Positions 1 to 64,000 of a DNA stretch of 64,000 bases are shown here, piece after piece; the first letter of the stretch is position 1, and the number at the start of each line of letters is the position of its first letter. The notes below the pieces were generated by a model that searched no databases, had not been told where the DNA came from, and saw only the letters and a program-made list of their open reading frames with translations. Both the position numbers and the translations under genes were made by a program. Source of the DNA: Lophium mytilinum (lineage: Eukaryota); contig MU004197.1 in assembly GCA_010093605.1 (NCBI GenBank), forward strand, positions 62,001-126,000. Direction: 5' to 3'.

Positions 1-567
1 TCTTCTCACATGTGGAAATCTTCAATCTCAGTTTTACTTTCGTTCGATTGCAGTTACCTAGATGGTCACGTGGCTATTGAGAGGCACGATGGACGCTTGG
101 TATAACTCCCTTCATGTTGCGCTCTGACCTTCTTACTCCCAGACTAGGTAAAATTGATTAGAGCCGGTCCTTGCCAAGCCCGGCTATCTTGGTGGGAACT
201 CTACCCAGTCCTCATCTCCCCTTATGAACACTAACTTACAGCATGATCGATCTCGTCGTGCAAAGGCCAATATAATTAAGTACTCTTCCTGTTCTAAGTT
301 TAGAGACTGCGGTAGGCATGCCCCTCCATCCTGATGAAACATGCTACCGCATATGGCATCACAGTCAAATCACGCGTGGCATTTCCAGTCGCCCTTTCAG
401 CGTTCACCAATATCCCCTTCAAATACTGTCTGTCACGCATCATGGTCTCAGAATCTATAGCCAGCATGGTCAAGATCTAATAATAAGCCCTAGACAATTG
501 TGCCGAGTCGCAGACAGATCCAGTATGCCACTACACTGGGAACTGCTGACGGTATTGCAAACACATT

Positions 568-804
568 TCAATCATCTCCACCGCCATCGTTGAAATCCGT
601 ATCAGAGGTATCCTCCCACCCGTCGCCTGCCTCCCACTCCTCGTCGGCATCCCAATTCTCCTCGACGTCCAACTCCTCGTCAGTCTCCCAATCCTCCTCG
701 ATCTCGTTCTCTAAGGCTTGGTGAACTGTCTTCCAGAAACCTCCAAGCTGCCAAGCCCGTGGCACTCTCGCCTCCTCGGAGTCTGTTTCGTCCAACTTGG
801 CCAC
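568..804 (-). other. Short acidic Trp-rich ORF or gene fragment resembling the C-terminal tail of the neighbouring pseudokinase gene
   Basis: RAWQLGGFW...EEDWETDEE...WEAGDGWEDTS aligns by eye with GAWQTDDFW...DEGWETVDSSDWETISS of the 1165-4605 protein. The ORF starts at GTG, with no ATG. Confidence 0.35.
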
Positions 805-1164
805 GTTCGCTTCGCCTCTATATCATTTAACCATCATATTATCATTTGTATCCCGCCGGCACTGGATTGCAGAGTAGACTAGGAAATGGCAGGCCTGATT
901 CAGGCTGGGTTAGTGACGTGTGGCACATGACGAGTACATGAACCCTGCCGTTTTGCGAACCATTATTTCGGTTCATGTGGGATTCACAGAGTCTCTGACT
1001 GTATTAAAGCAAGTTGGGGCAACAGTGGAAATATCATTAAAGTGAAATGAACTATGGCTCGTTTCGGATCAATGCTATCTTCGGACATTTACCCGCCTTC
1101 CTATCTAACCTCTGAGTGTTGAAAAGCTCACCGAGAGCTTTCAAGAAGCTCAATGTCGACCACG

Positions 1165-4100
1165 CTAATCCCTCACATACACTAGAACAGTCTTGTTGTT
1201 GTTTGCGCCCGACTTACCACCGTCCTCGATTGTAACTAAGACCACGTTCTGATGATCGAAGTGGGCCCCGTCGTCCGTACTCGAGATGGTTTCCCAGTCA
1301 CTTGAGTCAACCGTCTCCCACCCCTCGTCACTTTCTTCTGCGCAAGCTGGATCGACCCAGAAGTCATCCGTCTGCCATGCTCCTTCTTTCTGCTTTTTAG
1401 CCTCTGGCGCTGTGACGGTCTTCTCGGATGATGTTGGTGACTCCTGCTCTACAGCCCGGTCTCGTCCGTGATCTTTGTGCAAATTTTGCTTTGGAGGAGG
1501 CACAACCGGCTTGCGAATTGGGCGCGTTGATTCCAGCCAAGGTCCAATCCTGCTCACCGCCTGCTCGTGAAGCTGTTGTCTTAGCATCGCGTCTGTCTCC
1601 GGGGTTACCGATCGCGAACGATTAGAGAATGCTGAATTACAAGCTGTGCCGGTATTGGTAATAGATGGCGCGACGGGATACTTTCGCGCATTGAAGTTGT
1701 ACCACTGCGCGGGACGGTCGAGGTTATCGGGGATTATTGCCTCTTTGCTAAAGAAGTATGATTGAAGGCGGGTCTGGGTGACCGGTTTTAACTTCCCTTG
1801 AAATTGGAAAGTTACATTCCTGGAAATCCTGTCCAGCTCTGCCCACCGCAAGGATGTCTTTTTGGCGAGAATCATGGAGCGAGTTGAATCCACGATCGAG
1901 AAATCGGCCGCGTCCACGGTGCGATCTGATGGTTCCGCTGGCGTTCCAACGACCTCCAATTCCAGATCTTTCGCCAACTTGGGTAGCAGACCCAAGCTGA
2001 TATAGTGTCCGTCTAGTTCTGGGTCGCCTCTAACCTGCTGATAAGGAGGGTGGAATCCAGATTTCTTGCACCGCTCGTAAGGACCCCTAGCAGCCATACC
2101 TAGAAGCTGAGTTGCATTGAACATCCTGCTGGGTACGTGGTACCATAGCTTGAAGGTATTGTTGAGTTCAAAGAAATTGCCGGTTCTCTGATTCGAGAGA
2201 ATCTGAAAAGCATCGGCTAACTGTGAAGGCATATTGCCTAGACCAGCCAGATCTCTCGCTAAGGCCCGGAGATCTATACCGGAGCAAAACTCTGGGTTTC
2301 GCACCTTGTCGATGTAAGCCCTCGCCTTCGTTCGGAAAGTCCTGGTGCTCCACGTAGGCCACATTTGCGCGATGAACCCGAAAAATTTCCCAAGATCATG
2401 CATATCGACTAACACGTCCCTATCGGGTCCGTCCTTGGCATGGATTTTCCAAGACATGACGACGTCAAGAGTACGCCAGGGCTCGCTGCAATCGCCCTCG
2501 GACACACGGATTTGTCGAATAATCTCTTTTGCTGACCATTCCCAGTCGGGTTTGCCGAAGTCCCGAAAGATCGCATCGAGAATGGGGTGCCCAAAGGAAT
2601 AGGTCTCATCCACGTCTTCTAGGGGTTGTCGGTATGCGTAGCTATTTTCAACCGAGACTCCTCGGCAAAGCTCAGGCTTTGTTTCTCCCAAGTCCTCCTC
2701 GGCGGCTGCCATTGTTGCAGCCGATTCGGCTTTGTTGAGGAAATCGGCTACTTCAGGCATCTTGTCTGACATTTCATTGGTGACTTTGTTGTAGTACACC
2801 CGGCGACCGGAAGAGTGCATTGGCATGGACCAGGCCGCTGCAATATCTAAAGTTCGCTGATTTGCCTCTTTCTGTGCCTCTGTCTTGAACTTCTTCACGC
2901 GCTTCTTGGTGTTGTATACGGCCGTGCCAAGAATAGTGTCAGTGTGGCTCATAGGTTCATACCCCCCGGCTAGCTTATACTCGTTCCACTTCTTTTCCGC
3001 CTGTCTTAGCGCCGCCTGAGCCTGTTTTAGATACCATCCTGTGTCTGGATCCTTAGGATGATCGATTGCGTCACCGTCATCGGCAGCTTCTGGCTCGCCG
3101 TCGGTCTTGCGTTTCTTAGGTGGTTGCGTGTCACCGTCTCCCGGATTAGACCGTTTCACTGGCCCGGTATAGGGCAGGATGCCCTCGGTCTCTTGGAAAG
3201 ACGCAGCCACAAGAAGATCAGGGTACATCATGATCAGCCGCATAGCACGAACTGCCTCCTTGGTATCTTTGTAACATGCCTTCTCGAATGCTTTATCTGC
3301 GGTCGAATGCTTCTTGATCTTTGTCAAGCCGATCAAGAAGATCTTAGCACCGGATACCGTTAGGTGGTGGATGGCGATGTGTTTTGGCAGCAACTCTCCC
3401 ATTGTAACGTGCCTCGCGTGCAATTTTTCCAAGGCCGTCATAATGGCTCGGCAAAAGTGATTAGCCGCGAGTGTTCTGTCGTCTTGAGACCAGGCGTGGA
3501 AGTTCATCTTCAAGAGGTACTTGGAAAGCTCTGTCCATCGCTCCGGGGTGTTCGTCAAAATGACTCGGTATTTGCCAATGGTGCACTCGTCGAGTAACTT
3601 GAATATGGAAGGGTCATCCTACTTCAATTTAGCATCATCGTGTCATTTTGCCAGAATGGGGGAACTTACCGGCATATCCCAGCTTGCCATAGTCTTCATA
3701 ATTCGCTCACATTTATCGTCTTGTCCTGCTTCCAAGTCGTAGAACTTGCCTAGTAACCTCTTGCCATTGAACGGATGAATGACTACCAGAAAGTCCCCGT
3801 ATCCTCCCTTCTTGAGAACATAGCGCAAGCTATCCTCAACTTTGGCTTTCTCATCAGTTACTGTTTGTTCCGGCTTTTGAACCGCAACTGTAGGATCAAC
3901 TAGCGTTGCCGTCCCGTCCACGATCTGGAGTTTCTTCGCAAAGTACTCAGCCATGGTCGGAACGTCTTGAAAAGACTTGTGCGCGGCTAGCTCAGCATCG
4001 CGGACGGTCCAGATCTGAACTTTCAGTTCGTCTACCTCAACCTCATTGGCAGCTTCCGGGTTAAGATAGATCGAGCTGTGGAAAATTCCTCTCACGTGTC

Positions 4101-4605
4101 CCCCTCCAGCCCCGATTAGGTTGACGCCGTTGACAGAGAGCGCAGTCTCCGCTAGCGCCTGCAAGATCCAGAGGTTCTTGCCTTTGTCGGGTATGATCCT
4201 AAAAGCTTGTTTCGGCATGCTGTGGTAGCCTTCTGATGGACCAGGCAATTTCACATCCAAGCCACGCCCTTTTGCTGGCCTACCAGAGGCTTGCCGGCCG
4301 AACACGTAGTCGGGAAGATCCTTCCGGTGATGCAAGTAGATTACACCTGCTTCTTCTGATGAGTCGCGTACAGGATGCATATACATGTCTCCCACAGGAT
4401 TGACCACAGTCTTCCCAATGAGCTTTGTATTCACCTCTCCATCTGACCCAAACTCAGCCGCCGGAGCATGCTCAAGTCGAGTGACGTGGAATCCCTGATT
4501 CTGGTTTAGCTTGGCGGCCCTCTTGTTGTCCATTCGTACAATAACATTAGTAGGGCCGTAGAGCGCTCGGTGTTCCGGGAATGGACGACCCGGATCGGTC
4601 GCCAT
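1165..4605 (-). CDS. FHA-like + pseudokinase + WW-like + KilA-N/APSES-like protein, copy 1 (exons 4605-3670 and 3618-1165; ~1129 aa)
   Basis: A phase-0 intron at 3619-3669 (GTAAGT...GCTAAA...TAG) joins two long ORFs in frame. FHA-like YVFGR...WILQAL..TALSVNG. Kinase-like LEKLHARHVTMGELLPKHIAI lacks HRD and DFG. WW-like WSMPMHSSGRRVYYNKVT. KilA-N-like WYHVPSRMFNATQLLGMAA...QVRGDPELDGHYISL. Confidence 0.85.
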
Positions 4606-5509
4606 GACGGTAATGTGCCGGACTACTGATTTGGAGATTAGTGGTTCGTACAGAGAAAATCCGAATGATAGTAGACCCAGCTGAGAACAGAGTCTGGAAC
4701 ACAAAGCGTTCCTTAGTGGTGAAATTGAATTGGATGATGATAAATTGTTGGATGAAAAATAAGTAAAGAAGGCTTATACCCTGAGGTCGAGGGGAGCTGA
4801 AGGATGGGAAGCCTTACCTACTTTCTCCTATGAACGGCAGAGCACTGTTTGCATTGTATGATAATCTGCTGAGAATTTGTGGGGTTTCGGTAGGCTTTTG
4901 GTGTTGATGATGATGTGGGGGTGAGAATGAAGGTTTTGGTTGTTGAAAGGATTTATTTATGCACTGTTTTGTAAACGTTGCATTGAAGGAAAGGTGATTC
5001 GAAAAGATGAAACTGGCCCTCGCCGAGTCATTCAATGATATGACGGAGTGAATTGCCTGCTCGTGCAGTCGCTTTCTGGGTGCCATCATTCTAAGACTCC
5101 ACGACCCCGTCTTTGCTTTCTCTGTCTAGTCTGCCGAGTACAGGTTATATAAGGCTGCAAACTGGATCAACACCGTGCAAACATATGACTGAGAAGAACC
5201 TGTTCCCCTTACTAACATCGATTCATTCACTCCGATTCAGTAGTGCGCCTCATCAAACCCCGTGACCTTTATGACTTGGTCAGACTTAGATCTTTCGTCA
5301 GTTTTACACGGCCTTCAGACACATAACACCCACTCACCTACACACCACCACACAACCAACACCCACAAGCGATTATACGAGCACTCGCCTTACTCCAACC
5401 TCTGTTTCCCCTCCCCGACGGATCACACTACTACATTCTGTCATCTTCAGAAGCAGAACATCAATATTTTCTCTTTCGCCACAGCGTCACATCAGTCTTC
5501 TCGTCGACC

Positions 5510-6965
5510 ATGGTGGGCGTCGATCTTCCAAGGAAAGCTATGCGGCCGACCATATACGATCGAGCTGTAGCGAAGGCTGCTCCGCCTTCTGCAGCCGCTT
5601 CTCCCGGATCCGGGCCTTCAGCAGCCAGGCCCCCTGCGTCTATTACCCATGTAGCCAGCACCGCTCCCTCTACCGCGTCTATCATCAACTCTGTTCTGTC
5701 TAGTCCTCGTGAGACTAAGTCTTCGGCGTCGACGCCACCATCTTCTCAGGGCTCCGATCCCCACAGGACGCCTGCTGCGCAACCAAAACGAGCCAGAAAT
5801 CCTCCGCTGACCCTGGCTCAATACCTCGGACATGAGACTCCGCCAGCTAGCCTTGCTACCGATGATAGCGGAACGTCTTATGTCACCTACAAACCAACAA
5901 TAGAGGAAAGGGTGGCGAGATTGAACAGCGACGGACAACGCGAATTCCAGAAGAGACTCTGGGGAAGATACCCGCCGTTCTACCGGTTAGAAGATTTGTG
6001 AGTGCTATCTTTGGTGCTATAGTGAATAAGGAAAGTGCTGACAGAGAAATAGTCTACCAGAACAACGAGCAAGCCGCTCGACCATTCCGTCAGCGCCACC
6101 CAGCTTTACTAGCCAAGGTACCAAAAGAAGATCATCAGAGCTTGATGATGCTGCGGACGGTCTGGACCTCGATAGTGCAGAAGCTTCGACTGGTTCGACG
6201 GAAGACAGATTCGCGCTCGAAGAACGAAAAGGGACGGTCAAACCAGATGCGACTTTTCAAACCGAGGGATACCGAGATCACCAACCAGCGAAGAGGCCCA
6301 GATACGAAACGCCCACTTGCGCCGGTGGTGGTGCTCACATCACCATGATTAAGTCACCACCGGCAATTAGCAAAGATACCATGAGTTGCTCGAAAACATT
6401 CGAGGTCGGATATAGGAAGATCCGTAAGCCAAAGGCCATCAGCGATGATCGGCAAGCGAAATCAAAGGGAAGGGCGTCGAATGATGTCAACAACACAAAG
6501 AGCGGCGCTGCAGTAGTTGCATACAAGAACAGTCGCAAGCGAAACATCGATGATGTTGCAGGGCCGGCATTGGCGGGCGATAGTGATGTAAGACACTCGA
6601 AGAAGACCAAAGTTGGAAACAGTGATGGTGGACAAACGAACGACCTTCGGCACACCGACCCTCTTTTGGTCGGTCTGTTGAGAGGGGATGTGGTTGATCA
6701 TGGTTGCTTTGGGATGCACTATAGGACAGCTACGGCTTTCGATACTGATCGAGTCGAGTTAAGCTCCTGGGGGGAAGTGAAAGGAGATCCTTTTAACAAG
6801 GATCCTTCGGGCATGGGATTCGTAGGTACTGTTATGGGCCTCAAGATGGATGCAGATTGGTTAACAGAGATTGGGGTTTCTTTGAGGATGTTCACAGGGT
6901 CGAAAGCAAGGATTTCACAGCCTCGCAGGATCGGGACTCACAAGAGGGGTGTGCGACTAAAATGA
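5510..6965 (+). CDS. Disordered NLS-rich hypothetical protein, divergent partner of copy 1 (exons 5510-5997 and 6053-6965; ~466 aa)
   Basis: A phase-2 intron at 5998-6052 (GTGAGT...GCTGAC...TAG) joins ORF 5510 in frame to the ORF ending at 6965. Homologous to 12387-14181 (LAQY.G...PP, F/WY...D|LP..R.S, G.KR..SE, GYRD..P.KR.R). Confidence 0.8.
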
Positions 6966-7733
6966 CCGTATAAGCTTTATCTTTAAATTTTTTGAAAAAC
7001 GCTGTTGTCACTCGTTTGAGCTTGTTAGTTTTTCTTGCTGGATAGCGAATCATGGTTATGTAGCTCTTTAAAACGCGTATGTTACTACTTACGATCTCGA
7101 CTCGTTGGATCGTAATTGCATCTTCATCCTGGTATATTGTGCGATTTCGAGGATACCTTGAAGGGTTTCGACATAAAACAAGAATCTGCGACTTCATCCC
7201 AACAACAGCTCAGCTGAACCGAAATACCAAAGACACGTACTCTCCAGTAATCTTCACACGCCGCTTTTTGACACTTGCCAGATGGGTAGGGTGTGAAGCC
7301 TTCAAAATATGATGTCACATCAGTTATAGACTACTTTGAATGATCGAAACTGTCCATACAGCCCACACGACAAAGCTAGCAGACACGCTAAACCCATGTA
7401 TCGGAGCCTAGCCTAGGCTCATCATGGATGGAAATGAGTGGAAATATGCTTCCTAGTTTCAAGCAGTCCATGTAAGTTAAGAAAGTCGACAAAGGTTCAC
7501 GCCTCTTACGGCATTGCAATGAAAGGCGCAATCTGGCTGATCATGAACCAGTGGTTGTATATCCATTTGCCAACATCTAACGCTACCAGACCCTCTTATT
7601 ATAGATACCAGTCTCAAATATCACGACAGTGACCTATGTCTCTGCTTATTGTAGAATCGTACAACGCTACACTATATCTTCGCGATCAGAGTCAGATACA
7701 TGTTCCTTCTCTGTCTCCCAACCCCCTTCTTCA

Positions 7734-10700
7734 TCATCTTCCTTCGCAAACGGGCCCAGAGTCATCCGACTCTTCGCCTACCGGAACCGATTCTGGGTCG
7801 GTACCTGGGATTGCCACATCATAGGCCGTCGGTGAGGCCGTCATAGAATGGAAGTCATTTCCCGCAGCATGATCATGCCTAAAAAGGTGGAGTTCTTCAG
7901 AAACTGGAGTCGAATCATTGCCTACGTCTGAAAAGAAGGACGAGAAGTCAGAAGCCTCTATTTCCTGGCTCTCGTGCCCCAAATCTTTTTGAGTGTCAGA
8001 ATTTGTGTCCTCGCTGGGCTTGGGTACCACTGCCGCAAGATCGGGATCCCGAGTCTTCTCTTCGCGTACCATGTCGGCGTCTGGAAGAAGGCTGGGTCTT
8101 GTATGCTCGACGTGGTGGCTTCTGGGTAAGACATTTTCCACGTCAAAGTGGGGCATTGGGCCGTAGTCAGTCTCCTGACTACTTTGGTCAGGCTCCTCCT
8201 GAATTGAGGGCACTTTTTCTATTCCATCTTGGCTCGCTTTTGGTGTATCGTCCACAAATGTCTTGAGCCGGCTGTTTTCTAGCTGATCAGCGTCGGTGTT
8301 GCGGGCACTCTCATTTGAAGATGGGCCTGCATAGTTGTTCAGGTCCATTGAATAAGCGTCGTCGCAAACGCTACCTGCCATACTGGACGCCATAAACTCC
8401 TCCGACTTTGGCATTGGTACCTGTTTACGGAAGCTGTACCAAGATTTAGGTCTCCCACGGTCCGTCGGCACTTCATACTCGGGACCAAAGAAGTAAAGTA
8501 GGCGAAGCTTTTGAAGATCCCCATGGGTGCCTCTGAAATATGTCAAATTGTCCTTCCCATGCGAGTATCCAGGATACTCAACTTTGACCTTTTTTCGGTC
8601 TAGTGTTGCCCACTGTAGTGAGCTCCGCTTGGCAAGAATCTGATACTTCTTCGAGTCTACGCCCGAGAAATCGGCCGCGTCAACAGCCCGACGGGTTGCC
8701 TCTACCGGTGTTCCAACCACATGCACCTGCAATGCCCTAGAATATTTCTTGAGAAGATCCAGGCTAACATAAATTCCCTCGATCTCGTCTTCTCCAAGGA
8801 GCTCTTGGAATTCCGTGATATGCAATGATGGGTCCTTGCTAACACGCGCACGGATGGCTGGGTCTGCTAGACTAAGCAGGTTCGTTATGTTAAAGCTCCT
8901 ACTTGGTACGTGGTACCACAGGTTGAGTCCGCTCTTGATTACCAGCGCATCTATGCTTGGGGAGTTCTTGTCTCGCAGGATTTTGAAGAGCTCGGCCATT
9001 TTCGGGGGCAAGTTTTCCTTGTTAGCAAGATCGTTCGCGAAGGCTCTCACATGCCGACCTGCACAGAATCCAGCAATCCCAGGATCGTCTCGACCGTACG
9101 CTTTGAATATGGCCGCCACGATTGAGGCCCACGCCGGCCAGGTCTTCTGAACGTATCTTAAGAATCGCCGTAAGTCGGTGAGATCGAAGAGAACATCTTG
9201 TCCCGAGGCCATCTTTTTGACGCCTAACCGGAAATCCTTTGGCACGAGCAAAGCCCTGAAAGGGCAGTAGAAGTCGCCTTTTATCGTCCGAATCTCCTTG
9301 CATATAGCGATGATTGTAATGTTCCAAGAATCCGGATGGGAGCTCAATCGCGCCAATAGGTCGTCCAGAAATGGATGGCCGAGTGTGAACATCTCCTCGA
9401 TCCCCGACAGGAACTGATAGTACGCGATGCTGTTCTCGAGAATCATTTGAGTGGACGAGTTTTCTTCTTCGTCTATCGAACGATATACCCCCTTCTCCCC
9501 TGCTTGGGACTTCCTCTTCCCACTATTCAATGCTGGTTCATGCATAGGGATACCTTGAGATGGCACTTTCGATTCTTCAGGCTGCGTGATCTTACGCACC
9601 GGATGAGTCGAATAAGATGTCTTGGACATGGCATGACGGGAGAGGACTAACCCATCAGTCCCTTTCTCGCGGGTCCAGCCCCGCGGCAGCTTTAGCTGCA
9701 AATCTGCTAGTCGCTTGGCTTCTTGATTGACAGCTTTCCGGAGCCTATTTACTCGCTGGTCGGCATCGAATGCCTCCATACCAAGTAGGGTGTCTCGATA
9801 GCCAAGCGATTCATACCCTGGGTTTCCTCTGTAATCAACCCAAGCTGCTTTGGCCTGCTCGTAACCTTCGAGCGCTCTTTGAAGAGCTTCCTCGGCGGTC
9901 ATATTACTGCTGGGGGTCACACTCTTTCGTTCGTACGTACGATTCGACTGAGAATCCGGAGCTGTGCTTGGTGATTCGGAAGGTACGCGAAAGACTGGTC
10001 CCATGGAGCAACTTTCCTGTTCGTAGGAGGTTACAATGCCGAGATCTATCATAGACTTCGCAACATTAGTCATCTCAGTGAATAACATGACGGAACGGAT
10101 CAAACGCAAGCCCCACATTGCTTCTTTCCTTGACAGGTCCAAGAAGCGATGGTCTCCCGGCTGTATTATGCTGGCCTTGGAGAGATCGCGAAGCAATATT
10201 CTGGCAGTCGACGTGGTCAGGTGCGCTACGTGTATAGTACTCGCGTTGATGTTACCGTAGAGAACTCGCCTCTCGTGAAGAGTTTCTAGGGAGCTCGCGA
10301 GTTCTTTGAAGAGGCTAGCCGCCGCGGAGCATCGATCTTCCTTTCTCCACCTGTAGAAGTCGATCTTTTTGAGGTATTCCCGCAGAGGGATGTACTCCTC
10401 GCGACAGTCGGAGAGTAGAATTCGACATCGACCATACCTAGCTTCTAGGGGCAGATATTTGATGATCGAAGGATCTCCCTTTTTGAGTTAGCTTTGGGCC
10501 GTGCTTTGTCTTTACGTTGAGAATTAACTTACCGTCACAGATTCTGAGATCCTCCGCTCCAAGTCGGCTTGCTTGTCATCTCCTTTGCTAGTATCAAAGA
10601 AGGTACCAACATACTTGTCGCCAGTCAGCGGATTGATGACTTTGTAAGAACGAGTGGCAACAGGATGTTCTTTCAGGACATAGAGGTGCTGTAGCCCATT

Positions 10701-11417
10701 CTCGTTGTGCTCCCCAACTTCGGTCCTGCTATTGACTTCCTCTTTGTCATTCATGATGGTAGGTGTAGCGATGGTTGAATATATCCCAGCTTTTGTTTTA
10801 AACATGTCATCAAGTGCCATGTCGGGGAACGATTCAACTTTGTCCCCACACGCTGCCGCCTCACGAATTTGCCAAATCTCGAGCGTCAGCCCATCGACTT
10901 TGACTTTGTTGACATTCTCTGGGTCAATGTAAATTGACGATCGATTTCCCCCATTCTTAGCTGCGTAAAGTTCAAATTCATTGACCTTGATTTTGATATT
11001 CGATAGTGCTTGTAGAATGAAGAGGTTCTTCGCTTTGTCAGGGACCAGGCGAAAAGCCTTCCGAGGCATGTTTTTAAACCCGTGATTGGTGCCTGGTAGA
11101 ACGACGTCCATCAAGGAGTCTTTGTATGCCCGGTTATTTGTGTCGCGTCCGAAAGTATAGTCAGAATAACCGTCTTGTTCATGGAGGTAGATGAAGCCGC
11201 CTTCAACAATGAGGTCGTCGTCCGACGATCGCTCTTTGCCATTTACATTGTGGTCCTTTCGAGGACGTTTTGTTTGATGGTGACCGTACTCCTTGACATT
11301 ATAGTAGCGGTTTTGGTTGAGCACGATGGTAGAGTTGTGTTCAACTTTGATGATGAGGTTGATGGGGAGACCGTAATGCTCATCAGGGGGAGAGGGTCGG
11401 GTGGAGTAGAGGCTCAT
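7734..11417 (-). CDS. FHA-like + pseudokinase + WW-like + KilA-N/APSES-like protein, copy 2 (exons 11417-10533 and 10478-7734; ~1209 aa)
   Basis: Phase-0 intron at 10479-10532 (GTAAGT...GCTAAC...AAG). Exon 2 reads GDPSIIKYL...LETLHERRVLYGNINASTIHV. WW-like LPRGWTREKGTDG...STHP. KilA-N-like WYHVPSRSFNITNLL...GIYVSLDLL. Collinear with copy 1. Confidence 0.85.
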
Positions 11418-12386
11418 GATGTGACTATTGCCTCCACCCCAGTCGGTCGTAAGGCGATAATAGGATATAGTGAGGCTTTATACCTGTCCTAGTTCCCAAA
11501 ATACGTTGTCTTTCAGTATAGGAGGACTAGCGAATAAAACTGAGGGTGGTGATAGGACCGGTGGTAGGAGATAGATGGGTTGTGGAAAGTGAAGAAACAA
11601 GAGCTTGTAGAGAACCTATTTATCAATGTCCACAACTTAACGTGATGGTGAATGAAAGACCACCTGCGCTAATCCAGACGTGCAGATGCAGGGCAAAATG
11701 CGAGCAAGGGATAAGGAAGCAGTTGATGTTTGAAGTGAGAAGACGTCCCGAGAAACTCAGTCATGATGATAGAAAAGGGTCGTGGGTAATACCGAGAGTT
11801 AGAAGAGTGGATGTTGAATGATAGAAACGGTAGAAGGGAAAGAAGTGAATGCCCTGTGAAAAGGACTTACTAGCTTCGTAAAGCTTAACCAATTCTAAAA
11901 ATTCACCGACACCATGGGCCTCCTACTTAAGATGCTCGTCGCATGTAGATACGAGGGCATTTGAGGGCAATCAAGATGCACTATATCGTAGCTGAGGTTC
12001 CAATATATATCATGTCGAAAAGAAAGCACGCGAATATAGAAAACAGCATAAGCTAATCATTGCATAGGACACATTTGTATTGCCAGGGTCCACTTGGGGA
12101 ACTGAAAGGTGAACGATTGACGAGGGAGCAAAGGAAATAGTCCCGCCTGCCGCCTAATTCCTCAACACCAAGCTACAATGGCATTGAAGACCGCTCATTG
12201 CGAAGATGCCCCATTGTGAATTAGAGAGACAGATTCTTACTGCATCGGGCTTTCAAACTCAAGTGCCAGCTTAGCTTTCATTAACCTTGTGATCTAATTA
12301 GCCCGGGCCTGTCCCCCGATCGCAGTGTTCTGACTTTACACAAACACCCCACCACCGCTTCCATTACGGTTAACATATTCAAAGTC

Positions 12387-14181
12387 ATGGATTACCTAGA
12401 CCCATCCAAGTTCCTCTTCCATTGGCTCCAGCCGCATGGTGCGTCGAGATCCGCCTCCGGCAACGATCAGCCTAGGTTCACGGCCTTCGTCAACACCCTG
12501 CCCTCACATATTGCTGAGCTCGATGAGGAAACTGGCGGCAAAGCGTCGAAGCGGAAATGGAATTTGGCGCAGTATACGGGCAATCGGCGTCCGCCTCCTC
12601 CGGAGAGTGATAGCGACGCGACCGGTTATTGTTCCACTTCTTTGTCACAGAAACTAGAGAGTCTCAATGACTCTTACCGCCGTTTTCGCTTTCGGGAAAC
12701 TAATGGATTTGATCAGCCATGGTACCAAGTTAAAGATATGTGAGTGGAATGTCATTCTTGACTGGTTGAGAGGACAGGTTGTTGACTTGAGCAGTTTACC
12801 AGTCCGCCGCGGGAGTTGTACTACATTATCGGGTTCCGACGCCTTTCCTGCAACTAGGGGCTTGAAAAGGCCGGCATCTGAGATTGAGAATTTATCCGAG
12901 GGAGTGCGTAATGGCGGTCGTAGCGACGAGACTACCGGAGTCTCCTCCCAGGAATCGTCCCTTAGCGACGCTCCCGAGGAGTCAAAGCCTTTGGTACTAG
13001 CGAACCATTTAGGATACAGGGATGGACCACCACCGAAGAGATTCAGGAAAAATCCGTATTACGACTTAAATGTTCCCAGCACTGCCTCGTTTCACGCCGT
13101 ACATGCAGGTTCTACCGAGAAAAGCCCGCACGCGTCGAAGCTGCGCAGGATTGTCAACGCTAAGCTTCGCCCACTTCGAGAAAGACGCAACATTGCTCCG
13201 CGGGGCAAGAAAGTTTCTCCAGAGCAAACGGAAATGACTTGCGAGCTTTTTGACATTGAAAAGAGAACAGAATCAAACATGTCGATGATAAAGAGGAGGT
13301 CGCAGTTCCATAAGTCATCGGCTGATGCAATCATCTCTCCCTCACATGGAATGTCCACCCCACCCCGCGACAACAACGACCCGGAACCCTTTCATCATAT
13401 GGCGCTTCCACCAGCACATCTTAATACTCCTAGAGACGTGCGGCACACCGACGATGCTGGCGGTAAATCGATATCACATCTCCCGTCACCTCCGGACGAA
13501 TCTTGTAACGAATCGAAGACCTCGCAGTCAGAATGCCACAACATCCCTGAACCCCGGGATAATGAAATTCCATTTAACTCACTAACATCCACATTCCTCA
13601 AAGTCACAAAGAGACGAGGAGAATTGACTGATATCGAGTCGAAACAATCCCGACCGTCGAAACCAGCAGCCGGTTGGTTCCAAGCAAACCTTCCAGCGAT
13701 TTCGGTGCCGCAAATCTTTCCCAAGCCTTCGACGTCGAAACGCCAGCGTCAATGGGAAGACAACACCAATGAAGATTATTCAGAAGCGCGTCCCGTAAAG
13801 AGGTTGCGCGGGAATAGTCTGGCTAGATCCTTAGCCGATAGGATATCAATATCAAAGATACGGACAAAAGATACGCAGAGCCCGACTATGCAGTCGAGAA
13901 GCCAAAGCGCGAGAGGAAAAGATTGCATTGACCCGCTTGGTGATGTCGCAACACCGCAAAGCACACAATGGACGCTTGGGGCACCATTTCCGTTCACAGG
14001 ATCGGAGACTAGTCAAGGAGCTCTTGAGGCTCTAGTATTGAGTGCTATCGAAGCCGCGGAGAAAGACGTCCTCCAACGTGCGCTCCAAGAGATCTGTCGC
14101 TCTACTGATACTGGCTTGCAAATTGTGGCGAATGAGCTCCTAGGAAATTGCGAACACATCGGACAAACGGAGTATGGATGA
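12387..14181 (+). CDS. Disordered NLS-rich hypothetical protein, divergent partner of copy 2 (exons 12387-12739 and 12795-14181; ~579 aa)
   Basis: Phase-2 intron at 12740-12794 (GTGAGT...GTTGAC...CAG), with the same length and position as the intron in 5510-6965. Shared motifs lie on both sides of the junction. Confidence 0.8.
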
Positions 14182-14619
14182 GACGGCAACCACTTCATGG
14201 ATAATTCCACAACTAAAAATATCGGTAAGCGATGCGCTCTGAAATACGTCTGAAGCAGACTTTGACAAGGCTACAACTCTAGGTCAATAAAAGCTTTCGA
14301 TCGGCGAGACCGTGCCATCATCCTGCTGTATAGCTTCTGGTCGAGATCACTCGACTCCTGCTCTCAACAGAGCATCCCAAGCCCCGACTCAATGCCGTCA
14401 CATTCTTGTCGAAGGAGGCATGAGTTCTCTACTGAGCAAGACATGCACTCCCACCATTTTGATTGGAGAGGCTCTGCTGTCCCTGCGCCTCCCGCCCATA
14501 CTACGATGAATGGAGAGGGTGAAGCAAGCGCTGTCTAGGCTCACGATCCTGCTGCGGGAACCCGAGCCTAGCTTTCCGGTCCTGGGACTCGCAAAGCTGC
14601 GTAGCGTTGCTACTGGCCC

Positions 14620-15004
14620 GAACATTGTGTGTACCGCTTCGTGGTACCAACACAGAGTAAGGTGGAAATTGGCAGAAAGCAGGTGAAGCTCAGCGCAAAA
14701 AGGCGTGTCTATCGGTGATCAGCGACGGAGTGGTGCACATCTTACACTGGACATATTAGAAAAGCAGCCGATATGTTTCGATATCAAGGCGCTCCGACAT
14801 GGTGTTCTATGTTTTGATGATCTATTCAGGATCTCCATCCTCGAGACACATTACGAGGAGGTACCATCTACCACTCCTTGGCCATGTGCGATATTTGACA
14901 GGACTGATGATGGGATGGGAAACGTTTGCATCGCATTTTTCTGGTTTTTGCAAGTTATTTTGGAGCAGCTTTGATTGTTTTTCGTACTTCGGGATTGCAT
15001 CCAT
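14620..15004 (-). pseudogene. Possible protein-kinase remnant
   Basis: The minus strand reads HPIISPVKYRTWPRSGRWYLLVMCLEDGDPE*IIKT*NTMSE..., resembling kinase HPNI...YLVM...GGDL, and is interrupted by TAG/TAA stops. Confidence 0.3.
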
Positions 15005-15180
15005 TGGTTTTTATGACTTTGGCGCCTTTGCACATTAGTAATTTAGACTTAAAGCGACTTGCCATATGCCTACGTTACACTAGTATAGCACTGCTAAGGA
15101 TATTCCATTGAGCTTCCCGTATTCTAGACACAAGTTCAGAAATCGAGCCACTGCCTTATGACTGACCAGCTATCTACTGG

Positions 15181-15210
15181 CCAGTCTACTCCTCACAGTG
15201 GTGTTTAGCG
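15181..15210 (+). repeat. Solo core of the ~160-bp repeat family
   Basis: ctactcctcacagtggtgt matches the array core consensus CYRCTCCTYACRGTGGYRT. Confidence 0.55.
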
Positions 15211-16544
15211 ACCAAGCGTGTGAATCTTTACATCCTGTTTGCAATGTTTGAATATTTTAGTAGTACCCCAGGTGCTGATAAACAAGGTCAGTCACAGAGC
15301 ACATGGATATCCACAGTAGGGTACTCTAGGCTGCCTTTTGACCGAACGGCATCGCGTCAACTGGTGCCGGGCTTCCAAAACCGGCACTCCAACAGTAGCA
15401 TATGCGAGTCTAGACTTAAGATCCACTATTTTTGGTCACTGGGGGACTAAACAAGAGTTGTCCTTGATGTAGTTTGAATGTTGCTTTGCATTTGAACTTA
15501 GAGAAACATTAGGCCCTGGCACGTGCCTAAAGCCGCTAGCGGGGAACAACCGAGACGCCGGCTGCTGTTAACCGAAACCTTATTTAAACTTGAGACGAAA
15601 CCGTACCCTAAACAACACCATATAATACGCGAGGTGCACATCCCTGTAAACCCTGCTTTTAGACTTAATTGTGGGGACACCTGACACACCTACCCAGCTT
15701 ACAAGCCTTTGGGATATATATTTACTCATTTAGCGGCAAGTGTATGTGGAAGCTCGACACCTGAGGAACGAGCTGTGGAAGTTTCAATTCAAGAAGGGTC
15801 GGACATCTCAGGGCACTTCGGACGGCGGCACCAAGCAGCCACTTGTGCTCGGTCTACTACTCCATATCGAGCCCCAGAGAACTTTGTCCTAAACCTTGAG
15901 CCCTCGTGCTACACTTTGTTAAAGTATCAAAAACGTCAAGAGCTCACCTTCGCTCTCAATTAGGGGGCCATCAATTTCCCGAGCTCACACACACATCAAT
16001 TTAGTTTCAAAGTCTTCCATGTTCGCCCATATCACAGTGTTTTCACATTTTTTTTCCTACTATAGCTATGACCACTACAGAATGCCACATGGTGACGCTC
16101 GACGGGAAGCTAGCTAGTTCATAATGTATCGATACTAGCGCCGGTTAACCCTGTTCGCCCACAGCGTACTTTCAGACGTCTATATAGTCGCTGCCGCTGA
16201 TATTTTCTAGCCATCATTCAACACCAATAATAGTATGGGGAGAACGAGCAACACGTGCCGTAGCCTCACCTAGACATCAGGAGCATGCGCAGTGTCGGTA
16301 GCTTGTCCAAATTTGTAGCCGACTTTTGTGTCTCGATGATGCAGATGCATGACGCAGTATTCGGTGGTCGGTTCGTTCATAGTGGAGTCGGGGCCGTCGT
16401 TCTCGTCGCCGTCTGGATCGCCCGGGGCCTTATCCATCCATTACATCGGTCTCACACCTTGATAAAATCGAACCGTTTGCAACCCTCTTTCAGCTTACGC
16501 ATGACGAGATATCTGAATATCATTCGCGCAATAGTTCAACCCCG

Positions 16545-17520
16545 ATGGATAATACTCGTTTAGGCTTTCAAGAGGCGGCTGTTGCACCACTTGCGATGCA
16601 GATATTCCTCCAGGGTCCTCGGTGTTTGTACACACCTGGAAGTAAGCTCACTCTCGGTGGCTCCGTGACATACGACGGCTCCGAACGGAACAAAGCGAGC
16701 AATCCTGTCAAGGAATTGGAGGGACCATCAACGAGAGCATGTTCGGAAGAACCAAAAGATGGATCACGACCGTCCCCTCGAGTACTTGTACGATGACCCA
16801 CACTGGAGGTAGTAATATTGCTGACAACCGCACCAGCTGCCGCAGAAGAAAGGGAACTACTCTCACCACACTCTCGAAGGTGCATCGAGAACTTGAGTCT
16901 TTAGTCTCACCCTCACGCTCTGAGCGTAAGCGAGCCGATGACGACAATATGTCTCAAGATCGCGATGAATCTGCTTTTGATAAGGCGAACCAGATTTCCC
17001 AAAGACCACGTCCAAAGAAGGCCAGATACACATTCTTCAAGGACTTATATTACCCCAGAGTTCTCGCGCCTCGGAAACGTCAGGAATTGTCGCCACATGT
17101 CACATTTGCTGGTCTACTCTTGAATGGGCCTTCGAAAGCCAAGAGGCTAGCACGCGAGGCTCAGAAGCTGGCGCGCGAGGCTCACATGCAGCGTTTAGAT
17201 GAGATACGACGCTAGACCACAAAGGACTCAGCAGAGACGAAAGCAAATATACCTATCGTCGATGATATTCCTAGGCACCACACTGTCGAGCGGGATCAAC
17301 TTACCGAGGCAATGATTGTAGATCCCCTCGAATAGGGAACCACTGACGATCATGTGTTTCTGGAGCTCCCCGAACTCCCACGCACTCAGCCAAGATTCGA
17401 ACAAGCGGGTTTCGATCTCCAGAAAGCTGCCAGAGAGACCCGCTCCCCGAAGAAAACCTAGTCCGACTAGAACCTACGAAGAGACCGCTGGCATCATGGA
17501 GGCCGACGTTGAAGTCACCA
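16545..17520 (+). pseudogene. Decayed gene for a basic, disordered protein
   Basis: The frame of ORF 16739-17215 continues with coding-like sequence through in-frame TAGs at 17213, 17333, 17459 and 17468, consistent with CAG>TAG. It carries basic clusters RKRADDD and RPKKARY. Confidence 0.45.
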
Positions 17521-17759
17521 CGACGGGCGTGAAGCGGGTTTAGAGGCGGAAGAAAGCGAAGAAAGCAGAGAAAGTATCAAACGGCGTGGTACTCGAAGGA
17601 CGTGTTCTGTGAAGGAGTCCTCTGTTAAATGGAGGGATAGTGAAGAAGGTAATGTGGGGTGAACAGCAGGCTCTGGAGAAGAGAGGCAAAAAATACCCTA
17701 AATAGTCGTTGGAGTAAGAAGATAATTGATAGAGAATTGGAGAGGCTTATCTTTAAGGG

Positions 17760-17960
17760 TTGCCCTAAGCTGTGAAACTCCAGTTGCTCAGCTTTAACAT
17801 TGTTCCCCTAACAATACTGTAGGGCGTGGCCTGGCTGCTAACTAGATGTTTAGTTAAGAGATAGCCTAATCTACACTGATTGAAACTCGACATCGCCTTT
17901 GAGTCCTCAAAGCCCTTGGGGGCTGACACACAATCCCTAGAGATGCGAAAAAGATTGCGA
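17760..17960 (-). repeat. Dispersed copy of the repeat family (long-flank subtype)
   Basis: The reverse complement ggcgatgtcgagtttcaatcagtgtagattaggctatctcttaact...cagccaggccacgccctacagt aligns with 51795-51885 and 63820-63905. Confidence 0.8.
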
Positions 17961-18413
17961 AACTCTATGAAATGTTTGTCACCTTCAAGCATGGGGCTTG
18001 TTTCAGCACTTTTGCGCGATTGTTTGTTCACTAGAAGGATCATCAACGTGGCTCGGGAGTATTAAAGGGTACGACGAAGTCACGCAACCTGACAAGATGA
18101 TTCCTTTCCATAGGCTCATTGCATTATATCTAAGCTGAAGAAAGGCTAAAGTGATAGACTGGCATTAGTCTGGGACACCTTGCGATGGCGTATCTACATT
18201 TGCATGCCCTTTTTAGCCTCCCCCCTAAAATGCCACCTCATATAGAACCTCATACTAGAAGTCCATACAATGCCGCCCATTTTCACCTATGCCGTCAAAC
18301 CTATCGTCTAGAGAATGCCATCCCCTTTTCTATCCTCTCGTAGGTCATAGAATGGCGCCACTCATCGGTAATGTCCCCGCCTGGACAGGTCTCCCGTTCC
18401 CACATCAAGACAC

Positions 18414-21400
18414 TTAGCCACCTAGGTGATTAAGCGCCCTAGTCTTTGCCCCTCGCGGAATTGGCACCCGCGTTGGGGCTGCGCCAACGACTCGTGTTTT
18501 GCGAGTCCTCTTCTTCGCGGGAGGCTGTGCTGTTGGTGCAGCTTCTTCAGACTCCACCACCGCTGCCACTGGTTCTTCGGGTGCAGAAGCCTCCGCGATT
18601 GGTACAGCTTGCTCCGTCTCCAGCACTGTCGCCACTGGTGCTTGGACCACTACAACTTCGTCATCCTCATTGTCCTGTTCTAAAATCTTTTCCGACTCTG
18701 GTCGTGGGGATGGAAGCGCTGGGCCCGCTTGAGTAATGAGTGAATCTGGCTCATTTTCCGCCTGTTCTTGGGTCGGAGGTCCGGTTCCAGAGTCAGAGGT
18801 CGCTTGTGACGTAGATGGTGATAGATATGCTTTAAAGCTGTGTGGCGGAGTAAAGCTTTGTGCTCCTCTGTCGGCAGAACTTAAGGATGTAGCTTGTCCC
18901 GGCGATGCAGGTCCTGGCGGCTGTGTAACCTGGGTTCGTAGCGGAGATCCCGTCTGCACTCCAGCCTCCACATGGATTGGAGACGTAGCTCGTTCCAGTG
19001 GTGTAGATGGCGACAATTGACTCATTGGAGCCGCTACACGGTCAAGATCTTCGAGTTGAGGAACTTGTGTATCGGCAATAGAAGAATCGTCCCTTTCCAA
19101 TGGCCTAGGAACCATTGAGTGAAAATCGGGACCGATGACACGCTCGTGCGCAGAGTGGTAATTCTGTGTCGACGGAAGCGACGAATGGGGGCTAGGCACC
19201 ATAGCCTGGAAATCGGGGCCGAGGACTTGGCCGTGCTCAGAATGGTAATCCTGTGTCGATGGCAGTGAAGGATGTGGGCTGGGAATCATCGACTGGAAGT
19301 CAGGACCGAGAACAACTTCGTGCTCAGAATGGTAGTTCTGTGTCGATGGAAGCGAGGGGTGTGGGCTAGGCACCATTGACTTGAAGTCAGGACCAGTAGC
19401 AACCTCGCGCCGAGAACCATACCCTCGCGTGGATGGAAGTGAGGGATGTGGGCTGGGCACCATCGCCTCGAAGTCAGGACCAATAACAATCTCGCGCTGA
19501 GAACCATATCCCCGCGTTGATGGAAGTGAGGGATGTGGGCTGGACACCATCGCCTCGAAGCCAGGACCAAGAACAACCTCGCGCTCGGAACCATACCCCC
19601 GCGTCGACGGAAGCGAGGGACGAGGTTTGGTCACCATTGAGCGAAATTCTGGCCCAGTAGTTTCATTGTGCTCGGAACTCTGCTTCTGCGTCGATGGAAG
19701 CGAGGCATGGGGTTTGGGAACCATTGACTGGAATTCAGGACCCAGAACATCCTCGATCTCGGAAATGGATCCCGGTTGGCATTCTGAGCTCCGCTCCTCC
19801 TCCTCTTGGTACTCATCCTCCTCTGGGTACTCCTCCTTCTCTGGGTACTCCTCCTCCTCCTCTTGGTCGCTCTGAGTTTGCAGCAGAAATCGGATCCGCT
19901 TCGCACTTGGCAGTGGCACTGCCTTAGCATCCACAAGCTCATGCTTCCTCTTCTTGTCTCGATTAAGATAGGCTTTTCGCAATGTCTCCGCCATAGCTTG
20001 GCTGGAGTTCAAACTCGTGAATTTGGAGTCGTCGCGCCGCTCGGGTCGAGGAACGGAAAGAACCTGCTGTGCAATGTTTCGCCGGGAGAATTTGAACCCT
20101 CCTTCCGGCCGGTCGTCCACGCGGCGCTTCGGGCTCTTTGCGGCTAGTATTTCTTCTATCAGCGAGATGCGTGGCTGATCAGTCGGAAATATCGACCAGT
20201 GACGAGGTGCAGACCGGTTCGCGGGGAGGTTAAGTTGCTTTCCCTGACAAAAGTTCTGTTCGAATGTGTTCAGTGGGAAAGTATGGCCGCACCACTCTAC
20301 GATGTCTTCATCCCGATGTAGTAAAGCCAGATCGAGAAAATGCGGAATCATGAGGATGATCTTAGCCTGCCAGTCAACATTGGCAAAGCTTGTTTGGTCG
20401 ATGGCGGATTGGTCCCATGACTCGCGAAGTATTTCTTCCCGATCCGGAACTCGAAGATGCAGCTTTTCCATGAACCATTCCAGGCTCCGAATCAAGGCGT
20501 ACCGCCCTCGGATCCTAGGGTCACCTTGAATTTCAGGAACCTGTTGCGTCGGATATGCAGCGCGGCGCCTGTCCATGATCCTGTGAAGATAGTCCGGATG
20601 AGCAATACAGAGCAGCTGCGTAAGATTGAACATCCTTGATGGCTGGTGATACCATATATAGAACGTGGCCGTAAATCTCAAGCTGGACTTCTCTTTGCCC
20701 GTGCCCTGAAGAGTCCTATAAGTAGCGACTGCTTCGCTGAGGATCGATGGAAGAGGCTTTTTCCTCGCAAAAGCACGAGCGAAGGCATCAACATGGGTCA
20801 AGGTGCAGAACCCTGTTCCACGACCATCTGGAACGTACTCCTTGCAAAGAGAGACTATGTCTTTCCTATGATCAGGATACATGTCTATGCAACAAAGGAC
20901 GTAGTCTAGGAGGGGCTTCAACTTCACTAGCGCGTCTCCATGCTTTCGCTGGTAAACGGGAATATAAAAATTCCTCAGAACTTTTATCTGACTCCAGTAG
21001 TGAACCTTGTTACCTCCAATGGATCGGACTATTTTGTTCACGTCGGAGACGGTATATGCCCTAATCCCGCTCGACACTTCGTTCACGATCCGATCCAGAG
21101 TCAGGTGGCCCAGAGTATATCCTGGGTGGATGACTGGCGGTGCAAGGAATCGCCTTGATTGTAACATAGCCGCTGCCCTCGTCGAGTCTCGCTTGGCGAT
21201 AGCATCAAGTACCTTGTTCCCGAGTCGGTCAAATTCCAAACCATCGCTATCGTCGGGATAGTTTTCGGCGTCGGTATAGGTGCGTCTAGCAGCCACCAGA
21301 GCTTTCTGCGCGAGGCTATGTGTGTGCCAAGCATGATTATCCTGATCCAATTCGGGTGACTCCAGGTGGGCACCTCTTAGACGCCCAGGAATGTCCTCCA

Positions 21401-22885
21401 TGCGCAGGAACTGTGCAACGACCCTGACGATAGAAGACAGGTCAAACTCGAATAATGCCTGGGTAGTATCGCCTGCCTCCAAGACAATGCTGTTGGAGAA
21501 CCCGGTTAAACATAGATCAGCACCGTTGCGTCCTAGATCGTGGACAAGGACTGTGTCCATGCTCAAGTTGTTGTGCGCCGTAGATGTCTCGTGCATTGTC
21601 TCCACAATGTTCAGGAGTGATTTCATCAGCCAGAGCGCTCCTCGGTGGCGATCCTCCAGGTTCAACTCTTGAGCGTTCTCATTCATGAACTTACGAAGAG
21701 TTACGGCGCGTTGATGATATTCCCCTAGCAAGATCGGTACACCTTTCACGGTGATTGGCTTGCGGAATCGCGCGATTGAGAGAATTGTCTATAAGAAACG
21801 TATGTCAGTCATCTGAATGAATTATGTTCAAGCAAATAGCAAGGGGAGTTTTTACTTACATGCAATCCGTTCACCAATTCGAAATGGTCGTTGGCCATTT
21901 TATGTCCCGAATATCCCTTGGGAAGTATATGTGCCACGAGGTGTTCGCCATTGAATGGATCCAATGCGAGATACGTCTCGCGTCCCGACTGCGAGGGCAG
22001 TTTGTGAGATCTCAGGACATATATCTGAGTTTCCTCTTCAGCCCGAATACGAGATTTCCTCAGCAGCAATCTATCGTCTACCGATGCCTCGTTGGCCTGT
22101 GCGTTGGTTGCTCCGAAGCTCGCGCCAAGTTTCTCGAGTTTGGCAAAGTCCGAAGACAGAGAAGATCGCGCACAAACACTCGGTAGTCGAATTGGGTAAA
22201 TATAGATCACGATACCCTCAATCTTGACGACATTCCGGGCTTCTGGATTCAAGAAAATCTGATATCGATGGCCAGTCGCATTGCTCTTGGCTTGCATATA
22301 GACATTGTTGACGACAGCAAGCGTAGGAGACGTAGAAGTAACTTCGAGACACCAAGCGTTGGCAACTCGGTCAGGAAAGACGTGGAAGTGTTGTCGACCG
22401 ACCGTGTTTTCGCCATCCTCGGCTGGTACAAGCACGGCACACTGCGCACTTCGGCCGAAGTAGTAGTCGGGGTAGTCGTCATCGTCGTGGAGGAGAACGT
22501 AGGTGCCCACAGGGCCGTTGCCAATCTTCGGTGGCGTTTCGCGTTCTTGCAGCCATGCTTCGCGATCCAGGTCGTTCGGGTTGTAGTGCCTAATATCCAC
22601 TTCCCTGCCATCTATTCGTTTGTAAAGTGGCTCCTTGGAATATCCATGTCGTAGTTCCTTGGCGGCGGCCTCCGCAGGGTTTTGCCACTCTTTGCTGGTC
22701 CTGGAATCGAAGATCTGATAGGAACGGGACAAGGGAACTTCGCCAGGTGCCGTGTACCGTCCGTATTCATTGACTGCATTGGCGCCTGCGTGGTGGACGT
22801 GTACGAGCAGATTGACCCCCGCAGGGCTGTTTTTGACAAGAGCAATAGGTAGGTCCGGGGACGAGTTGGTGAAATACGGATTCAT
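18414..22885 (-). CDS. FHA + pseudokinase + KilA-N/APSES-like protein with tandem-repeat tail, copy 3 (exons 22885-21860 and 21788-18414; ~1466 aa)
   Basis: Phase-0 intron at 21789-21859 (GTAAGT...ACTGAC...TAG). Clearest FHA of the three: YYFGRSAQC...VGRQHFHV...WCLEVTS. Kinase-like METMHETSTAHNNLSMDTVLV-type segment followed by LTGFS. KilA-N-like WYHQPSRMFNLTQLLCIA...EIQGDPRIRGRY. Confidence 0.85.
19105..19750 (-). repeat. Coding tandem repeat, 87 bp (29 aa), ~7.5 copies
   Basis: Unit GPDFxxMVPSPHPSLPSTxxYxSxxExVx. The motif ggaagcga/ggaagtga recurs at 19348, 19435, 19522, 19609 and 19696. Confidence 0.95.
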
Positions 22886-24111
22886 TTTCGAAGCCGGAAG
22901 ACGGCCGCTCCGTGAGGTCCGCAGACACGAGAGACACGATTGTTGTAGGTAGAGGTGCGAAGTGGGGGTAGCAAGGAGTGTAGAGAGGGATTGCGGGTTG
23001 CAAGAAGGTGGTGTGGTGTGTGGGTAGAGAAGTGTGGTTGATGGTAGTGAAAGCCGTTCCAGAGTTCGCTGAGGATGATATTTATATGCATTTTCTCCCC
23101 GCGGGCGGCACCTACATGGTGGTCATGCGGACAACGTGAGCTAGCTTATGGTGAATGTTACATACATTGCACTGTGCGCCTAGGCGACATTGAGCATTCC
23201 GAGAGGTATTCGAGGCACGCTCCATTTATGATCCAGGAGCGACCAATTGTGCATAGAAAACTTTCACTATTCTAGGAGTGCGACATGTAGACATGGCCCG
23301 ATTCACTGCCCAGCGATCTATCAACGTTTCCGGTTTGGCGCTGCAACCTAATAACTACCCCACATCCCTATTCTCCCCACGCACAGCTACGTCCTTTGAT
23401 CTTCCAATTAGTCAAAGCGGGAGGTTCGACTCGAAGCATCTGTCGCGAATACTCAAGCGAAGATGTAGGTGGCGGGCTGTTTCTGTTTGACGGAAAGGAG
23501 TCTTTATAGACTGTAGTTTCGATGGGTTGGGCTTAACTCTAGACACGCAGGCACGGCAGGTAGCACTGTAACAGACGGAGGGGCTACGCATATAAGTCTT
23601 TGTATGGCGCCAAATGCGGTCTTAGGTATAGCTTTATGTAAGTTCTCCCTCTTACACTCTCTTATATAGCCTCCTTTACCGCCTCTCATACACTCTCCCA
23701 TGCGCCTTTCAAGACGGCTTCTCATGAAGTCGAGGGGGTTCAATAGTCTCCAGACCCGAAAACATGAGAACTAAGCTGCAGAGACAACTCCATGCAGATC
23801 TATGCTAGACCAGACAGACAAGGGGCGAGAGTGTGTAGCTAGTAGTCTGCCTGCAATCTCTCTACCCAGCATGGGCGTCGTGCAATGCTTGTCTTACGTG
23901 AAGTCACCAAAGTTCCGGCTATCGTAGCCCGCCGGTTCGAGACACCATTCACTATGATAGAAAACAGCTTTTAAGAGTCTCTTGTCCTTGCCGTGTTTCC
24001 AAGAAAAACTCTGCTCACTTCCTTGCCACAACCTTGACTGTAGTTGCCTCCACACACCACCCACCACTCTATCAATACGATTTTGAAACCTAACTCCAAT
24101 ACTTCGCCATT

Positions 24112-25559
24112 ATGTTGGGAAGCCTTGTCGGTCGTCTATCGTATTCTATGACGCGCTTCTTTAGCGGGAATGGCTTCGAGCTACCATTCGCGCCCAATCA
24201 CAAATCGGAAGCAGAATTACCTTCAGAGCTCAGCGAGCCTTTGACGGAGTATCGGGATGGTATGACTGAGTATATTCGCGAACAGATCGCGGTTCTATCC
24301 AATCCATATGACTTTGTACCAATGCCCGTAGCTAAGCGGTAAGTGACCCATATCATCTGTGAAGCCGTTTTCAAAAGGCTGACTGCTATAGTCCCCCCAA
24401 AATATACCCACCACCGCCTACCACAAGGACTCTAGCGACTTCCACAAAACGTCTAGAGTTGTCCACAATTCGAACAAGCAAGCGGAAGGCCGCCGATGAA
24501 CAAGACGAGATCTTCGAGTGTGTGCCTTCGAAGCGTCCTAGATTGGCGTACAATGGGGTTACACCTGCGTTCTGCCAGAAGCAGCAAAAGGTCTTCCAGC
24601 GGGCAAATCGATCAGCAGCATCCAAGAAGAGAAACATCGCTCGGCCCCGGCACAGAACTGTGTATTCACTAGACGTGGATATGACGGACATTCTCAAGTC
24701 AGGAACGGAGCTAGAACAGACTACCGCTCCTTTCGGCGCCCACCTCGATAGGGATGTGCCGCCTTCTCATGTGGGTGCTATAACAGGGAACCAGCCAACA
24801 ATAGTACCAGAATCGGTAAAGTTGCCCGATGGTACACCACTTGAGATTGAGCCTATCCTGTTGGGTTGCAACGTTGGAAGTAAGGTCTTGCATTCACCAA
24901 CAAGGATGTGTTCAGCGACACAGCTACCATCATCGGCACTCAATGCTCAAAAGGCGACTTCTGGTCAGAAGTCAGCCATCTCGGGGAGATCCCCGTCGGA
25001 TCCCCTATCTCCATCTCATGCCTACATGGATCCATCCAGCATCGGCAGAGTACACAGCTCCGAGCATTCTCCACTCCACCAGATCGTCCACCAGGGAGCG
25101 GAAACCGCCAACTATGGAAACTCTCCACGGTTGCAGAATTGCTCTACTAAGCATGTGGCAACTGGTGGCACTGCACAACACCATAACACATATCATAACT
25201 CATCAAGCGAAGATGAGAGCTTCCACTCCTCCTCCTCCTCCGGCCGCCGAAGCTACGCGACACCCCCGTCCACCCCTCCACAGTCCGAGCGCGGTGACGA
25301 AGTGACACCGCCTCCTATCGCTCCGAAGCCAAAGCCAACGAGGAAGAACCACAGAGTGCCCAAGATGCCGAACATGCTTGAGGTAGATACTGGAGGTCAC
25401 TGGCAGATTCCCCTCGGGGATGGCTTCCTACGGCGGAGCAAGAGGATAAACCCCGCTATGCAGTCGGACTTGCAGAAGCCCGGCTATATGACGCGGAGGA
25501 AGGCTAAGCTTCTTCAGAGAGCCCGGATTGAGGTTTCTTTGGCGAAGGGGATGCGGTGA
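24112..25559 (+). CDS. Disordered NLS-rich hypothetical protein, divergent partner of copy 3 (exons 24112-24338 and 24392-25559; ~464 aa)
   Basis: A phase-2 intron at 24339-24391 (GTAAGT...GCTGAC...TAG) joins the ORFs in frame. KRKAADE...PSKRPR weakly echoes the motifs of partners 1 and 2. Confidence 0.75.
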
Positions 25560-27359
25560 GGAAAATTCAGATGAGAAAAAGTCTGTTTCCACATTTGGCA
25601 CTCCCAAATGAATATGCTTTTGCCAACGGATTTTTACGTTGGTCGTGGATGCTGCCTTTCCTTTGATACCAATGGGGATCAAAGACGTGGCAAGCAGCCA
25701 CGCGCTAGCTGGCTTCCATTCGACAGAAGTCAAAATAGCGCGATGCGATGTCGCTAGAATGCGAAAACATCGTCACGGAAAAAAAGATCCTGCTCAGCTC
25801 CCCGTGGCTGGTGCTGGCTAGGTGCCGGCGCGAAGGTCGCGACGAAGAGAGCACAAGATGTTCCCCGCAGACCGACAGCAAATGAGCTAGTCACTCTTCA
25901 CAATCCGAGCCCAGAGGTTTCATAAGCATCACCTGCTGAATCTTTGGTCATGGACCTCTCATGGCCACATCAAGGGCTGGATGTGTTTCTACCCGGAGCA
26001 CACCACCGTCATGCTTAGCGCTACTCCACTCAGCTGGCCCATTAGATGCCGCTGCTAGACGGCGGCAAGATGAACGTTTGATCGCGGCTTACAACTCATG
26101 CTGATCAGAAAGCGTGAACAGGTAATGTAATCCCTCTCTGTTCCCATTTGGAGCCACCGTACTTACGTTTGAATCCAGCTTCTTCCCGACTCCCCTTGTG
26201 CGCACCGTTTGTTGGATAAGTCGTCATCTTCCAACTTCGATTTGGGCCACCGATCTGAAAGGTGAGGTGGCCAATGGGCATTTTTTTGCAATATACTTCT
26301 TATCTTACATTTTTATAAGGTAAGATATAACGTCCAACTGATTTTGGGCCATCGTAATTCTCAGATCATACTAATCCATCGGTCAATTTCAGGCACCCCA
26401 AGGCCGCCGCTTCAGGAATCTGAGGATTTGAGAGGAGTCAATTAGGGGAGGAAGGGGAAGGGGTTTTCGTACTTATCACTACAGCGTTGATTTCGTAACA
26501 GTTTTGCGAGTTTGATTTTGTATCTCAGCTCTTCAGTCTAGGAGTCGAGAATGCTTGCTCATCCACACGGCTTTCATATGACTCGTTCGTGATCCAAAGA
26601 CCTTGAACCGGTGCACGTAAGAAGATATCAGTCAAATGTCTTCCAAAGGAACATTGAGGCCTTGACGAAATTTCATGTGGTGCACGTGTGTTGTAGAAGT
26701 TGAAGAGTGAGGTCGGCTCCCGGAAAATCTCTCAACCCGGTACAACTCGTGACGAAAACTTGATGCCACCTTGACGTACACGCACCGATATACCTTACGC
26801 AGTGGAAGAGAACAATAAGAAATAGCATTGGTTTAGTTGCTAAGCCAGTCTTATCAATTCGGATAAAACTAATGCGTCTTGCGGTTTGAAGACATTTCAC
26901 CCTTTCTTTACACCTGACAGTTTCGCGCACCGTTCTAATCAAATACTGTAATACTACGAGACAGGTTTGGGTATAATATCTTCTTTACATCATTGCAACT
27001 TATCGCAAGGGGCAAAGGCACTCCAAACAACTACATATACGCTGATTATCGGCGGGTGGAATTCCTCTAATTCAAGTTCTCAGGAAAACAACGGCCCATA
27101 AAAGGATTTGAGCGCGTCGAGATACCTCTAACGGCGGCGAGCAATTGTGTCTAGACTTTTCTGAGGGTACTGTAAAGTTTCTGATGCGCGGGATATAACT
27201 CAATCATCTACAAATATTCTCGCGCGCGTAATCTTTTTTCAAGCGGGAGTCAAATTCGAAGTGACATCCGGAATCGAGCATGTGTTTTGAAGGTCATATT
27301 ATTTACTCGCACATACTTAACAGAATAAATCGCATCGCCCAAGCCAACACGCATATTAT

Positions 27360-27680
27360 GATACGAGGTTACCGTTTAACAATCGGGATACTTGCCCGCG
27401 GGGCCACTCCTGACAGTGGTACTGGGCATGCAAGAGTAAAAGATTGGTAGTGGTATATCCATGGGTCCTACCGCATGAACCAGTACTATACAGCGAAAGG
27501 CCGCGATGTTACGGGGTTCAAATCATACAACCGTTGCACAGGGTGGTTAGACAAGCATATTTAATCTACAGCCAGGTCCATATCTACTAGCACACAGCCC
27601 TCAGCTCAATCCTATATAGTCCTTTGCAACAACACACAGCTATTAGGCTGTACGTCGTAGCTAGCACCATATAGGAGGAA
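27360..27680 (+). repeat. Duplicated non-coding block (repeat unit plus 3' flank), homologous to 59220-59540
   Basis: Collinear matches include ctcctgacagtgg, gggtcctaccgcatga, gttacggggttcaaatca and acacacagctattaggctgtacgtcgtagctagcaccatatagga. Confidence 0.85.
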
Positions 27681-27885
27681 ATCAAATGCAGGAGGGAAAA
27701 TCTAGCGCCAAAGTGCAAATGAAAAACATAAGAGTTATCTCCCCACATCTGTTCCGCCATTACGCTCTATACCACTGACCAAAGTCTTAACATGTGGCAT
27801 CATACAAAACAAAAGGAAACACTATTGACTAGTTAGTTATACTTCGGTGGGAATAGGCTCGTGATACACTTACATATCGTCATAT

Positions 27886-30800
27886 CTAGGCGCTCTTCAT
27901 CCGTTTTGCGCGCAACGGGAGAGCAGCGACGACTCGCACCTGTGCGCCCTGAACTGCAAGCGAATCATCGCCTTCGCGTCGCCTCTTTTGGCCGGCCACA
28001 AGATTTGCCTGCACTAGAGCCGACCCTGTCACCACGACCGTCTGTGGAGGAGGAGTACTTGGGGAGTTCGCTGCGGGAGTGAGATTTGCCTGAGCAGGAG
28101 CGGACCCTGTCACAATGACTGTTTGTGGAGGAGAGTTACTCGGGGAGTTCGCTGCCGGGGTGAGATCTGTTCGGGTGGTTTCGAGAAAAGATGGGCTTAG
28201 AAGGAATTTGGCTGAATCATCCGCAGAGGATGGTGTCGATTTAGCGTTCATGTCCCACTGTCCTACTCCGTCAATCCCGAAGTCGCTGCTCGAGGCTTCA
28301 AAGGCGGGGACAAGACCCCTTGGTCCTTCCAGAACCCCATGCGATCTTCGGCGGCGGGGTGTGCCGGCGCGAGATCTCTGGCTCCTAATAGGAGTGGCCA
28401 AAATCTCTTTCAACACTTCGTAGTCGTCTGAGAAATCAAAGTCTGGAATGTCCGGAAGAGAAGATGACGGGGCCTTCTTCGCACTGGTCTTCTTGTGAGG
28501 GCTAGGTTGGGTTGTCTCATTCTCACCCGGTTCCCCTGGCATCACTTCGGCAGGTTCTTCGACCCTACGCTTCAGAACACCCTTCTTCGGTGGAGGAGCG
28601 TCTTTGGAGCGTGGAAGCTTCTTCAGCTTCAGCTTAGGCATTCTATCCTCATCGGCAGGAACTTCAGCCCTGCGCTTCAGAGCACCCTTCTTCGGCGGGG
28701 GAGCATTTCTGGAGGACGGGAGCTTCTTTAGCTTGGTCTCTCCCGCGTTGAGTCTCTTCATTTCGCGGTCTGCCTGCTCTTCAATCAAGTAGAGGTCCTC
28801 GAGGGATGGATTTGACCGCGACACTGGGGAGTTGGTCCTTGTGAAACCGCTCTGTTCCCATCTCTCCTTCATGTTGAGGAAAACTGGGTCATCCCAGTCC
28901 GCTCGCTCTGGCCCCTGGGACTTCCATCTCTTGATCTTGTCGCTGTTATTTTCAAAACGATGAGAATTAGTACTGTCGATGGAAACCTGCTGCGGTGTCG
29001 ATGGTGTAGCCTTTGCGGTGCCGTAGTCTGTCGTCGGCAGAATCAAGGTGTCCGACGGTGGTTCTGATAGCTTAACAAGATTGGAATCTAGGGTCTGAGT
29101 GCGTTGTCGCTCTTTGGAATCCGGATTCTCATCTACAGAGCCTTCCTCGGGAGGTTCAACTGACAATCGGCTAGAGTGCTTGAAGGCTTGTTGTGTATCC
29201 GCACTCGCCGAATCGCCATAGACTCCCGGATCCTGGAGCTGATGGAAATACTCAGGCCCAGAGGACGGACCCTCTCCATTTTCTTTGATAATTGGCGCAT
29301 CCTTCTCAACAATTGGAGGCGGCGCCGTGAGTAGGCTGTCCTGTGGTGGTACTTCAGGACGTCGACTGCTGCGCTCCTGTTCCCTGAACTCCTGTTCTCT
29401 GAGCTCCTCCTCTGACGCTCTCCGCTTGCCTTTATCCCTTGACTTGCTCTCGGCATTTGTTTCGGCAAGACTTCGAGTAGTGTTACCGTGCATTTCGTAA
29501 ACCATGTCGCCCAAGAATCCCGAGCCTTGGTTCTCTGCTTCATTTGTTAACTCGTTGGTTTGAGTAATGCTAGTCTGGGCCTCGGACAAATCGGCCAGCC
29601 TCCCCTCAGCCTGGCCGCCATCAGCGGATGGCTTGGTTGTACCGGCTAACCTACCCTCAGCGCCCGCAGAGATAAGTGAGTTTCTAATCCCCAAGTTCGC
29701 AGATTCGGTACGCGTGTTTGCTGCAGATCTAGGCATTATGCGGAATCCTGTGACGTCTTCAGCACCATCTTTGTTTACCGACATACCCGCGTATTCGGAA
29801 GAGGGAGCTGGCATTGGCCATGCCAATGGTCCCAGAATGCTTGAGATGATATGTTCGGTACGAGTTGGCGGCAGAGACTGTGCGGTCAAGATATTTTCGG
29901 GTCGTTGCTGAGGACCGGGACCTAGTAGCTGTTGGCCAATTGCGTTCTGGGATGACGCAGACGACTGCTGGAGGTTTTTGACGAAACTTAGCGAAGAAGC
30001 CTCAGAGCTGCCATTTACTGTGTAATGCGAGTCGCAGTTGGTCATCCGAAAACGATACTCTGGGTTCTCAAACTGCGCCGTGACCGCTGCTCCCGAAGCC
30101 AAGGATGTGCCATTTTGGCCAACGGGCGCATAGCTCATATCGGTGGAGTATGGAAGATTGATCGATTTCTCCAAATGCTCTGCCGGTAAAAGCTTCCGTG
30201 GCAAGGCTCGAGCATAAACCAAGCCTAGTGGTGAATCTAGCGACACGCCGTCCAAGGCGTTGGAGATGGAGTCTACAATATCATCTGTTATCACCATGGC
30301 ATCGTTTGCCTCGACTCTGAAGTCCTGATTGCTAATGATCCCGTGAACCGTTGGCGATTGGGGAGCTTTCTGCGATAATTGAGCCGGCAAAATAGATACT
30401 AAGCCAACGAAAGACGACGTCGTTACCCCAACATAGGGGACTATCTGGCCAGCATTCTGGGAGCTCGGGAGGATGTTCAAGGTATTAGGAGACGCTGTTT
30501 TTGACGAAGTTTCACTAGACAGGTCCATGTCCATTTCATTTGTATCTTGAACTGCCGATGTCTGAGAGGTGGTTTGCGTCGCATACTCCGGTTCGCTGAT
30601 TGTTGGCTGGTCAGAAATGCGGTCTTCTGCAGACGAAGTTCCGTCGTCCAGGTTTTGTATGGTCCGGGAGGGTCTAACGGGCTCATCCACTATTGCAGTG
30701 ACTCCAGCCTTGATACCCGAATCTGATCCATCTTCTTTTGCAGCCTGCTCTACAGTGTGTTCCGAGACTGGTGCAATTGGGCCGGAAATTGGAAGCATCG

Positions 30801-31551
30801 CGACACCTGGCAGGCCCGGTATGGCCGTTTCCTGGACTGCAGGGACTTTGTTGACAATGTCCAGATATCCTGCGCGAGCGAGTAGTAGCGGCATGAGCGA
30901 ACACAAGATAGCTGCGTTCGACTCTCTGTAGTCATGACGCAGAGTGAGAGCCGCGCAGTGAGTCGCGTACCAGGGGAAGGTTATGGCATTGTGCACGACA
31001 AGCCTCATTGTCGACAAGATGGTAACGTCTCCTGCAGACCGAAAGAACATTGTTGTAACATCTTCTGGGGTGCGGAGCGCCGCCTTGCGCGGTGCGCACC
31101 AATGTTGAGGTTGGATAGGCAAGTCCTCGGCGTGGTCTGCGGCACGCGACGTCAAGGTGATCGGTTCAGATAGAACGCTCTGTGACGGAAGCGTTGGACT
31201 GTTGATGAGTTGGTGTAGCAGTGCCACAGAGACACACAAGGCCTCTGGCTTGGACTGGGCGACGAGGAGTCCGATGAAGAGGGAAACACGGAGAGTTGTG
31301 GGCGATTGTATCCACGAGGTAAGAAGGCTCGATGTGGAATTCGGAGGGAGAGGAGCGATGGGTTTAGGGCCATGTCGCGATGTCCGATCGGGCGGCGTAT
31401 CATCTTGCGGCTGGTTCTCCGCGTGGAGAGGTCGGGTGGAATGTTCTACCCCGCGGTCGTGAGGATGAAGTATTGGGCCACCGATGAAAACTCCATTGAA
31501 ATGGTAATGGACGTTTTGGATGTTCTGGATGTTCTGGATGGGGGTAGCCAT
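27886..31551 (-). CDS. Large low-complexity hypothetical protein (1221 aa)
   Basis: Uninterrupted 3.67-kb ATG-initiated ORF with a duplicated basic motif KLKKLP.S..APPPKKG.LKRR and duplicated LTPAANSPS.PPQTV.VTGSA. No domain recognised. Confidence 0.75.
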   Translation of the reverse strand: MATPIQNIQNIQNVHYHFNGVFIGGPILHPHDRGVEHSTRPLHAENQPQDDTPPDRTSRHGPKPIAPLPPNSTSSLLTSWIQSPTTLRVSLFIGLLVAQSKPEALCVSVALLHQLINSPTLPSQSVLSEPITLTSRAADHAEDLPIQPQHWCAPRKAALRTPEDVTTMFFRSAGDVTILSTMRLVVHNAITFPWYATHCAALTLRHDYRESNAAILCSLMPLLLARAGYLDIVNKVPAVQETAIPGLPGVAMLPISGPIAPVSEHTVEQAAKEDGSDSGIKAGVTAIVDEPVRPSRTIQNLDDGTSSAEDRISDQPTISEPEYATQTTSQTSAVQDTNEMDMDLSSETSSKTASPNTLNILPSSQNAGQIVPYVGVTTSSFVGLVSILPAQLSQKAPQSPTVHGIISNQDFRVEANDAMVITDDIVDSISNALDGVSLDSPLGLVYARALPRKLLPAEHLEKSINLPYSTDMSYAPVGQNGTSLASGAAVTAQFENPEYRFRMTNCDSHYTVNGSSEASSLSFVKNLQQSSASSQNAIGQQLLGPGPQQRPENILTAQSLPPTRTEHIISSILGPLAWPMPAPSSEYAGMSVNKDGAEDVTGFRIMPRSAANTRTESANLGIRNSLISAGAEGRLAGTTKPSADGGQAEGRLADLSEAQTSITQTNELTNEAENQGSGFLGDMVYEMHGNTTRSLAETNAESKSRDKGKRRASEEELREQEFREQERSSRRPEVPPQDSLLTAPPPIVEKDAPIIKENGEGPSSGPEYFHQLQDPGVYGDSASADTQQAFKHSSRLSVEPPEEGSVDENPDSKERQRTQTLDSNLVKLSEPPSDTLILPTTDYGTAKATPSTPQQVSIDSTNSHRFENNSDKIKRWKSQGPERADWDDPVFLNMKERWEQSGFTRTNSPVSRSNPSLEDLYLIEEQADREMKRLNAGETKLKKLPSSRNAPPPKKGALKRRAEVPADEDRMPKLKLKKLPRSKDAPPPKKGVLKRRVEEPAEVMPGEPGENETTQPSPHKKTSAKKAPSSSLPDIPDFDFSDDYEVLKEILATPIRSQRSRAGTPRRRRSHGVLEGPRGLVPAFEASSSDFGIDGVGQWDMNAKSTPSSADDSAKFLLSPSFLETTRTDLTPAANSPSNSPPQTVIVTGSAPAQANLTPAANSPSTPPPQTVVVTGSALVQANLVAGQKRRREGDDSLAVQGAQVRVVAALPLRAKRMKSA

Positions 31552-32222
31552 TGTGCCTGCCCGGTACTGGGTAAAGGCACGATGTCAGTTGATGTATCAA
31601 AGGGGGTTGTGATAAGGAGAAGCTGATGGTGTGGGCTGAAAAGTTTGTGGCGCACAACAGTGGATGAAGCAGGAAGGGCAAGATGGTGTGGGCGATGGGT
31701 GGATGCGCTAGACGTACCTGACGCTAGGCCCGGCGTTGATGTTAGTGAATGAGAGAAACGGACTAGGCGTGAACTTGACAGCAGATTAGCACGATACTCT
31801 CTATTCGTATAGTAAGGAGGCGCATGTAATATATGGAGGATATGAGAAACATGATAGCATACCTGTGAGTCCCGAGAGCGACTCGAATGGGAGGTGTTAC
31901 AGAGTGTATGGCGGTTAGGTAGCTGAAGTTGTTGGGGGGCTCCAAAAGCTTGAAGAGAGGTCGTGTTGAGAAAAGAGAGCTTGCTGCAGCTCCGTCGGAG
32001 GAAGTAGTCTAAAGACGCCCAAAGGTAGGTCACGCGAGTCTCTATTGCTGCGATGATTGGAGGAGCTAGCCTCAAATATCATTCACTGCCTTTTTGATGG
32101 TGCCAGGTTTATTATTATGTAACAACATATAGCTACATCAACAGATACTATCAACACAACACACCACTCACACTACTTCGGTCTCACTGCAGCACCACAG
32201 AAACTCAAAAGCACTGTCCACT

Positions 32223-33734
32223 ATGAACGATCTACAGGAAAAGTTCCGCAAACTCAGCCTTGCCTCGAATCCAGCAACTCTCAGCGACTTACCCACGGAA
32301 CTGGCGCACATCATTTGCGAGCATCTTGATACGATGGCCCTGCAGTCACTACGACTGGTCAACAAGATGTTTTGCGACGTCGTAGACGAACATCTCATAC
32401 CGAAGGTTACCTACCGTTTCCAAGAAAAGTCTTGGAAACATCTGGATTCGATGCTTAAACACCCAGTGTTCAAGAACCAGATTACTGCCCTGTGTATCGA
32501 CACTAGAAGTGTTATCTATAATATTACAGACGATGATCGCCGCCAATACTTGGAAATGCTGCCAGCGCGTTTCAAACTTCTCTCTTTGACCGGCATCGAA
32601 TACCTGATCGAGAATGACCCGTCTTTTCTTTCGGAGATTAGTCATCCCTCTTTCAACATCTGTGATCTACTTGGGAGGCTGAAGGACCAACAACAGCAGG
32701 CGAAATGGCAGACAAAGCTGTACGCTGTCAGGGAATCTCTTGGCGTCGTCAAAGGGGTAAAGAGTAAACCCCGCAATCATCTCACGAAGTTACTGGCATC
32801 CATGCCAAAGTTGACCGACGTCCACATTCGATCGAAATACCCGGGGGGGTCACTCATTCACAAGGCCGTGGATCGCCGCACATGCTTAGTCAACGGTTCG
32901 GCTAACGGTGACATCCGGAATTTCAATATGATGCACACGCTTTTCTTGGCCTGCAGCCACTCGAAGAAGACAATTACCAGACTGACCGTCGACAAGGTCA
33001 CACACCACTTCCTTTTCAACCGTGCTGCTACCTCTGAGAGCAAGACAAGGGGCAGGCGGATTGATCAGGTCACAGAAAGCTTGAACAGCATCAGTCTCGA
33101 GGTAACTGCCAATGAGAAGGGGTGGAATCCTGAAAATTATACTACGATTAGACACTGCCGCCAGGTGTTTGTGGGCGGTCACTTCTACGACTTCATTCGA
33201 AACATGACAATGCTACGCACAATGCACGTCAGGATGAGCCCAACCTTCTTGCTAGTACCGCGCACACGCCGAACGGTCTTTCCTGGAGTTTTCAGCAGCA
33301 TGTTCGGCCAGGCCATCTGGCCTAAGCTTGAGGAGTTCTCCATCGGCAACATTGAAGCTAGCGAGGAGAGCTTGATTTTCTTCATCTCTGCCCACAAAGC
33401 CACGCTCAAGAAATTCCATCTCGAAACGATCATGCTTTCCACAGGCTGCTGGGCATCGCTTCTTCCTAGGCTCCGGGACGTTATCGCCTCTACGGATACC
33501 AAGCTCGAAACCATCACCTTGCGCGGTCATCTATTGGAGCAGGTCAACGATCCCCGCATCGCCTTCGAAGAGATCATTTGCGATGGTGTCGATGGCTTCC
33601 AAGCTAGACGAGCACAAGCACAGCAGACTCAGGTCGAAGCCTACATCAACAACGGGGGCCGATGCCCAGTGACCATGGACAACCCGCGATGCGAGCCCCG
33701 TCGCCATCAGCCACTCTTTCCGGTCATCTTTTAA
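32223..33734 (+). CDS. F-box protein with an LRR/RNI-like C-terminal region (503 aa)
   Basis: N-terminal LSDLPTELAHIICEHLDTMALQSLRLVNKMF is an F-box motif. C-terminal WPKLEEFSIGNI...HKATLKKFHLETIML...W is typical of fungal F-box families. Confidence 0.85.
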   Translation: MNDLQEKFRKLSLASNPATLSDLPTELAHIICEHLDTMALQSLRLVNKMFCDVVDEHLIPKVTYRFQEKSWKHLDSMLKHPVFKNQITALCIDTRSVIYNITDDDRRQYLEMLPARFKLLSLTGIEYLIENDPSFLSEISHPSFNICDLLGRLKDQQQQAKWQTKLYAVRESLGVVKGVKSKPRNHLTKLLASMPKLTDVHIRSKYPGGSLIHKAVDRRTCLVNGSANGDIRNFNMMHTLFLACSHSKKTITRLTVDKVTHHFLFNRAATSESKTRGRRIDQVTESLNSISLEVTANEKGWNPENYTTIRHCRQVFVGGHFYDFIRNMTMLRTMHVRMSPTFLLVPRTRRTVFPGVFSSMFGQAIWPKLEEFSIGNIEASEESLIFFISAHKATLKKFHLETIMLSTGCWASLLPRLRDVIASTDTKLETITLRGHLLEQVNDPRIAFEEIICDGVDGFQARRAQAQQTQVEAYINNGGRCPVTMDNPRCEPRRHQPLFPVIF

Positions 33735-34020
33735 GAAGCGGATTAGGGTGTCGGTAAGATTGGTATTGGTGAAGTTGAGAGTGTATCTTTAGTAGCCACT
33801 GTCTGAGGTGGCTCGGCAAGCTTTGCGGTAGTTCCAATCATCAAATTCCAGTATTTTCACATTGCATTGGGGGACTTCAAGTAGCGGCCAATAGACGTAC
33901 ACGTATGAATCTACAGCAATTCAATATCCAGGCAGAAGCACATCCGTAGTCTTTCCACGCTGTGATTTCGATGTGAAGATTGATGCCGCAAGAACTGAGT
34001 GGCGTTTTGTCTGAACGATG

Positions 34021-34690
34021 GGGGCGCTCCAGACGGTGGCGTCAAACAGGCAAGAATCAAGCTAAAGGAGGGTGATATCGTATGCGTCTCTCTGGGGCTA
34101 AAATATTCCGCCTCGTTAAGGCATTTGTGTGCTAATGCAATGCATATTAGGCTACTCTTCAGCTAGCTTGAAATTGACTAGCTAGGCTACCTCCTACAGT
34201 GGCGTCGGACAAGCAAGACTAAAGTCAAGTTAGGTTAATATAGCATCTATAAACCCGAGGACATAGTTTTACCCTATTGAATTATATACGTGTCGATGAG
34301 GTGGACATTAGGCTACTCTTTGACAGCCAACAAACCTACTAGCTAGGGCGCTCCTGACAGTGGCGTCGAACAGGCAAGACTAAAGTTGAAGTAGGGTAAT
34401 ATCCTATCTCCAGGCGTAGAGATGGAATAATCGCTCCACGAAGCATATAGGTGTCAATAAGGTAAGTATTAGGCTGTTTCTTATCTAGCTAGAGATCTAC
34501 TAGCTAGGGCACCCCTAACGGTGGTATCATACAGGCAAGGCTGAAGCTTGAGCAGGGCTATATCCATCTATATGCCTGCAGCTGTAATAATCACTTCGTC
34601 GGAGCATCTATATAGTGAAGCAGTTGATATTGGGCGACGTTCTGGCTAGCTAGAAACTAACAAGCCAGGCCACCTCTCACAGTGGCGCGG
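34021..34690 (+). repeat. Diverged tandem array, ~161-bp unit, 4 full units and 5 cores
   Basis: Core GTGGY at 34036, 34199, 34360, 34521 and 34682 (spacings 163, 161, 161, 161). Blocks ATTAGGCTAC and CAGGCAAG recur. Confidence 0.9.
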
Positions 34691-34691
34691 C

Positions 34692-36247
34692 TCAATCATC
34701 CAACTCCCATTCCCTATCAGTATCCTGCGTAACTGGGCAATCCCCCCCGTTCACCAAGTACTCGCGAAGCCTGCCAGCCGCCCTCGGCTGACTGAAATTG
34801 TATGCTCTGAAGCGCGCTGGCGGCGAGGAACCATCCTCACATTCGTAAAGACCGCCTTCAAATGAGACATGGTGGATTGACCCGACGTTGATGATCCCAT
34901 GTAGTCGTGGCAGGGCAGAAAACCAGGCTCCAGCCATGAGTTTGATGCGTCGGATCTCCAGAACCTCAAGAGTATTGCCGTATCTCCGCAGAAACGCAAC
35001 CAGCTCCTCTTCGGCAGTGGCGATGTAGTTTAGCTTTAAGACCTTCAAGTTGCGCAGATGTAGTGTGCCAAACATTTCACCCAACGATATCCATGTAACA
35101 TTCCGGCGTGAGATTGGGCGCATGTGATGGGATTGGAGAGTAAGTTCCTCCAGCTTCTTCAGGTTTCCCAAGAACGCCGTGAGATGGCCACTCCTCCAGG
35201 AATTTGAGCTGGTGACCCAATCCGCGCCTTCAAAGTGCAGCTAGGAATCTCCGTTGATGTTGTACCAAACAGCCGGCCTGAAGTTGATATGTAAATGGGT
35301 GAGGTTGGCTGTTACTTATGCCATATCGTCCGTACATCCATCCAGTATTCTAAGAAGCGTTGGGAAAGCTGTTTAATAGATAGTCTCTTCAGCTTTATTC
35401 TAGCGTTTAAGTATGCTATTAGCAATATTAGTAGCTGGTGTTCCCCCGTCTTAAATCTTGGTGCTCGCAGTCCGTTTGTATATATCTACTAAAGTGTGTT
35501 AAATTCGCCTCGTGATAGTTTGATACTCTGTAGGGCTGGAAAACTCTTCACAACGCGCGAGACCATTTCCCAGGCCTTGTTTCCCTCCTAAAGTTTCCTT
35601 TGCCAGCTATAGAGGTCGCAGTACTGCTGGTAAGCCTAATCGACCAATGAGTTGGCTGGGATAATATCCGGGCGGTTGGATACCACGGATGCGACCCTGG
35701 AGTACCAGATAGCCCACGTTTCTGCCGGGTATTTGCGAAGATCCACCGTAAGCTCCTTAATAGCATTCTGGTAGAGCTCGCGGTTGGTGTTGGCGAGGCA
35801 GTCTCTGTGCATGGTTGGATTACGGCGCTTGATATCTTGCTGAATCTTGGTGCCATCTATCGTTGGAAAGAGGCCAAGTTCCTGGGCTTTTGTTCACGCA
35901 GTGTGCCATTTGAAGATTACATTAAAGAACGCGCGATCGGCGAGGTCTGGAATGGTGCAGCTCCTATTCAGTCTGAGAGTGCTAACATGTGATGGAACAG
36001 CTTGATGTCGCAGAATCTTGGATATCTTATTGAAGCTCTCTGGCTCGAATTCTACGGTGACGCGATGCAGAATGTGACTAGCTCCCATCTCACCGAGCGT
36101 CTTGTTGGTAAGACGGAGGGACATGAGGTCGGACACATCGAGATGGTCGCAGATCAGGTGAAGGATCTCCGCAGCGAGGGCATCAATACTAGTCTCTGCG
36201 CCATCAAGCGCCATTCGCGCCAGAATTTGTTGTAGTTCTTCTGTCAT
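34692..36247 (-). pseudogene. F-box pseudogene, paralog of 32223-33734
   Basis: F-box IDALAAEILHLICDHLDVSDLMSLRLTNKTL. C-terminus LREYLVNGGDCPVT matches VEAYINNGGRCPVT. In-frame stops at 35894 (TGA) and at 35636, 35588, 35489 and 35486 (TAG). Confidence 0.85.
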
Positions 36248-36409
36248 TAAAAGACGAGGTGTGCAGGGGCAGGAGTGAGACGAGAGGTTGGGGGGAGACG
36301 TTCTGTGGGCTGCCTGTGGAGTGAAGAGGAACGAGGCGTCGGGGAAATGTTTTTGCGGTCGGGAAGGACTATGATCTTGTAACAGATCGGTGTTTCTGTA
36401 GCAAGGGTA

Positions 36410-36810
36410 TAGCATTGTCTGAGGTGGCCCAGCCAGCTTTTGGGGTGTCGAGGTGCTTCAGACGGCGGCATCCTGGCAATATTGGGCTCACCACACAGTG
36501 ACGTTTCAAGAGGTGAAGAGATATGATCTGACATAAATCGAGATTTAGAGCTTCAAATCTTCCTCTCACTGCGACGTGGAGAGCACCGTCTGAGGTGGCT
36601 AGAGGGGTTTTGTGGTGGTCCAAACACTCCTATCTGCATTTCCGTCAGATAGTTGAGGCATCTCAAACGGCGGCGGACCAGTGTGCGCAGTTACGGGGAC
36701 AGGTCTTTAAGAAAAATGATATAGAAGCTTGACCGAAGATGGGCAAGTATTTTAGAGCTAGAACTCCAGCTTTCTTCACAACCGTATGTGGCACTGCCTG
36801 AGGTGGTCCA
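36410..36810. repeat. Cluster of repeat-family cores in both orientations
   Basis: Reverse cores (ctgaggtgg) near 36419, 36590 and 36799. Forward cores near 36450, 36484 and 36655. Confidence 0.55.
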
Positions 36811-37461
36811 ACGAGCCCATCTATTATTTGAAATGAACTTCTTGGTGGTTTATACATTATAATAAGGCACTGCAGACACCGGCATACCGACGTACGCAAT
36901 TGTAGAGGGTATGTCTCTCGAGGCATAGAAGCTCAAAGCATGATGATACCCCTTCAGAGTTAGGATCCCTCTAATGCGACTGTGTAGATAGCACCGCCTG
37001 CGATGACCAAACGAGCCTATGAATCACTCTAATTAATTCTCTTGGGATTCCCCAAAATACGTTAGGATACTGCAGGTGCCGGCACGCGATGCACAAAGAC
37101 CCAACAAAGGCGGCTCGGAAGGCATAGAGGCTCAATCTAAGCTGCGCACGTGATTTAGGGCGCACATGCTCGTTCGGGGATCTTTGGAGACATAAGTGCC
37201 ATGAGGGTATTTACACTTGCATGCCCTTGTACGGGGTGGCTCTATCTATTATCCAGAATAGGAATTATATGCAAAGATTTGAAGGGTATATATTGGAGTG
37301 GAATAAGATGAGACTGATGATGTCACTAATTTGACCACTCCATATTAGACTATGAATTTGCCACTGTTTGGGATACCTCCGTGCGTTTTTGAAACTCTAG
37401 ACGATTGTGGAATCTGATGCACTGGAATCTGGACCACCTGTTGGCTGGTCAGCTTTCAGAC

Positions 37462-37492
37462 CTCGGGGCTACTCCTGACAGTGGCATCCAGC
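37462..37492 (+). repeat. Solo core of the repeat family
   Basis: ggggctactcctgacagtggcatccagc matches the core consensus. Confidence 0.7.
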
Positions 37493-37977
37493 GCTCCAAA
37501 GTCGCACTCAATTGACAGTATATCCACGTACTATGGCATAGGACCTGGTTCTAAGGATGTAATTACATACAAGGCTCAACGCATTCTATATCAGTCACCC
37601 ATGCTAACGTCCAAGCTTGTCTACGGGAAGCTGTTGAGGAACTTCAAACAGCGGCAAGAGGTTGTACAGAGCGCGTTCCGTGGTATTATTCATACACTAT
37701 TGTTTGACACGAGGTGGAAAAGACTGACGTCAGACCTTGTCTTCACCTTGATAGAATGACGTGTCTTGTGAGTACCAAAAGTTCTTGAAACCTCAGCGTA
37801 CCGCTATTAATGCTGACACAATTAATTTCCACAATAGAAAACACTTCCGTCGACGTCCAGCTACGGCTTTCTTTCGCAAACACAACGACCCCACCACACC
37901 CTCAGAAACCTAACACTCCGTGTCTCTTCCGCTATCAACACCAACGCCACCACCTACAACCTTCGCGAACATCCAAG

Positions 37978-39009
37978 ATGTGTGAATGTAAGGCACCCCC
38001 CACCCCGACCGACGCGATGGAAGTGGGCGCACAGAGGGACACTCCTCCTGAATCTCACGTCCTCGCCGCTGCCATCCTCGACCTCCTCGTCCCCAAAGAA
38101 CTCGACGACCTAGAGCTCCGCCCAGACGAACTCAGAGAAACCTGGCCCGAAGTCGCCGACGACATGTACGCCTTTCGCCTCAACGCCGTGCGCAAGCTCG
38201 CCACGACCTGCGACAGGTACAATAAGCGCTACCTCTGCCACAACACCCCCCTGCTGTCCGACGTCCAGCTCGTTGCCTTCAGCCGTGCCCGCGAAGCCGA
38301 GTTCTTCAAGTTCTTCCTGCGCCAAGAGATGGAGTACAAGCCCACCTCAGTCGCCTGGTACACCGAGCAGATCGAGAAGGAGAACTCAGCCGAGAAGAAT
38401 GAGCGCGCCAAGTGGACGAAGCGGGTGGAGACCTTCAAGACATACTGGGAGTCGGTCAAGCTGCTGGAAGAGCGACTGAAGCCGATGTCCCTCGTTGACA
38501 GGAGTGGAGCGCTGGGTCTGCCGCATATTGCCCGGCGCCAGTTGAAGTTACACAAGAACTTTAAACAGCTTCGGGAGAAGGCGTTGACTAGGCTGTATAA
38601 GCAGCATGGGCCGAGTAAGCTGTGGGGATTCTATGACCTGCCACAGTGGCCGAAATCGAAGGAGGCGGCTGTAGTTCATAGTTGTGTCACGAGGGAGGGG
38701 CAGGTCTTTCGGTGGTTTATGGGGTTGCAGGATCGGCTTCAGACTGAGAAGGGGTATCTCGAGGGCATTGATGAGGAGATTACTAAGGTCCGGGCGATGC
38801 GGAAGGAGGCTGAGGGGAAGCTGAAAGAGATCGGCGGCGTTGCTGAGCCTTCTGGTACGGCTGTCGAGAAAACTCGCACTGAGGAGGAGGCCAAGAAGAA
38901 AGAAGATAGGGGTACATCCACAGCGGTCAAGGTGGAGCTGGCACCCGGGGTGAAGAGGGGGGCACCTGAAGATGCTGAAGGATTGCTGAAGTATCTCAAA
39001 GTGGTCTGA
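37978..39009 (+). CDS. Hypothetical alpha-helical protein (~343 aa)
   Basis: Long ORF with strong GC3 codon bias from the ATG at 37978 (MCECKAPP) and coiled-coil-like segments. No domain recognised. Confidence 0.7.
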   Translation: MCECKAPPTPTDAMEVGAQRDTPPESHVLAAAILDLLVPKELDDLELRPDELRETWPEVADDMYAFRLNAVRKLATTCDRYNKRYLCHNTPLLSDVQLVAFSRAREAEFFKFFLRQEMEYKPTSVAWYTEQIEKENSAEKNERAKWTKRVETFKTYWESVKLLEERLKPMSLVDRSGALGLPHIARRQLKLHKNFKQLREKALTRLYKQHGPSKLWGFYDLPQWPKSKEAAVVHSCVTREGQVFRWFMGLQDRLQTEKGYLEGIDEEITKVRAMRKEAEGKLKEIGGVAEPSGTAVEKTRTEEEAKKKEDRGTSTAVKVELAPGVKRGAPEDAEGLLKYLKVV

Positions 39010-39249
39010 CTTCCTTTCATTTCCTCTATCTCAACAACTAGATCGAGACATCCAAAGCTCTATATCGTGTGGTAGTAATGTGATTCAAGTGACTATCTAC
39101 ATACAGCTGCAAGGGAAGCTAGAGTATTGAGACGCGCGCACACATACTAGACGTGCGTACTAAAAAAGGTAACACCCAACCCGTCGAAACATGATTGTAG
39201 ATGTAATACGTAACTTAGGCACACGGATATCGTTGTCTAAGTGTCATTT

Positions 39250-39450
39250 TTGCAAGCTGGACACCACTGTTGAGGGCGGCCCCATCGCGAGGATATATCT
39301 TGGTCAAAAGGAAGCTTGGATCACGCGGTCTAAAACTTGACATAACGCCTTGCTACTACGGTACTAGGCTACAAGTCTAGGCACATAGATATAGCACTAT
39401 TCAAGTATTGCTCTTGCAAGCTGGACGCCACTGTCAGAGGCAGCCCCATC
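39250..39450 (-). repeat. Two tandem units of the repeat family, reverse orientation
   Basis: gcaagctggacaccactgttgagggcggccccatcgcgagga at 39252 and gcaagctggacgccactgtcagaggcagccccatcgcgagga at 39416 (164 bp apart). Confidence 0.85.
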
Positions 39451-39651
39451 GCGAGGAGACCTCTTGGTCAAGAAGAAGGTCGGTTTACGCGTTGCGCTTA
39501 TGGTCGAGTTATATTGAAATAAAAGGCGGAGACATGCCACCGTCTGTAAAGCATTTTGAAAGTCCGCGTCACTGTGTCCCCGTTGATTCATCACTTTTCC
39601 CACCGTTACCTCCGACATGGCTTGGATGTAATTAGTTCTTCGCTGCAATGG

Positions 39652-41380
39652 CTAAATGATATCTCGCACTTCCCCGAGAGCGCGGTCATGGGAAGCATGT
39701 TGCTGGCGTATGTCTTGCAGAGCTCGCATAGACTCATTATACGCGCGGAGTTGACGCTCTTCTCGAGCTTCCATCTCGCTGCGCAGCTCTTCGATTGCGC
39801 GATCCTGTGCCGACTGTTGTTTTTTAAGAGTGTCTTGAAGCAGCCATATCGTTTCCTCATGTCGCTCGCGTTGCCTATCGTCGCGCTCCTGGAAAAACGG
39901 GAAAAACGCGATCATTTCGCTCAAGTGGAGGTGAAAGTCGTCGCGCACGGCGCGAGAAGCTAAATATTGTAAACAGAAAAGAGAACAAGGCGATGAAAGA
40001 TACTTATCACTCTCGTTGCGGCGGGCCACCCTTCTCTCGAACGCCCGCACTCTCATCGCACTCCGGCGCTCCACTACCAGTCCCGACGTGCTTTTCTCCT
40101 TTTATCAGCGGTTGGCGGCTTTCAAAAAGATAGACAGCGCACCAACTTCTATTCCATCGTGCCTTTTGTAATGATCTGTAAAAGAATTTATTCATCCCGG
40201 TAACAGTCTCCGCTACAATGGCGGCTTCATGGGTCAGTCGATCCCATCCGGTGGATATAACAGTGAGCATCGGACTATAGTAAGTATCGTAATTCCTACC
40301 CGAGGCACTGTCAAGACACTCCCCGGCAAAGTATAGCGTTTTCACGCCAGGACGATGTACCAAGGGCGGGTCGATCACTCCCTGGCACGAGAATGGGCCG
40401 ACCTCTAGGGAATGTAGTACAAAAACGCCTTTCCATTGTGTGCAGTTCATTTTTCGATGCGCAACCCACTTGAGGACCATAGCACGGACTTGGTCTTTGT
40501 CCGACAGGGATAAGCCGTTGCCATGACCCGGCATAGGAACGTGACATGGGTGGTTCCAATCTTGCAAGTCACCTCTTTTAGGTATGCCATAACTTAAAAG
40601 ATTGTTAGACATAGTGAAACAATTGACGTGGATAACATTTGAAAGAGAGCACGTACGGAACTTGACCCTTTCCCGTTGGATCTCGCATCGGCCAGCAATC
40701 TGCTCTATGAAGGTTGATTTTCCTGATCCCGGCATACCAATCACGGCCCAGACATGTTGATATGGAAGACGGCTAGGGATCTCCGGGTCGAGGACCTTGC
40801 TATCAAGGCCTGCTTCATGTGACTCGTCGTTCTGCTCGTCCTCTTCATCGGATTCGTCATCGGAGCTTGGAGTTTGTGGTAGTCGGGAAGCTTTTACTTC
40901 GGAAGCTTGACACTTTTCTGCTGATGCTCTTTGAGCTTGGGAGTACACTCTTTCTTTCTCCGATGACGCCTTCGAACCTCGCTGCGTGTTGTTAGACCTG
41001 AATACAACGGTTGATTTGGCTTCCGAGGCCGGCTTCTCTGCAGGGGACATCGTCGAATACTCTTTGCCGATGTCTTCAATCAAAGTCTCCGGGATGGCGT
41101 CGGTGTAGGCTTCCTTATCAGCATCGCTGCCCGCCCAGCCTTGGCGATGTGCGTGCTGTGACGAGGTGCTGCTAGCACTACTGGTAGGACCATCCTTTGG
41201 ACGCGAGAAACTTCGAGAACCAGGGAAGTCGTCGATCTACTTTTCGACATCTTGTAGATGCACTTCCTTGTCTTCTGCATTGTAGGCTTCCTTCTCCACT
41301 GAAGCATTCTTGGCGGAGAGTCCCTCACTCCGGCCGGGATACCCTAATTTGATCTTACCATCACCGCCAAGGACAGGCAT
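39652..41380 (-). pseudogene. P-loop GTPase-like gene with a C-terminal coiled coil; disrupted or incompletely resolved exon structure
   Basis: Walker A in AVIGMPGSGKSTFI and a G4-like VISTGWD. One in-frame TAG at 41237-41239 separates two in-frame ORFs. Probable intron near 40595-40655. Frame change near 40100. Confidence 0.5.
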
Positions 41381-41938
41381 ATCCAGAACGGCCGTATGAT
41401 GTATTAGAAGAGTTTTGGTCTCAGTATCCAGCCATATATGGACGTGTATATAACAAGAAGGAATGGACGTCGGCGAGAAGGCTGAGGCCGGCACCGTGCC
41501 GCCCGCCAAGATGTGGCATGCAGGAGCTGAACGACCTCGGGAAGGCAATAGTCTCAGCTCTTGGCTATATTGCTTTTGTCTAGAGATGTGGAGAGTCAAT
41601 GAAGATGGAAGCGACCGACTAATAAGTGCGTATCAGCTCTGAGCATTTGCTTCAAAAGTCGACGTTAGTATTTTTCACCACATCAATACAGCATCACCGT
41701 TGCAAATCTTAGTTTGTGTGAGACTCTAGAAATGCTGTATTGCATAGTTTCTAGACACGCAGACCTTGCATTACAGTAGCGCCGAATTGCCACCCCGTCT
41801 GAGCCACATAAGTAGACGCTGCATAGTGCAGTAAAGATCGCATGGGCTTGGAACCGTTGTCAAATCTGCGCACTACTGTCAGTCGCGTCCTTTGTTTCCC
41901 CATTTCAAGACTCGTACCTTGCTGCCTAGTTGTATTGC

Positions 41939-42163
41939 TCATTTCTCGTCCTCTGCGCCGTCATCGGCCTGCTCGGCCTCCTGCGCGGCCTCCTGCGCGG
42001 CCTCCTGCGCATCCTCTAGCGCAGCTTCCTGCTCGGCCTCCCACTCGGCCTCCTGCTGTTCCTGAGCATCAGCCTCGGCAGCTCTATCTTCTTCTTCCTG
42101 CATCTCCTGCTCCATCCACTCCACATAATGGTCCTCCATGTGCTGATCTGCTAATTCGCCCAT
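41939..42163 (-). CDS. Small, very acidic helical protein (~74 aa)
   Basis: MGELADQHMEDHYVEWMEQEMQEEED...AQEAAQEAAQEAEQ. An intron-like segment (CCTAAC...CAG) lies just upstream. Confidence 0.4.
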   Translation of the reverse strand: MGELADQHMEDHYVEWMEQEMQEEEDRAAEADAQEQQEAEWEAEQEAALEDAQEAAQEAAQEAEQADDGAEDEK

Positions 42164-42952
42164 GTTGTCGGTTGGTTGTTGGAAGATGGTAGTCTGTGAA
42201 GAGTTAGGGGAGTCGAAGCGGTGCATATGGTTCCATCACCTTTGGTATGCGAAGTTTCGGTTGCGGCTGTGAGAAGAATCAGGTTTCCTGACAAGGCTGA
42301 GGTTGCGTTGACTGTGGACGAAGATGGAGAGTTGGAGGATCCATGGAAGATAGATATAGATCGATCGGGCGCGCACGTTCACGGCCCGCCCGATCGGTCC
42401 ATCCAAGATCCCGGGTGCGCTTAGCGATCGATTGGCGGACGACGTCATTTTCTTCAAGATCATACTCTTATTCACTATTCCTTACTTAGTTAAGGGGCTG
42501 TGTTATATGATTTGAGTAACGATGTTTGGACTGGAGGATCGTAGTATTCTAATAGAGTCTGCTGAGAGAAAATGCCGCAGACCAAGGTTGCACTTGTGAA
42601 GCTATGCTCGTGATGTATATTGTACGCATGCTAGCGAGCTGTACAAAGCAGATGCGAGCACGGCGGTGTTCGGGCCAATCCGTCAAAATTAACTTATTGA
42701 GATAGTTGATTTTTATGCGATTTCCAATTCTAGTTTTGAGCGCATCAATGTAACCATACTTCGAGGGTTTAGCTAGAGACACTGTGATAAGTAGAGGATT
42801 GATACGACGGATGAGGCGGAAAGGAGGTCGTGGGGCGAGCGACGTTCCACGGAAGTTTCCGGACGGAACCGGAGCGGCCTTTAGTTTAGCCGAAGCTTAA
42901 CGCGACCGCAGCATCGTTCCATCCCAAAACACCACCAGCACACATAGCCATC

Positions 42953-44134
42953 ATGGCGCCGCAAAGTCGAGGCAATACCGTACCTGCGGGCTTCCAATCG
43001 AAGTCTACCCCCAATCTCCCAACCCTCCGCTCACTGGAAATGACGCCCGCCTCGAAATCCGCCCTCGCATCGCCCGAAAATCAAGCACACTCGAGCGGTC
43101 CCCTCGTATCTCCTACCATAACCACCTCCTCGTCCGAACCGCTATCCGAACCTCCCTCTGTACCCGCCTCCGTGGAAGACAACGATGAGGATGAAGAAGA
43201 CGACGATCTCTTCGGGATGAACCCCTCAGACTCCGACAGCGACAGCGACCCGAACCCCGCGCCCGCCTCGCGCCCCCTCTATACCTCCCGCTCGCACACC
43301 CACCTCCCGCCGCATACTGTTAGCAGCCTCTTTCCGCCCTTCTACAATCGCCCGCCGACGCCACTCCCTCCATCGCCGAGTCTCACCTCCCTCCTCCGCC
43401 CCTCCTTCAGCACCCAGACCTCGCGCCCAACCACCCCCGACAGCTCCGACGTCGACATAACTACAACTCCCAACTCTTCCGCTACCCTAGCCCGCCTCAC
43501 GACCTCCGCGCGTGCCGCGCCAACCGTGCCTCGCGCGAGCCCCAAGGTCCCGACCTACGAATACTACGGCTTCGCGCTCTACCTCGCCAGCAGCGCCGCG
43601 TTCTGCATGTACATACTCTGGGCATACCTCCCGTCGCCTTTCCTGCATCAACTGGGGATTCACTACTTCCCGGACCGGTGGTGGGCGCTAGCCGTGCCAG
43701 CGTGGCTGGTCGTTGGGGTGGGATGGATATACGTCGCGCTGGCGAGCTATAATACTGGATACCTGACGCTACCTCTCAAGAGCTGCGAGAATTTGGTGGA
43801 TGCGTGCGCGGCGGTTGCGGTGGTGGATCGGCGGAACGGGAAGATTGTGAGGGGCCGCGCGCGGCGGGTGGAGGAACGAGAGGGGGGGAAGGGCGGGACG
43901 AGGAGTAATTCGCTGAGTCTGTATCAGTATGGCGCAGAGGAGGAGGTTGATTGGAGGAGGTTGTGGTCGATGGGGACGGATGCCGTTATGGATGTGCCGA
44001 TTGGAGGCGTCTGTGAGATTCTGTATGGGGATGGGCGGGATAGAGAGCCCTGGGAGATGGAGAGCAATGCTGGGGATGATAGTGGGGAAAAAAAAGTTGG
44101 GATGTCGCATCATAGAGAATCAGCTGAGACCTGA
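42953..44134 (+). CDS. GPI19: GPI-GlcNAc transferase subunit P (PIG-P/Gpi19) with a fungal N-terminal low-complexity extension
   Basis: PIG-P signature YEYYGFALYLAS...YILWAYLPSPFLHQLGIHYFPDRWWALAVPAW and C-terminal VMDVPIGGVCEILY. Confidence 0.92.
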   Translation: MAPQSRGNTVPAGFQSKSTPNLPTLRSLEMTPASKSALASPENQAHSSGPLVSPTITTSSSEPLSEPPSVPASVEDNDEDEEDDDLFGMNPSDSDSDSDPNPAPASRPLYTSRSHTHLPPHTVSSLFPPFYNRPPTPLPPSPSLTSLLRPSFSTQTSRPTTPDSSDVDITTTPNSSATLARLTTSARAAPTVPRASPKVPTYEYYGFALYLASSAAFCMYILWAYLPSPFLHQLGIHYFPDRWWALAVPAWLVVGVGWIYVALASYNTGYLTLPLKSCENLVDACAAVAVVDRRNGKIVRGRARRVEEREGGKGGTRSNSLSLYQYGAEEEVDWRRLWSMGTDAVMDVPIGGVCEILYGDGRDREPWEMESNAGDDSGEKKVGMSHHRESAET

Positions 44135-44796
44135 GCCCTCCAGCCTTAATTCAATAAAGTATCATCAAGTCTTATGTTTTATGATTATTAGTCAATGCTG
44201 CGAAGGAGTCCGGACCGTGGCATGGCATGCTAACGAGAGCATTAGTAGCGTGAACCAGAGTTGCACAGCGGTGTTCTTCATGCCATATCCAAAGTCTCGA
44301 ACTCTCCTTGAAGGACTTCAAACCAGATCATAGCACGGTCATCCTCACGTTCTCACCCATCTAAATCACACGCTACTGTTTTGACATGATCATTCCCTAT
44401 AATCTATGAATCTCGTCAAACTAATCAACCCACCCCAAGACGGAACGCACGACTCGCAATACACGCACACAAGCCGGTCCAGCGTCCAGCAACCGCAAAA
44501 GTCAACCTCTCCCTTCTAGCGGGACACCTAAATAGGCGTCAAACCATCCATTGAAAGAAGTGCGTAAGCAATACACCAGACCATCGCCGTGAAAACAAAT
44601 CGGAACGCCCAAATCAGCACCAGCGGATCCAGCAACCACCATGTTGCGTCTTCGTCCCGGGGCGGTACCTAACAAGGCGCCACGGCTCCCGTGAGAAGAC
44701 TAGATCTTCGCTGTGCGACACTAACTAATACTGGGGGGGCTTTTCTGGGAGATTGGGGATTTTTGGGGGGTGGGTGGTTTGAAATGAAATCGTCAA

Positions 44797-44900
44797 CTCT
44801 CTCAGTCTCTCTCTCAGTCTCTCTCTCTCAGTCTCTCTCTCTCAGTCTCTCTCTCTCAGTCTCTCTCTCTCTCTGTCTCTCTCTCTCTGTCTCTCTCTCT
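44797..44900. repeat. Interrupted (CT)n microsatellite
   Basis: CT runs punctuated by CAGT or CTGT every 10-14 bp, just 3' of the stop codon at 44916. Confidence 0.95.
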
Positions 44901-44915
44901 TCCGTTGAGCACCGC

Positions 44916-47900
44916 TCAATCTTCCTCGGACTCGAAGCCGAAATCTGTCTCGTCCTCCACGTATCCTGCCTTTCCCGGTGTAATAACCGCCGGGGCCGAC
45001 GGGGTCACAGCCACCTGGGTCGACGGGGTCGCAGCCACCTGGGTTGATGGGGTCGCAGCCGCCGGGGTCGACGGGGTCGCGGCTGGTGGGGTAGCGACGG
45101 AGCTGGCTCCAATAGCGGGAGAGGCGGTGGAGGGGGTCGGTGTGGACGGGATAGCGGAGAGCAAAGGGGTCGTTGCAACTATCGGCGCCGTTGTGTCATT
45201 CTCAGCCTGGGCTGTAGCTAAACCAGAGCTCAAAACGCCGAAAACTGGAGGCGGTGCGCCAAAAGCGGTATCAAATTGTGGCTTCATGGGGGACTGTGAC
45301 GCAATATGATTAGTTATTGTCGACGGAATAACATTAATTACTAAGGATTGAGGGTTTACAAGACATACCAGGCTAGTCTCCTCCTCCGCTGCTTCAAAGT
45401 TGGCATAGACCGCGGCCTTGCGGTGTGCGGCAGCCTTTGCTACGGCAGCTTTGCGATTTGCGGCAGCCTTTGCTACGGCATTGCTGGGACCCTTCACGCC
45501 ACCAGCCTTGGGAGTCTCGGGACCCTGAGGATGCTGTTCGATCGTCGTGCCGTTTTGGGTTACCTCGACCCCTTTTGAGGGAAAGCTTCCATCTGTAAAC
45601 TGGGAGGCATCGAACTTGACAGCGGTTGGCGGCGGGGCAGCCCTCGAACTATTGATGGGGGTAAAGGCGAACGGCGCTACGATAGGTGTTTCCGGGACTA
45701 TTGCCGTCACTGGGAGCTGCACTGGAGTGGGGTAAAGTTCTATACCAGAGCTCTGTGTAGGCGCCTTTCGCCTGAGCTTAGGAAAAGCTTTACGAGGTTT
45801 CGGCGTCGACGGAGGCTCAGGGGAGTTGGACTTTGTATCGGAGGCCAATCCGGTGGCGTTTGTAGTAGGAGGATTCACGGGGGCTGGCGTAGAGTTTGCA
45901 TCTTCCATTGCGTCCGTTGAAGGAGGGTTTGGCTCCACGATGTTGGCAACCTGCGCGGTTTGCGCTGAGGGCTCGGGGGAGTTGGACATAGAACCGGAAG
46001 CCGGTCCTGTACCATGTGCAGCAGGAGGCTTTGCGAGAGCTGGAGTAGGAATGGCATCTTGCTTCACCTCCTTTGAAGGAGCGCTCGGCTCCACGACGTT
46101 GAAGAACTTTGACTTTTGCGCGAAGAACTTCGGCGCCATGCTGCCCTCGAGAACAGACAAAGAAAGCCCGCTATTGGTCTGGGTGCTCGCACCCTCTGCC
46201 GCCTTCTCTTGCTCGTTCGTGACATTCGTATTCGGCTGCTTGATGTCGGAAAATAGCCCGGAAAACTTTGGTTGCGCGTCCTGCGCCGCAGAAATTCCTG
46301 TAAAGAGACCCTCGGTCTTAGCTCCATTAACTGGGGCAGCTACCGCTGCCATCTTGAACTGGGCGAAAGGATTGCCCGTCATAACAGTCTTGGTCCCTTC
46401 AGTGGCGAATATTGACTGCGCTTTCGGTCCTGGAACAGGAGCAAAGACTGGCTTGCCTTGCAATTGAGGTAGAGCGGACTGAGCTGGTAGTCCTAGCTTT
46501 GAAGCGACGTCGGGGGCTGCCGGAGAAATTATGCTGCTAATATTATTCGATTGCAGCACGACATCCGGTTTCTGAAGTCCTGTAGCAGCCCTCTGCGACT
46601 CTTTTTGGGCCCTCCTGGACACCCTGGGGGTTGCGAACTTGCGCAAAGGGGTCGTAGAAACCTCGGGCTTTTGGAGCTCGCCGGGTGAAGAAACGGCCGC
46701 ACCAATTGAGTCAGGCACGGAAGCAGTCTGAGAGTCGCTTGCGCCAGCAGTCTCGCCAAGCTTCTCAGCTTTTTGCTTGCCATCAACGATAGGCGAAGCA
46801 CGTCCGGATCCAGCATCCTTTGGCAGAGGGAGGGAAGACAAACCCTGATTTGCGGAGGTTGGCGTCGTGATAGGCTTCTGACAGGGAGAAGCTGATGTCA
46901 AACTCAACAACGAGTCATTTCCGGTGTGAGGAATGGCGCTCTTGTCGGTGGCGATATTGCTGGGAGCCGCTCCTGGCTGTGTGATATAAGCAGTGTTGAC
47001 AATATTGGCAGAGGCGATCCCAATGGTCTTTGCCTCATTCCTCTTCTCGGCAATCTCCTTTCTCTTAGCAGCAGCCTCCTTCGCCAGATTTTCTCTCATC
47101 ATTCCAAGCCGCACCTTTCTCTTCTCCGATTGGCATTGTTCCTCCTCGTCAATACCGTCGTCTTTCATCACCACAGTCTCTTCGGTGGGCTGCTTAATGT
47201 GACTTTTTCCGGCAGGTTTTGCAGTCTGAACATCCCAAGTAGGGGATGCGGCTACCCATACTGATGCAGTCTTAAAGACGGGATCGTCTTGTTTAGACGT
47301 CGAAGCTGACGGTACCTTCTGATCTTCGGGGGGTGTAACACGCTTGACCTGAGATTTTGGACTATCTGCCGCGATGACCTCATTGGAAGCATCGACTGTG
47401 GCAACAGGGCTCTCAGTCTTGGATACCTCGGCCACGGGGAGCTTGACCTCAGTTGCCACGTTCTTCGCCGCGACGACCTTCTCGGGAACGATGATGGTGG
47501 CGGCAGGGCTCGGGATATCTTGTTCTTTGACTACGGGAATCTTGACTTCAAATTCAAAATTCTCTTCGGCAATAGTGTCGCGTGGAGTCGGATGAAGGGC
47601 ATGCTGACGTTCAGTAAGAGTGGCGAGAGTTTCGTTAACCTCCTGATCGTCCTCTTCGTCCTGTTCTTCCTCTTCGTTTTCTTCAACATCATCCTTATCA
47701 TCTTCATCGAGGGTGGCAGGGGTTTCGTCGACCTCTTGTTCGTCGTCCTGTTCGTCCTGTTCTTCCTCTTCGTCCTTTTCGTCCTCTTCGTACTGTTCAA
47801 CATCATCCTTCTCATTTTCATCATTGCCCTGTTCGAAGTCGGTGTCCTCAGAAGATTCATCGTCACTATCCTCAACGAGGTACTCGATTTCACCCGTGGT

Positions 47901-50747
47901 TTCTTCTCGCTCTGGTAGACCGTCGGGACCGATGGCAACTCGGTCAAACATGCTTCGTTTGGGTGGAACATTAACGGTAGTAATAGAGCCCTGGTCTATT
48001 CGCTCGTTGACCACAGGCATCTTGAGATCAGATTCGAGTTTCTCTGTGACGGACTTCTCAGCATCATTGACGTTGGCAAGATGGCTTTCGGTCTTGGATG
48101 AATGGGCCGCGGGGATCTTGACGTCGGAGTCTAAGTCTTTCTCCGTAACGACTCCCTTAGAAGTAATGGCAGAGGGGACACGGTTCTGGATCTTCCGCTC
48201 TGACATCAAGGGAATTTTAGCCTCAGATTCGAACATCCGAGTGACGGCCTCGTTGGAACCATTGATGTTGCCATAAGGGTTTACGAACTTGGCGTTCGTG
48301 GGGATCTCGGATTCCGGACCCTTCTCTGTGGCGACTTTCTCAGGAACAATGACGGTGGCGACTGGAGTTTGGATTTTCTGATCTGAGACCACGGGAATCT
48401 TAACCTCAGATTCGACATTCTCTGTGACAGCCTCCTTAGGACCGTTGACGTTGGCAACAAGGCCTTGGCTCGTGGCCTTTTCGCCCGTGGGAATCTTGAC
48501 GTCGGATTCCACATTCTTCTCCGCGACAACATCCTTAGAAGCATTAACGGAGGAGATACGGTTCTGGAGTTCCTGCTCTTTGGCCACGTGAATCTTGACA
48601 TCAGGTTTGAGATCCTTAGCCTTGGAAGTTTCCTCGGAAACGGTGGGCTTGGCGAGAGACGTCGGTGTGGTGTGCTTCTCTGCTGCCATGGGGTCTTCAG
48701 CGATGACACCGGAAGTGGGAGAACGCAAAGATGCATGCACATCCATCGGAGCCTGGGTGCTGGCATTGCGAGTCGCAGGAGCAGAGTTGATGATTGACTT
48801 CCTGAACGCGTCCAGCCTCTCGTCGAGTGCAGCATTGAGCATCTGTTGCATTTCAGTCTTTCGAGTCTCATTCTCTCGATCGAGCTGGCGACGAAGCTCT
48901 TCCTTCTCCGTGCGCTCCTTCGCGACCAGCTTTGTTTGCTCATCGACTTTAGCCCGCTCCTTCGCCACTAAGCCCTCCTGCTCCTTCAGCTTCTGTTCGA
49001 CCTCGTTGGCCTTTACAAGCTGTGACTCTAGCGAACAGATTTGGGCGTCCTGGGCAGTAATTTTGGCACCTTGGCTAGCAATCTTGGCGTCTTGGCTGTT
49101 CATTTTAGCGTCTTGATGGTTGACTTGCTTCACCAAGAGCTCGAAGGTCTCACGGGGAATCTGAGAATTCTTGAGTCCAGCGACCTCTCCTCGGAGCTTG
49201 GAGAGCTCAGTGCTATCGGCCTTATTGAAGAGAGTAGTTTCCAAAGTACCCTGCTTGGTATTCATTTCAGCGACGTCTCCTTGGAGCTTGGAAAGCTTGG
49301 TGTTGTCGGCCTTGCTAGAGAGAGCAGATTCTAAACTACCCTGCTTGGTATTGATTGCAGAGACATCTCCTAGGATCTTGGAGAGCTCTGTGCTGTCGGC
49401 CTTGTTGGAGAGAGCAGCCTCCAAGGTACCCTGCTGGTCATCAATTGCTGTGAACTTCTCGCTGTAGGCCTTGGTCTGAGCCTTCGCATCGGAGGCCTTC
49501 TGGAAACCAAGGCCTGAAAGCTGAACCTCTTTGCGCACGGTGGCTCGTAAGCCATCCTTGTAATCTGTGCTCTCGAAATAGGACATCTCGACTTTTGACG
49601 CGAGCGCCGTCGTTAGGCTGATCTGCAACGTGTCGATGCCGGTAATCTTCCAGTCCTGTGCTCTACGTTGAGAGTCTGCGACGGCGGTTGTTTGAAATCC
49701 CGAGGTCGCTTGCTTAACCGTTCGGCGTATGGTTTTGTTGAGATCCTTATTATACTCGGGGCTCGCGAGATGTGCTTTCATTCGTTTTTCGCTCTCTTTG
49801 ATAGCGTCCCTCTCCCCTCTGCCAGCCAGCAAGCTCATGTCCTGTCTGGTGGTGCGGAGAGAGTCAACTGTTGCGCACTTCAGCACTGCCGCTACGAGCA
49901 TATCCCGGTCCTCCTCCAACCCCTTAAGTTTCCGGCCGTCGTTCCTGATATAGGCCATTTTCAGACCGTCGATTTGCCTTTGCACCCTCTTTTCCGCAGC
50001 CATGAGTTTGGTATTAACTTCAATCATGGTGACAGCATCGTTCGCCGGAAAAGGTGGATAAGCGTCGGCTGTCGGTTGCGGTGCAGCGTGGAAAGGTGGA
50101 AAGAGCATATCGGGCGGGTTTGTGTTTAATGCCTCCTCGGGGAAGAAATAACGGAACGCGACTTCGCCATAATCATTCACGAGTTTGAAGAGGACCATTA
50201 TGATAGTCGCGGCAACAGCAAGACCAGCTACGCCGATGAAGACCTTTGGGGCATATTGACCGTTCGTATCGGAAGGTGGTGTGGAGATGTAGAACTGATC
50301 TGAACCTGGTAGAGCAGCGCAAGTTGGCGCAACGAGCACAGGTGGCTCAATCCAACTTCGACACATGCCGGGCTTTTCTTGATCTGAGGTAGGAGGCGTT
50401 AGTAACATCATCGAAGAGGGGACTACGTATAACTTACGAGCTTCAAGGACGACGTATTGTCCTTCGGCAATGGGGATTACGAGTGACTGTGCTGGTACAG
50501 CGGACGAGGTAGTTGCATACGACTTCAGAACTGAATCGACGAAGTCCTTGATGTCGTCTTTGCCAATGCTTGGAGATGTTGAGCTCGAGTCATCTCCATC
50601 GTCGACATGTGGTGGTTTTTTTTTCTTCAGAAGCCCAAGCAAGTGTTCAATGGACCTAGGTGGGGCTTGTAGAAGATACACTACTAGCGCGCAGAAGTCA
50701 TGCCAGCGTTTCTCTAAGATCTCCCCGAAATCCATGGTGGTGTCCAT
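44916..50747 (-). CDS. Very large TM-anchored coiled-coil/low-complexity protein (~1925 aa; probable intron 50384-50437)
   Basis: 5.8-kb ORF with likely ATG at 50747. In-frame 54-nt phase-1 intron (GTAAGT...ACTAAC...CAG). Hydrophobic helix VFIGVAGLAVAATIIMVLF, 30-aa KADSTELSK repeats, recurring VKIP repeats and an acidic tract. Confidence 0.8.
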   Translation of the reverse strand: MDTTMDFGEILEKRWHDFCALVVYLLQAPPRSIEHLLGLLKKKKPPHVDDGDDSSSTSPSIGKDDIKDFVDSVLKSYATTSSAVPAQSLVIPIAEGQYVVLEARKLYVVPSSMMLLTPPTSDQEKPGMCRSWIEPPVLVAPTCAALPGSDQFYISTPPSDTNGQYAPKVFIGVAGLAVAATIIMVLFKLVNDYGEVAFRYFFPEEALNTNPPDMLFPPFHAAPQPTADAYPPFPANDAVTMIEVNTKLMAAEKRVQRQIDGLKMAYIRNDGRKLKGLEEDRDMLVAAVLKCATVDSLRTTRQDMSLLAGRGERDAIKESEKRMKAHLASPEYNKDLNKTIRRTVKQATSGFQTTAVADSQRRAQDWKITGIDTLQISLTTALASKVEMSYFESTDYKDGLRATVRKEVQLSGLGFQKASDAKAQTKAYSEKFTAIDDQQGTLEAALSNKADSTELSKILGDVSAINTKQGSLESALSSKADNTKLSKLQGDVAEMNTKQGTLETTLFNKADSTELSKLRGEVAGLKNSQIPRETFELLVKQVNHQDAKMNSQDAKIASQGAKITAQDAQICSLESQLVKANEVEQKLKEQEGLVAKERAKVDEQTKLVAKERTEKEELRRQLDRENETRKTEMQQMLNAALDERLDAFRKSIINSAPATRNASTQAPMDVHASLRSPTSGVIAEDPMAAEKHTTPTSLAKPTVSEETSKAKDLKPDVKIHVAKEQELQNRISSVNASKDVVAEKNVESDVKIPTGEKATSQGLVANVNGPKEAVTENVESEVKIPVVSDQKIQTPVATVIVPEKVATEKGPESEIPTNAKFVNPYGNINGSNEAVTRMFESEAKIPLMSERKIQNRVPSAITSKGVVTEKDLDSDVKIPAAHSSKTESHLANVNDAEKSVTEKLESDLKMPVVNERIDQGSITTVNVPPKRSMFDRVAIGPDGLPEREETTGEIEYLVEDSDDESSEDTDFEQGNDENEKDDVEQYEEDEKDEEEEQDEQDDEQEVDETPATLDEDDKDDVEENEEEEQDEEDDQEVNETLATLTERQHALHPTPRDTIAEENFEFEVKIPVVKEQDIPSPAATIIVPEKVVAAKNVATEVKLPVAEVSKTESPVATVDASNEVIAADSPKSQVKRVTPPEDQKVPSASTSKQDDPVFKTASVWVAASPTWDVQTAKPAGKSHIKQPTEETVVMKDDGIDEEEQCQSEKRKVRLGMMRENLAKEAAAKRKEIAEKRNEAKTIGIASANIVNTAYITQPGAAPSNIATDKSAIPHTGNDSLLSLTSASPCQKPITTPTSANQGLSSLPLPKDAGSGRASPIVDGKQKAEKLGETAGASDSQTASVPDSIGAAVSSPGELQKPEVSTTPLRKFATPRVSRRAQKESQRAATGLQKPDVVLQSNNISSIISPAAPDVASKLGLPAQSALPQLQGKPVFAPVPGPKAQSIFATEGTKTVMTGNPFAQFKMAAVAAPVNGAKTEGLFTGISAAQDAQPKFSGLFSDIKQPNTNVTNEQEKAAEGASTQTNSGLSLSVLEGSMAPKFFAQKSKFFNVVEPSAPSKEVKQDAIPTPALAKPPAAHGTGPASGSMSNSPEPSAQTAQVANIVEPNPPSTDAMEDANSTPAPVNPPTTNATGLASDTKSNSPEPPSTPKPRKAFPKLRRKAPTQSSGIELYPTPVQLPVTAIVPETPIVAPFAFTPINSSRAAPPPTAVKFDASQFTDGSFPSKGVEVTQNGTTIEQHPQGPETPKAGGVKGPSNAVAKAAANRKAAVAKAAAHRKAAVYANFEAAEEETSLVCLVNPQSLVINVIPSTITNHIASQSPMKPQFDTAFGAPPPVFGVLSSGLATAQAENDTTAPIVATTPLLSAIPSTPTPSTASPAIGASSVATPPAATPSTPAAATPSTQVAATPSTQVAVTPSAPAVITPGKAGYVEDETDFGFESEED

Positions 50748-51469
50748 GGTGGTTGGAGGTGAATATAGCTGGTGTGATGTGAGCAATGGCGTTGAAGATG
50801 TTGTTGGAGGGGACGAAGACGTACAGAGCGCTGGCACGGAGAGGAGTCTCGGTAAGCCTCGTAGATTGACCCGCAAGGGGAAGGGGGTGGCTTGAGTGGG
50901 GTGAGCAGTGACTCTAGGAGTGGTCTGGAGTAGGACGCTGGGAGGAGAGAGCTCACGATGTGTGTAAAGGGGGTTCCGTACCGCTAATGCGGTGGAGCGG
51001 GGGCTCTGGGTGCGCAGACCAATGCGCGAGGGAAAAGAGGTGGGCTGCGTTGTGTGAGCAGTGGTATTGACGGTGGGGTGGTGAGGGTGTTGTCGGGAAC
51101 AGAGAAGGTGTCAACTTGGATTGGGGGCGAGGTGATTTAAATATGCGGGCCCGAGTGCGGCAGCAGTGTCACGAGGTCGCAGATGGTGCCTGGAGCAATG
51201 CCTGGAGCGGTACTCCAAGCGGTGCTAACCGCGGGGGGTGCTTTCAGGTGAATGATTACAAGAGGTGTTTGCCCGTTCGATCGGCATCACACCTTAGTGA
51301 TTGTCAACATTGTACGACGAACTACTATAGCGTGAACCATGGGTGCAGTCTTTGGATCTACATTGTTCATATGCAATGGTCAGTTACGTGAACAAGTCAG
51401 GTACGTCTCTACGTGGATGTGATTCTATATACTTTGAAGATCTTGAGGTGATGTCGACTGTCTCTTGAC

Positions 51470-52070
51470 TGAGCATCTTCTTAGCAGCCAGGCTACCCCC
51501 TACAGCGGTGTTGCCTTGACAAGACTGATACTTCTTTAGTCGATTATACAACACTATATATAACTGTTAACGCATTAGTTATCAGACTACCTCTTGAAAC
51601 TGTGGTCACTGACTGGTGGGGCTACCCCTTACAGTAGTGTCCCGTGTGCAACGTTGAAGCCAATCCAATCTCATCTTCATTGCGAAAACCTGGCAATGTC
51701 AGGTGGCGGATAGAATGACAATCCTTAAGTCTGGGCGCTGTGGTTCGTCTGGTTCGCCACTGCGTAGAGAACCCCCGAGGATTCCGAAGATCGGAAGGCG
51801 ATGTCAAGTTTTCAGCAACACAGATTTGACTACCTCTTGACTAGTCAGCTGCTGGACAGCCAGGCTACCCCCTACAGTGGTGTCAAGCGAGCAATATTAG
51901 AGCCAAGGAGTAATAGATCTGTGTGTCTACACATGCAACTTAGTACTGTAGATTATGCCTTCAATATGAAGTTTCACGCAATGCAGATTAGACTGCCTCT
52001 TGACTAAGTAGCTGCTTAGTAGTCAGGCTGCTCCCAAGAATGGTATCAGGCGAGCAATATTGAAGCGAAG
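51470..52070 (+). repeat. Irregular cluster of four repeat-family units
   Basis: Cores ggctaccccctacagcggtg (~51491), gctaccccttacagtagtg (~51621), ggctaccccctacagtggtg (~51863) and ggctgctcccaagaatggta (~52026), mostly preceded by gactRcctcttga. Confidence 0.8.
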
Positions 52071-52593
52071 TAGTGCAGAAGTCTGGCTTAGTACCGTAGA
52101 TAATGGCTTTCAGCGGCTTCTTACACAATCATATCTTCACTACCTTAATCAAGGTGTTGCTCCGAAAAGTCTTTATAAACCTTCATTGGCCGTTAATCTA
52201 TCTAAAGCCCCCGAACTTCTACCCACCCCCCGAGACGGAACGCCCGACACGCCAGATAATTTAGAAGAAGAAAGGAAACAAAGCAATCACAAGCCGTCAG
52301 GCCCAGCACTATGATGCTTCCTCCGACCCGAGGGATAGCTAGAAAGCCGTCAAACCTCAGGTAGAATGGAAAACCTCGCCGCGTTACACCTTAGCTACAT
52401 GACGCCGCCTCTCGTTCCAGGGGGATAGCTAAAAAGCCGTCAAACCGCCGTACAGAAGAGGGCTTTTGTTATTTTTGTTATTTTTGTTTGTTCTGGGGAT
52501 TGGGGTATTTTGTGGGGTGGGTGGGTAGTATAGGGCGCAAACTCGTCTTCATCGTAAAGAAACACACTCCTCACCAGCCGTGTAGGCCCATCT

Positions 52594-55500
52594 CTACATA
52601 TCGTCTTCGGTATCATCGTCCATCGCATCACCGATAGGTGGCTTCTTGGTGAATGTCAGGACAGGAGTAGGTGCCGGAGCGAGAATCGTAAATTTGTATG
52701 CGGTTGACGCCGAGGACTCTACAATGACCATGGCATCCTCGTCGACTGCCGGGGCTTGAATAGGAGGCTGTGCGAACGCATTTTGACGTAACATAGCTCG
52801 GAAGATGTTGCGAGACAATCTAGCTTTCAAAGTAGCTCTCGTAGGACTTCTCGCAATAGCTCTCGCAGGACTCCTCGCAGTAACTCTCGCAGTAGGAGGA
52901 GCAGTCGGTGCGACAGGAATCTCAGCTCTAGGAGGGGAGTGGATCTTTGTCGGCCGTGGCGATTCTTCATCATTTCCGACGGTATCCGGGAGAGCCACAG
53001 TGTTAGTGGCTACGATGCCCGATCGCCGAACAGAACGTGCCTTCATCTTGATCTTTCGTCGCCCGACTGGAGTGACTCCTGGACTTGGGCTATCCGCGGT
53101 AGTGGCTTGAGCGTCATATTCCGACGTGGAAGGATGTGCGGTAGTGGGGGATCGCTTGGGAGGAGTCGTCGGAGCTTGGTCAACTGGCGCAGATGATGAC
53201 GAAGCAGCGGCAGCCCCTGTAGATGATACTGTGGGAGCAGACGACTGTGGTGTCGGCGGTGTCTGGGTCATGCCGGGCGGGTTTGGTAGTGATGAAGTAT
53301 CATTGGCGGACTGCTCTGATTCGCCGGCCGTCAAAACTGAAATGGCTAGTGGCGTAGCCTCAGAATCAGTGGAGGCCTCGTTGCGAGACCCGACGGGAGT
53401 ATCGATCTTGGCGGTGCTCGGGTCATAGGGCTCAACGGTAGGCTCAGCATTTGACGCTGAAGAAGACCCAGCAGCTGGGTCTCGCTCGGCCGATGGAATA
53501 CCAACGCTCTGAGGAGCGTCCTGTGCAGGCTCCTCAGTAGCAGCATCACTTACTGCAGGCAAGGTGATAGCGGTTGGGCTCTCCTTAACCTCCTTCTTCT
53601 CGGCTCCAGATGCAGCAGTGTGCTTTACCTCGTCGGGCTTTGAGGAACCTCCGATGACTATGGGCTTGGACGGATCTGCCACAGGGCTCGCAGCATTCTG
53701 AGCTTCGGCAGTCTTAGGCGTACTCGCAGGATTTACATCGGGGCTAGCTTCTTTGGTGGAGGTGTGGACATCGGAAGCGTCCTTAGCGGTGGAGGTATTG
53801 TTGGAGTTATCTGCAAAGCTAGGAGGGACAGTTGCATTGCCGGGGGCGAACTTGACCGGTGGCGCAAGCTTGGACTTCAAGGGAGTTTGAGCAGGCGTAG
53901 ACGGCTCCGAGGCAGAACCGGTCTTGGGTGTCACGTCGAGCTGAGAAGACGCAGACGGCTTGACCGGGGACGCCTGTGATGTGACAGATTCTTTTGACAT
54001 CGCAGGCGGCTTAGTTGTAGCACCTGGTGTTGCCTCCGTTGAGGCTTCTTTGCCAATAGAAGACGGCCTTTTCCTAGCCGTGGGGGTAGACTTGGGAGTC
54101 GTACCAGGTTTGGTGACAGCTGCGACGGCGGATTGGTTGTCAACAATGGATCTAGAAACTTTGGTGCGCGCGTCTGGAAGGTCCATGGAAGCTACGGGCG
54201 TCTCTTCACGAGGGGAAGCCTTCTCGGCGGTGAAAATGTACCCCTCTTTCTGGAAATCAAGAAGTATCGCCTTGACGTTTGACTTGATGGTCTCGTTCTG
54301 TGTCGCCTTGAATACTTCGAAATCGGCTCTGCATTGCTGGTACTGCTCTTGCAACTGCTCTTGCACCAACTTGTTTTCCATTTGCTGGGAAGCGTTAAGA
54401 TCTACCTGCTCGGACAGCAGCTTTTCGATACGGGGAATCTTTGCGTTTTGCGTCTCTAGCGATGCAATGGTGGCGTCCCTGCGTTTGATCTCTGCTTGAA
54501 GTTCCTTGCGGACTCCGTCGATCTCTACTTGAGATTCCCTGCAGACTCTGTCGTACTTCTCGTCGTACTTTGTGAGCAGTTTGTCGTCCGCTTTCGCATT
54601 GATGTCTAATTTCATATCATGAAGCGTTCTAGCCATATCTCGTGCGCTGATTCCCTTGTCGCGATCCTTGAGAAGTCCGATTTCCTTGTACATTTTCTTT
54701 TCGAGATCTTTCAGCGCTGTCTTGTTGGCTTTGGCGCTGTCGGAGTTGAGACCCTTCTTGTCCAGGTCCTTTCGGAGCTGATTGATCATGCCAACAAGCG
54801 TGACAAAGCCTTCCTGCTTCATCAGCTCGTCTCGGCGAAGATAGGAGCTGAAGTGGTCCTTGAGCGCCCCATTCGCGAAGTCCTTGATCTGGCCCTTGAC
54901 CCAGTCTTGCATCGAAACAGCAAATTCGTGGTCCATGGCGGGGTCTGCCTTCTTCAGGTACTCTTGCTTCAGATCGTTGCATACCTCGACTAACCAGGCA
55001 ATAGTTGGTTCGCTGTCGAGGGTTGACTTGGTTACGATGAATTGCCCCAGTTCCTCAATCGATATGTTCTGTTCACCCAGAGTGATGTATTGCTTGTGGG
55101 ACCGATCAAGAATTCCTTCGGCCACAGGGTGGGTGGCTGCGGGTGCCGTTGGAATGCCCCGAGGGCGACTGAATGGGTTGGGAATGGTTCGTGCACGGCG
55201 AAGGGCGCTTGGGACAGTCTTAGCTGCCAAGTAGCCGCCTAGGGATACGGCGCCCACTACGCCCAGGCAGAGGACAATGCGGCCAACATCGCCAGACGTA
55301 AAGCTGTTCAGGCGGTTGAACATGGTATTCCCTGCTGGCAGCATGCGCATTTGATTATCGGGCGTGGGGGCTTCGTAGGCTTGGACTGATAGTTACAGTG
55401 TCAGAAAGGACTGGTCATTCACTTTGTCGCCGTTGGTATACATACATGTCACATTTCCAGAGTTAGAGCTATCGAACTCCGGAAGGCCTGTTTCCACTGT

Positions 55501-55764
55501 AGGAAGGAGGAAGCTTGGAGGTCCCTGAGCAGTAGGAAATGCGTCATGTTTGCCAGATTTCTCTGAGATATGATCAATCATGCGTTGTACAGCCGGCGAA
55601 GCTGGGAAACCACGGCCGATGGTATCGTGGGGTAGATAGCGGATGGTAGCATGAACCGCTAGGCGCACGAGGTCTGCTTGTGTCTCGATGAGCCAGGCGA
55701 AACCATCGCGAATAGCCATTATCCCATTCTCGAAGACGAGAAGAAAGACGTTGGGTTCAGGCAT
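52594..55764 (-). CDS. TM-anchored coiled-coil/low-complexity protein, paralog-like to 44916-50747 (exons 55764-55446 and 55385-52594; ~1036 aa)
   Basis: A phase-1 intron at 55386-55445 (GTATGT...TCTGAC...CAG) removes the TAA and joins the ORFs in frame. TM helix IVLCLGVVGAVSLGGYLAA, coiled coil, then an S/T/P/A-rich tail. Confidence 0.8.
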
Positions 55765-56499
55765 ATCGGAGGTAGGATGTCGGAGAGGTGGAGAGGGTGT
55801 AGAAGCTAAGGTGGCGTTTAGCACTTGCTAATAGTAAAAGCACGGGGAGACTGCGCAAGGCAAGGCGGCCTACGGGTTGGAGAGAGGAGATGAGTGTGTG
55901 ATGTTGATGTAGAAGGAGTACAGTTGATTGTGGGAGTGCGTTGACCACGGCGCAGATGAAAACCTTGAAGAATTGGACGATGCACACGACAGCAGGAGAT
56001 GTCAGGGTGCTGTGGTGTGGGTGGGAATCAAGGTTGGTGGTGGAGAGAAGGTCAGCAACCCAGCGAAGGCTTGAAGTTATGGTCGAGCGGCAGCAGACGC
56101 CAAGGCGCGCTAGCGAGTGATAGAGGTCGCTCTTAGGGCTCAACGGGCTTGCCTTTGCCCGCCCGGCCCTTTTTTGAGTGAATCTTGTGATGCTTTGCCG
56201 AGAGGTATACGCGGTCGGGCACCCCCGGACTCTGAGTTTGAACAATGTCACCATGTAAAGACCAGGCGCTTCATATAGGGCTTCAGGTCTACGGGAAGTC
56301 TGGGTTGAGAGCATAGCTCCTAAGAAGGTCTCAACGAGGGCTGGGATGATCCGAGATCACGTGTAAAATAAGCGAGATTCACGTGACTTTAGCGCATACC
56401 CTTTCAAATCAGCATAGTCCCCGGTCGTTGTGAACTCTAACTCGTCACTGCTTGGGGTCCATCTAGGAGCTCTTGGAATCATGATTGTACCTCAAAATT

Positions 56500-59330
56500 T
56501 ATGCAGTGAAAACTTCAGTGCCTTTTGACCCACTGAAAACTTGTTAGCCGGGGTGCTCCTCACGGTGGCGCCGACCGAGCAAGAAGAGAGCATAGGCCTT
56601 TCGACTTGGTGCTGCTGTAAATTCAGCGCTTTGGTAGTATTTAGTAGGTCGACAAGGTTCAGATTAGACAACCTTCTAAAGGACTAAAACTTTGCTACCT
56701 TAGGTACTTCTTACGATGGCGCCCACTAAGTAAGGAGAGAACACGGGCACCTTTTTTTAGAACTACGGTCTTTTATATGCTCTAAAGGTAGTAAGTAGAT
56801 TGATAGGGTTTAGATTAGACTACCATGTGATGAACGGAAGTCTTGCTGGCTGGGGTATCCACTACGTTGGCACCGACTGATCATGGGCCGAGCACGGGCA
56901 TCTTGGTTCAGCACTACTGTATCTCCAACACTTCATATCCAATTGAAAGGTCGACGAGGTCGACATTAGACCACCTTTTAGCCCGCTAAACGCCTCCTAG
57001 TTGGGCTATTCTTTACAGTAGCTTCGGCCGAGCAAGGAGAGAACAGGGGCCTCCCTATTCAGCACTGCGGTGCCTCCAATACATCCAAAGTGTTGAGACG
57101 ATCGACGAGGCTGATACTAAACATCCTTTCGGCCCGCGAAACACCTGCCAGTTAGGCGACTCCTTACGGCGGCGTTTAGCAAGCAAAAGTAGGGCCTTTG
57201 TAGGGGCATAATCGGAGGCGCGAAACGCTGGCCCAGAATTAAGCAATGAGAGAGAGCAACATCCGACGTAGTAGAGATAGGGTACTACTTAACTAGTTTA
57301 ACGGCAGCTGGCGGGGCCACTCCTTACCCCGGCAATGAGCAGCAGAATTAGGGGTATGCTGTAGCAAAATAGGGTAGCACTATATCTAAGAAAGCAGGTA
57401 GTAATATATTATAAATATTCAACGGAGAATAAATGCAGGTACCCCCTAGCTAGCTTAGTACTTATTAGAGGGGGTACTCTTTACGGCGGCAGCAAGTAAG
57501 TAGAAGCGATGCGTTAAAGTAGCATATATAAGTGCGTAAACTTTACACCTATACCTATTATAAGATTACAATCTATAAACTCTAACCTATAGAAATTAGG
57601 CTACGTTGTAACTACCTAAATACTAGCTAGCGGAGACGCTCCTTGCAGCGCTATTGGGCGAGCAAAAAAAAGCTATACATTTATATATCCGTGCCACTTG
57701 CATTCTTCATCTAGATTTTTTCTCGAACTAAGGTAAAAAGTTTAGTGTCGTAAAAACTAGGCTACCTCTTTATATCCTAATCACCTATAACCTGGGGCAC
57801 CTCTAAGGGCGGTATTAAGCTAGCACAAGTAGAAACTATATAGCCGAATCTTTCGTGCCTAAACCTTTGCTCTAGAGATATAGGATAAACATAATATCTA
57901 ATCCTTGCAATTTACTAAAGAACGATCGTGGAGGGATGGCGCTGGTGGCTATTAGTAGAGACCGTGAGGCGTGTATACATCTCGAAAAGTCCTTAGGGGC
58001 GTAGGCACCTTAGTTGAGCTCGTAGTCTTCTTCGTACTTTTGCCTTTCTTCTCCTTCTCCTCCTCCTTCTCGGCAGCTGGCGGGGACGTGGCGAGGGCGG
58101 CGGCAGCTAGACACAATCCCGCGACGGGATTCGGCGGCGAGGGCGCGACGGAGGCGGCGTGCGATCTTCCATCGCCTCGACCAGAGCCTCTTGCAGACGG
58201 TGACCGGGCCCGACCAGGATGATTATCGTTTCAACCGCAACTAGCAAACTCGATACAGTAAGATCCAGGTTACCATTTAACTTGCTGGAGGACCTGTTCA
58301 CCGGGCCACTCCGCACGGTGGTATTAGGTGAGCAAAGGTAGAACCCGTGGAGCGCGGAATCTACGTTTCCTACCGTCCAATACGGATTTGCGCGAGCAAC
58401 CTAATGTCGAGTTCGAGACCGTGGAAATTAGGCTACCTTTTGTCCAGCTAATTACGTAGTAGTAGGGGTGCTCCTTACGGTGCTATTTATAGAGTAAAAG
58501 CAAAGGTAATATAGCCGTATTCCCACTCATACATCCTTCTTAGCTAGATCTATAAGATGTTTTTCAAGACGATCGAAACTGAATTCCCTTTTGACCAGCT
58601 GGTTACCTGTTCTAGGGGGCACTCCTTACAGTGGCATTACGCGAACGATGTTTCAAGCTATGCAGTACGAAATGCGCGTATCTCGCCTTCTGACCTAGAT
58701 CTAAGATAGGAACTTGATTCAAAAAGCGAGACGGTCGATACTAGGCTACTTTTTGCCTGGCTGATTACCTGCTAGTGAGGCTGCTCCTCACGGTGGCGTT
58801 CATGTAGCGAAATTGGATACTATACAGCCGTATTCCCGCGTATACAATCTTTTGAGCTAGAGCTACAATAAGAATTCAATGTCAGGTTCAAGGCGGTTGA
58901 AATTGCGCTCCCTTTTAACCAGTTGATAACGTCCTTACGAGGCCGCTTCTTACGGTGGTATCGCGCAGGCAAAATAGGAGTCTATGCAGTAAAGAATGCG
59001 CGTATCTAACCTTCCGATCTAGATCTAGTATTGAAACGCAATATAAGAATCAAGGCGGTTGAAACTAGGTTATATTTTGACAGACTAGACAACGGCTAGC
59101 GGGGATACTCCTGACGGTGGTATTGGGCGTGCAAGATCGATAAATAGGCAGTGAGATATCCGCGTATCTAGTCTTCTGTCTCATCTCCACTGTAGACATT
59201 TAAGGTAATATTCAAGGCTATAGATATCAGGGCTACCGTTTAACACATAAGAGACGTGCCACCTGAGGTGCTCCTGACAGCGGCACTAAGCATGCAGGAA
59301 TAAGAAACTAACAGTGTTATATCTAGGGTC
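56500..59330 (+). repeat. Large diverged tandem array, ~16 cores, unit 151 or 160-163 bp, with one ~340-bp interruption
   Basis: Core positions 56565, 56716, 56867, 57018, 57169, 57329, 57486, 57648, 57809, then 58318, 58480, 58631, 58793, 58955, 59117, 59280. Confidence 0.9.
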
Positions 59331-59651
59331 CTATCGCATGACCTAGTACTGTAAAAAGTAAGGCCACGACGTTACGGTGTTCAAATCACGCTGAGATTGC
59401 ACAAGGTAGTTATAGAAGCACTTTTGATCTACAGCTCGTCCTTCTCCACCAGCACGCACCCCCCAGCTCACTCCTATACAGTCCATTGTAATAACACACA
59501 GCTGTTAGGCTGCACGTCGTAACTAGAACCATACAGGAGCGAGCTGGTATATACTTATACAAATCCCAACGCCTCCCAAAACAAGCAAGCAATGCCGGAA
59601 ACAACCCACAAGACCACCATATCGTGCCCACTACTGCTCAATCTGCCTCTC

Positions 59652-62600
59652 CTACTGCTCTTTGTCGCGCTCCTTTTGAAGAAACTCCTTAGCCTTCGTC
59701 CATGAGTTCTTGATCTCATGCTTAATGTTCTCTTTATAGTCGTCCAGCTCCCGACAATCAGCGGTCAATTGGAGGTACTGATCGAAGGCGTATGCCTCCC
59801 TCTCGATGCTAAACTTCACAAGTTGGCGATCATTCAACAGGGGCTGTCCGCCGTGGAGATCAAGCCCATTCTTCTTCGTGTAGCTATCGTATATGGCAAC
59901 GAGGCGCTTGCGCCGTCGCGCAAAGTGCTCTTGTTCCAGCGCTGGCCAATCCGAGGCGAAATCGTTCAGATTTGGGAGCTTCGCAGCCTGCGTTGGTTGG
60001 AGTGAAATGAAGGTTACAAACTTCCACCAATACGACGCTCCGGATGTCCGGAAGTTGTTCTTCTCTTCCAACATCTTGTTCACGTACGCGTCTTTCGTGC
60101 GGTTGTTGTTGTAGAGCGAAGACTCTTGGGCCGAGGCCAAACGCGCGAGCTGGGGGTCCGTGAGCAAGCGTGCGCCATTGCGAGGGAACAGGTGGTTGGC
60201 CGACTGATAGGCGTTAAGAAGGGTGCGCAGACCGGCCTCGCGAACTGGGCGGCGTACACACTGTCCTTCGGGAATCATGTCTCCGTTTTTCTGATGCTGT
60301 AAATCGAACGGTGCCTTCAGGGGGGTATCCGGGAGGGGAGGGAGGCTAGGGGCGGGTAGGAGAGGAGGAACTACCGCCTGATTTGCAGGCTGGTGGCCAG
60401 ATCTGTCTGTTTCGCTGGGCAGAGAGCGATCTTCTTGAGCGACGTTCGAAATCGCGTTGGAGCTGCCAGGTACTTGCTGGGCTGAAGAAAGCACCGCCGA
60501 AGTCACTCTGACAGTGGCAGCAGGCTGATAAACAGAAGCTTGATTACGAGGGTCGCTGACGTGGCTAGTCACAGTGCGGTCTTCTGGCGCTGCGCTTGGA
60601 ATCGCGCACGATTCGCCAGGTACTTGCTGGGCTGAAGGCTCCACCACCGGCGCCACTCTGACAGCCGCAGCCGGCTGGTAGAACGGGACGGGAGCAGCTG
60701 CGATTTGCGGACCGGAGTTCTCCCGAAGCAAATCCCTCGCAACATTTGCTACTGTTTTCCAGCGCGCTGGATCTGTGAGCGCTACCGTGAAGAATCGCAC
60801 ATTATCGCTGATCTTCTGACGATAGTCGTGGAGGTTCTTGGCCCTGGTAACCAAATTCTTCTCATATCGCTGTATGAACGTGGCGATTTCGTCTTCAGTT
60901 ATGTTATGGTACGTATCGCGTAGTTTAACCAGGATGTTGTAGAACTCCGTCAAACCAATCGTTCTTTCGCTCATGTAGGCAACTCCGGGAACAGGCAAAG
61001 GATTTATTGCCAGAGGTAAGACGAGGCGCCCATGGAGATGCTGAGATTCATGCGCGGAAACATCGTTGGAGAGCGGGCTAATCCTAACGTTAGGTGTCAA
61101 GACCGCTTGGCGGGCAGTTGAAGCTGCTTGGGCGGATGTGAAAGGGTCAACAGCGTCGCCATTTTGACCGAGCCCGCCGATTATCTCCTCATCACCTTCC
61201 CAGTCACGTGTTTCGTCGCGCATTTCTGAGTCAACGCCTTGGTGGCTGGCATCGACCCGCGGAGCTGGGGTGGTGAGCATCGCATATTGATTGAAGCTCG
61301 GCAATGTAGGAGGGCGCGCAAGGAGTGCGGGTTGAGCGGGGTTGAAGAGACTCGGAAGCACAGTATTCGAGGTGCTGATGGCATCCGCAGATACTTGCGC
61401 TGTAGTCGGCAGCATCGGGTTTCGAGGTAGATCCTGAAATGGATGGCCAGGCGCGGGACCCACATGAGTGCTCAATGGCACTGGCGGAGAGAACGTGAAC
61501 GATGGAGTATTCAAACCAGAAAATGCGAACGGCTGAGGAGTAAGACCAGAGAATGCCAATGGCGGAGGAGTAAAACCAGAGAATGCTGCTGGCTGAGTCG
61601 CCAGACCAGAAAATGCCACTGGTTGAGACTTCAAACCTGAGTTGGAAGGTAGTTTGTAGCCATCCATCTGTACGTCTCCAACATCAGGATAATTGTGCTC
61701 AGGCTCGGCCAACTCTCCTGCGTCATCAGCTGCTTCTTCAAGCGCGTTGATATTGCTATCTTCTTGCATTGGATGGTCGGGCTGCGCAGTATTACTAGCA
61801 CTCTCGCTGGGCGGAGCGGCTTCCATGGCACCGTTGCCACCATGAACGGCGTCGTCGTCCTCCTCAAGCTCGGCCAACTCCCCTGCATCATCAGCTACGC
61901 CTTCAGTCGCGTTGATATTGACATTTTGTTGAATTGGGGACCCGAGCTGCGCAGCATTATGAGCATTCTGGCTGGGCGAGGTGGGTTGCACGACACCTTT
62001 GCCACCATTAGCGGCATCACCGTTGTCCTCAGGCTCTGTCAACTCCCCTGCGTCATCAACTGCGCCTTCAGCCACGCCCATATTGCTCGTCTCGTGAACT
62101 GGAGACACAGGTTGCGCAGCATTGAGAGTACTCTGGCTGGGTGGGGTGGTTTGCGCAACACTGTTGCTACCATCAGCGGCATTGTCGTTGTGGTCAGACT
62201 CGTCTCCCTGGGGCTGTTCATCGCGAGAAACAGCATGATCGGGATGCTCATCCTCTGCATTGGAGTCCAGGCCTTGATGTAGCCGGTCGTCTTCAGGGGG
62301 AAATCCGGAAGAACCGGAATTAGAATTGACCTCGACCGTGTCTTCCTTCTCCGCGGAAGCCCCATGTGACTGTTCCGGGTCGCCAATGTTCTGCTGCGCT
62401 GCTCCAAGGTCACCACTATGGCTTGCCTCCATATGGGGGCGCTCGAAGGCGGCCAATGCTTCAGCAACCTGCTGGGAAACCTGCTGGGAAACCTGCTGGG
62501 AAATCTGTTGAGCCACGGTAGCACTCAAGAAGGTCTGGAACTCGTGACTGCATAAGCGCTCATCGACAGCAGCCTTGATATCGCGAGCGCGGTTCGCATC

Positions 62601-63696
62601 AGCTTGCTCAAGAAACGCATCAAGTTGGGCTACTGCAGCATTGGTCTTGGCAAACTCCTCTCCTACCATCTTCCAAGCAGCGTCGAGTTTTTGCTTCTGT
62701 TCCAGGTCTTGGGACACGATATCGTCTATCCGCTTGTTTAGTGACAGAGCTGATAGCGACGCTTTCTTGATGTCGGCGCGAAGGGCCGAGATGCACGTCG
62801 ACCCACTTGAGACGCTTGTTTCGTTCAACTTGGAGACATTCTCGTTGAGTGACTTTGTGGTATTTTGGAGCTCTTGCATGCCTTTGCGCAGAATGCCAAT
62901 CTTGCTGGTGTGGTCGTTAGATTTCTCTTGGAGCGTGTCGACTTCTTCTCGTCCGAACGATGGCCTCGCGATTTGCTTCTTCAGATCTGAGACGTCTTTT
63001 CGGAGTGATGTGAACTTCTTTGACCCTTCCTTGATGCACTTGCGCTCCAAGTCACGGACTTCCCAAGAGATACTGTCCATGCGCGTAGTCATCTTGTTCG
63101 CAGCTTCGGTGGCAGCCTGATCAACTTCCTTGGCAGTCTCATCACCCTTCTTAACCATGTCTTTCGCTTCCGCGACATCAGCTTTAGCCTCCGAAGCATC
63201 CTTTGCCGTCTTCCTGACCAAGGTCTCCAGAGTCTTAAAGGAATTGTGTTCATGCAGGTGATTCTTGTGAATGAAACCCGCGCTGACCTCGCCCAGGTCT
63301 TTCCGGATGGAGCGTTGATGGTCCTCCAAAGAACCGAAGCGGTCGTCTAAGCTAGTAAAGCCACCTATGCCCAGATGGTGTCGGTGTGTTGGGTTTGCGG
63401 CAACGGCGACTTCATCAGCGATTCTTTTGTAGTTCCACTCCTCGTTGCCGTGTAAGAGCTCTTCCACCTCACTTGTCCGTTGTTCCACCTCAGTGATCCG
63501 GTCTTCCACCTCTTCCAGAGTATGTTGTCTTGCCGGGAAAAACTTGGTATGGGGGTCGGCATCGTGCGCGTGCATATGGCGGGATCGGGAAGGTATGTAA
63601 CTGAGGATGCGTCCCAACTCAGCTCTCTTGGCGCGGCGTTCTTGACGGGCCTTCTCACGTTCCAAACGGACCTCTTCGTCTTTGGGGTCGATTTTG
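59652..63696 (-). CDS. Large coiled-coil protein with internal repeats and C-terminal KIX-like helical repeats; 5' exon not identified
   Basis: 4-kb ORF preceded by branch site GCTAAC and acceptor TAG at 63697-63699. Coiled coil, ~55-aa repeats, 10-aa AFSG repeats and three E..(L/A)(Y/F/V)...Y helical units. Confidence 0.75.
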
Positions 63697-63769
63697 CTAT
63701 AGTGTTGTTAGCAATTGCATGCTTCTGTGACGCTTATGAAGTACAGTGACAGGCCGCAAGTCTAGGCAC

Positions 63770-63930
63770 ACCAGTACGCCACTGCTTGGGGTACACCCAG
63801 AGGATCTCGAAGACTCAAGGGCAATGTCAAGCTTCAAGCAGTGCAGATTAGACTGCCTCTTGACCAATTGCCTGCTCAGCAGCCAGGGCACTCCTCACGG
63901 TGACGTTGAGTGGTCAAGCTGGAGCCGAGC
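63770..63930 (+). repeat. Dispersed copy of the repeat family (long-flank subtype)
   Basis: gattagactgcctcttgacc...cagccagggcactcctcacggtgacgt aligns with 51750-51890 and with the reverse complement of 17810-17930. Confidence 0.85.
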
Positions 63931-64000
63931 TGCAATGAGTCCGTGTGCCCAGACTTGTAGCCCAAGACCGTACCACATATCGAAGGGAGTTCCATGGTGA

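What the first reader, a model, noticed from the sequence alone, without database searches (positions are those of the whole stretch)
1165..25559. Triplicated head-to-head two-gene module: FHA-pseudokinase-KilA-N gene plus a disordered nuclear partner
Seen: three cassettes (1165-6965, 7734-14181, 18414-25559), each with a large minus-strand gene and a plus-strand partner, start codons 904, 969 and 1226 bp apart. All three large genes have a phase-0 intron at the same point in the kinase N-lobe. All three partners have one 53-55 nt phase-2 intron. Partners 1 and 2 share clear motifs; partner 3 only weakly. The pairing has survived extreme protein divergence. Known: tightly linked, fast-evolving gene pairs in fungi include allorecognition loci (Neurospora doc-1/doc-2) and killer/resistance meiotic drivers. 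Inference: this is a co-regulated, co-evolving two-component system (toxin/antidote, sensor/inhibitor or drive element). I do not recognise it as described.
Basis: partly seen in the sequence, partly recalled or inferred. Interest (0 to 1): 0.9.

Follow-up and report, generated by a model that had tools for sequence, protein, structure and literature searches.

The report
Duplicated fungal pseudokinase gene pair
A wood fungus carries three diverged copies of a catalytically dead checkpoint-kinase-like gene; two of them kept the same disordered neighbour gene through an old block duplication, and nothing yet shows that the neighbours work together.

Summary
The window is from Lophium mytilinum. 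Three large minus-strand genes (L1-L3) are true paralogs. They share a phase-0 intron at one alignment column in the kinase N-lobe.

Predicted structures show a Rad53/Chk2-like FHA domain followed by a kinase fold. The catalytic residues are lost, so "FHA-pseudokinase" holds. The conserved C-terminal domain could not be confirmed as KilA-N. Sequence searches found nothing, and profile comparison is only weakly suggestive.

Each L gene has a divergent plus-strand neighbour with one 53-55 nt phase-2 intron. Only P1 and P2 are demonstrably homologous; P3 is not.

L belongs to a wider fungal family of 80 representative clusters. In six metagenomic loci of the main clade the gene has no such partner. 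It sits downstream of a RhoGEF or striatin gene on the same strand.

The best reading is a lineage-specific block duplication of a two-gene unit, older than the Lophium/Mytilinidion split. No evidence supports toxin/antidote, drive or allorecognition. Expression and binding could not be tested.

The parts
568..4605 (-). L1 gene (BU16DRAFT_566200, P0007, 1207 aa). Exons 3670-4605, 1180-3618 and 571-816; introns 3619-3669 (51 nt, phase 0) and 817-1179.
4006..4356 (-). L1 FHA-like beta-sandwich (about residues 84-200). The GR and NG motifs are kept; the Ser and His of SxxH are lost.
   Evidence: Model. Foldseek FHA, Rad53 and CHK2 matches. Motifs.
2494..3819 (-). L1 pseudokinase domain, spanning the phase-0 intron and carrying disordered inserts. 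HRD is replaced by MGE and DFG by GLT; the strand-3 Lys is kept.
1684..2493 (-). L1 conserved C-terminal alpha/beta domain (CTD). This is the family signature, with motif YH.PSRMFN.TQL ... EVRG ... G.Y. It is possibly KilA-N-like.
   Evidence: pLDDT about 85-97. Conservation. No Pfam, PHROGs or PDB-sequence hit. hhalign P 0.0017.
4606..5509 (.). Spacer 1 between the L1 and P1 start codons (904 nt); presumed bidirectional promoter.
   Evidence: No words shared with spacers 2 and 3 above chance.
5510..6965 (+). P1 gene (BU16DRAFT_543522, P0087, 466 aa). Intron 5998-6052 (55 nt, phase 2). Basic, disordered composition.
7734..11417 (-). L2 gene (P0008, 1209 aa). Intron 10479-10532 (54 nt, phase 0). 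HRD is replaced by YGN; the DFG Asp is kept (DLS); the strand-3 Lys is replaced by Thr.
11418..12386 (.). Spacer 2 between the L2 and P2 start codons (969 nt).
12387..14181 (+). P2 gene (579 aa, my model). Intron 12740-12794 (55 nt, phase 2). Homologous to P1 over about 148 aa that span the intron.
18414..22885 (-). L3 gene (1466 aa from the ATG at 22885; the deposited P0010 starts further upstream). Intron 21789-21859 (71 nt, phase 0). HRD is replaced by HNN, DFG by GFS, and the strand-3 Lys by His. The tail carries an 87-nt tandem repeat.
22886..24111 (.). Spacer 3 between the L3 and P3 start codons (1226 nt).
24112..25559 (+). P3 gene (464 aa, my model). Intron 24339-24391 (53 nt, phase 2). 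It has the same place, orientation, size and composition as P1 and P2, but no homology is shown, so its membership of the module is doubtful.

Best explanation
This is a local array of three old paralogs of a fungal gene family. The protein has an N-terminal FHA-like domain, a Rad53/Chk2-like kinase fold that has lost its catalytic residues, and a conserved C-terminal alpha/beta domain of unassigned fold.

Shown:
- The three L genes share a derived intron that main-clade relatives lack, so they arose from one ancestor by local duplication.
- L1 and L2 were copied together with a divergently transcribed neighbour, P. P is a basic protein of disordered composition with NLS-like motifs.
- That block duplication predates the split of Lophium and Mytilinidion. 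All four ORFs have stayed open since.

Inferred:
- L proteins are non-enzymatic nuclear scaffolds or adaptors. The FHA-like and pseudokinase modules would bind partners, and the C-terminal domain may bind DNA or protein.
- P is co-expressed with L from the shared spacer of about 0.9-1.0 kb.
- The L-P linkage is most simply inherited passively, as one unit with a shared promoter. It is not a family-wide functional pair, because main-clade relatives lack any such partner.
- L3's neighbour P3 may be an unrecognisably diverged third copy (roughly even odds) or an unrelated gene.
For: - Paralogy and the shared intron.
- Intron absence in the main clade: in 6 of the 7 metagenomic loci that include the site (L001, L002, L003, L005, L006, L008), one ORF runs through it. 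The seventh, L004, is broken elsewhere.
- FHA and kinase folds.
- Lost catalytic residues.
- Family breadth: 80 representative clusters at E <= 1e-3, of which 41 at E <= 1e-30. Weak Pkinase hits occur in 16 of 42 relatives scanned, with 2 above Pfam's cut-off. FHA hits occur in 3 of 42.
- P1-P2 homology.
- Age of the duplication: L1 groups with the Mytilinidion ortholog (73% identity), and L2 (31%) is their sister with support 100 (FastTree).
- P1 has a Mytilinidion ortholog at 52% identity. It lies on a contig of the same length (483,219 bp) as the L1 ortholog.
- No partner in the main clade. In none of the 6 loci with at least 1 kb of upstream DNA (L001-L006; L004 and L005 are near-identical) is there a divergent partner. 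The upstream gene is a same-strand RhoGEF in L001, L002, L003 and L006, or striatin in L004/L005. The gaps are 317, 362 and 495 nt in L001-L003. The partner profile gives 0 hits at E <= 0.01 on all ORFs of at least 100 aa in the 9 loci.
- P composition: pI 8.7-9.7, 72-76% disorder-promoting residues, 1-3 K[KR]x[KR] motifs.
Against: - Both genes stayed intact in two copies over a long time, and L3 shows the same gene order and orientation. This is also what a functional pair would show.
- The metagenomic loci are only about 20% identical to L1-L3. They say nothing about the Mytilinidiales subclade itself.
- Adjacency of the Mytilinidion orthologs is not shown; they share only a contig length.
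- L3's place in the tree is unresolved because of its long branch. Monophyly of L1-L3 therefore rests on the shared intron.
- Nuclear location, disorder, scaffold function and co-expression are inferred from sequence only.
- No RNA data were available.
Confidence: 0.6

Rival explanations
1. L and P form a functionally coupled two-component system. The disordered partner would be a client, inhibitor or phospho-ligand of the FHA-pseudokinase scaffold. The two would be co-regulated from the shared promoter and co-evolve within Mytilinidiales.
For: - The L+P block persisted in two ancient copies with all ORFs open.
- L1 and P1 orthologs are both present in Mytilinidion, on contigs of equal length.
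- P1 and P2 keep short conserved motifs within otherwise unalignable sequence, as linear binding motifs would.
- The third paralog has the same arrangement.
Against: - Main-clade relatives have no partner: none in the 6 informative loci.
- No promoter words are shared.
- P3 is not detectably related to P1 or P2.
- In L1 and L2 the FHA phosphate-contacting Ser and the His of SxxH are replaced. L3 lacks the Ser but keeps the His. Classical phosphothreonine binding is therefore doubtful.
Confidence: 0.25
2. The module is a selfish or recognition element: a toxin/antidote pair, a meiotic driver, or an allorecognition (greenbeard) locus.
For: Only circumstantial evidence exists.
- The copies diverged fast and lie tightly linked in a local array.
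- The Mytilinidion gene model shows a fourth L-type paralog next to the L1 ortholog, so the array is dynamic.
Against: - No toxin, nuclease, pore-forming or HET/NLR-type domain was found in any of the six proteins.
- L is a member of a family whose main-clade members lie in conserved synteny with housekeeping genes: RhoGEF, striatin and a 2-hydroxyacid dehydrogenase.
- L1 and P1 have orthologs in another genus, rather than the patchy presence usual for drivers. That usual pattern is recalled, not tested.
- Unlike doc-1/doc-2, which are paralogs of each other (PMC4831770, passages read), L and P are unrelated.
Confidence: 0.05
3. The partner ORFs, or some of them, are not protein-coding genes, and the pairing is an annotation illusion.
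For: - P2 and P3 have no Pfam match and no detected homologs outside this window.
- The composition is low in complexity.
Against: - The ORFs are open for 303-461 codons after the intron, in DNA of about 50% G+C. This length is very unlikely by chance.
- The introns have canonical GT..AG ends and restore the frame.
- P1 is deposited as a gene model identical to mine, and it has a 52% identical ortholog in another genus.
Confidence: 0.03

Closest known systems
Rad53 / Chk2 / Cds1-type checkpoint kinases (FHA domain followed by a CAMK-like kinase domain)
   Same: The domain order and folds match. The exon-1 model matches Rad53 1-466 (E 1.7e-4, 214 columns) and CHK2 (6.7e-4), and also isolated FHA domains. 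The exon-2 model matches CAMK-group kinases, including the Rad53 kinase domain.
   Different: - The catalytic residues are lost.
- There are large disordered inserts in the C-lobe.
- There is an extra conserved C-terminal domain of about 270 aa, absent from those kinases as I recall them.
- In L1 and L2 the FHA has lost the Ser and His of SxxH.
- No Pfam FHA or Pkinase hit for the window proteins reaches threshold.
- Orthology to any checkpoint kinase is not claimed.
Pseudokinase scaffolds such as CASK or the PAN3 pseudokinase
   Different: The domain context is different. No specific relationship exists beyond the shared fold.
KilA-N / APSES DNA-binding domains (fungal SBF/MBF, APSES, Xbp1, Bqt4; phage KilA)
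   Same: - The core of the C-terminal domain has the order strand-strand-helix-helix-strand-strand-helix. That this matches the KilA-N core is recalled.
- hhalign places the family motifs MFN.TQL and EVRG..G.Y on the phage motifs y.LNDL and G..GTy.
   Different: - No Pfam, PHROGs or PDB-sequence match.
- hhalign probability is only 15.7%.
- The fold was not compared.
- The four fungal KilA-N subfamilies named in PMC4862756 (passages read) are transcription factors without FHA or kinase modules. 'FHA' occurs 0 times in that text.
Neurospora doc-1/doc-2/doc-3 communication (greenbeard) locus
   Same: Tightly linked, highly diverged genes for proteins of 828-920 aa without recognised domains (PMC4831770, passages read).
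   Different: - The doc genes are paralogs of one another, whereas L and P are unrelated.
- doc homologs were reported only in Sordariales.
- Homology of L to DOC proteins could not be tested, because the FASTA supplements cannot be read here.
- Polymorphism is unknown for this locus.
Divergent gene pairs that share a bidirectional promoter
   Same: Head-to-head arrangement with start codons 0.9-1.2 kb apart, copied as one block.
   Different: Co-expression is not shown, and no shared promoter words were found.

Membership tests
FHA domain | Beta-sandwich fold of FHA domains | tested here: met
   The exon-1 model (pLDDT 75) matches the MDC1 FHA domain (E 5e-4, target TM 0.66), KIF1A, TIFA and Rad53 FHA1, and also Rad53 1-466 and CHK2.
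FHA domain | Conserved phosphothreonine-contacting residues (Gly-Arg, Ser-x-x-His, Asn-Gly; motif list recalled) | tested here: not met
   GR and NG are kept in L1-L3. The Ser and His of SxxH are replaced in L1 (Pro, Ala) and L2 (Pro, Ala). L3 keeps the His only.
FHA domain | Match to Pfam PF00498 above its cut-off | tested here: not met
   No hit for the window proteins. Among relatives, 3 of 42 hit at E <= 0.01, one of them above the cut-off. One metagenomic relative scores 21.2 bits against a cut-off of 20.7.
Protein kinase superfamily | Bilobal kinase fold | tested here: met
Active protein kinase | Strand-3 Lys, HRD Asp and DFG Asp all present | tested here: not met
   L1: Lys kept, HRD replaced by MGE, DFG by GLT. 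L2: Lys replaced by Thr, HRD by YGN, DFG by DLS. L3: Lys replaced by His, HRD by HNN, DFG by GFS. Hence pseudokinases. Activity was not assayed.
KilA-N / APSES domain | Sequence match to the family model (Pfam; PHROGs families; solved APSES or KilA-N chains) | tested here: not met
   0 of 11 C-terminal-domain sequences hit a KilA-N family at E <= 10 in Pfam or PHROGs. The profile gives 0 hits against PDB sequences. ESM features show no KilA-N cluster.
KilA-N / APSES domain | Profile-profile similarity to bona fide KilA-N domains | tested here: inconclusive
   hhalign of 51 family sequences (core region) against 10 phage KilA-N domains gives score 23.0, P 0.0017, probability 15.7%, 50 columns in the expected register. 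1 of 200 column shuffles and 8 of 200 block shuffles reach that score.
KilA-N / APSES domain | Fold match | tested here: inconclusive
   The secondary-structure order fits. Kinase matches filled every Foldseek and VIA list, so the domain was not compared.
Toxin-antidote / killer meiotic driver | One product toxic and the other protective; distorted transmission | not testable with these tools
   No toxin-type domain was found. No genetic data are available.
doc-type allorecognition locus | The linked genes are paralogs of each other | tested here: not met
   L against P gives only chance BLASTP hits, E >= 0.8. doc-1 and doc-2 are reported as paralogs (PMC4831770, passages read).
doc-type allorecognition locus | Highly polymorphic alleles with trans-species polymorphism | not testable with these tools
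   Only one genome per species was reachable, and the window's own genome is not held.

The most novel reading that the evidence does not exclude
The L proteins would be a fifth, undescribed fungal lineage of KilA-N-type DNA-binding proteins. The domain would be fused to a dead Rad53-like FHA-kinase module, giving a chromatin-bound phospho-signal reader. In Mytilinidiales this lineage would have spawned a rapidly diversifying array in which each copy co-evolves with its own disordered nuclear partner, as a cognate recognition or inhibitor pair.
Probability: 0.12. Interest if true: 0.75.

Novelty: new variant of a known kind. Interest (0 to 1): 0.4.

Why it matters
FHA-kinases of the Rad53/Chk2 type are central checkpoint enzymes. 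This work finds a fungal family that keeps the FHA and kinase folds, has lost catalysis, and carries a conserved extra domain with no family assignment. The family comprises 80 representative clusters.

I found no description of it. Searches for KilA-N + FHA + kinase + fungi gave 0 papers. A search for FHA domain + pseudokinase + filamentous fungi gave 1 paper, unrelated by its title and abstract.

If the C-terminal domain proves to be KilA-N-like, the family would link phospho-signalling modules to a DNA-binding fold otherwise known in fungal cell-cycle and developmental transcription factors.

The duplicated L-P block gives a natural test of whether linked divergent gene pairs persist by function or by shared promoter. 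The dramatic readings (toxin/antidote, drive, allorecognition) currently have no support.

Tried and rejected
- Complex prediction of L1 (residues 84-957) with P1 (95-220): no answer, score 0.00, controls not run, alignments not used. This is neither for nor against binding.
- RNA evidence: no RNA holder was listed. The one run offered (X1, kind guessed) laid a single 31-nt piece at 17869-17899. Splicing and co-expression remain untested.
- The window's own genome is not held.
The taxa of the 76 unnamed relatives are therefore unknown.
- Word-indexed homolog searches found only the protein itself and Mytilinidion orthologs.
With A1, 98 pattern matches gave no relative. With main-clade alignment A8, 9 loci were found.
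- C-terminal domain identity: Pfam, PHROGs, PDB sequences and ESM features gave nothing. KilA of phage P1 alone against the profile gave probability 0.18%. The Foldseek PDB, Foldseek viral and VIA-wide lists were filled by kinases.
- Shared promoter words in the three spacers: none above shuffles.
- P3 homology: BLASTP, profile and shuffle tests were all negative.
- DOC homology: the FASTA supplements of PMC4831770 cannot be read here. PMC13557503 has 0 occurrences of FHA, pseudokinase, kinase-like, AlphaFold, 'conserved domain' or KilA.
- IQ-TREE quick search did not finish, so FastTree was used. L3's placement is unreliable because of its long branch.
- Earlier findings of this scan: none by place, words or sequence.
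- My first hhalign run carried a mistaken option and gave score 12.3. The figures quoted come from the corrected runs.

Full report
ORGANISM AND GENE MODELS

The best database match of the first large ORF is a hypothetical protein of Lophium mytilinum (Dothideomycetes, Mytilinidiales), 100% identical. No whole genome is held for the window.

I built gene models from the ORF map, the translations and the junction sequences.

- L1: exons 3670-4605 and 1180-3618. The deposited protein P0007 adds a last exon at 571-816.
- L2: 10533-11417 + 7734-10478. This equals the deposited P0008.
- L3: 21860-22885 + 18414-21788. The deposited P0010 starts further upstream.
- P1: 5510-5997 + 6053-6965. This is identical to the deposited P0087.
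- P2: 12387-12739 + 12795-14181.
- P3: 24112-24338 + 24392-25559.

All six spliced models are open with a single terminal stop.

CHECK OF THE OBSERVATION

The three large genes are paralogs (exon-wise):
- L1-L2: 31% over 1042 aa, E 3e-137.
- L1-L3: E 3e-19 and 1e-12.
- L2-L3: E 1e-22 and 3e-20.

Their introns (51, 54 and 71 nt) are all phase 0. They fall at the same alignment column, just before the conserved 'DPSI / ILSI' strand that follows helix C.

The partners each have one phase-2 intron of 55, 55 and 53 nt. The start-to-start spacers are 904, 969 and 1226 nt.

P1 and P2 are homologous over about 148 aa that span the intron: E 2e-10, Smith-Waterman z 14.9, 0 of 500 shuffles.

P3 is not detectably related to them.
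- BLASTP gives no hit.
- The partner profile scores -15.9.
- z is 1.5 and 1.1 (38 and 63 of 500 shuffles).
- The one higher value, 3.4 against the Mytilinidion P1, is matched by a control with an unrelated disordered ORF at z 4.5.

No further L or P copies occur in the window.

The third 'cassette' shares only arrangement, size, composition and the presence of a short phase-2 intron. These features are individually common in fungal genes (my general knowledge, not computed).

WHAT THE LARGE PROTEIN IS

Pfam gives nothing above threshold for the window proteins.

A profile of the three paralogs found 80 representative clusters at E <= 1e-3 among 1.84 billion proteins, 41 of them at E <= 1e-30. 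The strongest conservation lies in a C-terminal domain. Among 42 relatives scanned, 16 have weak Pkinase hits. Only P0058 and P0059 exceed the cut-off. Three have FHA hits.

With family alignments I predicted exon 1 (312 aa, pLDDT 75) and exon 2 (817 aa, pLDDT 71.5, structured parts about 85-97).

- Exon 1 matches FHA domains and the FHA-plus-kinase structures of Rad53 1-466 and CHK2.

The family alignment shows that the catalytic residues are gone:
- L1: HRD replaced by MGE, DFG by GLT.
- L2: strand-3 Lys replaced by Thr, HRD by YGN.
- L3: Lys replaced by His, HRD by HNN, DFG by GFS.

The FHA keeps GR and NG. It has lost the Ser of SxxH in all three copies, and also the His in L1 and L2. 'FHA-pseudokinase' is therefore supported. 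Classical phosphothreonine binding is doubtful.

THE C-TERMINAL DOMAIN

The most conserved part of the family carries the motifs YH.PSRMFN.TQL, EVRG and G.Y. It folds confidently.

Its core runs strand-strand-helix-helix-strand-strand-helix. As I recall, this is the KilA-N/APSES order.

Sequence methods find nothing: Pfam and PHROGs on 11 domain sequences, the profile against PDB sequences, and ESM features. All structure-search lists were filled by kinases, so the domain was never compared.

I fetched KilA of phage P1 and nine other phage KilA-N domains and ran hhalign locally against 51 family sequences. The result was score 23.0, P 0.0017, probability 15.7%, 50 columns. The two signature motifs fall in the expected register. 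1 of 200 column shuffles and 8 of 200 block shuffles reach that score.

This is suggestive, not decisive. The KilA-N label remains a hypothesis.

HISTORY OF THE ARRAY

In a FastTree of 51 family members, L1 groups with a Mytilinidion resinicola protein (73% identity). L2 is their sister, with support 100. The L1/L2 duplication therefore predates the split of the two genera. L3 sits on a long, unresolved branch.

The N-lobe intron is absent from main-clade genes. In 6 of the 7 metagenomic loci that include the site, one ORF runs through it. L004 is broken elsewhere. The intron is thus a shared derived character of L1-L3.

The Mytilinidion gene model P0009 fuses the L1 ortholog to a further L-type gene, about 25% identical to L1 and L2. 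The array may therefore continue left of the window.

P1 has a Mytilinidion ortholog at 52% identity. Each ortholog is recorded on one contig of 483,219 bp. They are probably on the same scaffold, but adjacency is not shown.

IS THE PAIRING A PROPERTY OF THE FAMILY?

A metagenome scan with a main-clade alignment returned 9 fungal loci with flanks. None of the six with at least 1 kb upstream (L001-L006; L004 and L005 are near-identical) has a divergent partner.

- In L001, L002, L003 and L006 the upstream gene is a same-strand RhoGEF. Pfam confirms this for L002 and L003. L001 is 55-57% identical to them. For L006 the call rests on the C-terminal piece, judged by eye. The gaps are only 317-495 nt in L001-L003.
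- In L004/L005 the upstream gene is striatin, followed by about 2.1 kb without a convincing ORF.
- The partner profile hits none of the ORFs of at least 100 aa in these loci.
- A 2-hydroxyacid dehydrogenase recurs downstream in L002, L003 and L005.

The main clade thus looks like a gene in conserved synteny with housekeeping genes. The L-P arrangement is specific to the Mytilinidiales subclade. These loci are only about 20% identical to L1-L3, so they do not speak to that subclade.

THE PARTNERS

P1-P3 are basic (pI 8.7-9.7). They have 72-76% disorder-promoting residues, negative GRAVY and 1-3 K[KR]x[KR] motifs. They have no Pfam match.

Nuclear location and disorder are inferences from composition.

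The three spacers share no words beyond chance.

MECHANISM AND VERDICT

Most likely (about 0.6), an ancestral L gene with a divergent neighbour was duplicated locally as a two-gene block. The copies diverged to about 30% identity and were all retained. L proteins act as non-catalytic, probably nuclear, adaptors. L-P linkage reflects a shared promoter region inherited as a unit.

A true functional pair remains possible (about 0.25). A toxin/antidote, drive or allorecognition role has no support (about 0.05).

Literature:
- The doc locus of Neurospora differs because its linked genes are paralogs of each other (PMC4831770, passages read).
- A survey of fungal KilA-N factors names SBF/MBF, APSES, Xbp1 and Bqt4 and never mentions FHA (PMC4862756, passages read).
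- I found no paper that describes an FHA-pseudokinase-KilA-N family (searches; listings only).

Expression, binding and population variation could not be examined.

Noticed in passing
window 19101-19755 (-): The C-terminal tail of L3 holds an 87-nt (29-aa) tandem repeat of about 5.6-5.8 copies, 76-82% matching. It is in frame, as 'GPDF.SMVPSPHPSLPST..Y.SE.EVV' units.
   Followed up: partly
window 571-816 and about 1200-1400 (-): The L1 tail is very acidic, with repeated Trp-acidic motifs including 'SSDWETISS'. This has the form of an Atg8-interacting (LIR-like) W-x-x-I motif (recalled). The Mytilinidion ortholog keeps similar motifs.
   Followed up: no
P0009 (Mytilinidion resinicola), residues about 1000-1522: The deposited gene model fuses the L1 ortholog to a fourth L-type FHA-pseudokinase gene, about 25% identical to L1 and L2. 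The array may therefore continue beyond the left edge of this window.
   Followed up: partly
L001-L006 (metagenome loci): Main-clade relatives of L lie in conserved synteny. Upstream on the same strand is a RhoGEF (L001, L002, L003, L006) or striatin (L004/L005). A 2-hydroxyacid dehydrogenase lies downstream in L002, L003 and L005. These genes lack the N-lobe intron.
   Followed up: yes
window 32133-33734 (+) and 34692-36457 (-): Two F-box genes lie tail to tail (Pfam F-box E 5e-6 and 1e-3). They are possibly another local duplicate pair.
   Followed up: partly
window 37789-39009 (+) and 59652-63707 (-): By eye, two otherwise different proteins share a C-terminal motif block of the form '...LL.D.QL..F...RE...F...L'. 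The larger one has a weak KIX_2 hit (E 2.5e-4, below cut-off).
   Followed up: no
window 27886-31584, 44916-51110, 52594-55392 (-): Three very long ORFs (1232, 2064 and 932 codons) of low-complexity, Ser/Pro/Ala-rich or coiled-coil-like sequence. The two that were scanned have no Pfam match. The region as a whole is rich in fast-evolving disordered proteins.
   Followed up: no
window 42890-44134 (+); 40007-41236 (-): Ordinary genes are nearby: a PIG-P subunit (E 1.9e-42) and a P-loop NTPase-like protein (weak hits only).
   Followed up: partly

Follow-up and report, generated by a model that had tools for sequence, protein, structure and literature searches.

What kind of protein is encoded at 1165..4605 on the minus strand of the 64,000-nt window (the whole stretch of Lophium mytilinum contig MU004197.1 analyzed here), and what could such a protein do? 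A first-pass annotation had recognized an FHA domain, a dead kinase, a WW insert and a KilA-N/APSES domain, in that order. The order is backed by profile and structure searches. Beyond that annotation, the FHA and WW units are degenerate too, an inserted stretch of 90 residues, a subdomain of its own, splits the KilA-N fold, and the family is widespread.

Gene models of the three copies

The gene, designated here as copy 1, has two paralogous neighbors in the window.

3670..4605, minus strand: exon 1 of copy 1, 312 codons with the ATG at 4605; FHA-like domain and kinase N-lobe
3619..3669, minus strand: intron of copy 1, 51 nt, phase-0, with GT donor, branch-like site and AG acceptor
1165..3618, minus strand: exon 2 of copy 1, 817 codons plus stop
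7734..11417, minus strand: copy 2, exons 11417-10533 and 10478-7734, corresponding to the gene call P0002
18414..22885, minus strand: copy 3, exons 22885-21860 and 21788-18414, with no WW unit and with a long tail

The product of the two-exon model is 1129 residues long. The same splice is used by an independent database gene call, P0001, which differs by a second intron, so that the acidic tail continues into the ORF at 568-822. As read from the sequence, the 3′ end of copy 1 may be either the stop at 1165 or the third exon of P0001, where splice-like signals are seen. The frame at 568-822 (minus strand) has 84 codons and is acidic, with Trp-Glu/Asp repeats like those of the copy 1 tail.

Copy 2 is 36% and 31% identical to copy 1 in the two exons. 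Copies 2 and 3 have the same orientation as copy 1 and a phase-0 intron at the aligned position, and all three copies have uninterrupted frames, each of more than 1100 codons. The gene call for copy 3, P0004, starts further upstream than 22885. The copy 3 tail contains six to seven tandem repeats of 87 nt (29 residues) at 19145-19753, and 14 SQ/TQ dipeptides in 565 residues.

Family members and genomic setting

When 1.84 billion representatives were searched with a three-copy profile, 80 reached E ≤ 0.001; the window's own proteins account for three of these. Thirty clusters were looked up; 25 of them are single-member, and 10 carry organism names (Mytilinidion, five Pleosporales-type genera, two Chaetothyriales and Cudoniella). 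A separate protein search added a member from Pseudocyphellaria. The taxonomy of five genera covers Dothideomycetes, Eurotiomycetes, Leotiomycetes and Lecanoromycetes, and the class placement of the remaining member genera is presumed. It is shown computationally that the family spans four classes of Pezizomycotina, beside a normal-looking Rad53. In a word-indexed protein search, copy 1 retrieved only itself and a distant member retrieved two proteins.

The source records name the members "hypothetical", "uncharacterized" or kinase-type. A Pfam scan of the 80 whole proteins (E ≤ 0.05) revealed Pkinase in 34 (7 above the cut-off) and FHA in 10 (4 above), while neither KilA-N nor WW was found in any of the 80. 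Exon-length queries from the three copies gave no Pfam match to FHA, Pkinase, WW or KilA-N.

The nearest relative is P0003 from Mytilinidion resinicola, which is 77% identical to copy 1 in the C-terminal region; 70 of the 71 other rows show 17-37% identity there. In the C-terminal tree, which took in 63 of 72 rows and from which no order of events was taken, copy 1 groups with P0003 and copy 2 (support 0.985), and copy 3 is weakly placed. The accession numbers of P0003 and P0045 are consecutive in M. resinicola, which suggests a tandem arrangement there as well. The P0003 record appears to be a fusion of the copy 1 orthologue with the N-terminal half of another paralogue, one with its own WW-like segment, and P0045 may be the C-terminal half of that paralogue. 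The distant member P0052 ends with an RNase H2 subunit B domain, probably through a gene-calling fusion.

Single-protein searches located only these three family loci in the 43.4-Mb genome, so that at least three are present. The contig begins with telomere repeats, and the cluster therefore lies 63-85 kb from the chromosome end. The contig start (1-15000; L017, L018) consists of these repeats followed by AT-rich DNA, ~15 kb long, whose dinucleotides bear a RIP-like signature. RIP indices are normal across the cluster, with no signature in the first 24 kb of the window.

Most neighbors of the cluster are orphans, and the 25 scanned frames include F-box and RING genes. Two F-box genes and one PIG-P gene are located at 32133-33734, 35894-36457 and 42890-44134 of the window; on the telomere side (L021, L022) there are three RING genes, an F-box gene, a CorA-like frame and an FMO-like frame. 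Long low-complexity frames of 900-2200 codons are present on the minus strand (27886-31584, 44916-51110, 52594-55392, 59652-63707; L023-L026), and no Pfam family scored above the cut-off in them. An intergenic repeat of ~151-163 bp with a two-part conserved core forms tandem arrays at 33.9-34.7, 51.4-52.1 and 56.5-59.3 kb, and single copies lie near 15156, 17810, 27374, 37463, 39250-39445 and 63858. A strict pattern for it matches exactly at 27 sites in the genome, and the reversed control at none. The Starship captain domain DUF3435 gave no match in the genome, nor did the search give one in any control.

Domain folds of the copy 1 protein

The following features were assigned to the copy 1 protein.

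4000..4548, minus strand: FHA-like domain, exon-1 residues about 20-202
3214..3828, minus strand: pseudokinase N-lobe and C-lobe to helix F, spanning the intron, with boundaries inferred from alignment
2599..3213, minus strand: insert in the kinase C-lobe, consisting of a loop, a long helical hairpin (about 3036-2851), the WW-like unit and a linker
3106..3123, minus strand: basic cluster read from the sequence, like a classical nuclear localization signal, which we take to be a putative one
2755..2844, minus strand: WW-like unit that retains the first Trp, the central aromatics and the final Pro and has Asp for the second Trp
2494..2598, minus strand: final helices of the kinase C-lobe, following the insert, mapped by alignment
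2449..2487, minus strand: opening strand of the KilA-N fold, preceding the inserted subdomain, from structural alignments
2179..2451, minus strand: inserted subdomain in the KilA-N hairpin, about 90 residues, from secondary structure
1933..2178, minus strand: KilA-N/APSES-fold core, the family's best-conserved block, with an altered wing motif
1684..1917, minus strand: beta-rich conserved C-terminal subdomain without significant KilA-N similarity
1168..1671, minus strand: unconserved acidic tail, 167 residues, net charge −10

The best PDB match of the family profile is Rad53, over FHA and kinase together (E = 1 × 10−16). The full-length predicted model of a relative, P0008 (pLDDT 92.9, pTM 0.89), has only Rad53 or Chk2 in its nine best Foldseek rows. 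Among the nine FHA loci of the genome, its own Rad53-like gene (L033) is the closest to the family N-terminal profile (E = 4.5 × 10−20). Both types of search place an FHA domain N-terminal to a CAMK-like kinase fold, as in Rad53/Chk2 (5xzv, 5xzw, 3i6w), and the likeness to Mek1 and Dun1 is looser. The resemblance to Chk2/Rad53/Mek1 read earlier from the domain order thus holds as a checkpoint-kinase origin and is narrowed to the Rad53 type.

The phosphothreonine-binding set of FHA domains is Arg, Ser, His and Asn. In copy 1, Gly-Arg is retained and the other three residues are gone (R, P, A, T); in the family, R is found in 27, S in 7, H in 9 and N in 4 of 44. The catalytic set of kinases comprises the glycine loop, the beta-3 Lys, the HRD Asp, an Asn, the DFG Asp and APE. 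None of the 44 aligned kinases has the full set, or even the catalytic Asp, Asn and DFG-Asp together, and the APE segment is missing from 37. Copy 1 retains Lys alone, with the glycine loop, HRD, DFG and activation segment missing. The Lys is present in 41 of 44, copy 1 included, and is lost from copies 2 and 3. The DFG-position Asp is found in 25/44 and the HRD-position Asp in 8/44; the two that have both lack the Asn. HRD- and APE-like motifs are retained in distant members.

Rad53 has a second FHA domain after the kinase, and the family has the KilA-N tail at that place. The family also differs from Rad53/Chk2 in lacking the SQ/TQ cluster before the FHA domain (none is seen in the first 85 residues of copy 1), the phosphothreonine set and the catalytic set, in the deletion of the activation segment, and in the helical and WW insert of the C-lobe. 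The Fusarium graminearum "pseudokinase" PUK1 is likewise a filamentous-fungal kinase gene with a stage-specific role, and its genomic stop codons are reported to be repaired by A-to-I editing (PMC4817773). It is likened by description only and was set aside as a counterpart: it is dead via stop codons, whereas the family frames are open and the catalytic residues are lost.

The C-lobe insert is recognized because kinase structures align across it, up to model residue about 516; its helices correspond to residues 386-446 of the predicted structure. A 39-residue piece of copy 1 covering the WW-like unit matched 24 PDB entries at E ≤ 10, 23 of which contain WW, with Prp40 the best (E = 0.0033). 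The first Trp, the central aromatic strand and the final Pro agree with the three-stranded pattern of WW domains (PF00397; Prp40, Pin1, YAP), which copy 1 appears to follow at the sequence level. In contrast to WW domains, the second Trp of the ligand groove is lost, and the Pfam score (E = 0.053, 14 bits) is below the cut-off of 26.9. Copy 2 aligns at the first Trp, the Gly and the final Pro and has no Pfam match, and the three-way alignment shows that copy 3 has no such segment. The WW insert proposed earlier is therefore a degenerate unit in copy 1, weak in copy 2 and absent from copy 3.

The core block (copy 1, 2145-1963; copy 2, about 8918-8718; copy 3, about 20654-20448) is the densest invariant run of the three-way alignment, with 12 invariant positions among exon-2 residues 492-509; the first-pass annotation had rightly called it the best-conserved part of the three copies. 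In the family, too, the KilA-N core is the most conserved part, and its Asn and Gly are invariant in 72 of 72. The KilA-N-like pattern noted in this block is beyond chance. In hhalign, the family profile of the block matches the three APSES domains of the same genome with a probability of 80.7 (E = 1.3 × 10−5); the comparison profile was limited to these three sequences because the genome's own APSES domain found no match among viral contigs and phage records. When the family alignment was scanned in 37 sliding windows, the six overlapping the core block scored probabilities of 3-77 and the other 31 at most 0.46.

The predicted model of the copy 1 C-terminal region (pLDDT 88.5) points to an Mbp1-type winged-helix fold. 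Foldseek places Mbp1/PCG2 at ranks 1, 3 and 4 of 338 in the PDB, and KilA-N/N1R-p28 at ranks 1, 2 and 4 in a viral library; on re-alignment, 7 of the 14 listed entries are Mbp1, PCG2 or Bqt4. The predicted topology resembles KilA-N/APSES (PF04383; Mbp1 1bm8, PCG2 4ux5, Bqt4 5ybx; poxvirus N1R/p28), and the conserved Asn, Gly and aromatic positions are common to the family. Known fungal KilA-N/APSES factors carry the domain with ankyrin repeats or alone. The family differs in the position of the domain C-terminal to a kinase, in about 90 residues inserted in the hairpin, in a wing one residue shorter with QXGXGXXQ replaced, and in escaping Pfam: none of the 80 proteins or the three isolated blocks reaches the curated PF04383 cut-off. 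A genome search for KilA-N/APSES hit four places elsewhere and none in the cluster.

The insertion is indicated by the alignments to 1bm8, 1mb1 and 4ux5: they span the model from residue 46 to residues 228-244, and only 83-96 residues are paired within that span. The strand and helix order of the inserted subdomain resembles that of the core. In global hhalign against the core, 0-2 of 40 column shuffles reach its score, and against APSES alone 11-15 of 40 do; these counts are conservative, since some of the shuffles produced outliers with scores near 130 that are probably artefacts. It is plausible that the inserted subdomain is a nested, degenerate second KilA-N repeat. Local hhalign of the flanking subdomains against APSES gave E = 0.09-0.5. 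A third repeat in the last subdomain is supported neither by hhalign nor by the shuffle test (2-40 of 40).

Several other matches were discarded: Kdo (Pfam, E = 0.03) and other weak rows from exon-length pieces, all unrelated; Hermes transposase, the sole phmmer row of exon 2 against the PDB (E = 0.58, a chance match); one unrelated PDB row of a 24-sequence C-terminal profile; and penicillin acylase from ESM Atlas clusters (0.96), whose recognition value of 1704 is under the threshold and which contradicts the model and the other searches. Three-sequence profiles gave nothing credible in the PDB, and a distant member gave no usable match in ESM Atlas.

Candidate functions

In PCG2, the wing motif QXGXGXXQ is described as reading the core site, and the Q89E mutation as abolishing DNA binding (PMC4333399). 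In the family columns, this motif of the CGCG-reading Mbp1/PCG2 subfamily is replaced: the Q82 equivalent is R in 88%, followed by G in 100% and by an acidic residue (E or D), and the Q89 equivalent is E in 60% and Q in 32%, with D in copy 1. Helix A has T in 86%, Q in 82% and R in 57%. Net charge has a median of −1, compared with +4 to +7 in APSES domains, while copies 1 and 3 have +4. With the wing residues replaced and the charge lowered, MCB-type reading is unlikely. The proposed fusion to a DNA-binding domain is thus upheld for the fold and not for the DNA-reading motif, and these residues leave room for a non-canonical contact of the KilA-N core with DNA or chromatin.

The domain folds and their order, the loss of catalytic and phosphopeptide-binding residues, and the maintenance of open spliced frames are shown computationally. 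We give an even chance to the explanation that the gene encodes a non-catalytic nuclear scaffold that goes back to an ancient joining of a Rad53-type FHA-kinase and a KilA-N/APSES tail. The FHA domain, pseudokinase and helical hairpin would be packed into one rigid platform, which the KilA-N core would dock on DNA or chromatin via helix A and the Arg-Gly wing, with no MCB-type sequence reading. The variable parts, the WW insert and the acidic tail, may recruit lineage-specific partners, and the protein would have a regulatory or adaptor role alongside the checkpoint pathway rather than an enzymatic one. The nuclear location, binding and pathway are all putative; basic clusters like nuclear localization signals are visible in the sequence.

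A smaller but real possibility is that the KilA-N fold has lost DNA binding and would now serve as a peptide-binding module in a protein-only adaptor. The Swi6 N-terminal domain, which does not bind DNA, and the peptide-binding Bqt4 APSES domain, an example of the fold able to bind acidic peptides (PMC7464478), could be its models, and the acidic, aromatic tail could fill the peptide groove. Against this, the wing Arg-Gly and the polar residues of helix A are among the most conserved surface positions; they lie on the face that PCG2 uses for DNA, where copies 1 and 3 are net basic.

It is unlikely, though worth weighing, that a dead Rad53 mimic guards the DNA-damage pathway, or acts as a block or bait within it, when viruses, mobile DNA or non-self nuclei are encountered, or in meiosis. 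All four modules are degenerate with their folds nonetheless retained, and divergence is rapid, as the low identities to copy 1 and the 25 single-member clusters indicate. The tandem copies near a telomere among orphan, F-box and RING genes, the two consecutive M. resinicola accessions, and the sharing of KilA-N by fungi and DNA viruses, as described in PMC4862756, point the same way. However, death, NLR and toxin domains are absent from all 80 Pfam scans, and the main clade, rich in Pleosporales, could simply be a set of orthologues that evolve fast. The fullest version of this idea is doubtful: an undescribed nuclear "all-pseudo" class of Pezizomycotina, combining a Rad53 mimic with a nested virus-type KilA-N pair, that would sense damaged, foreign or meiotic DNA structures, modulate or take over the checkpoint as a decoy, and diversify in subtelomeric tandem arrays under genetic conflict.

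An atypical kinase, whose fold binds ATP or transfers phosphate in a non-standard way and so switches the KilA-N tail, is improbable. The frequent beta-3 Lys, the partly retained DFG- and HRD-position Asp and the HRD- and APE-like motifs of distant members would suit it, but the glycine loop is missing, the two members with both Asp lack the Asn, copies 2 and 3 have lost the Lys and copy 1 has lost both Asp. Decaying pseudogenes or a functionless chance arrangement can practically be dismissed despite the erosion of every active site, given the three long open frames with a common intron, the 77% identity to the M. resinicola protein, a block common to 80 clusters and the absence of a RIP signature from the first 24 kb.

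A search of the open literature found no title or abstract describing an FHA-kinase-KilA-N fusion. Kinase and APSES annotations presumably occur together in some database entries of other ascomycetes, and the wider architecture may therefore already be recorded. The parts are known folds; what appears to be undescribed is their combination, together with the nested insert and the degenerate state of every part.

A relative in Curvularia makes deletion, localization and DNA-binding work feasible. The relatives, ranging from a near-complete kinase to a fully dead one, form a natural series for a kinase turning into a scaffold. According to PMC4862756, the fungal KilA-N proteins are few and monophyletic, regulate the cell cycle and development, and were acquired from a virus. 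A further KilA-N lineage, invisible to Pfam and placed on a checkpoint-kinase chassis in four classes of filamentous ascomycetes, widens this fungal inventory.
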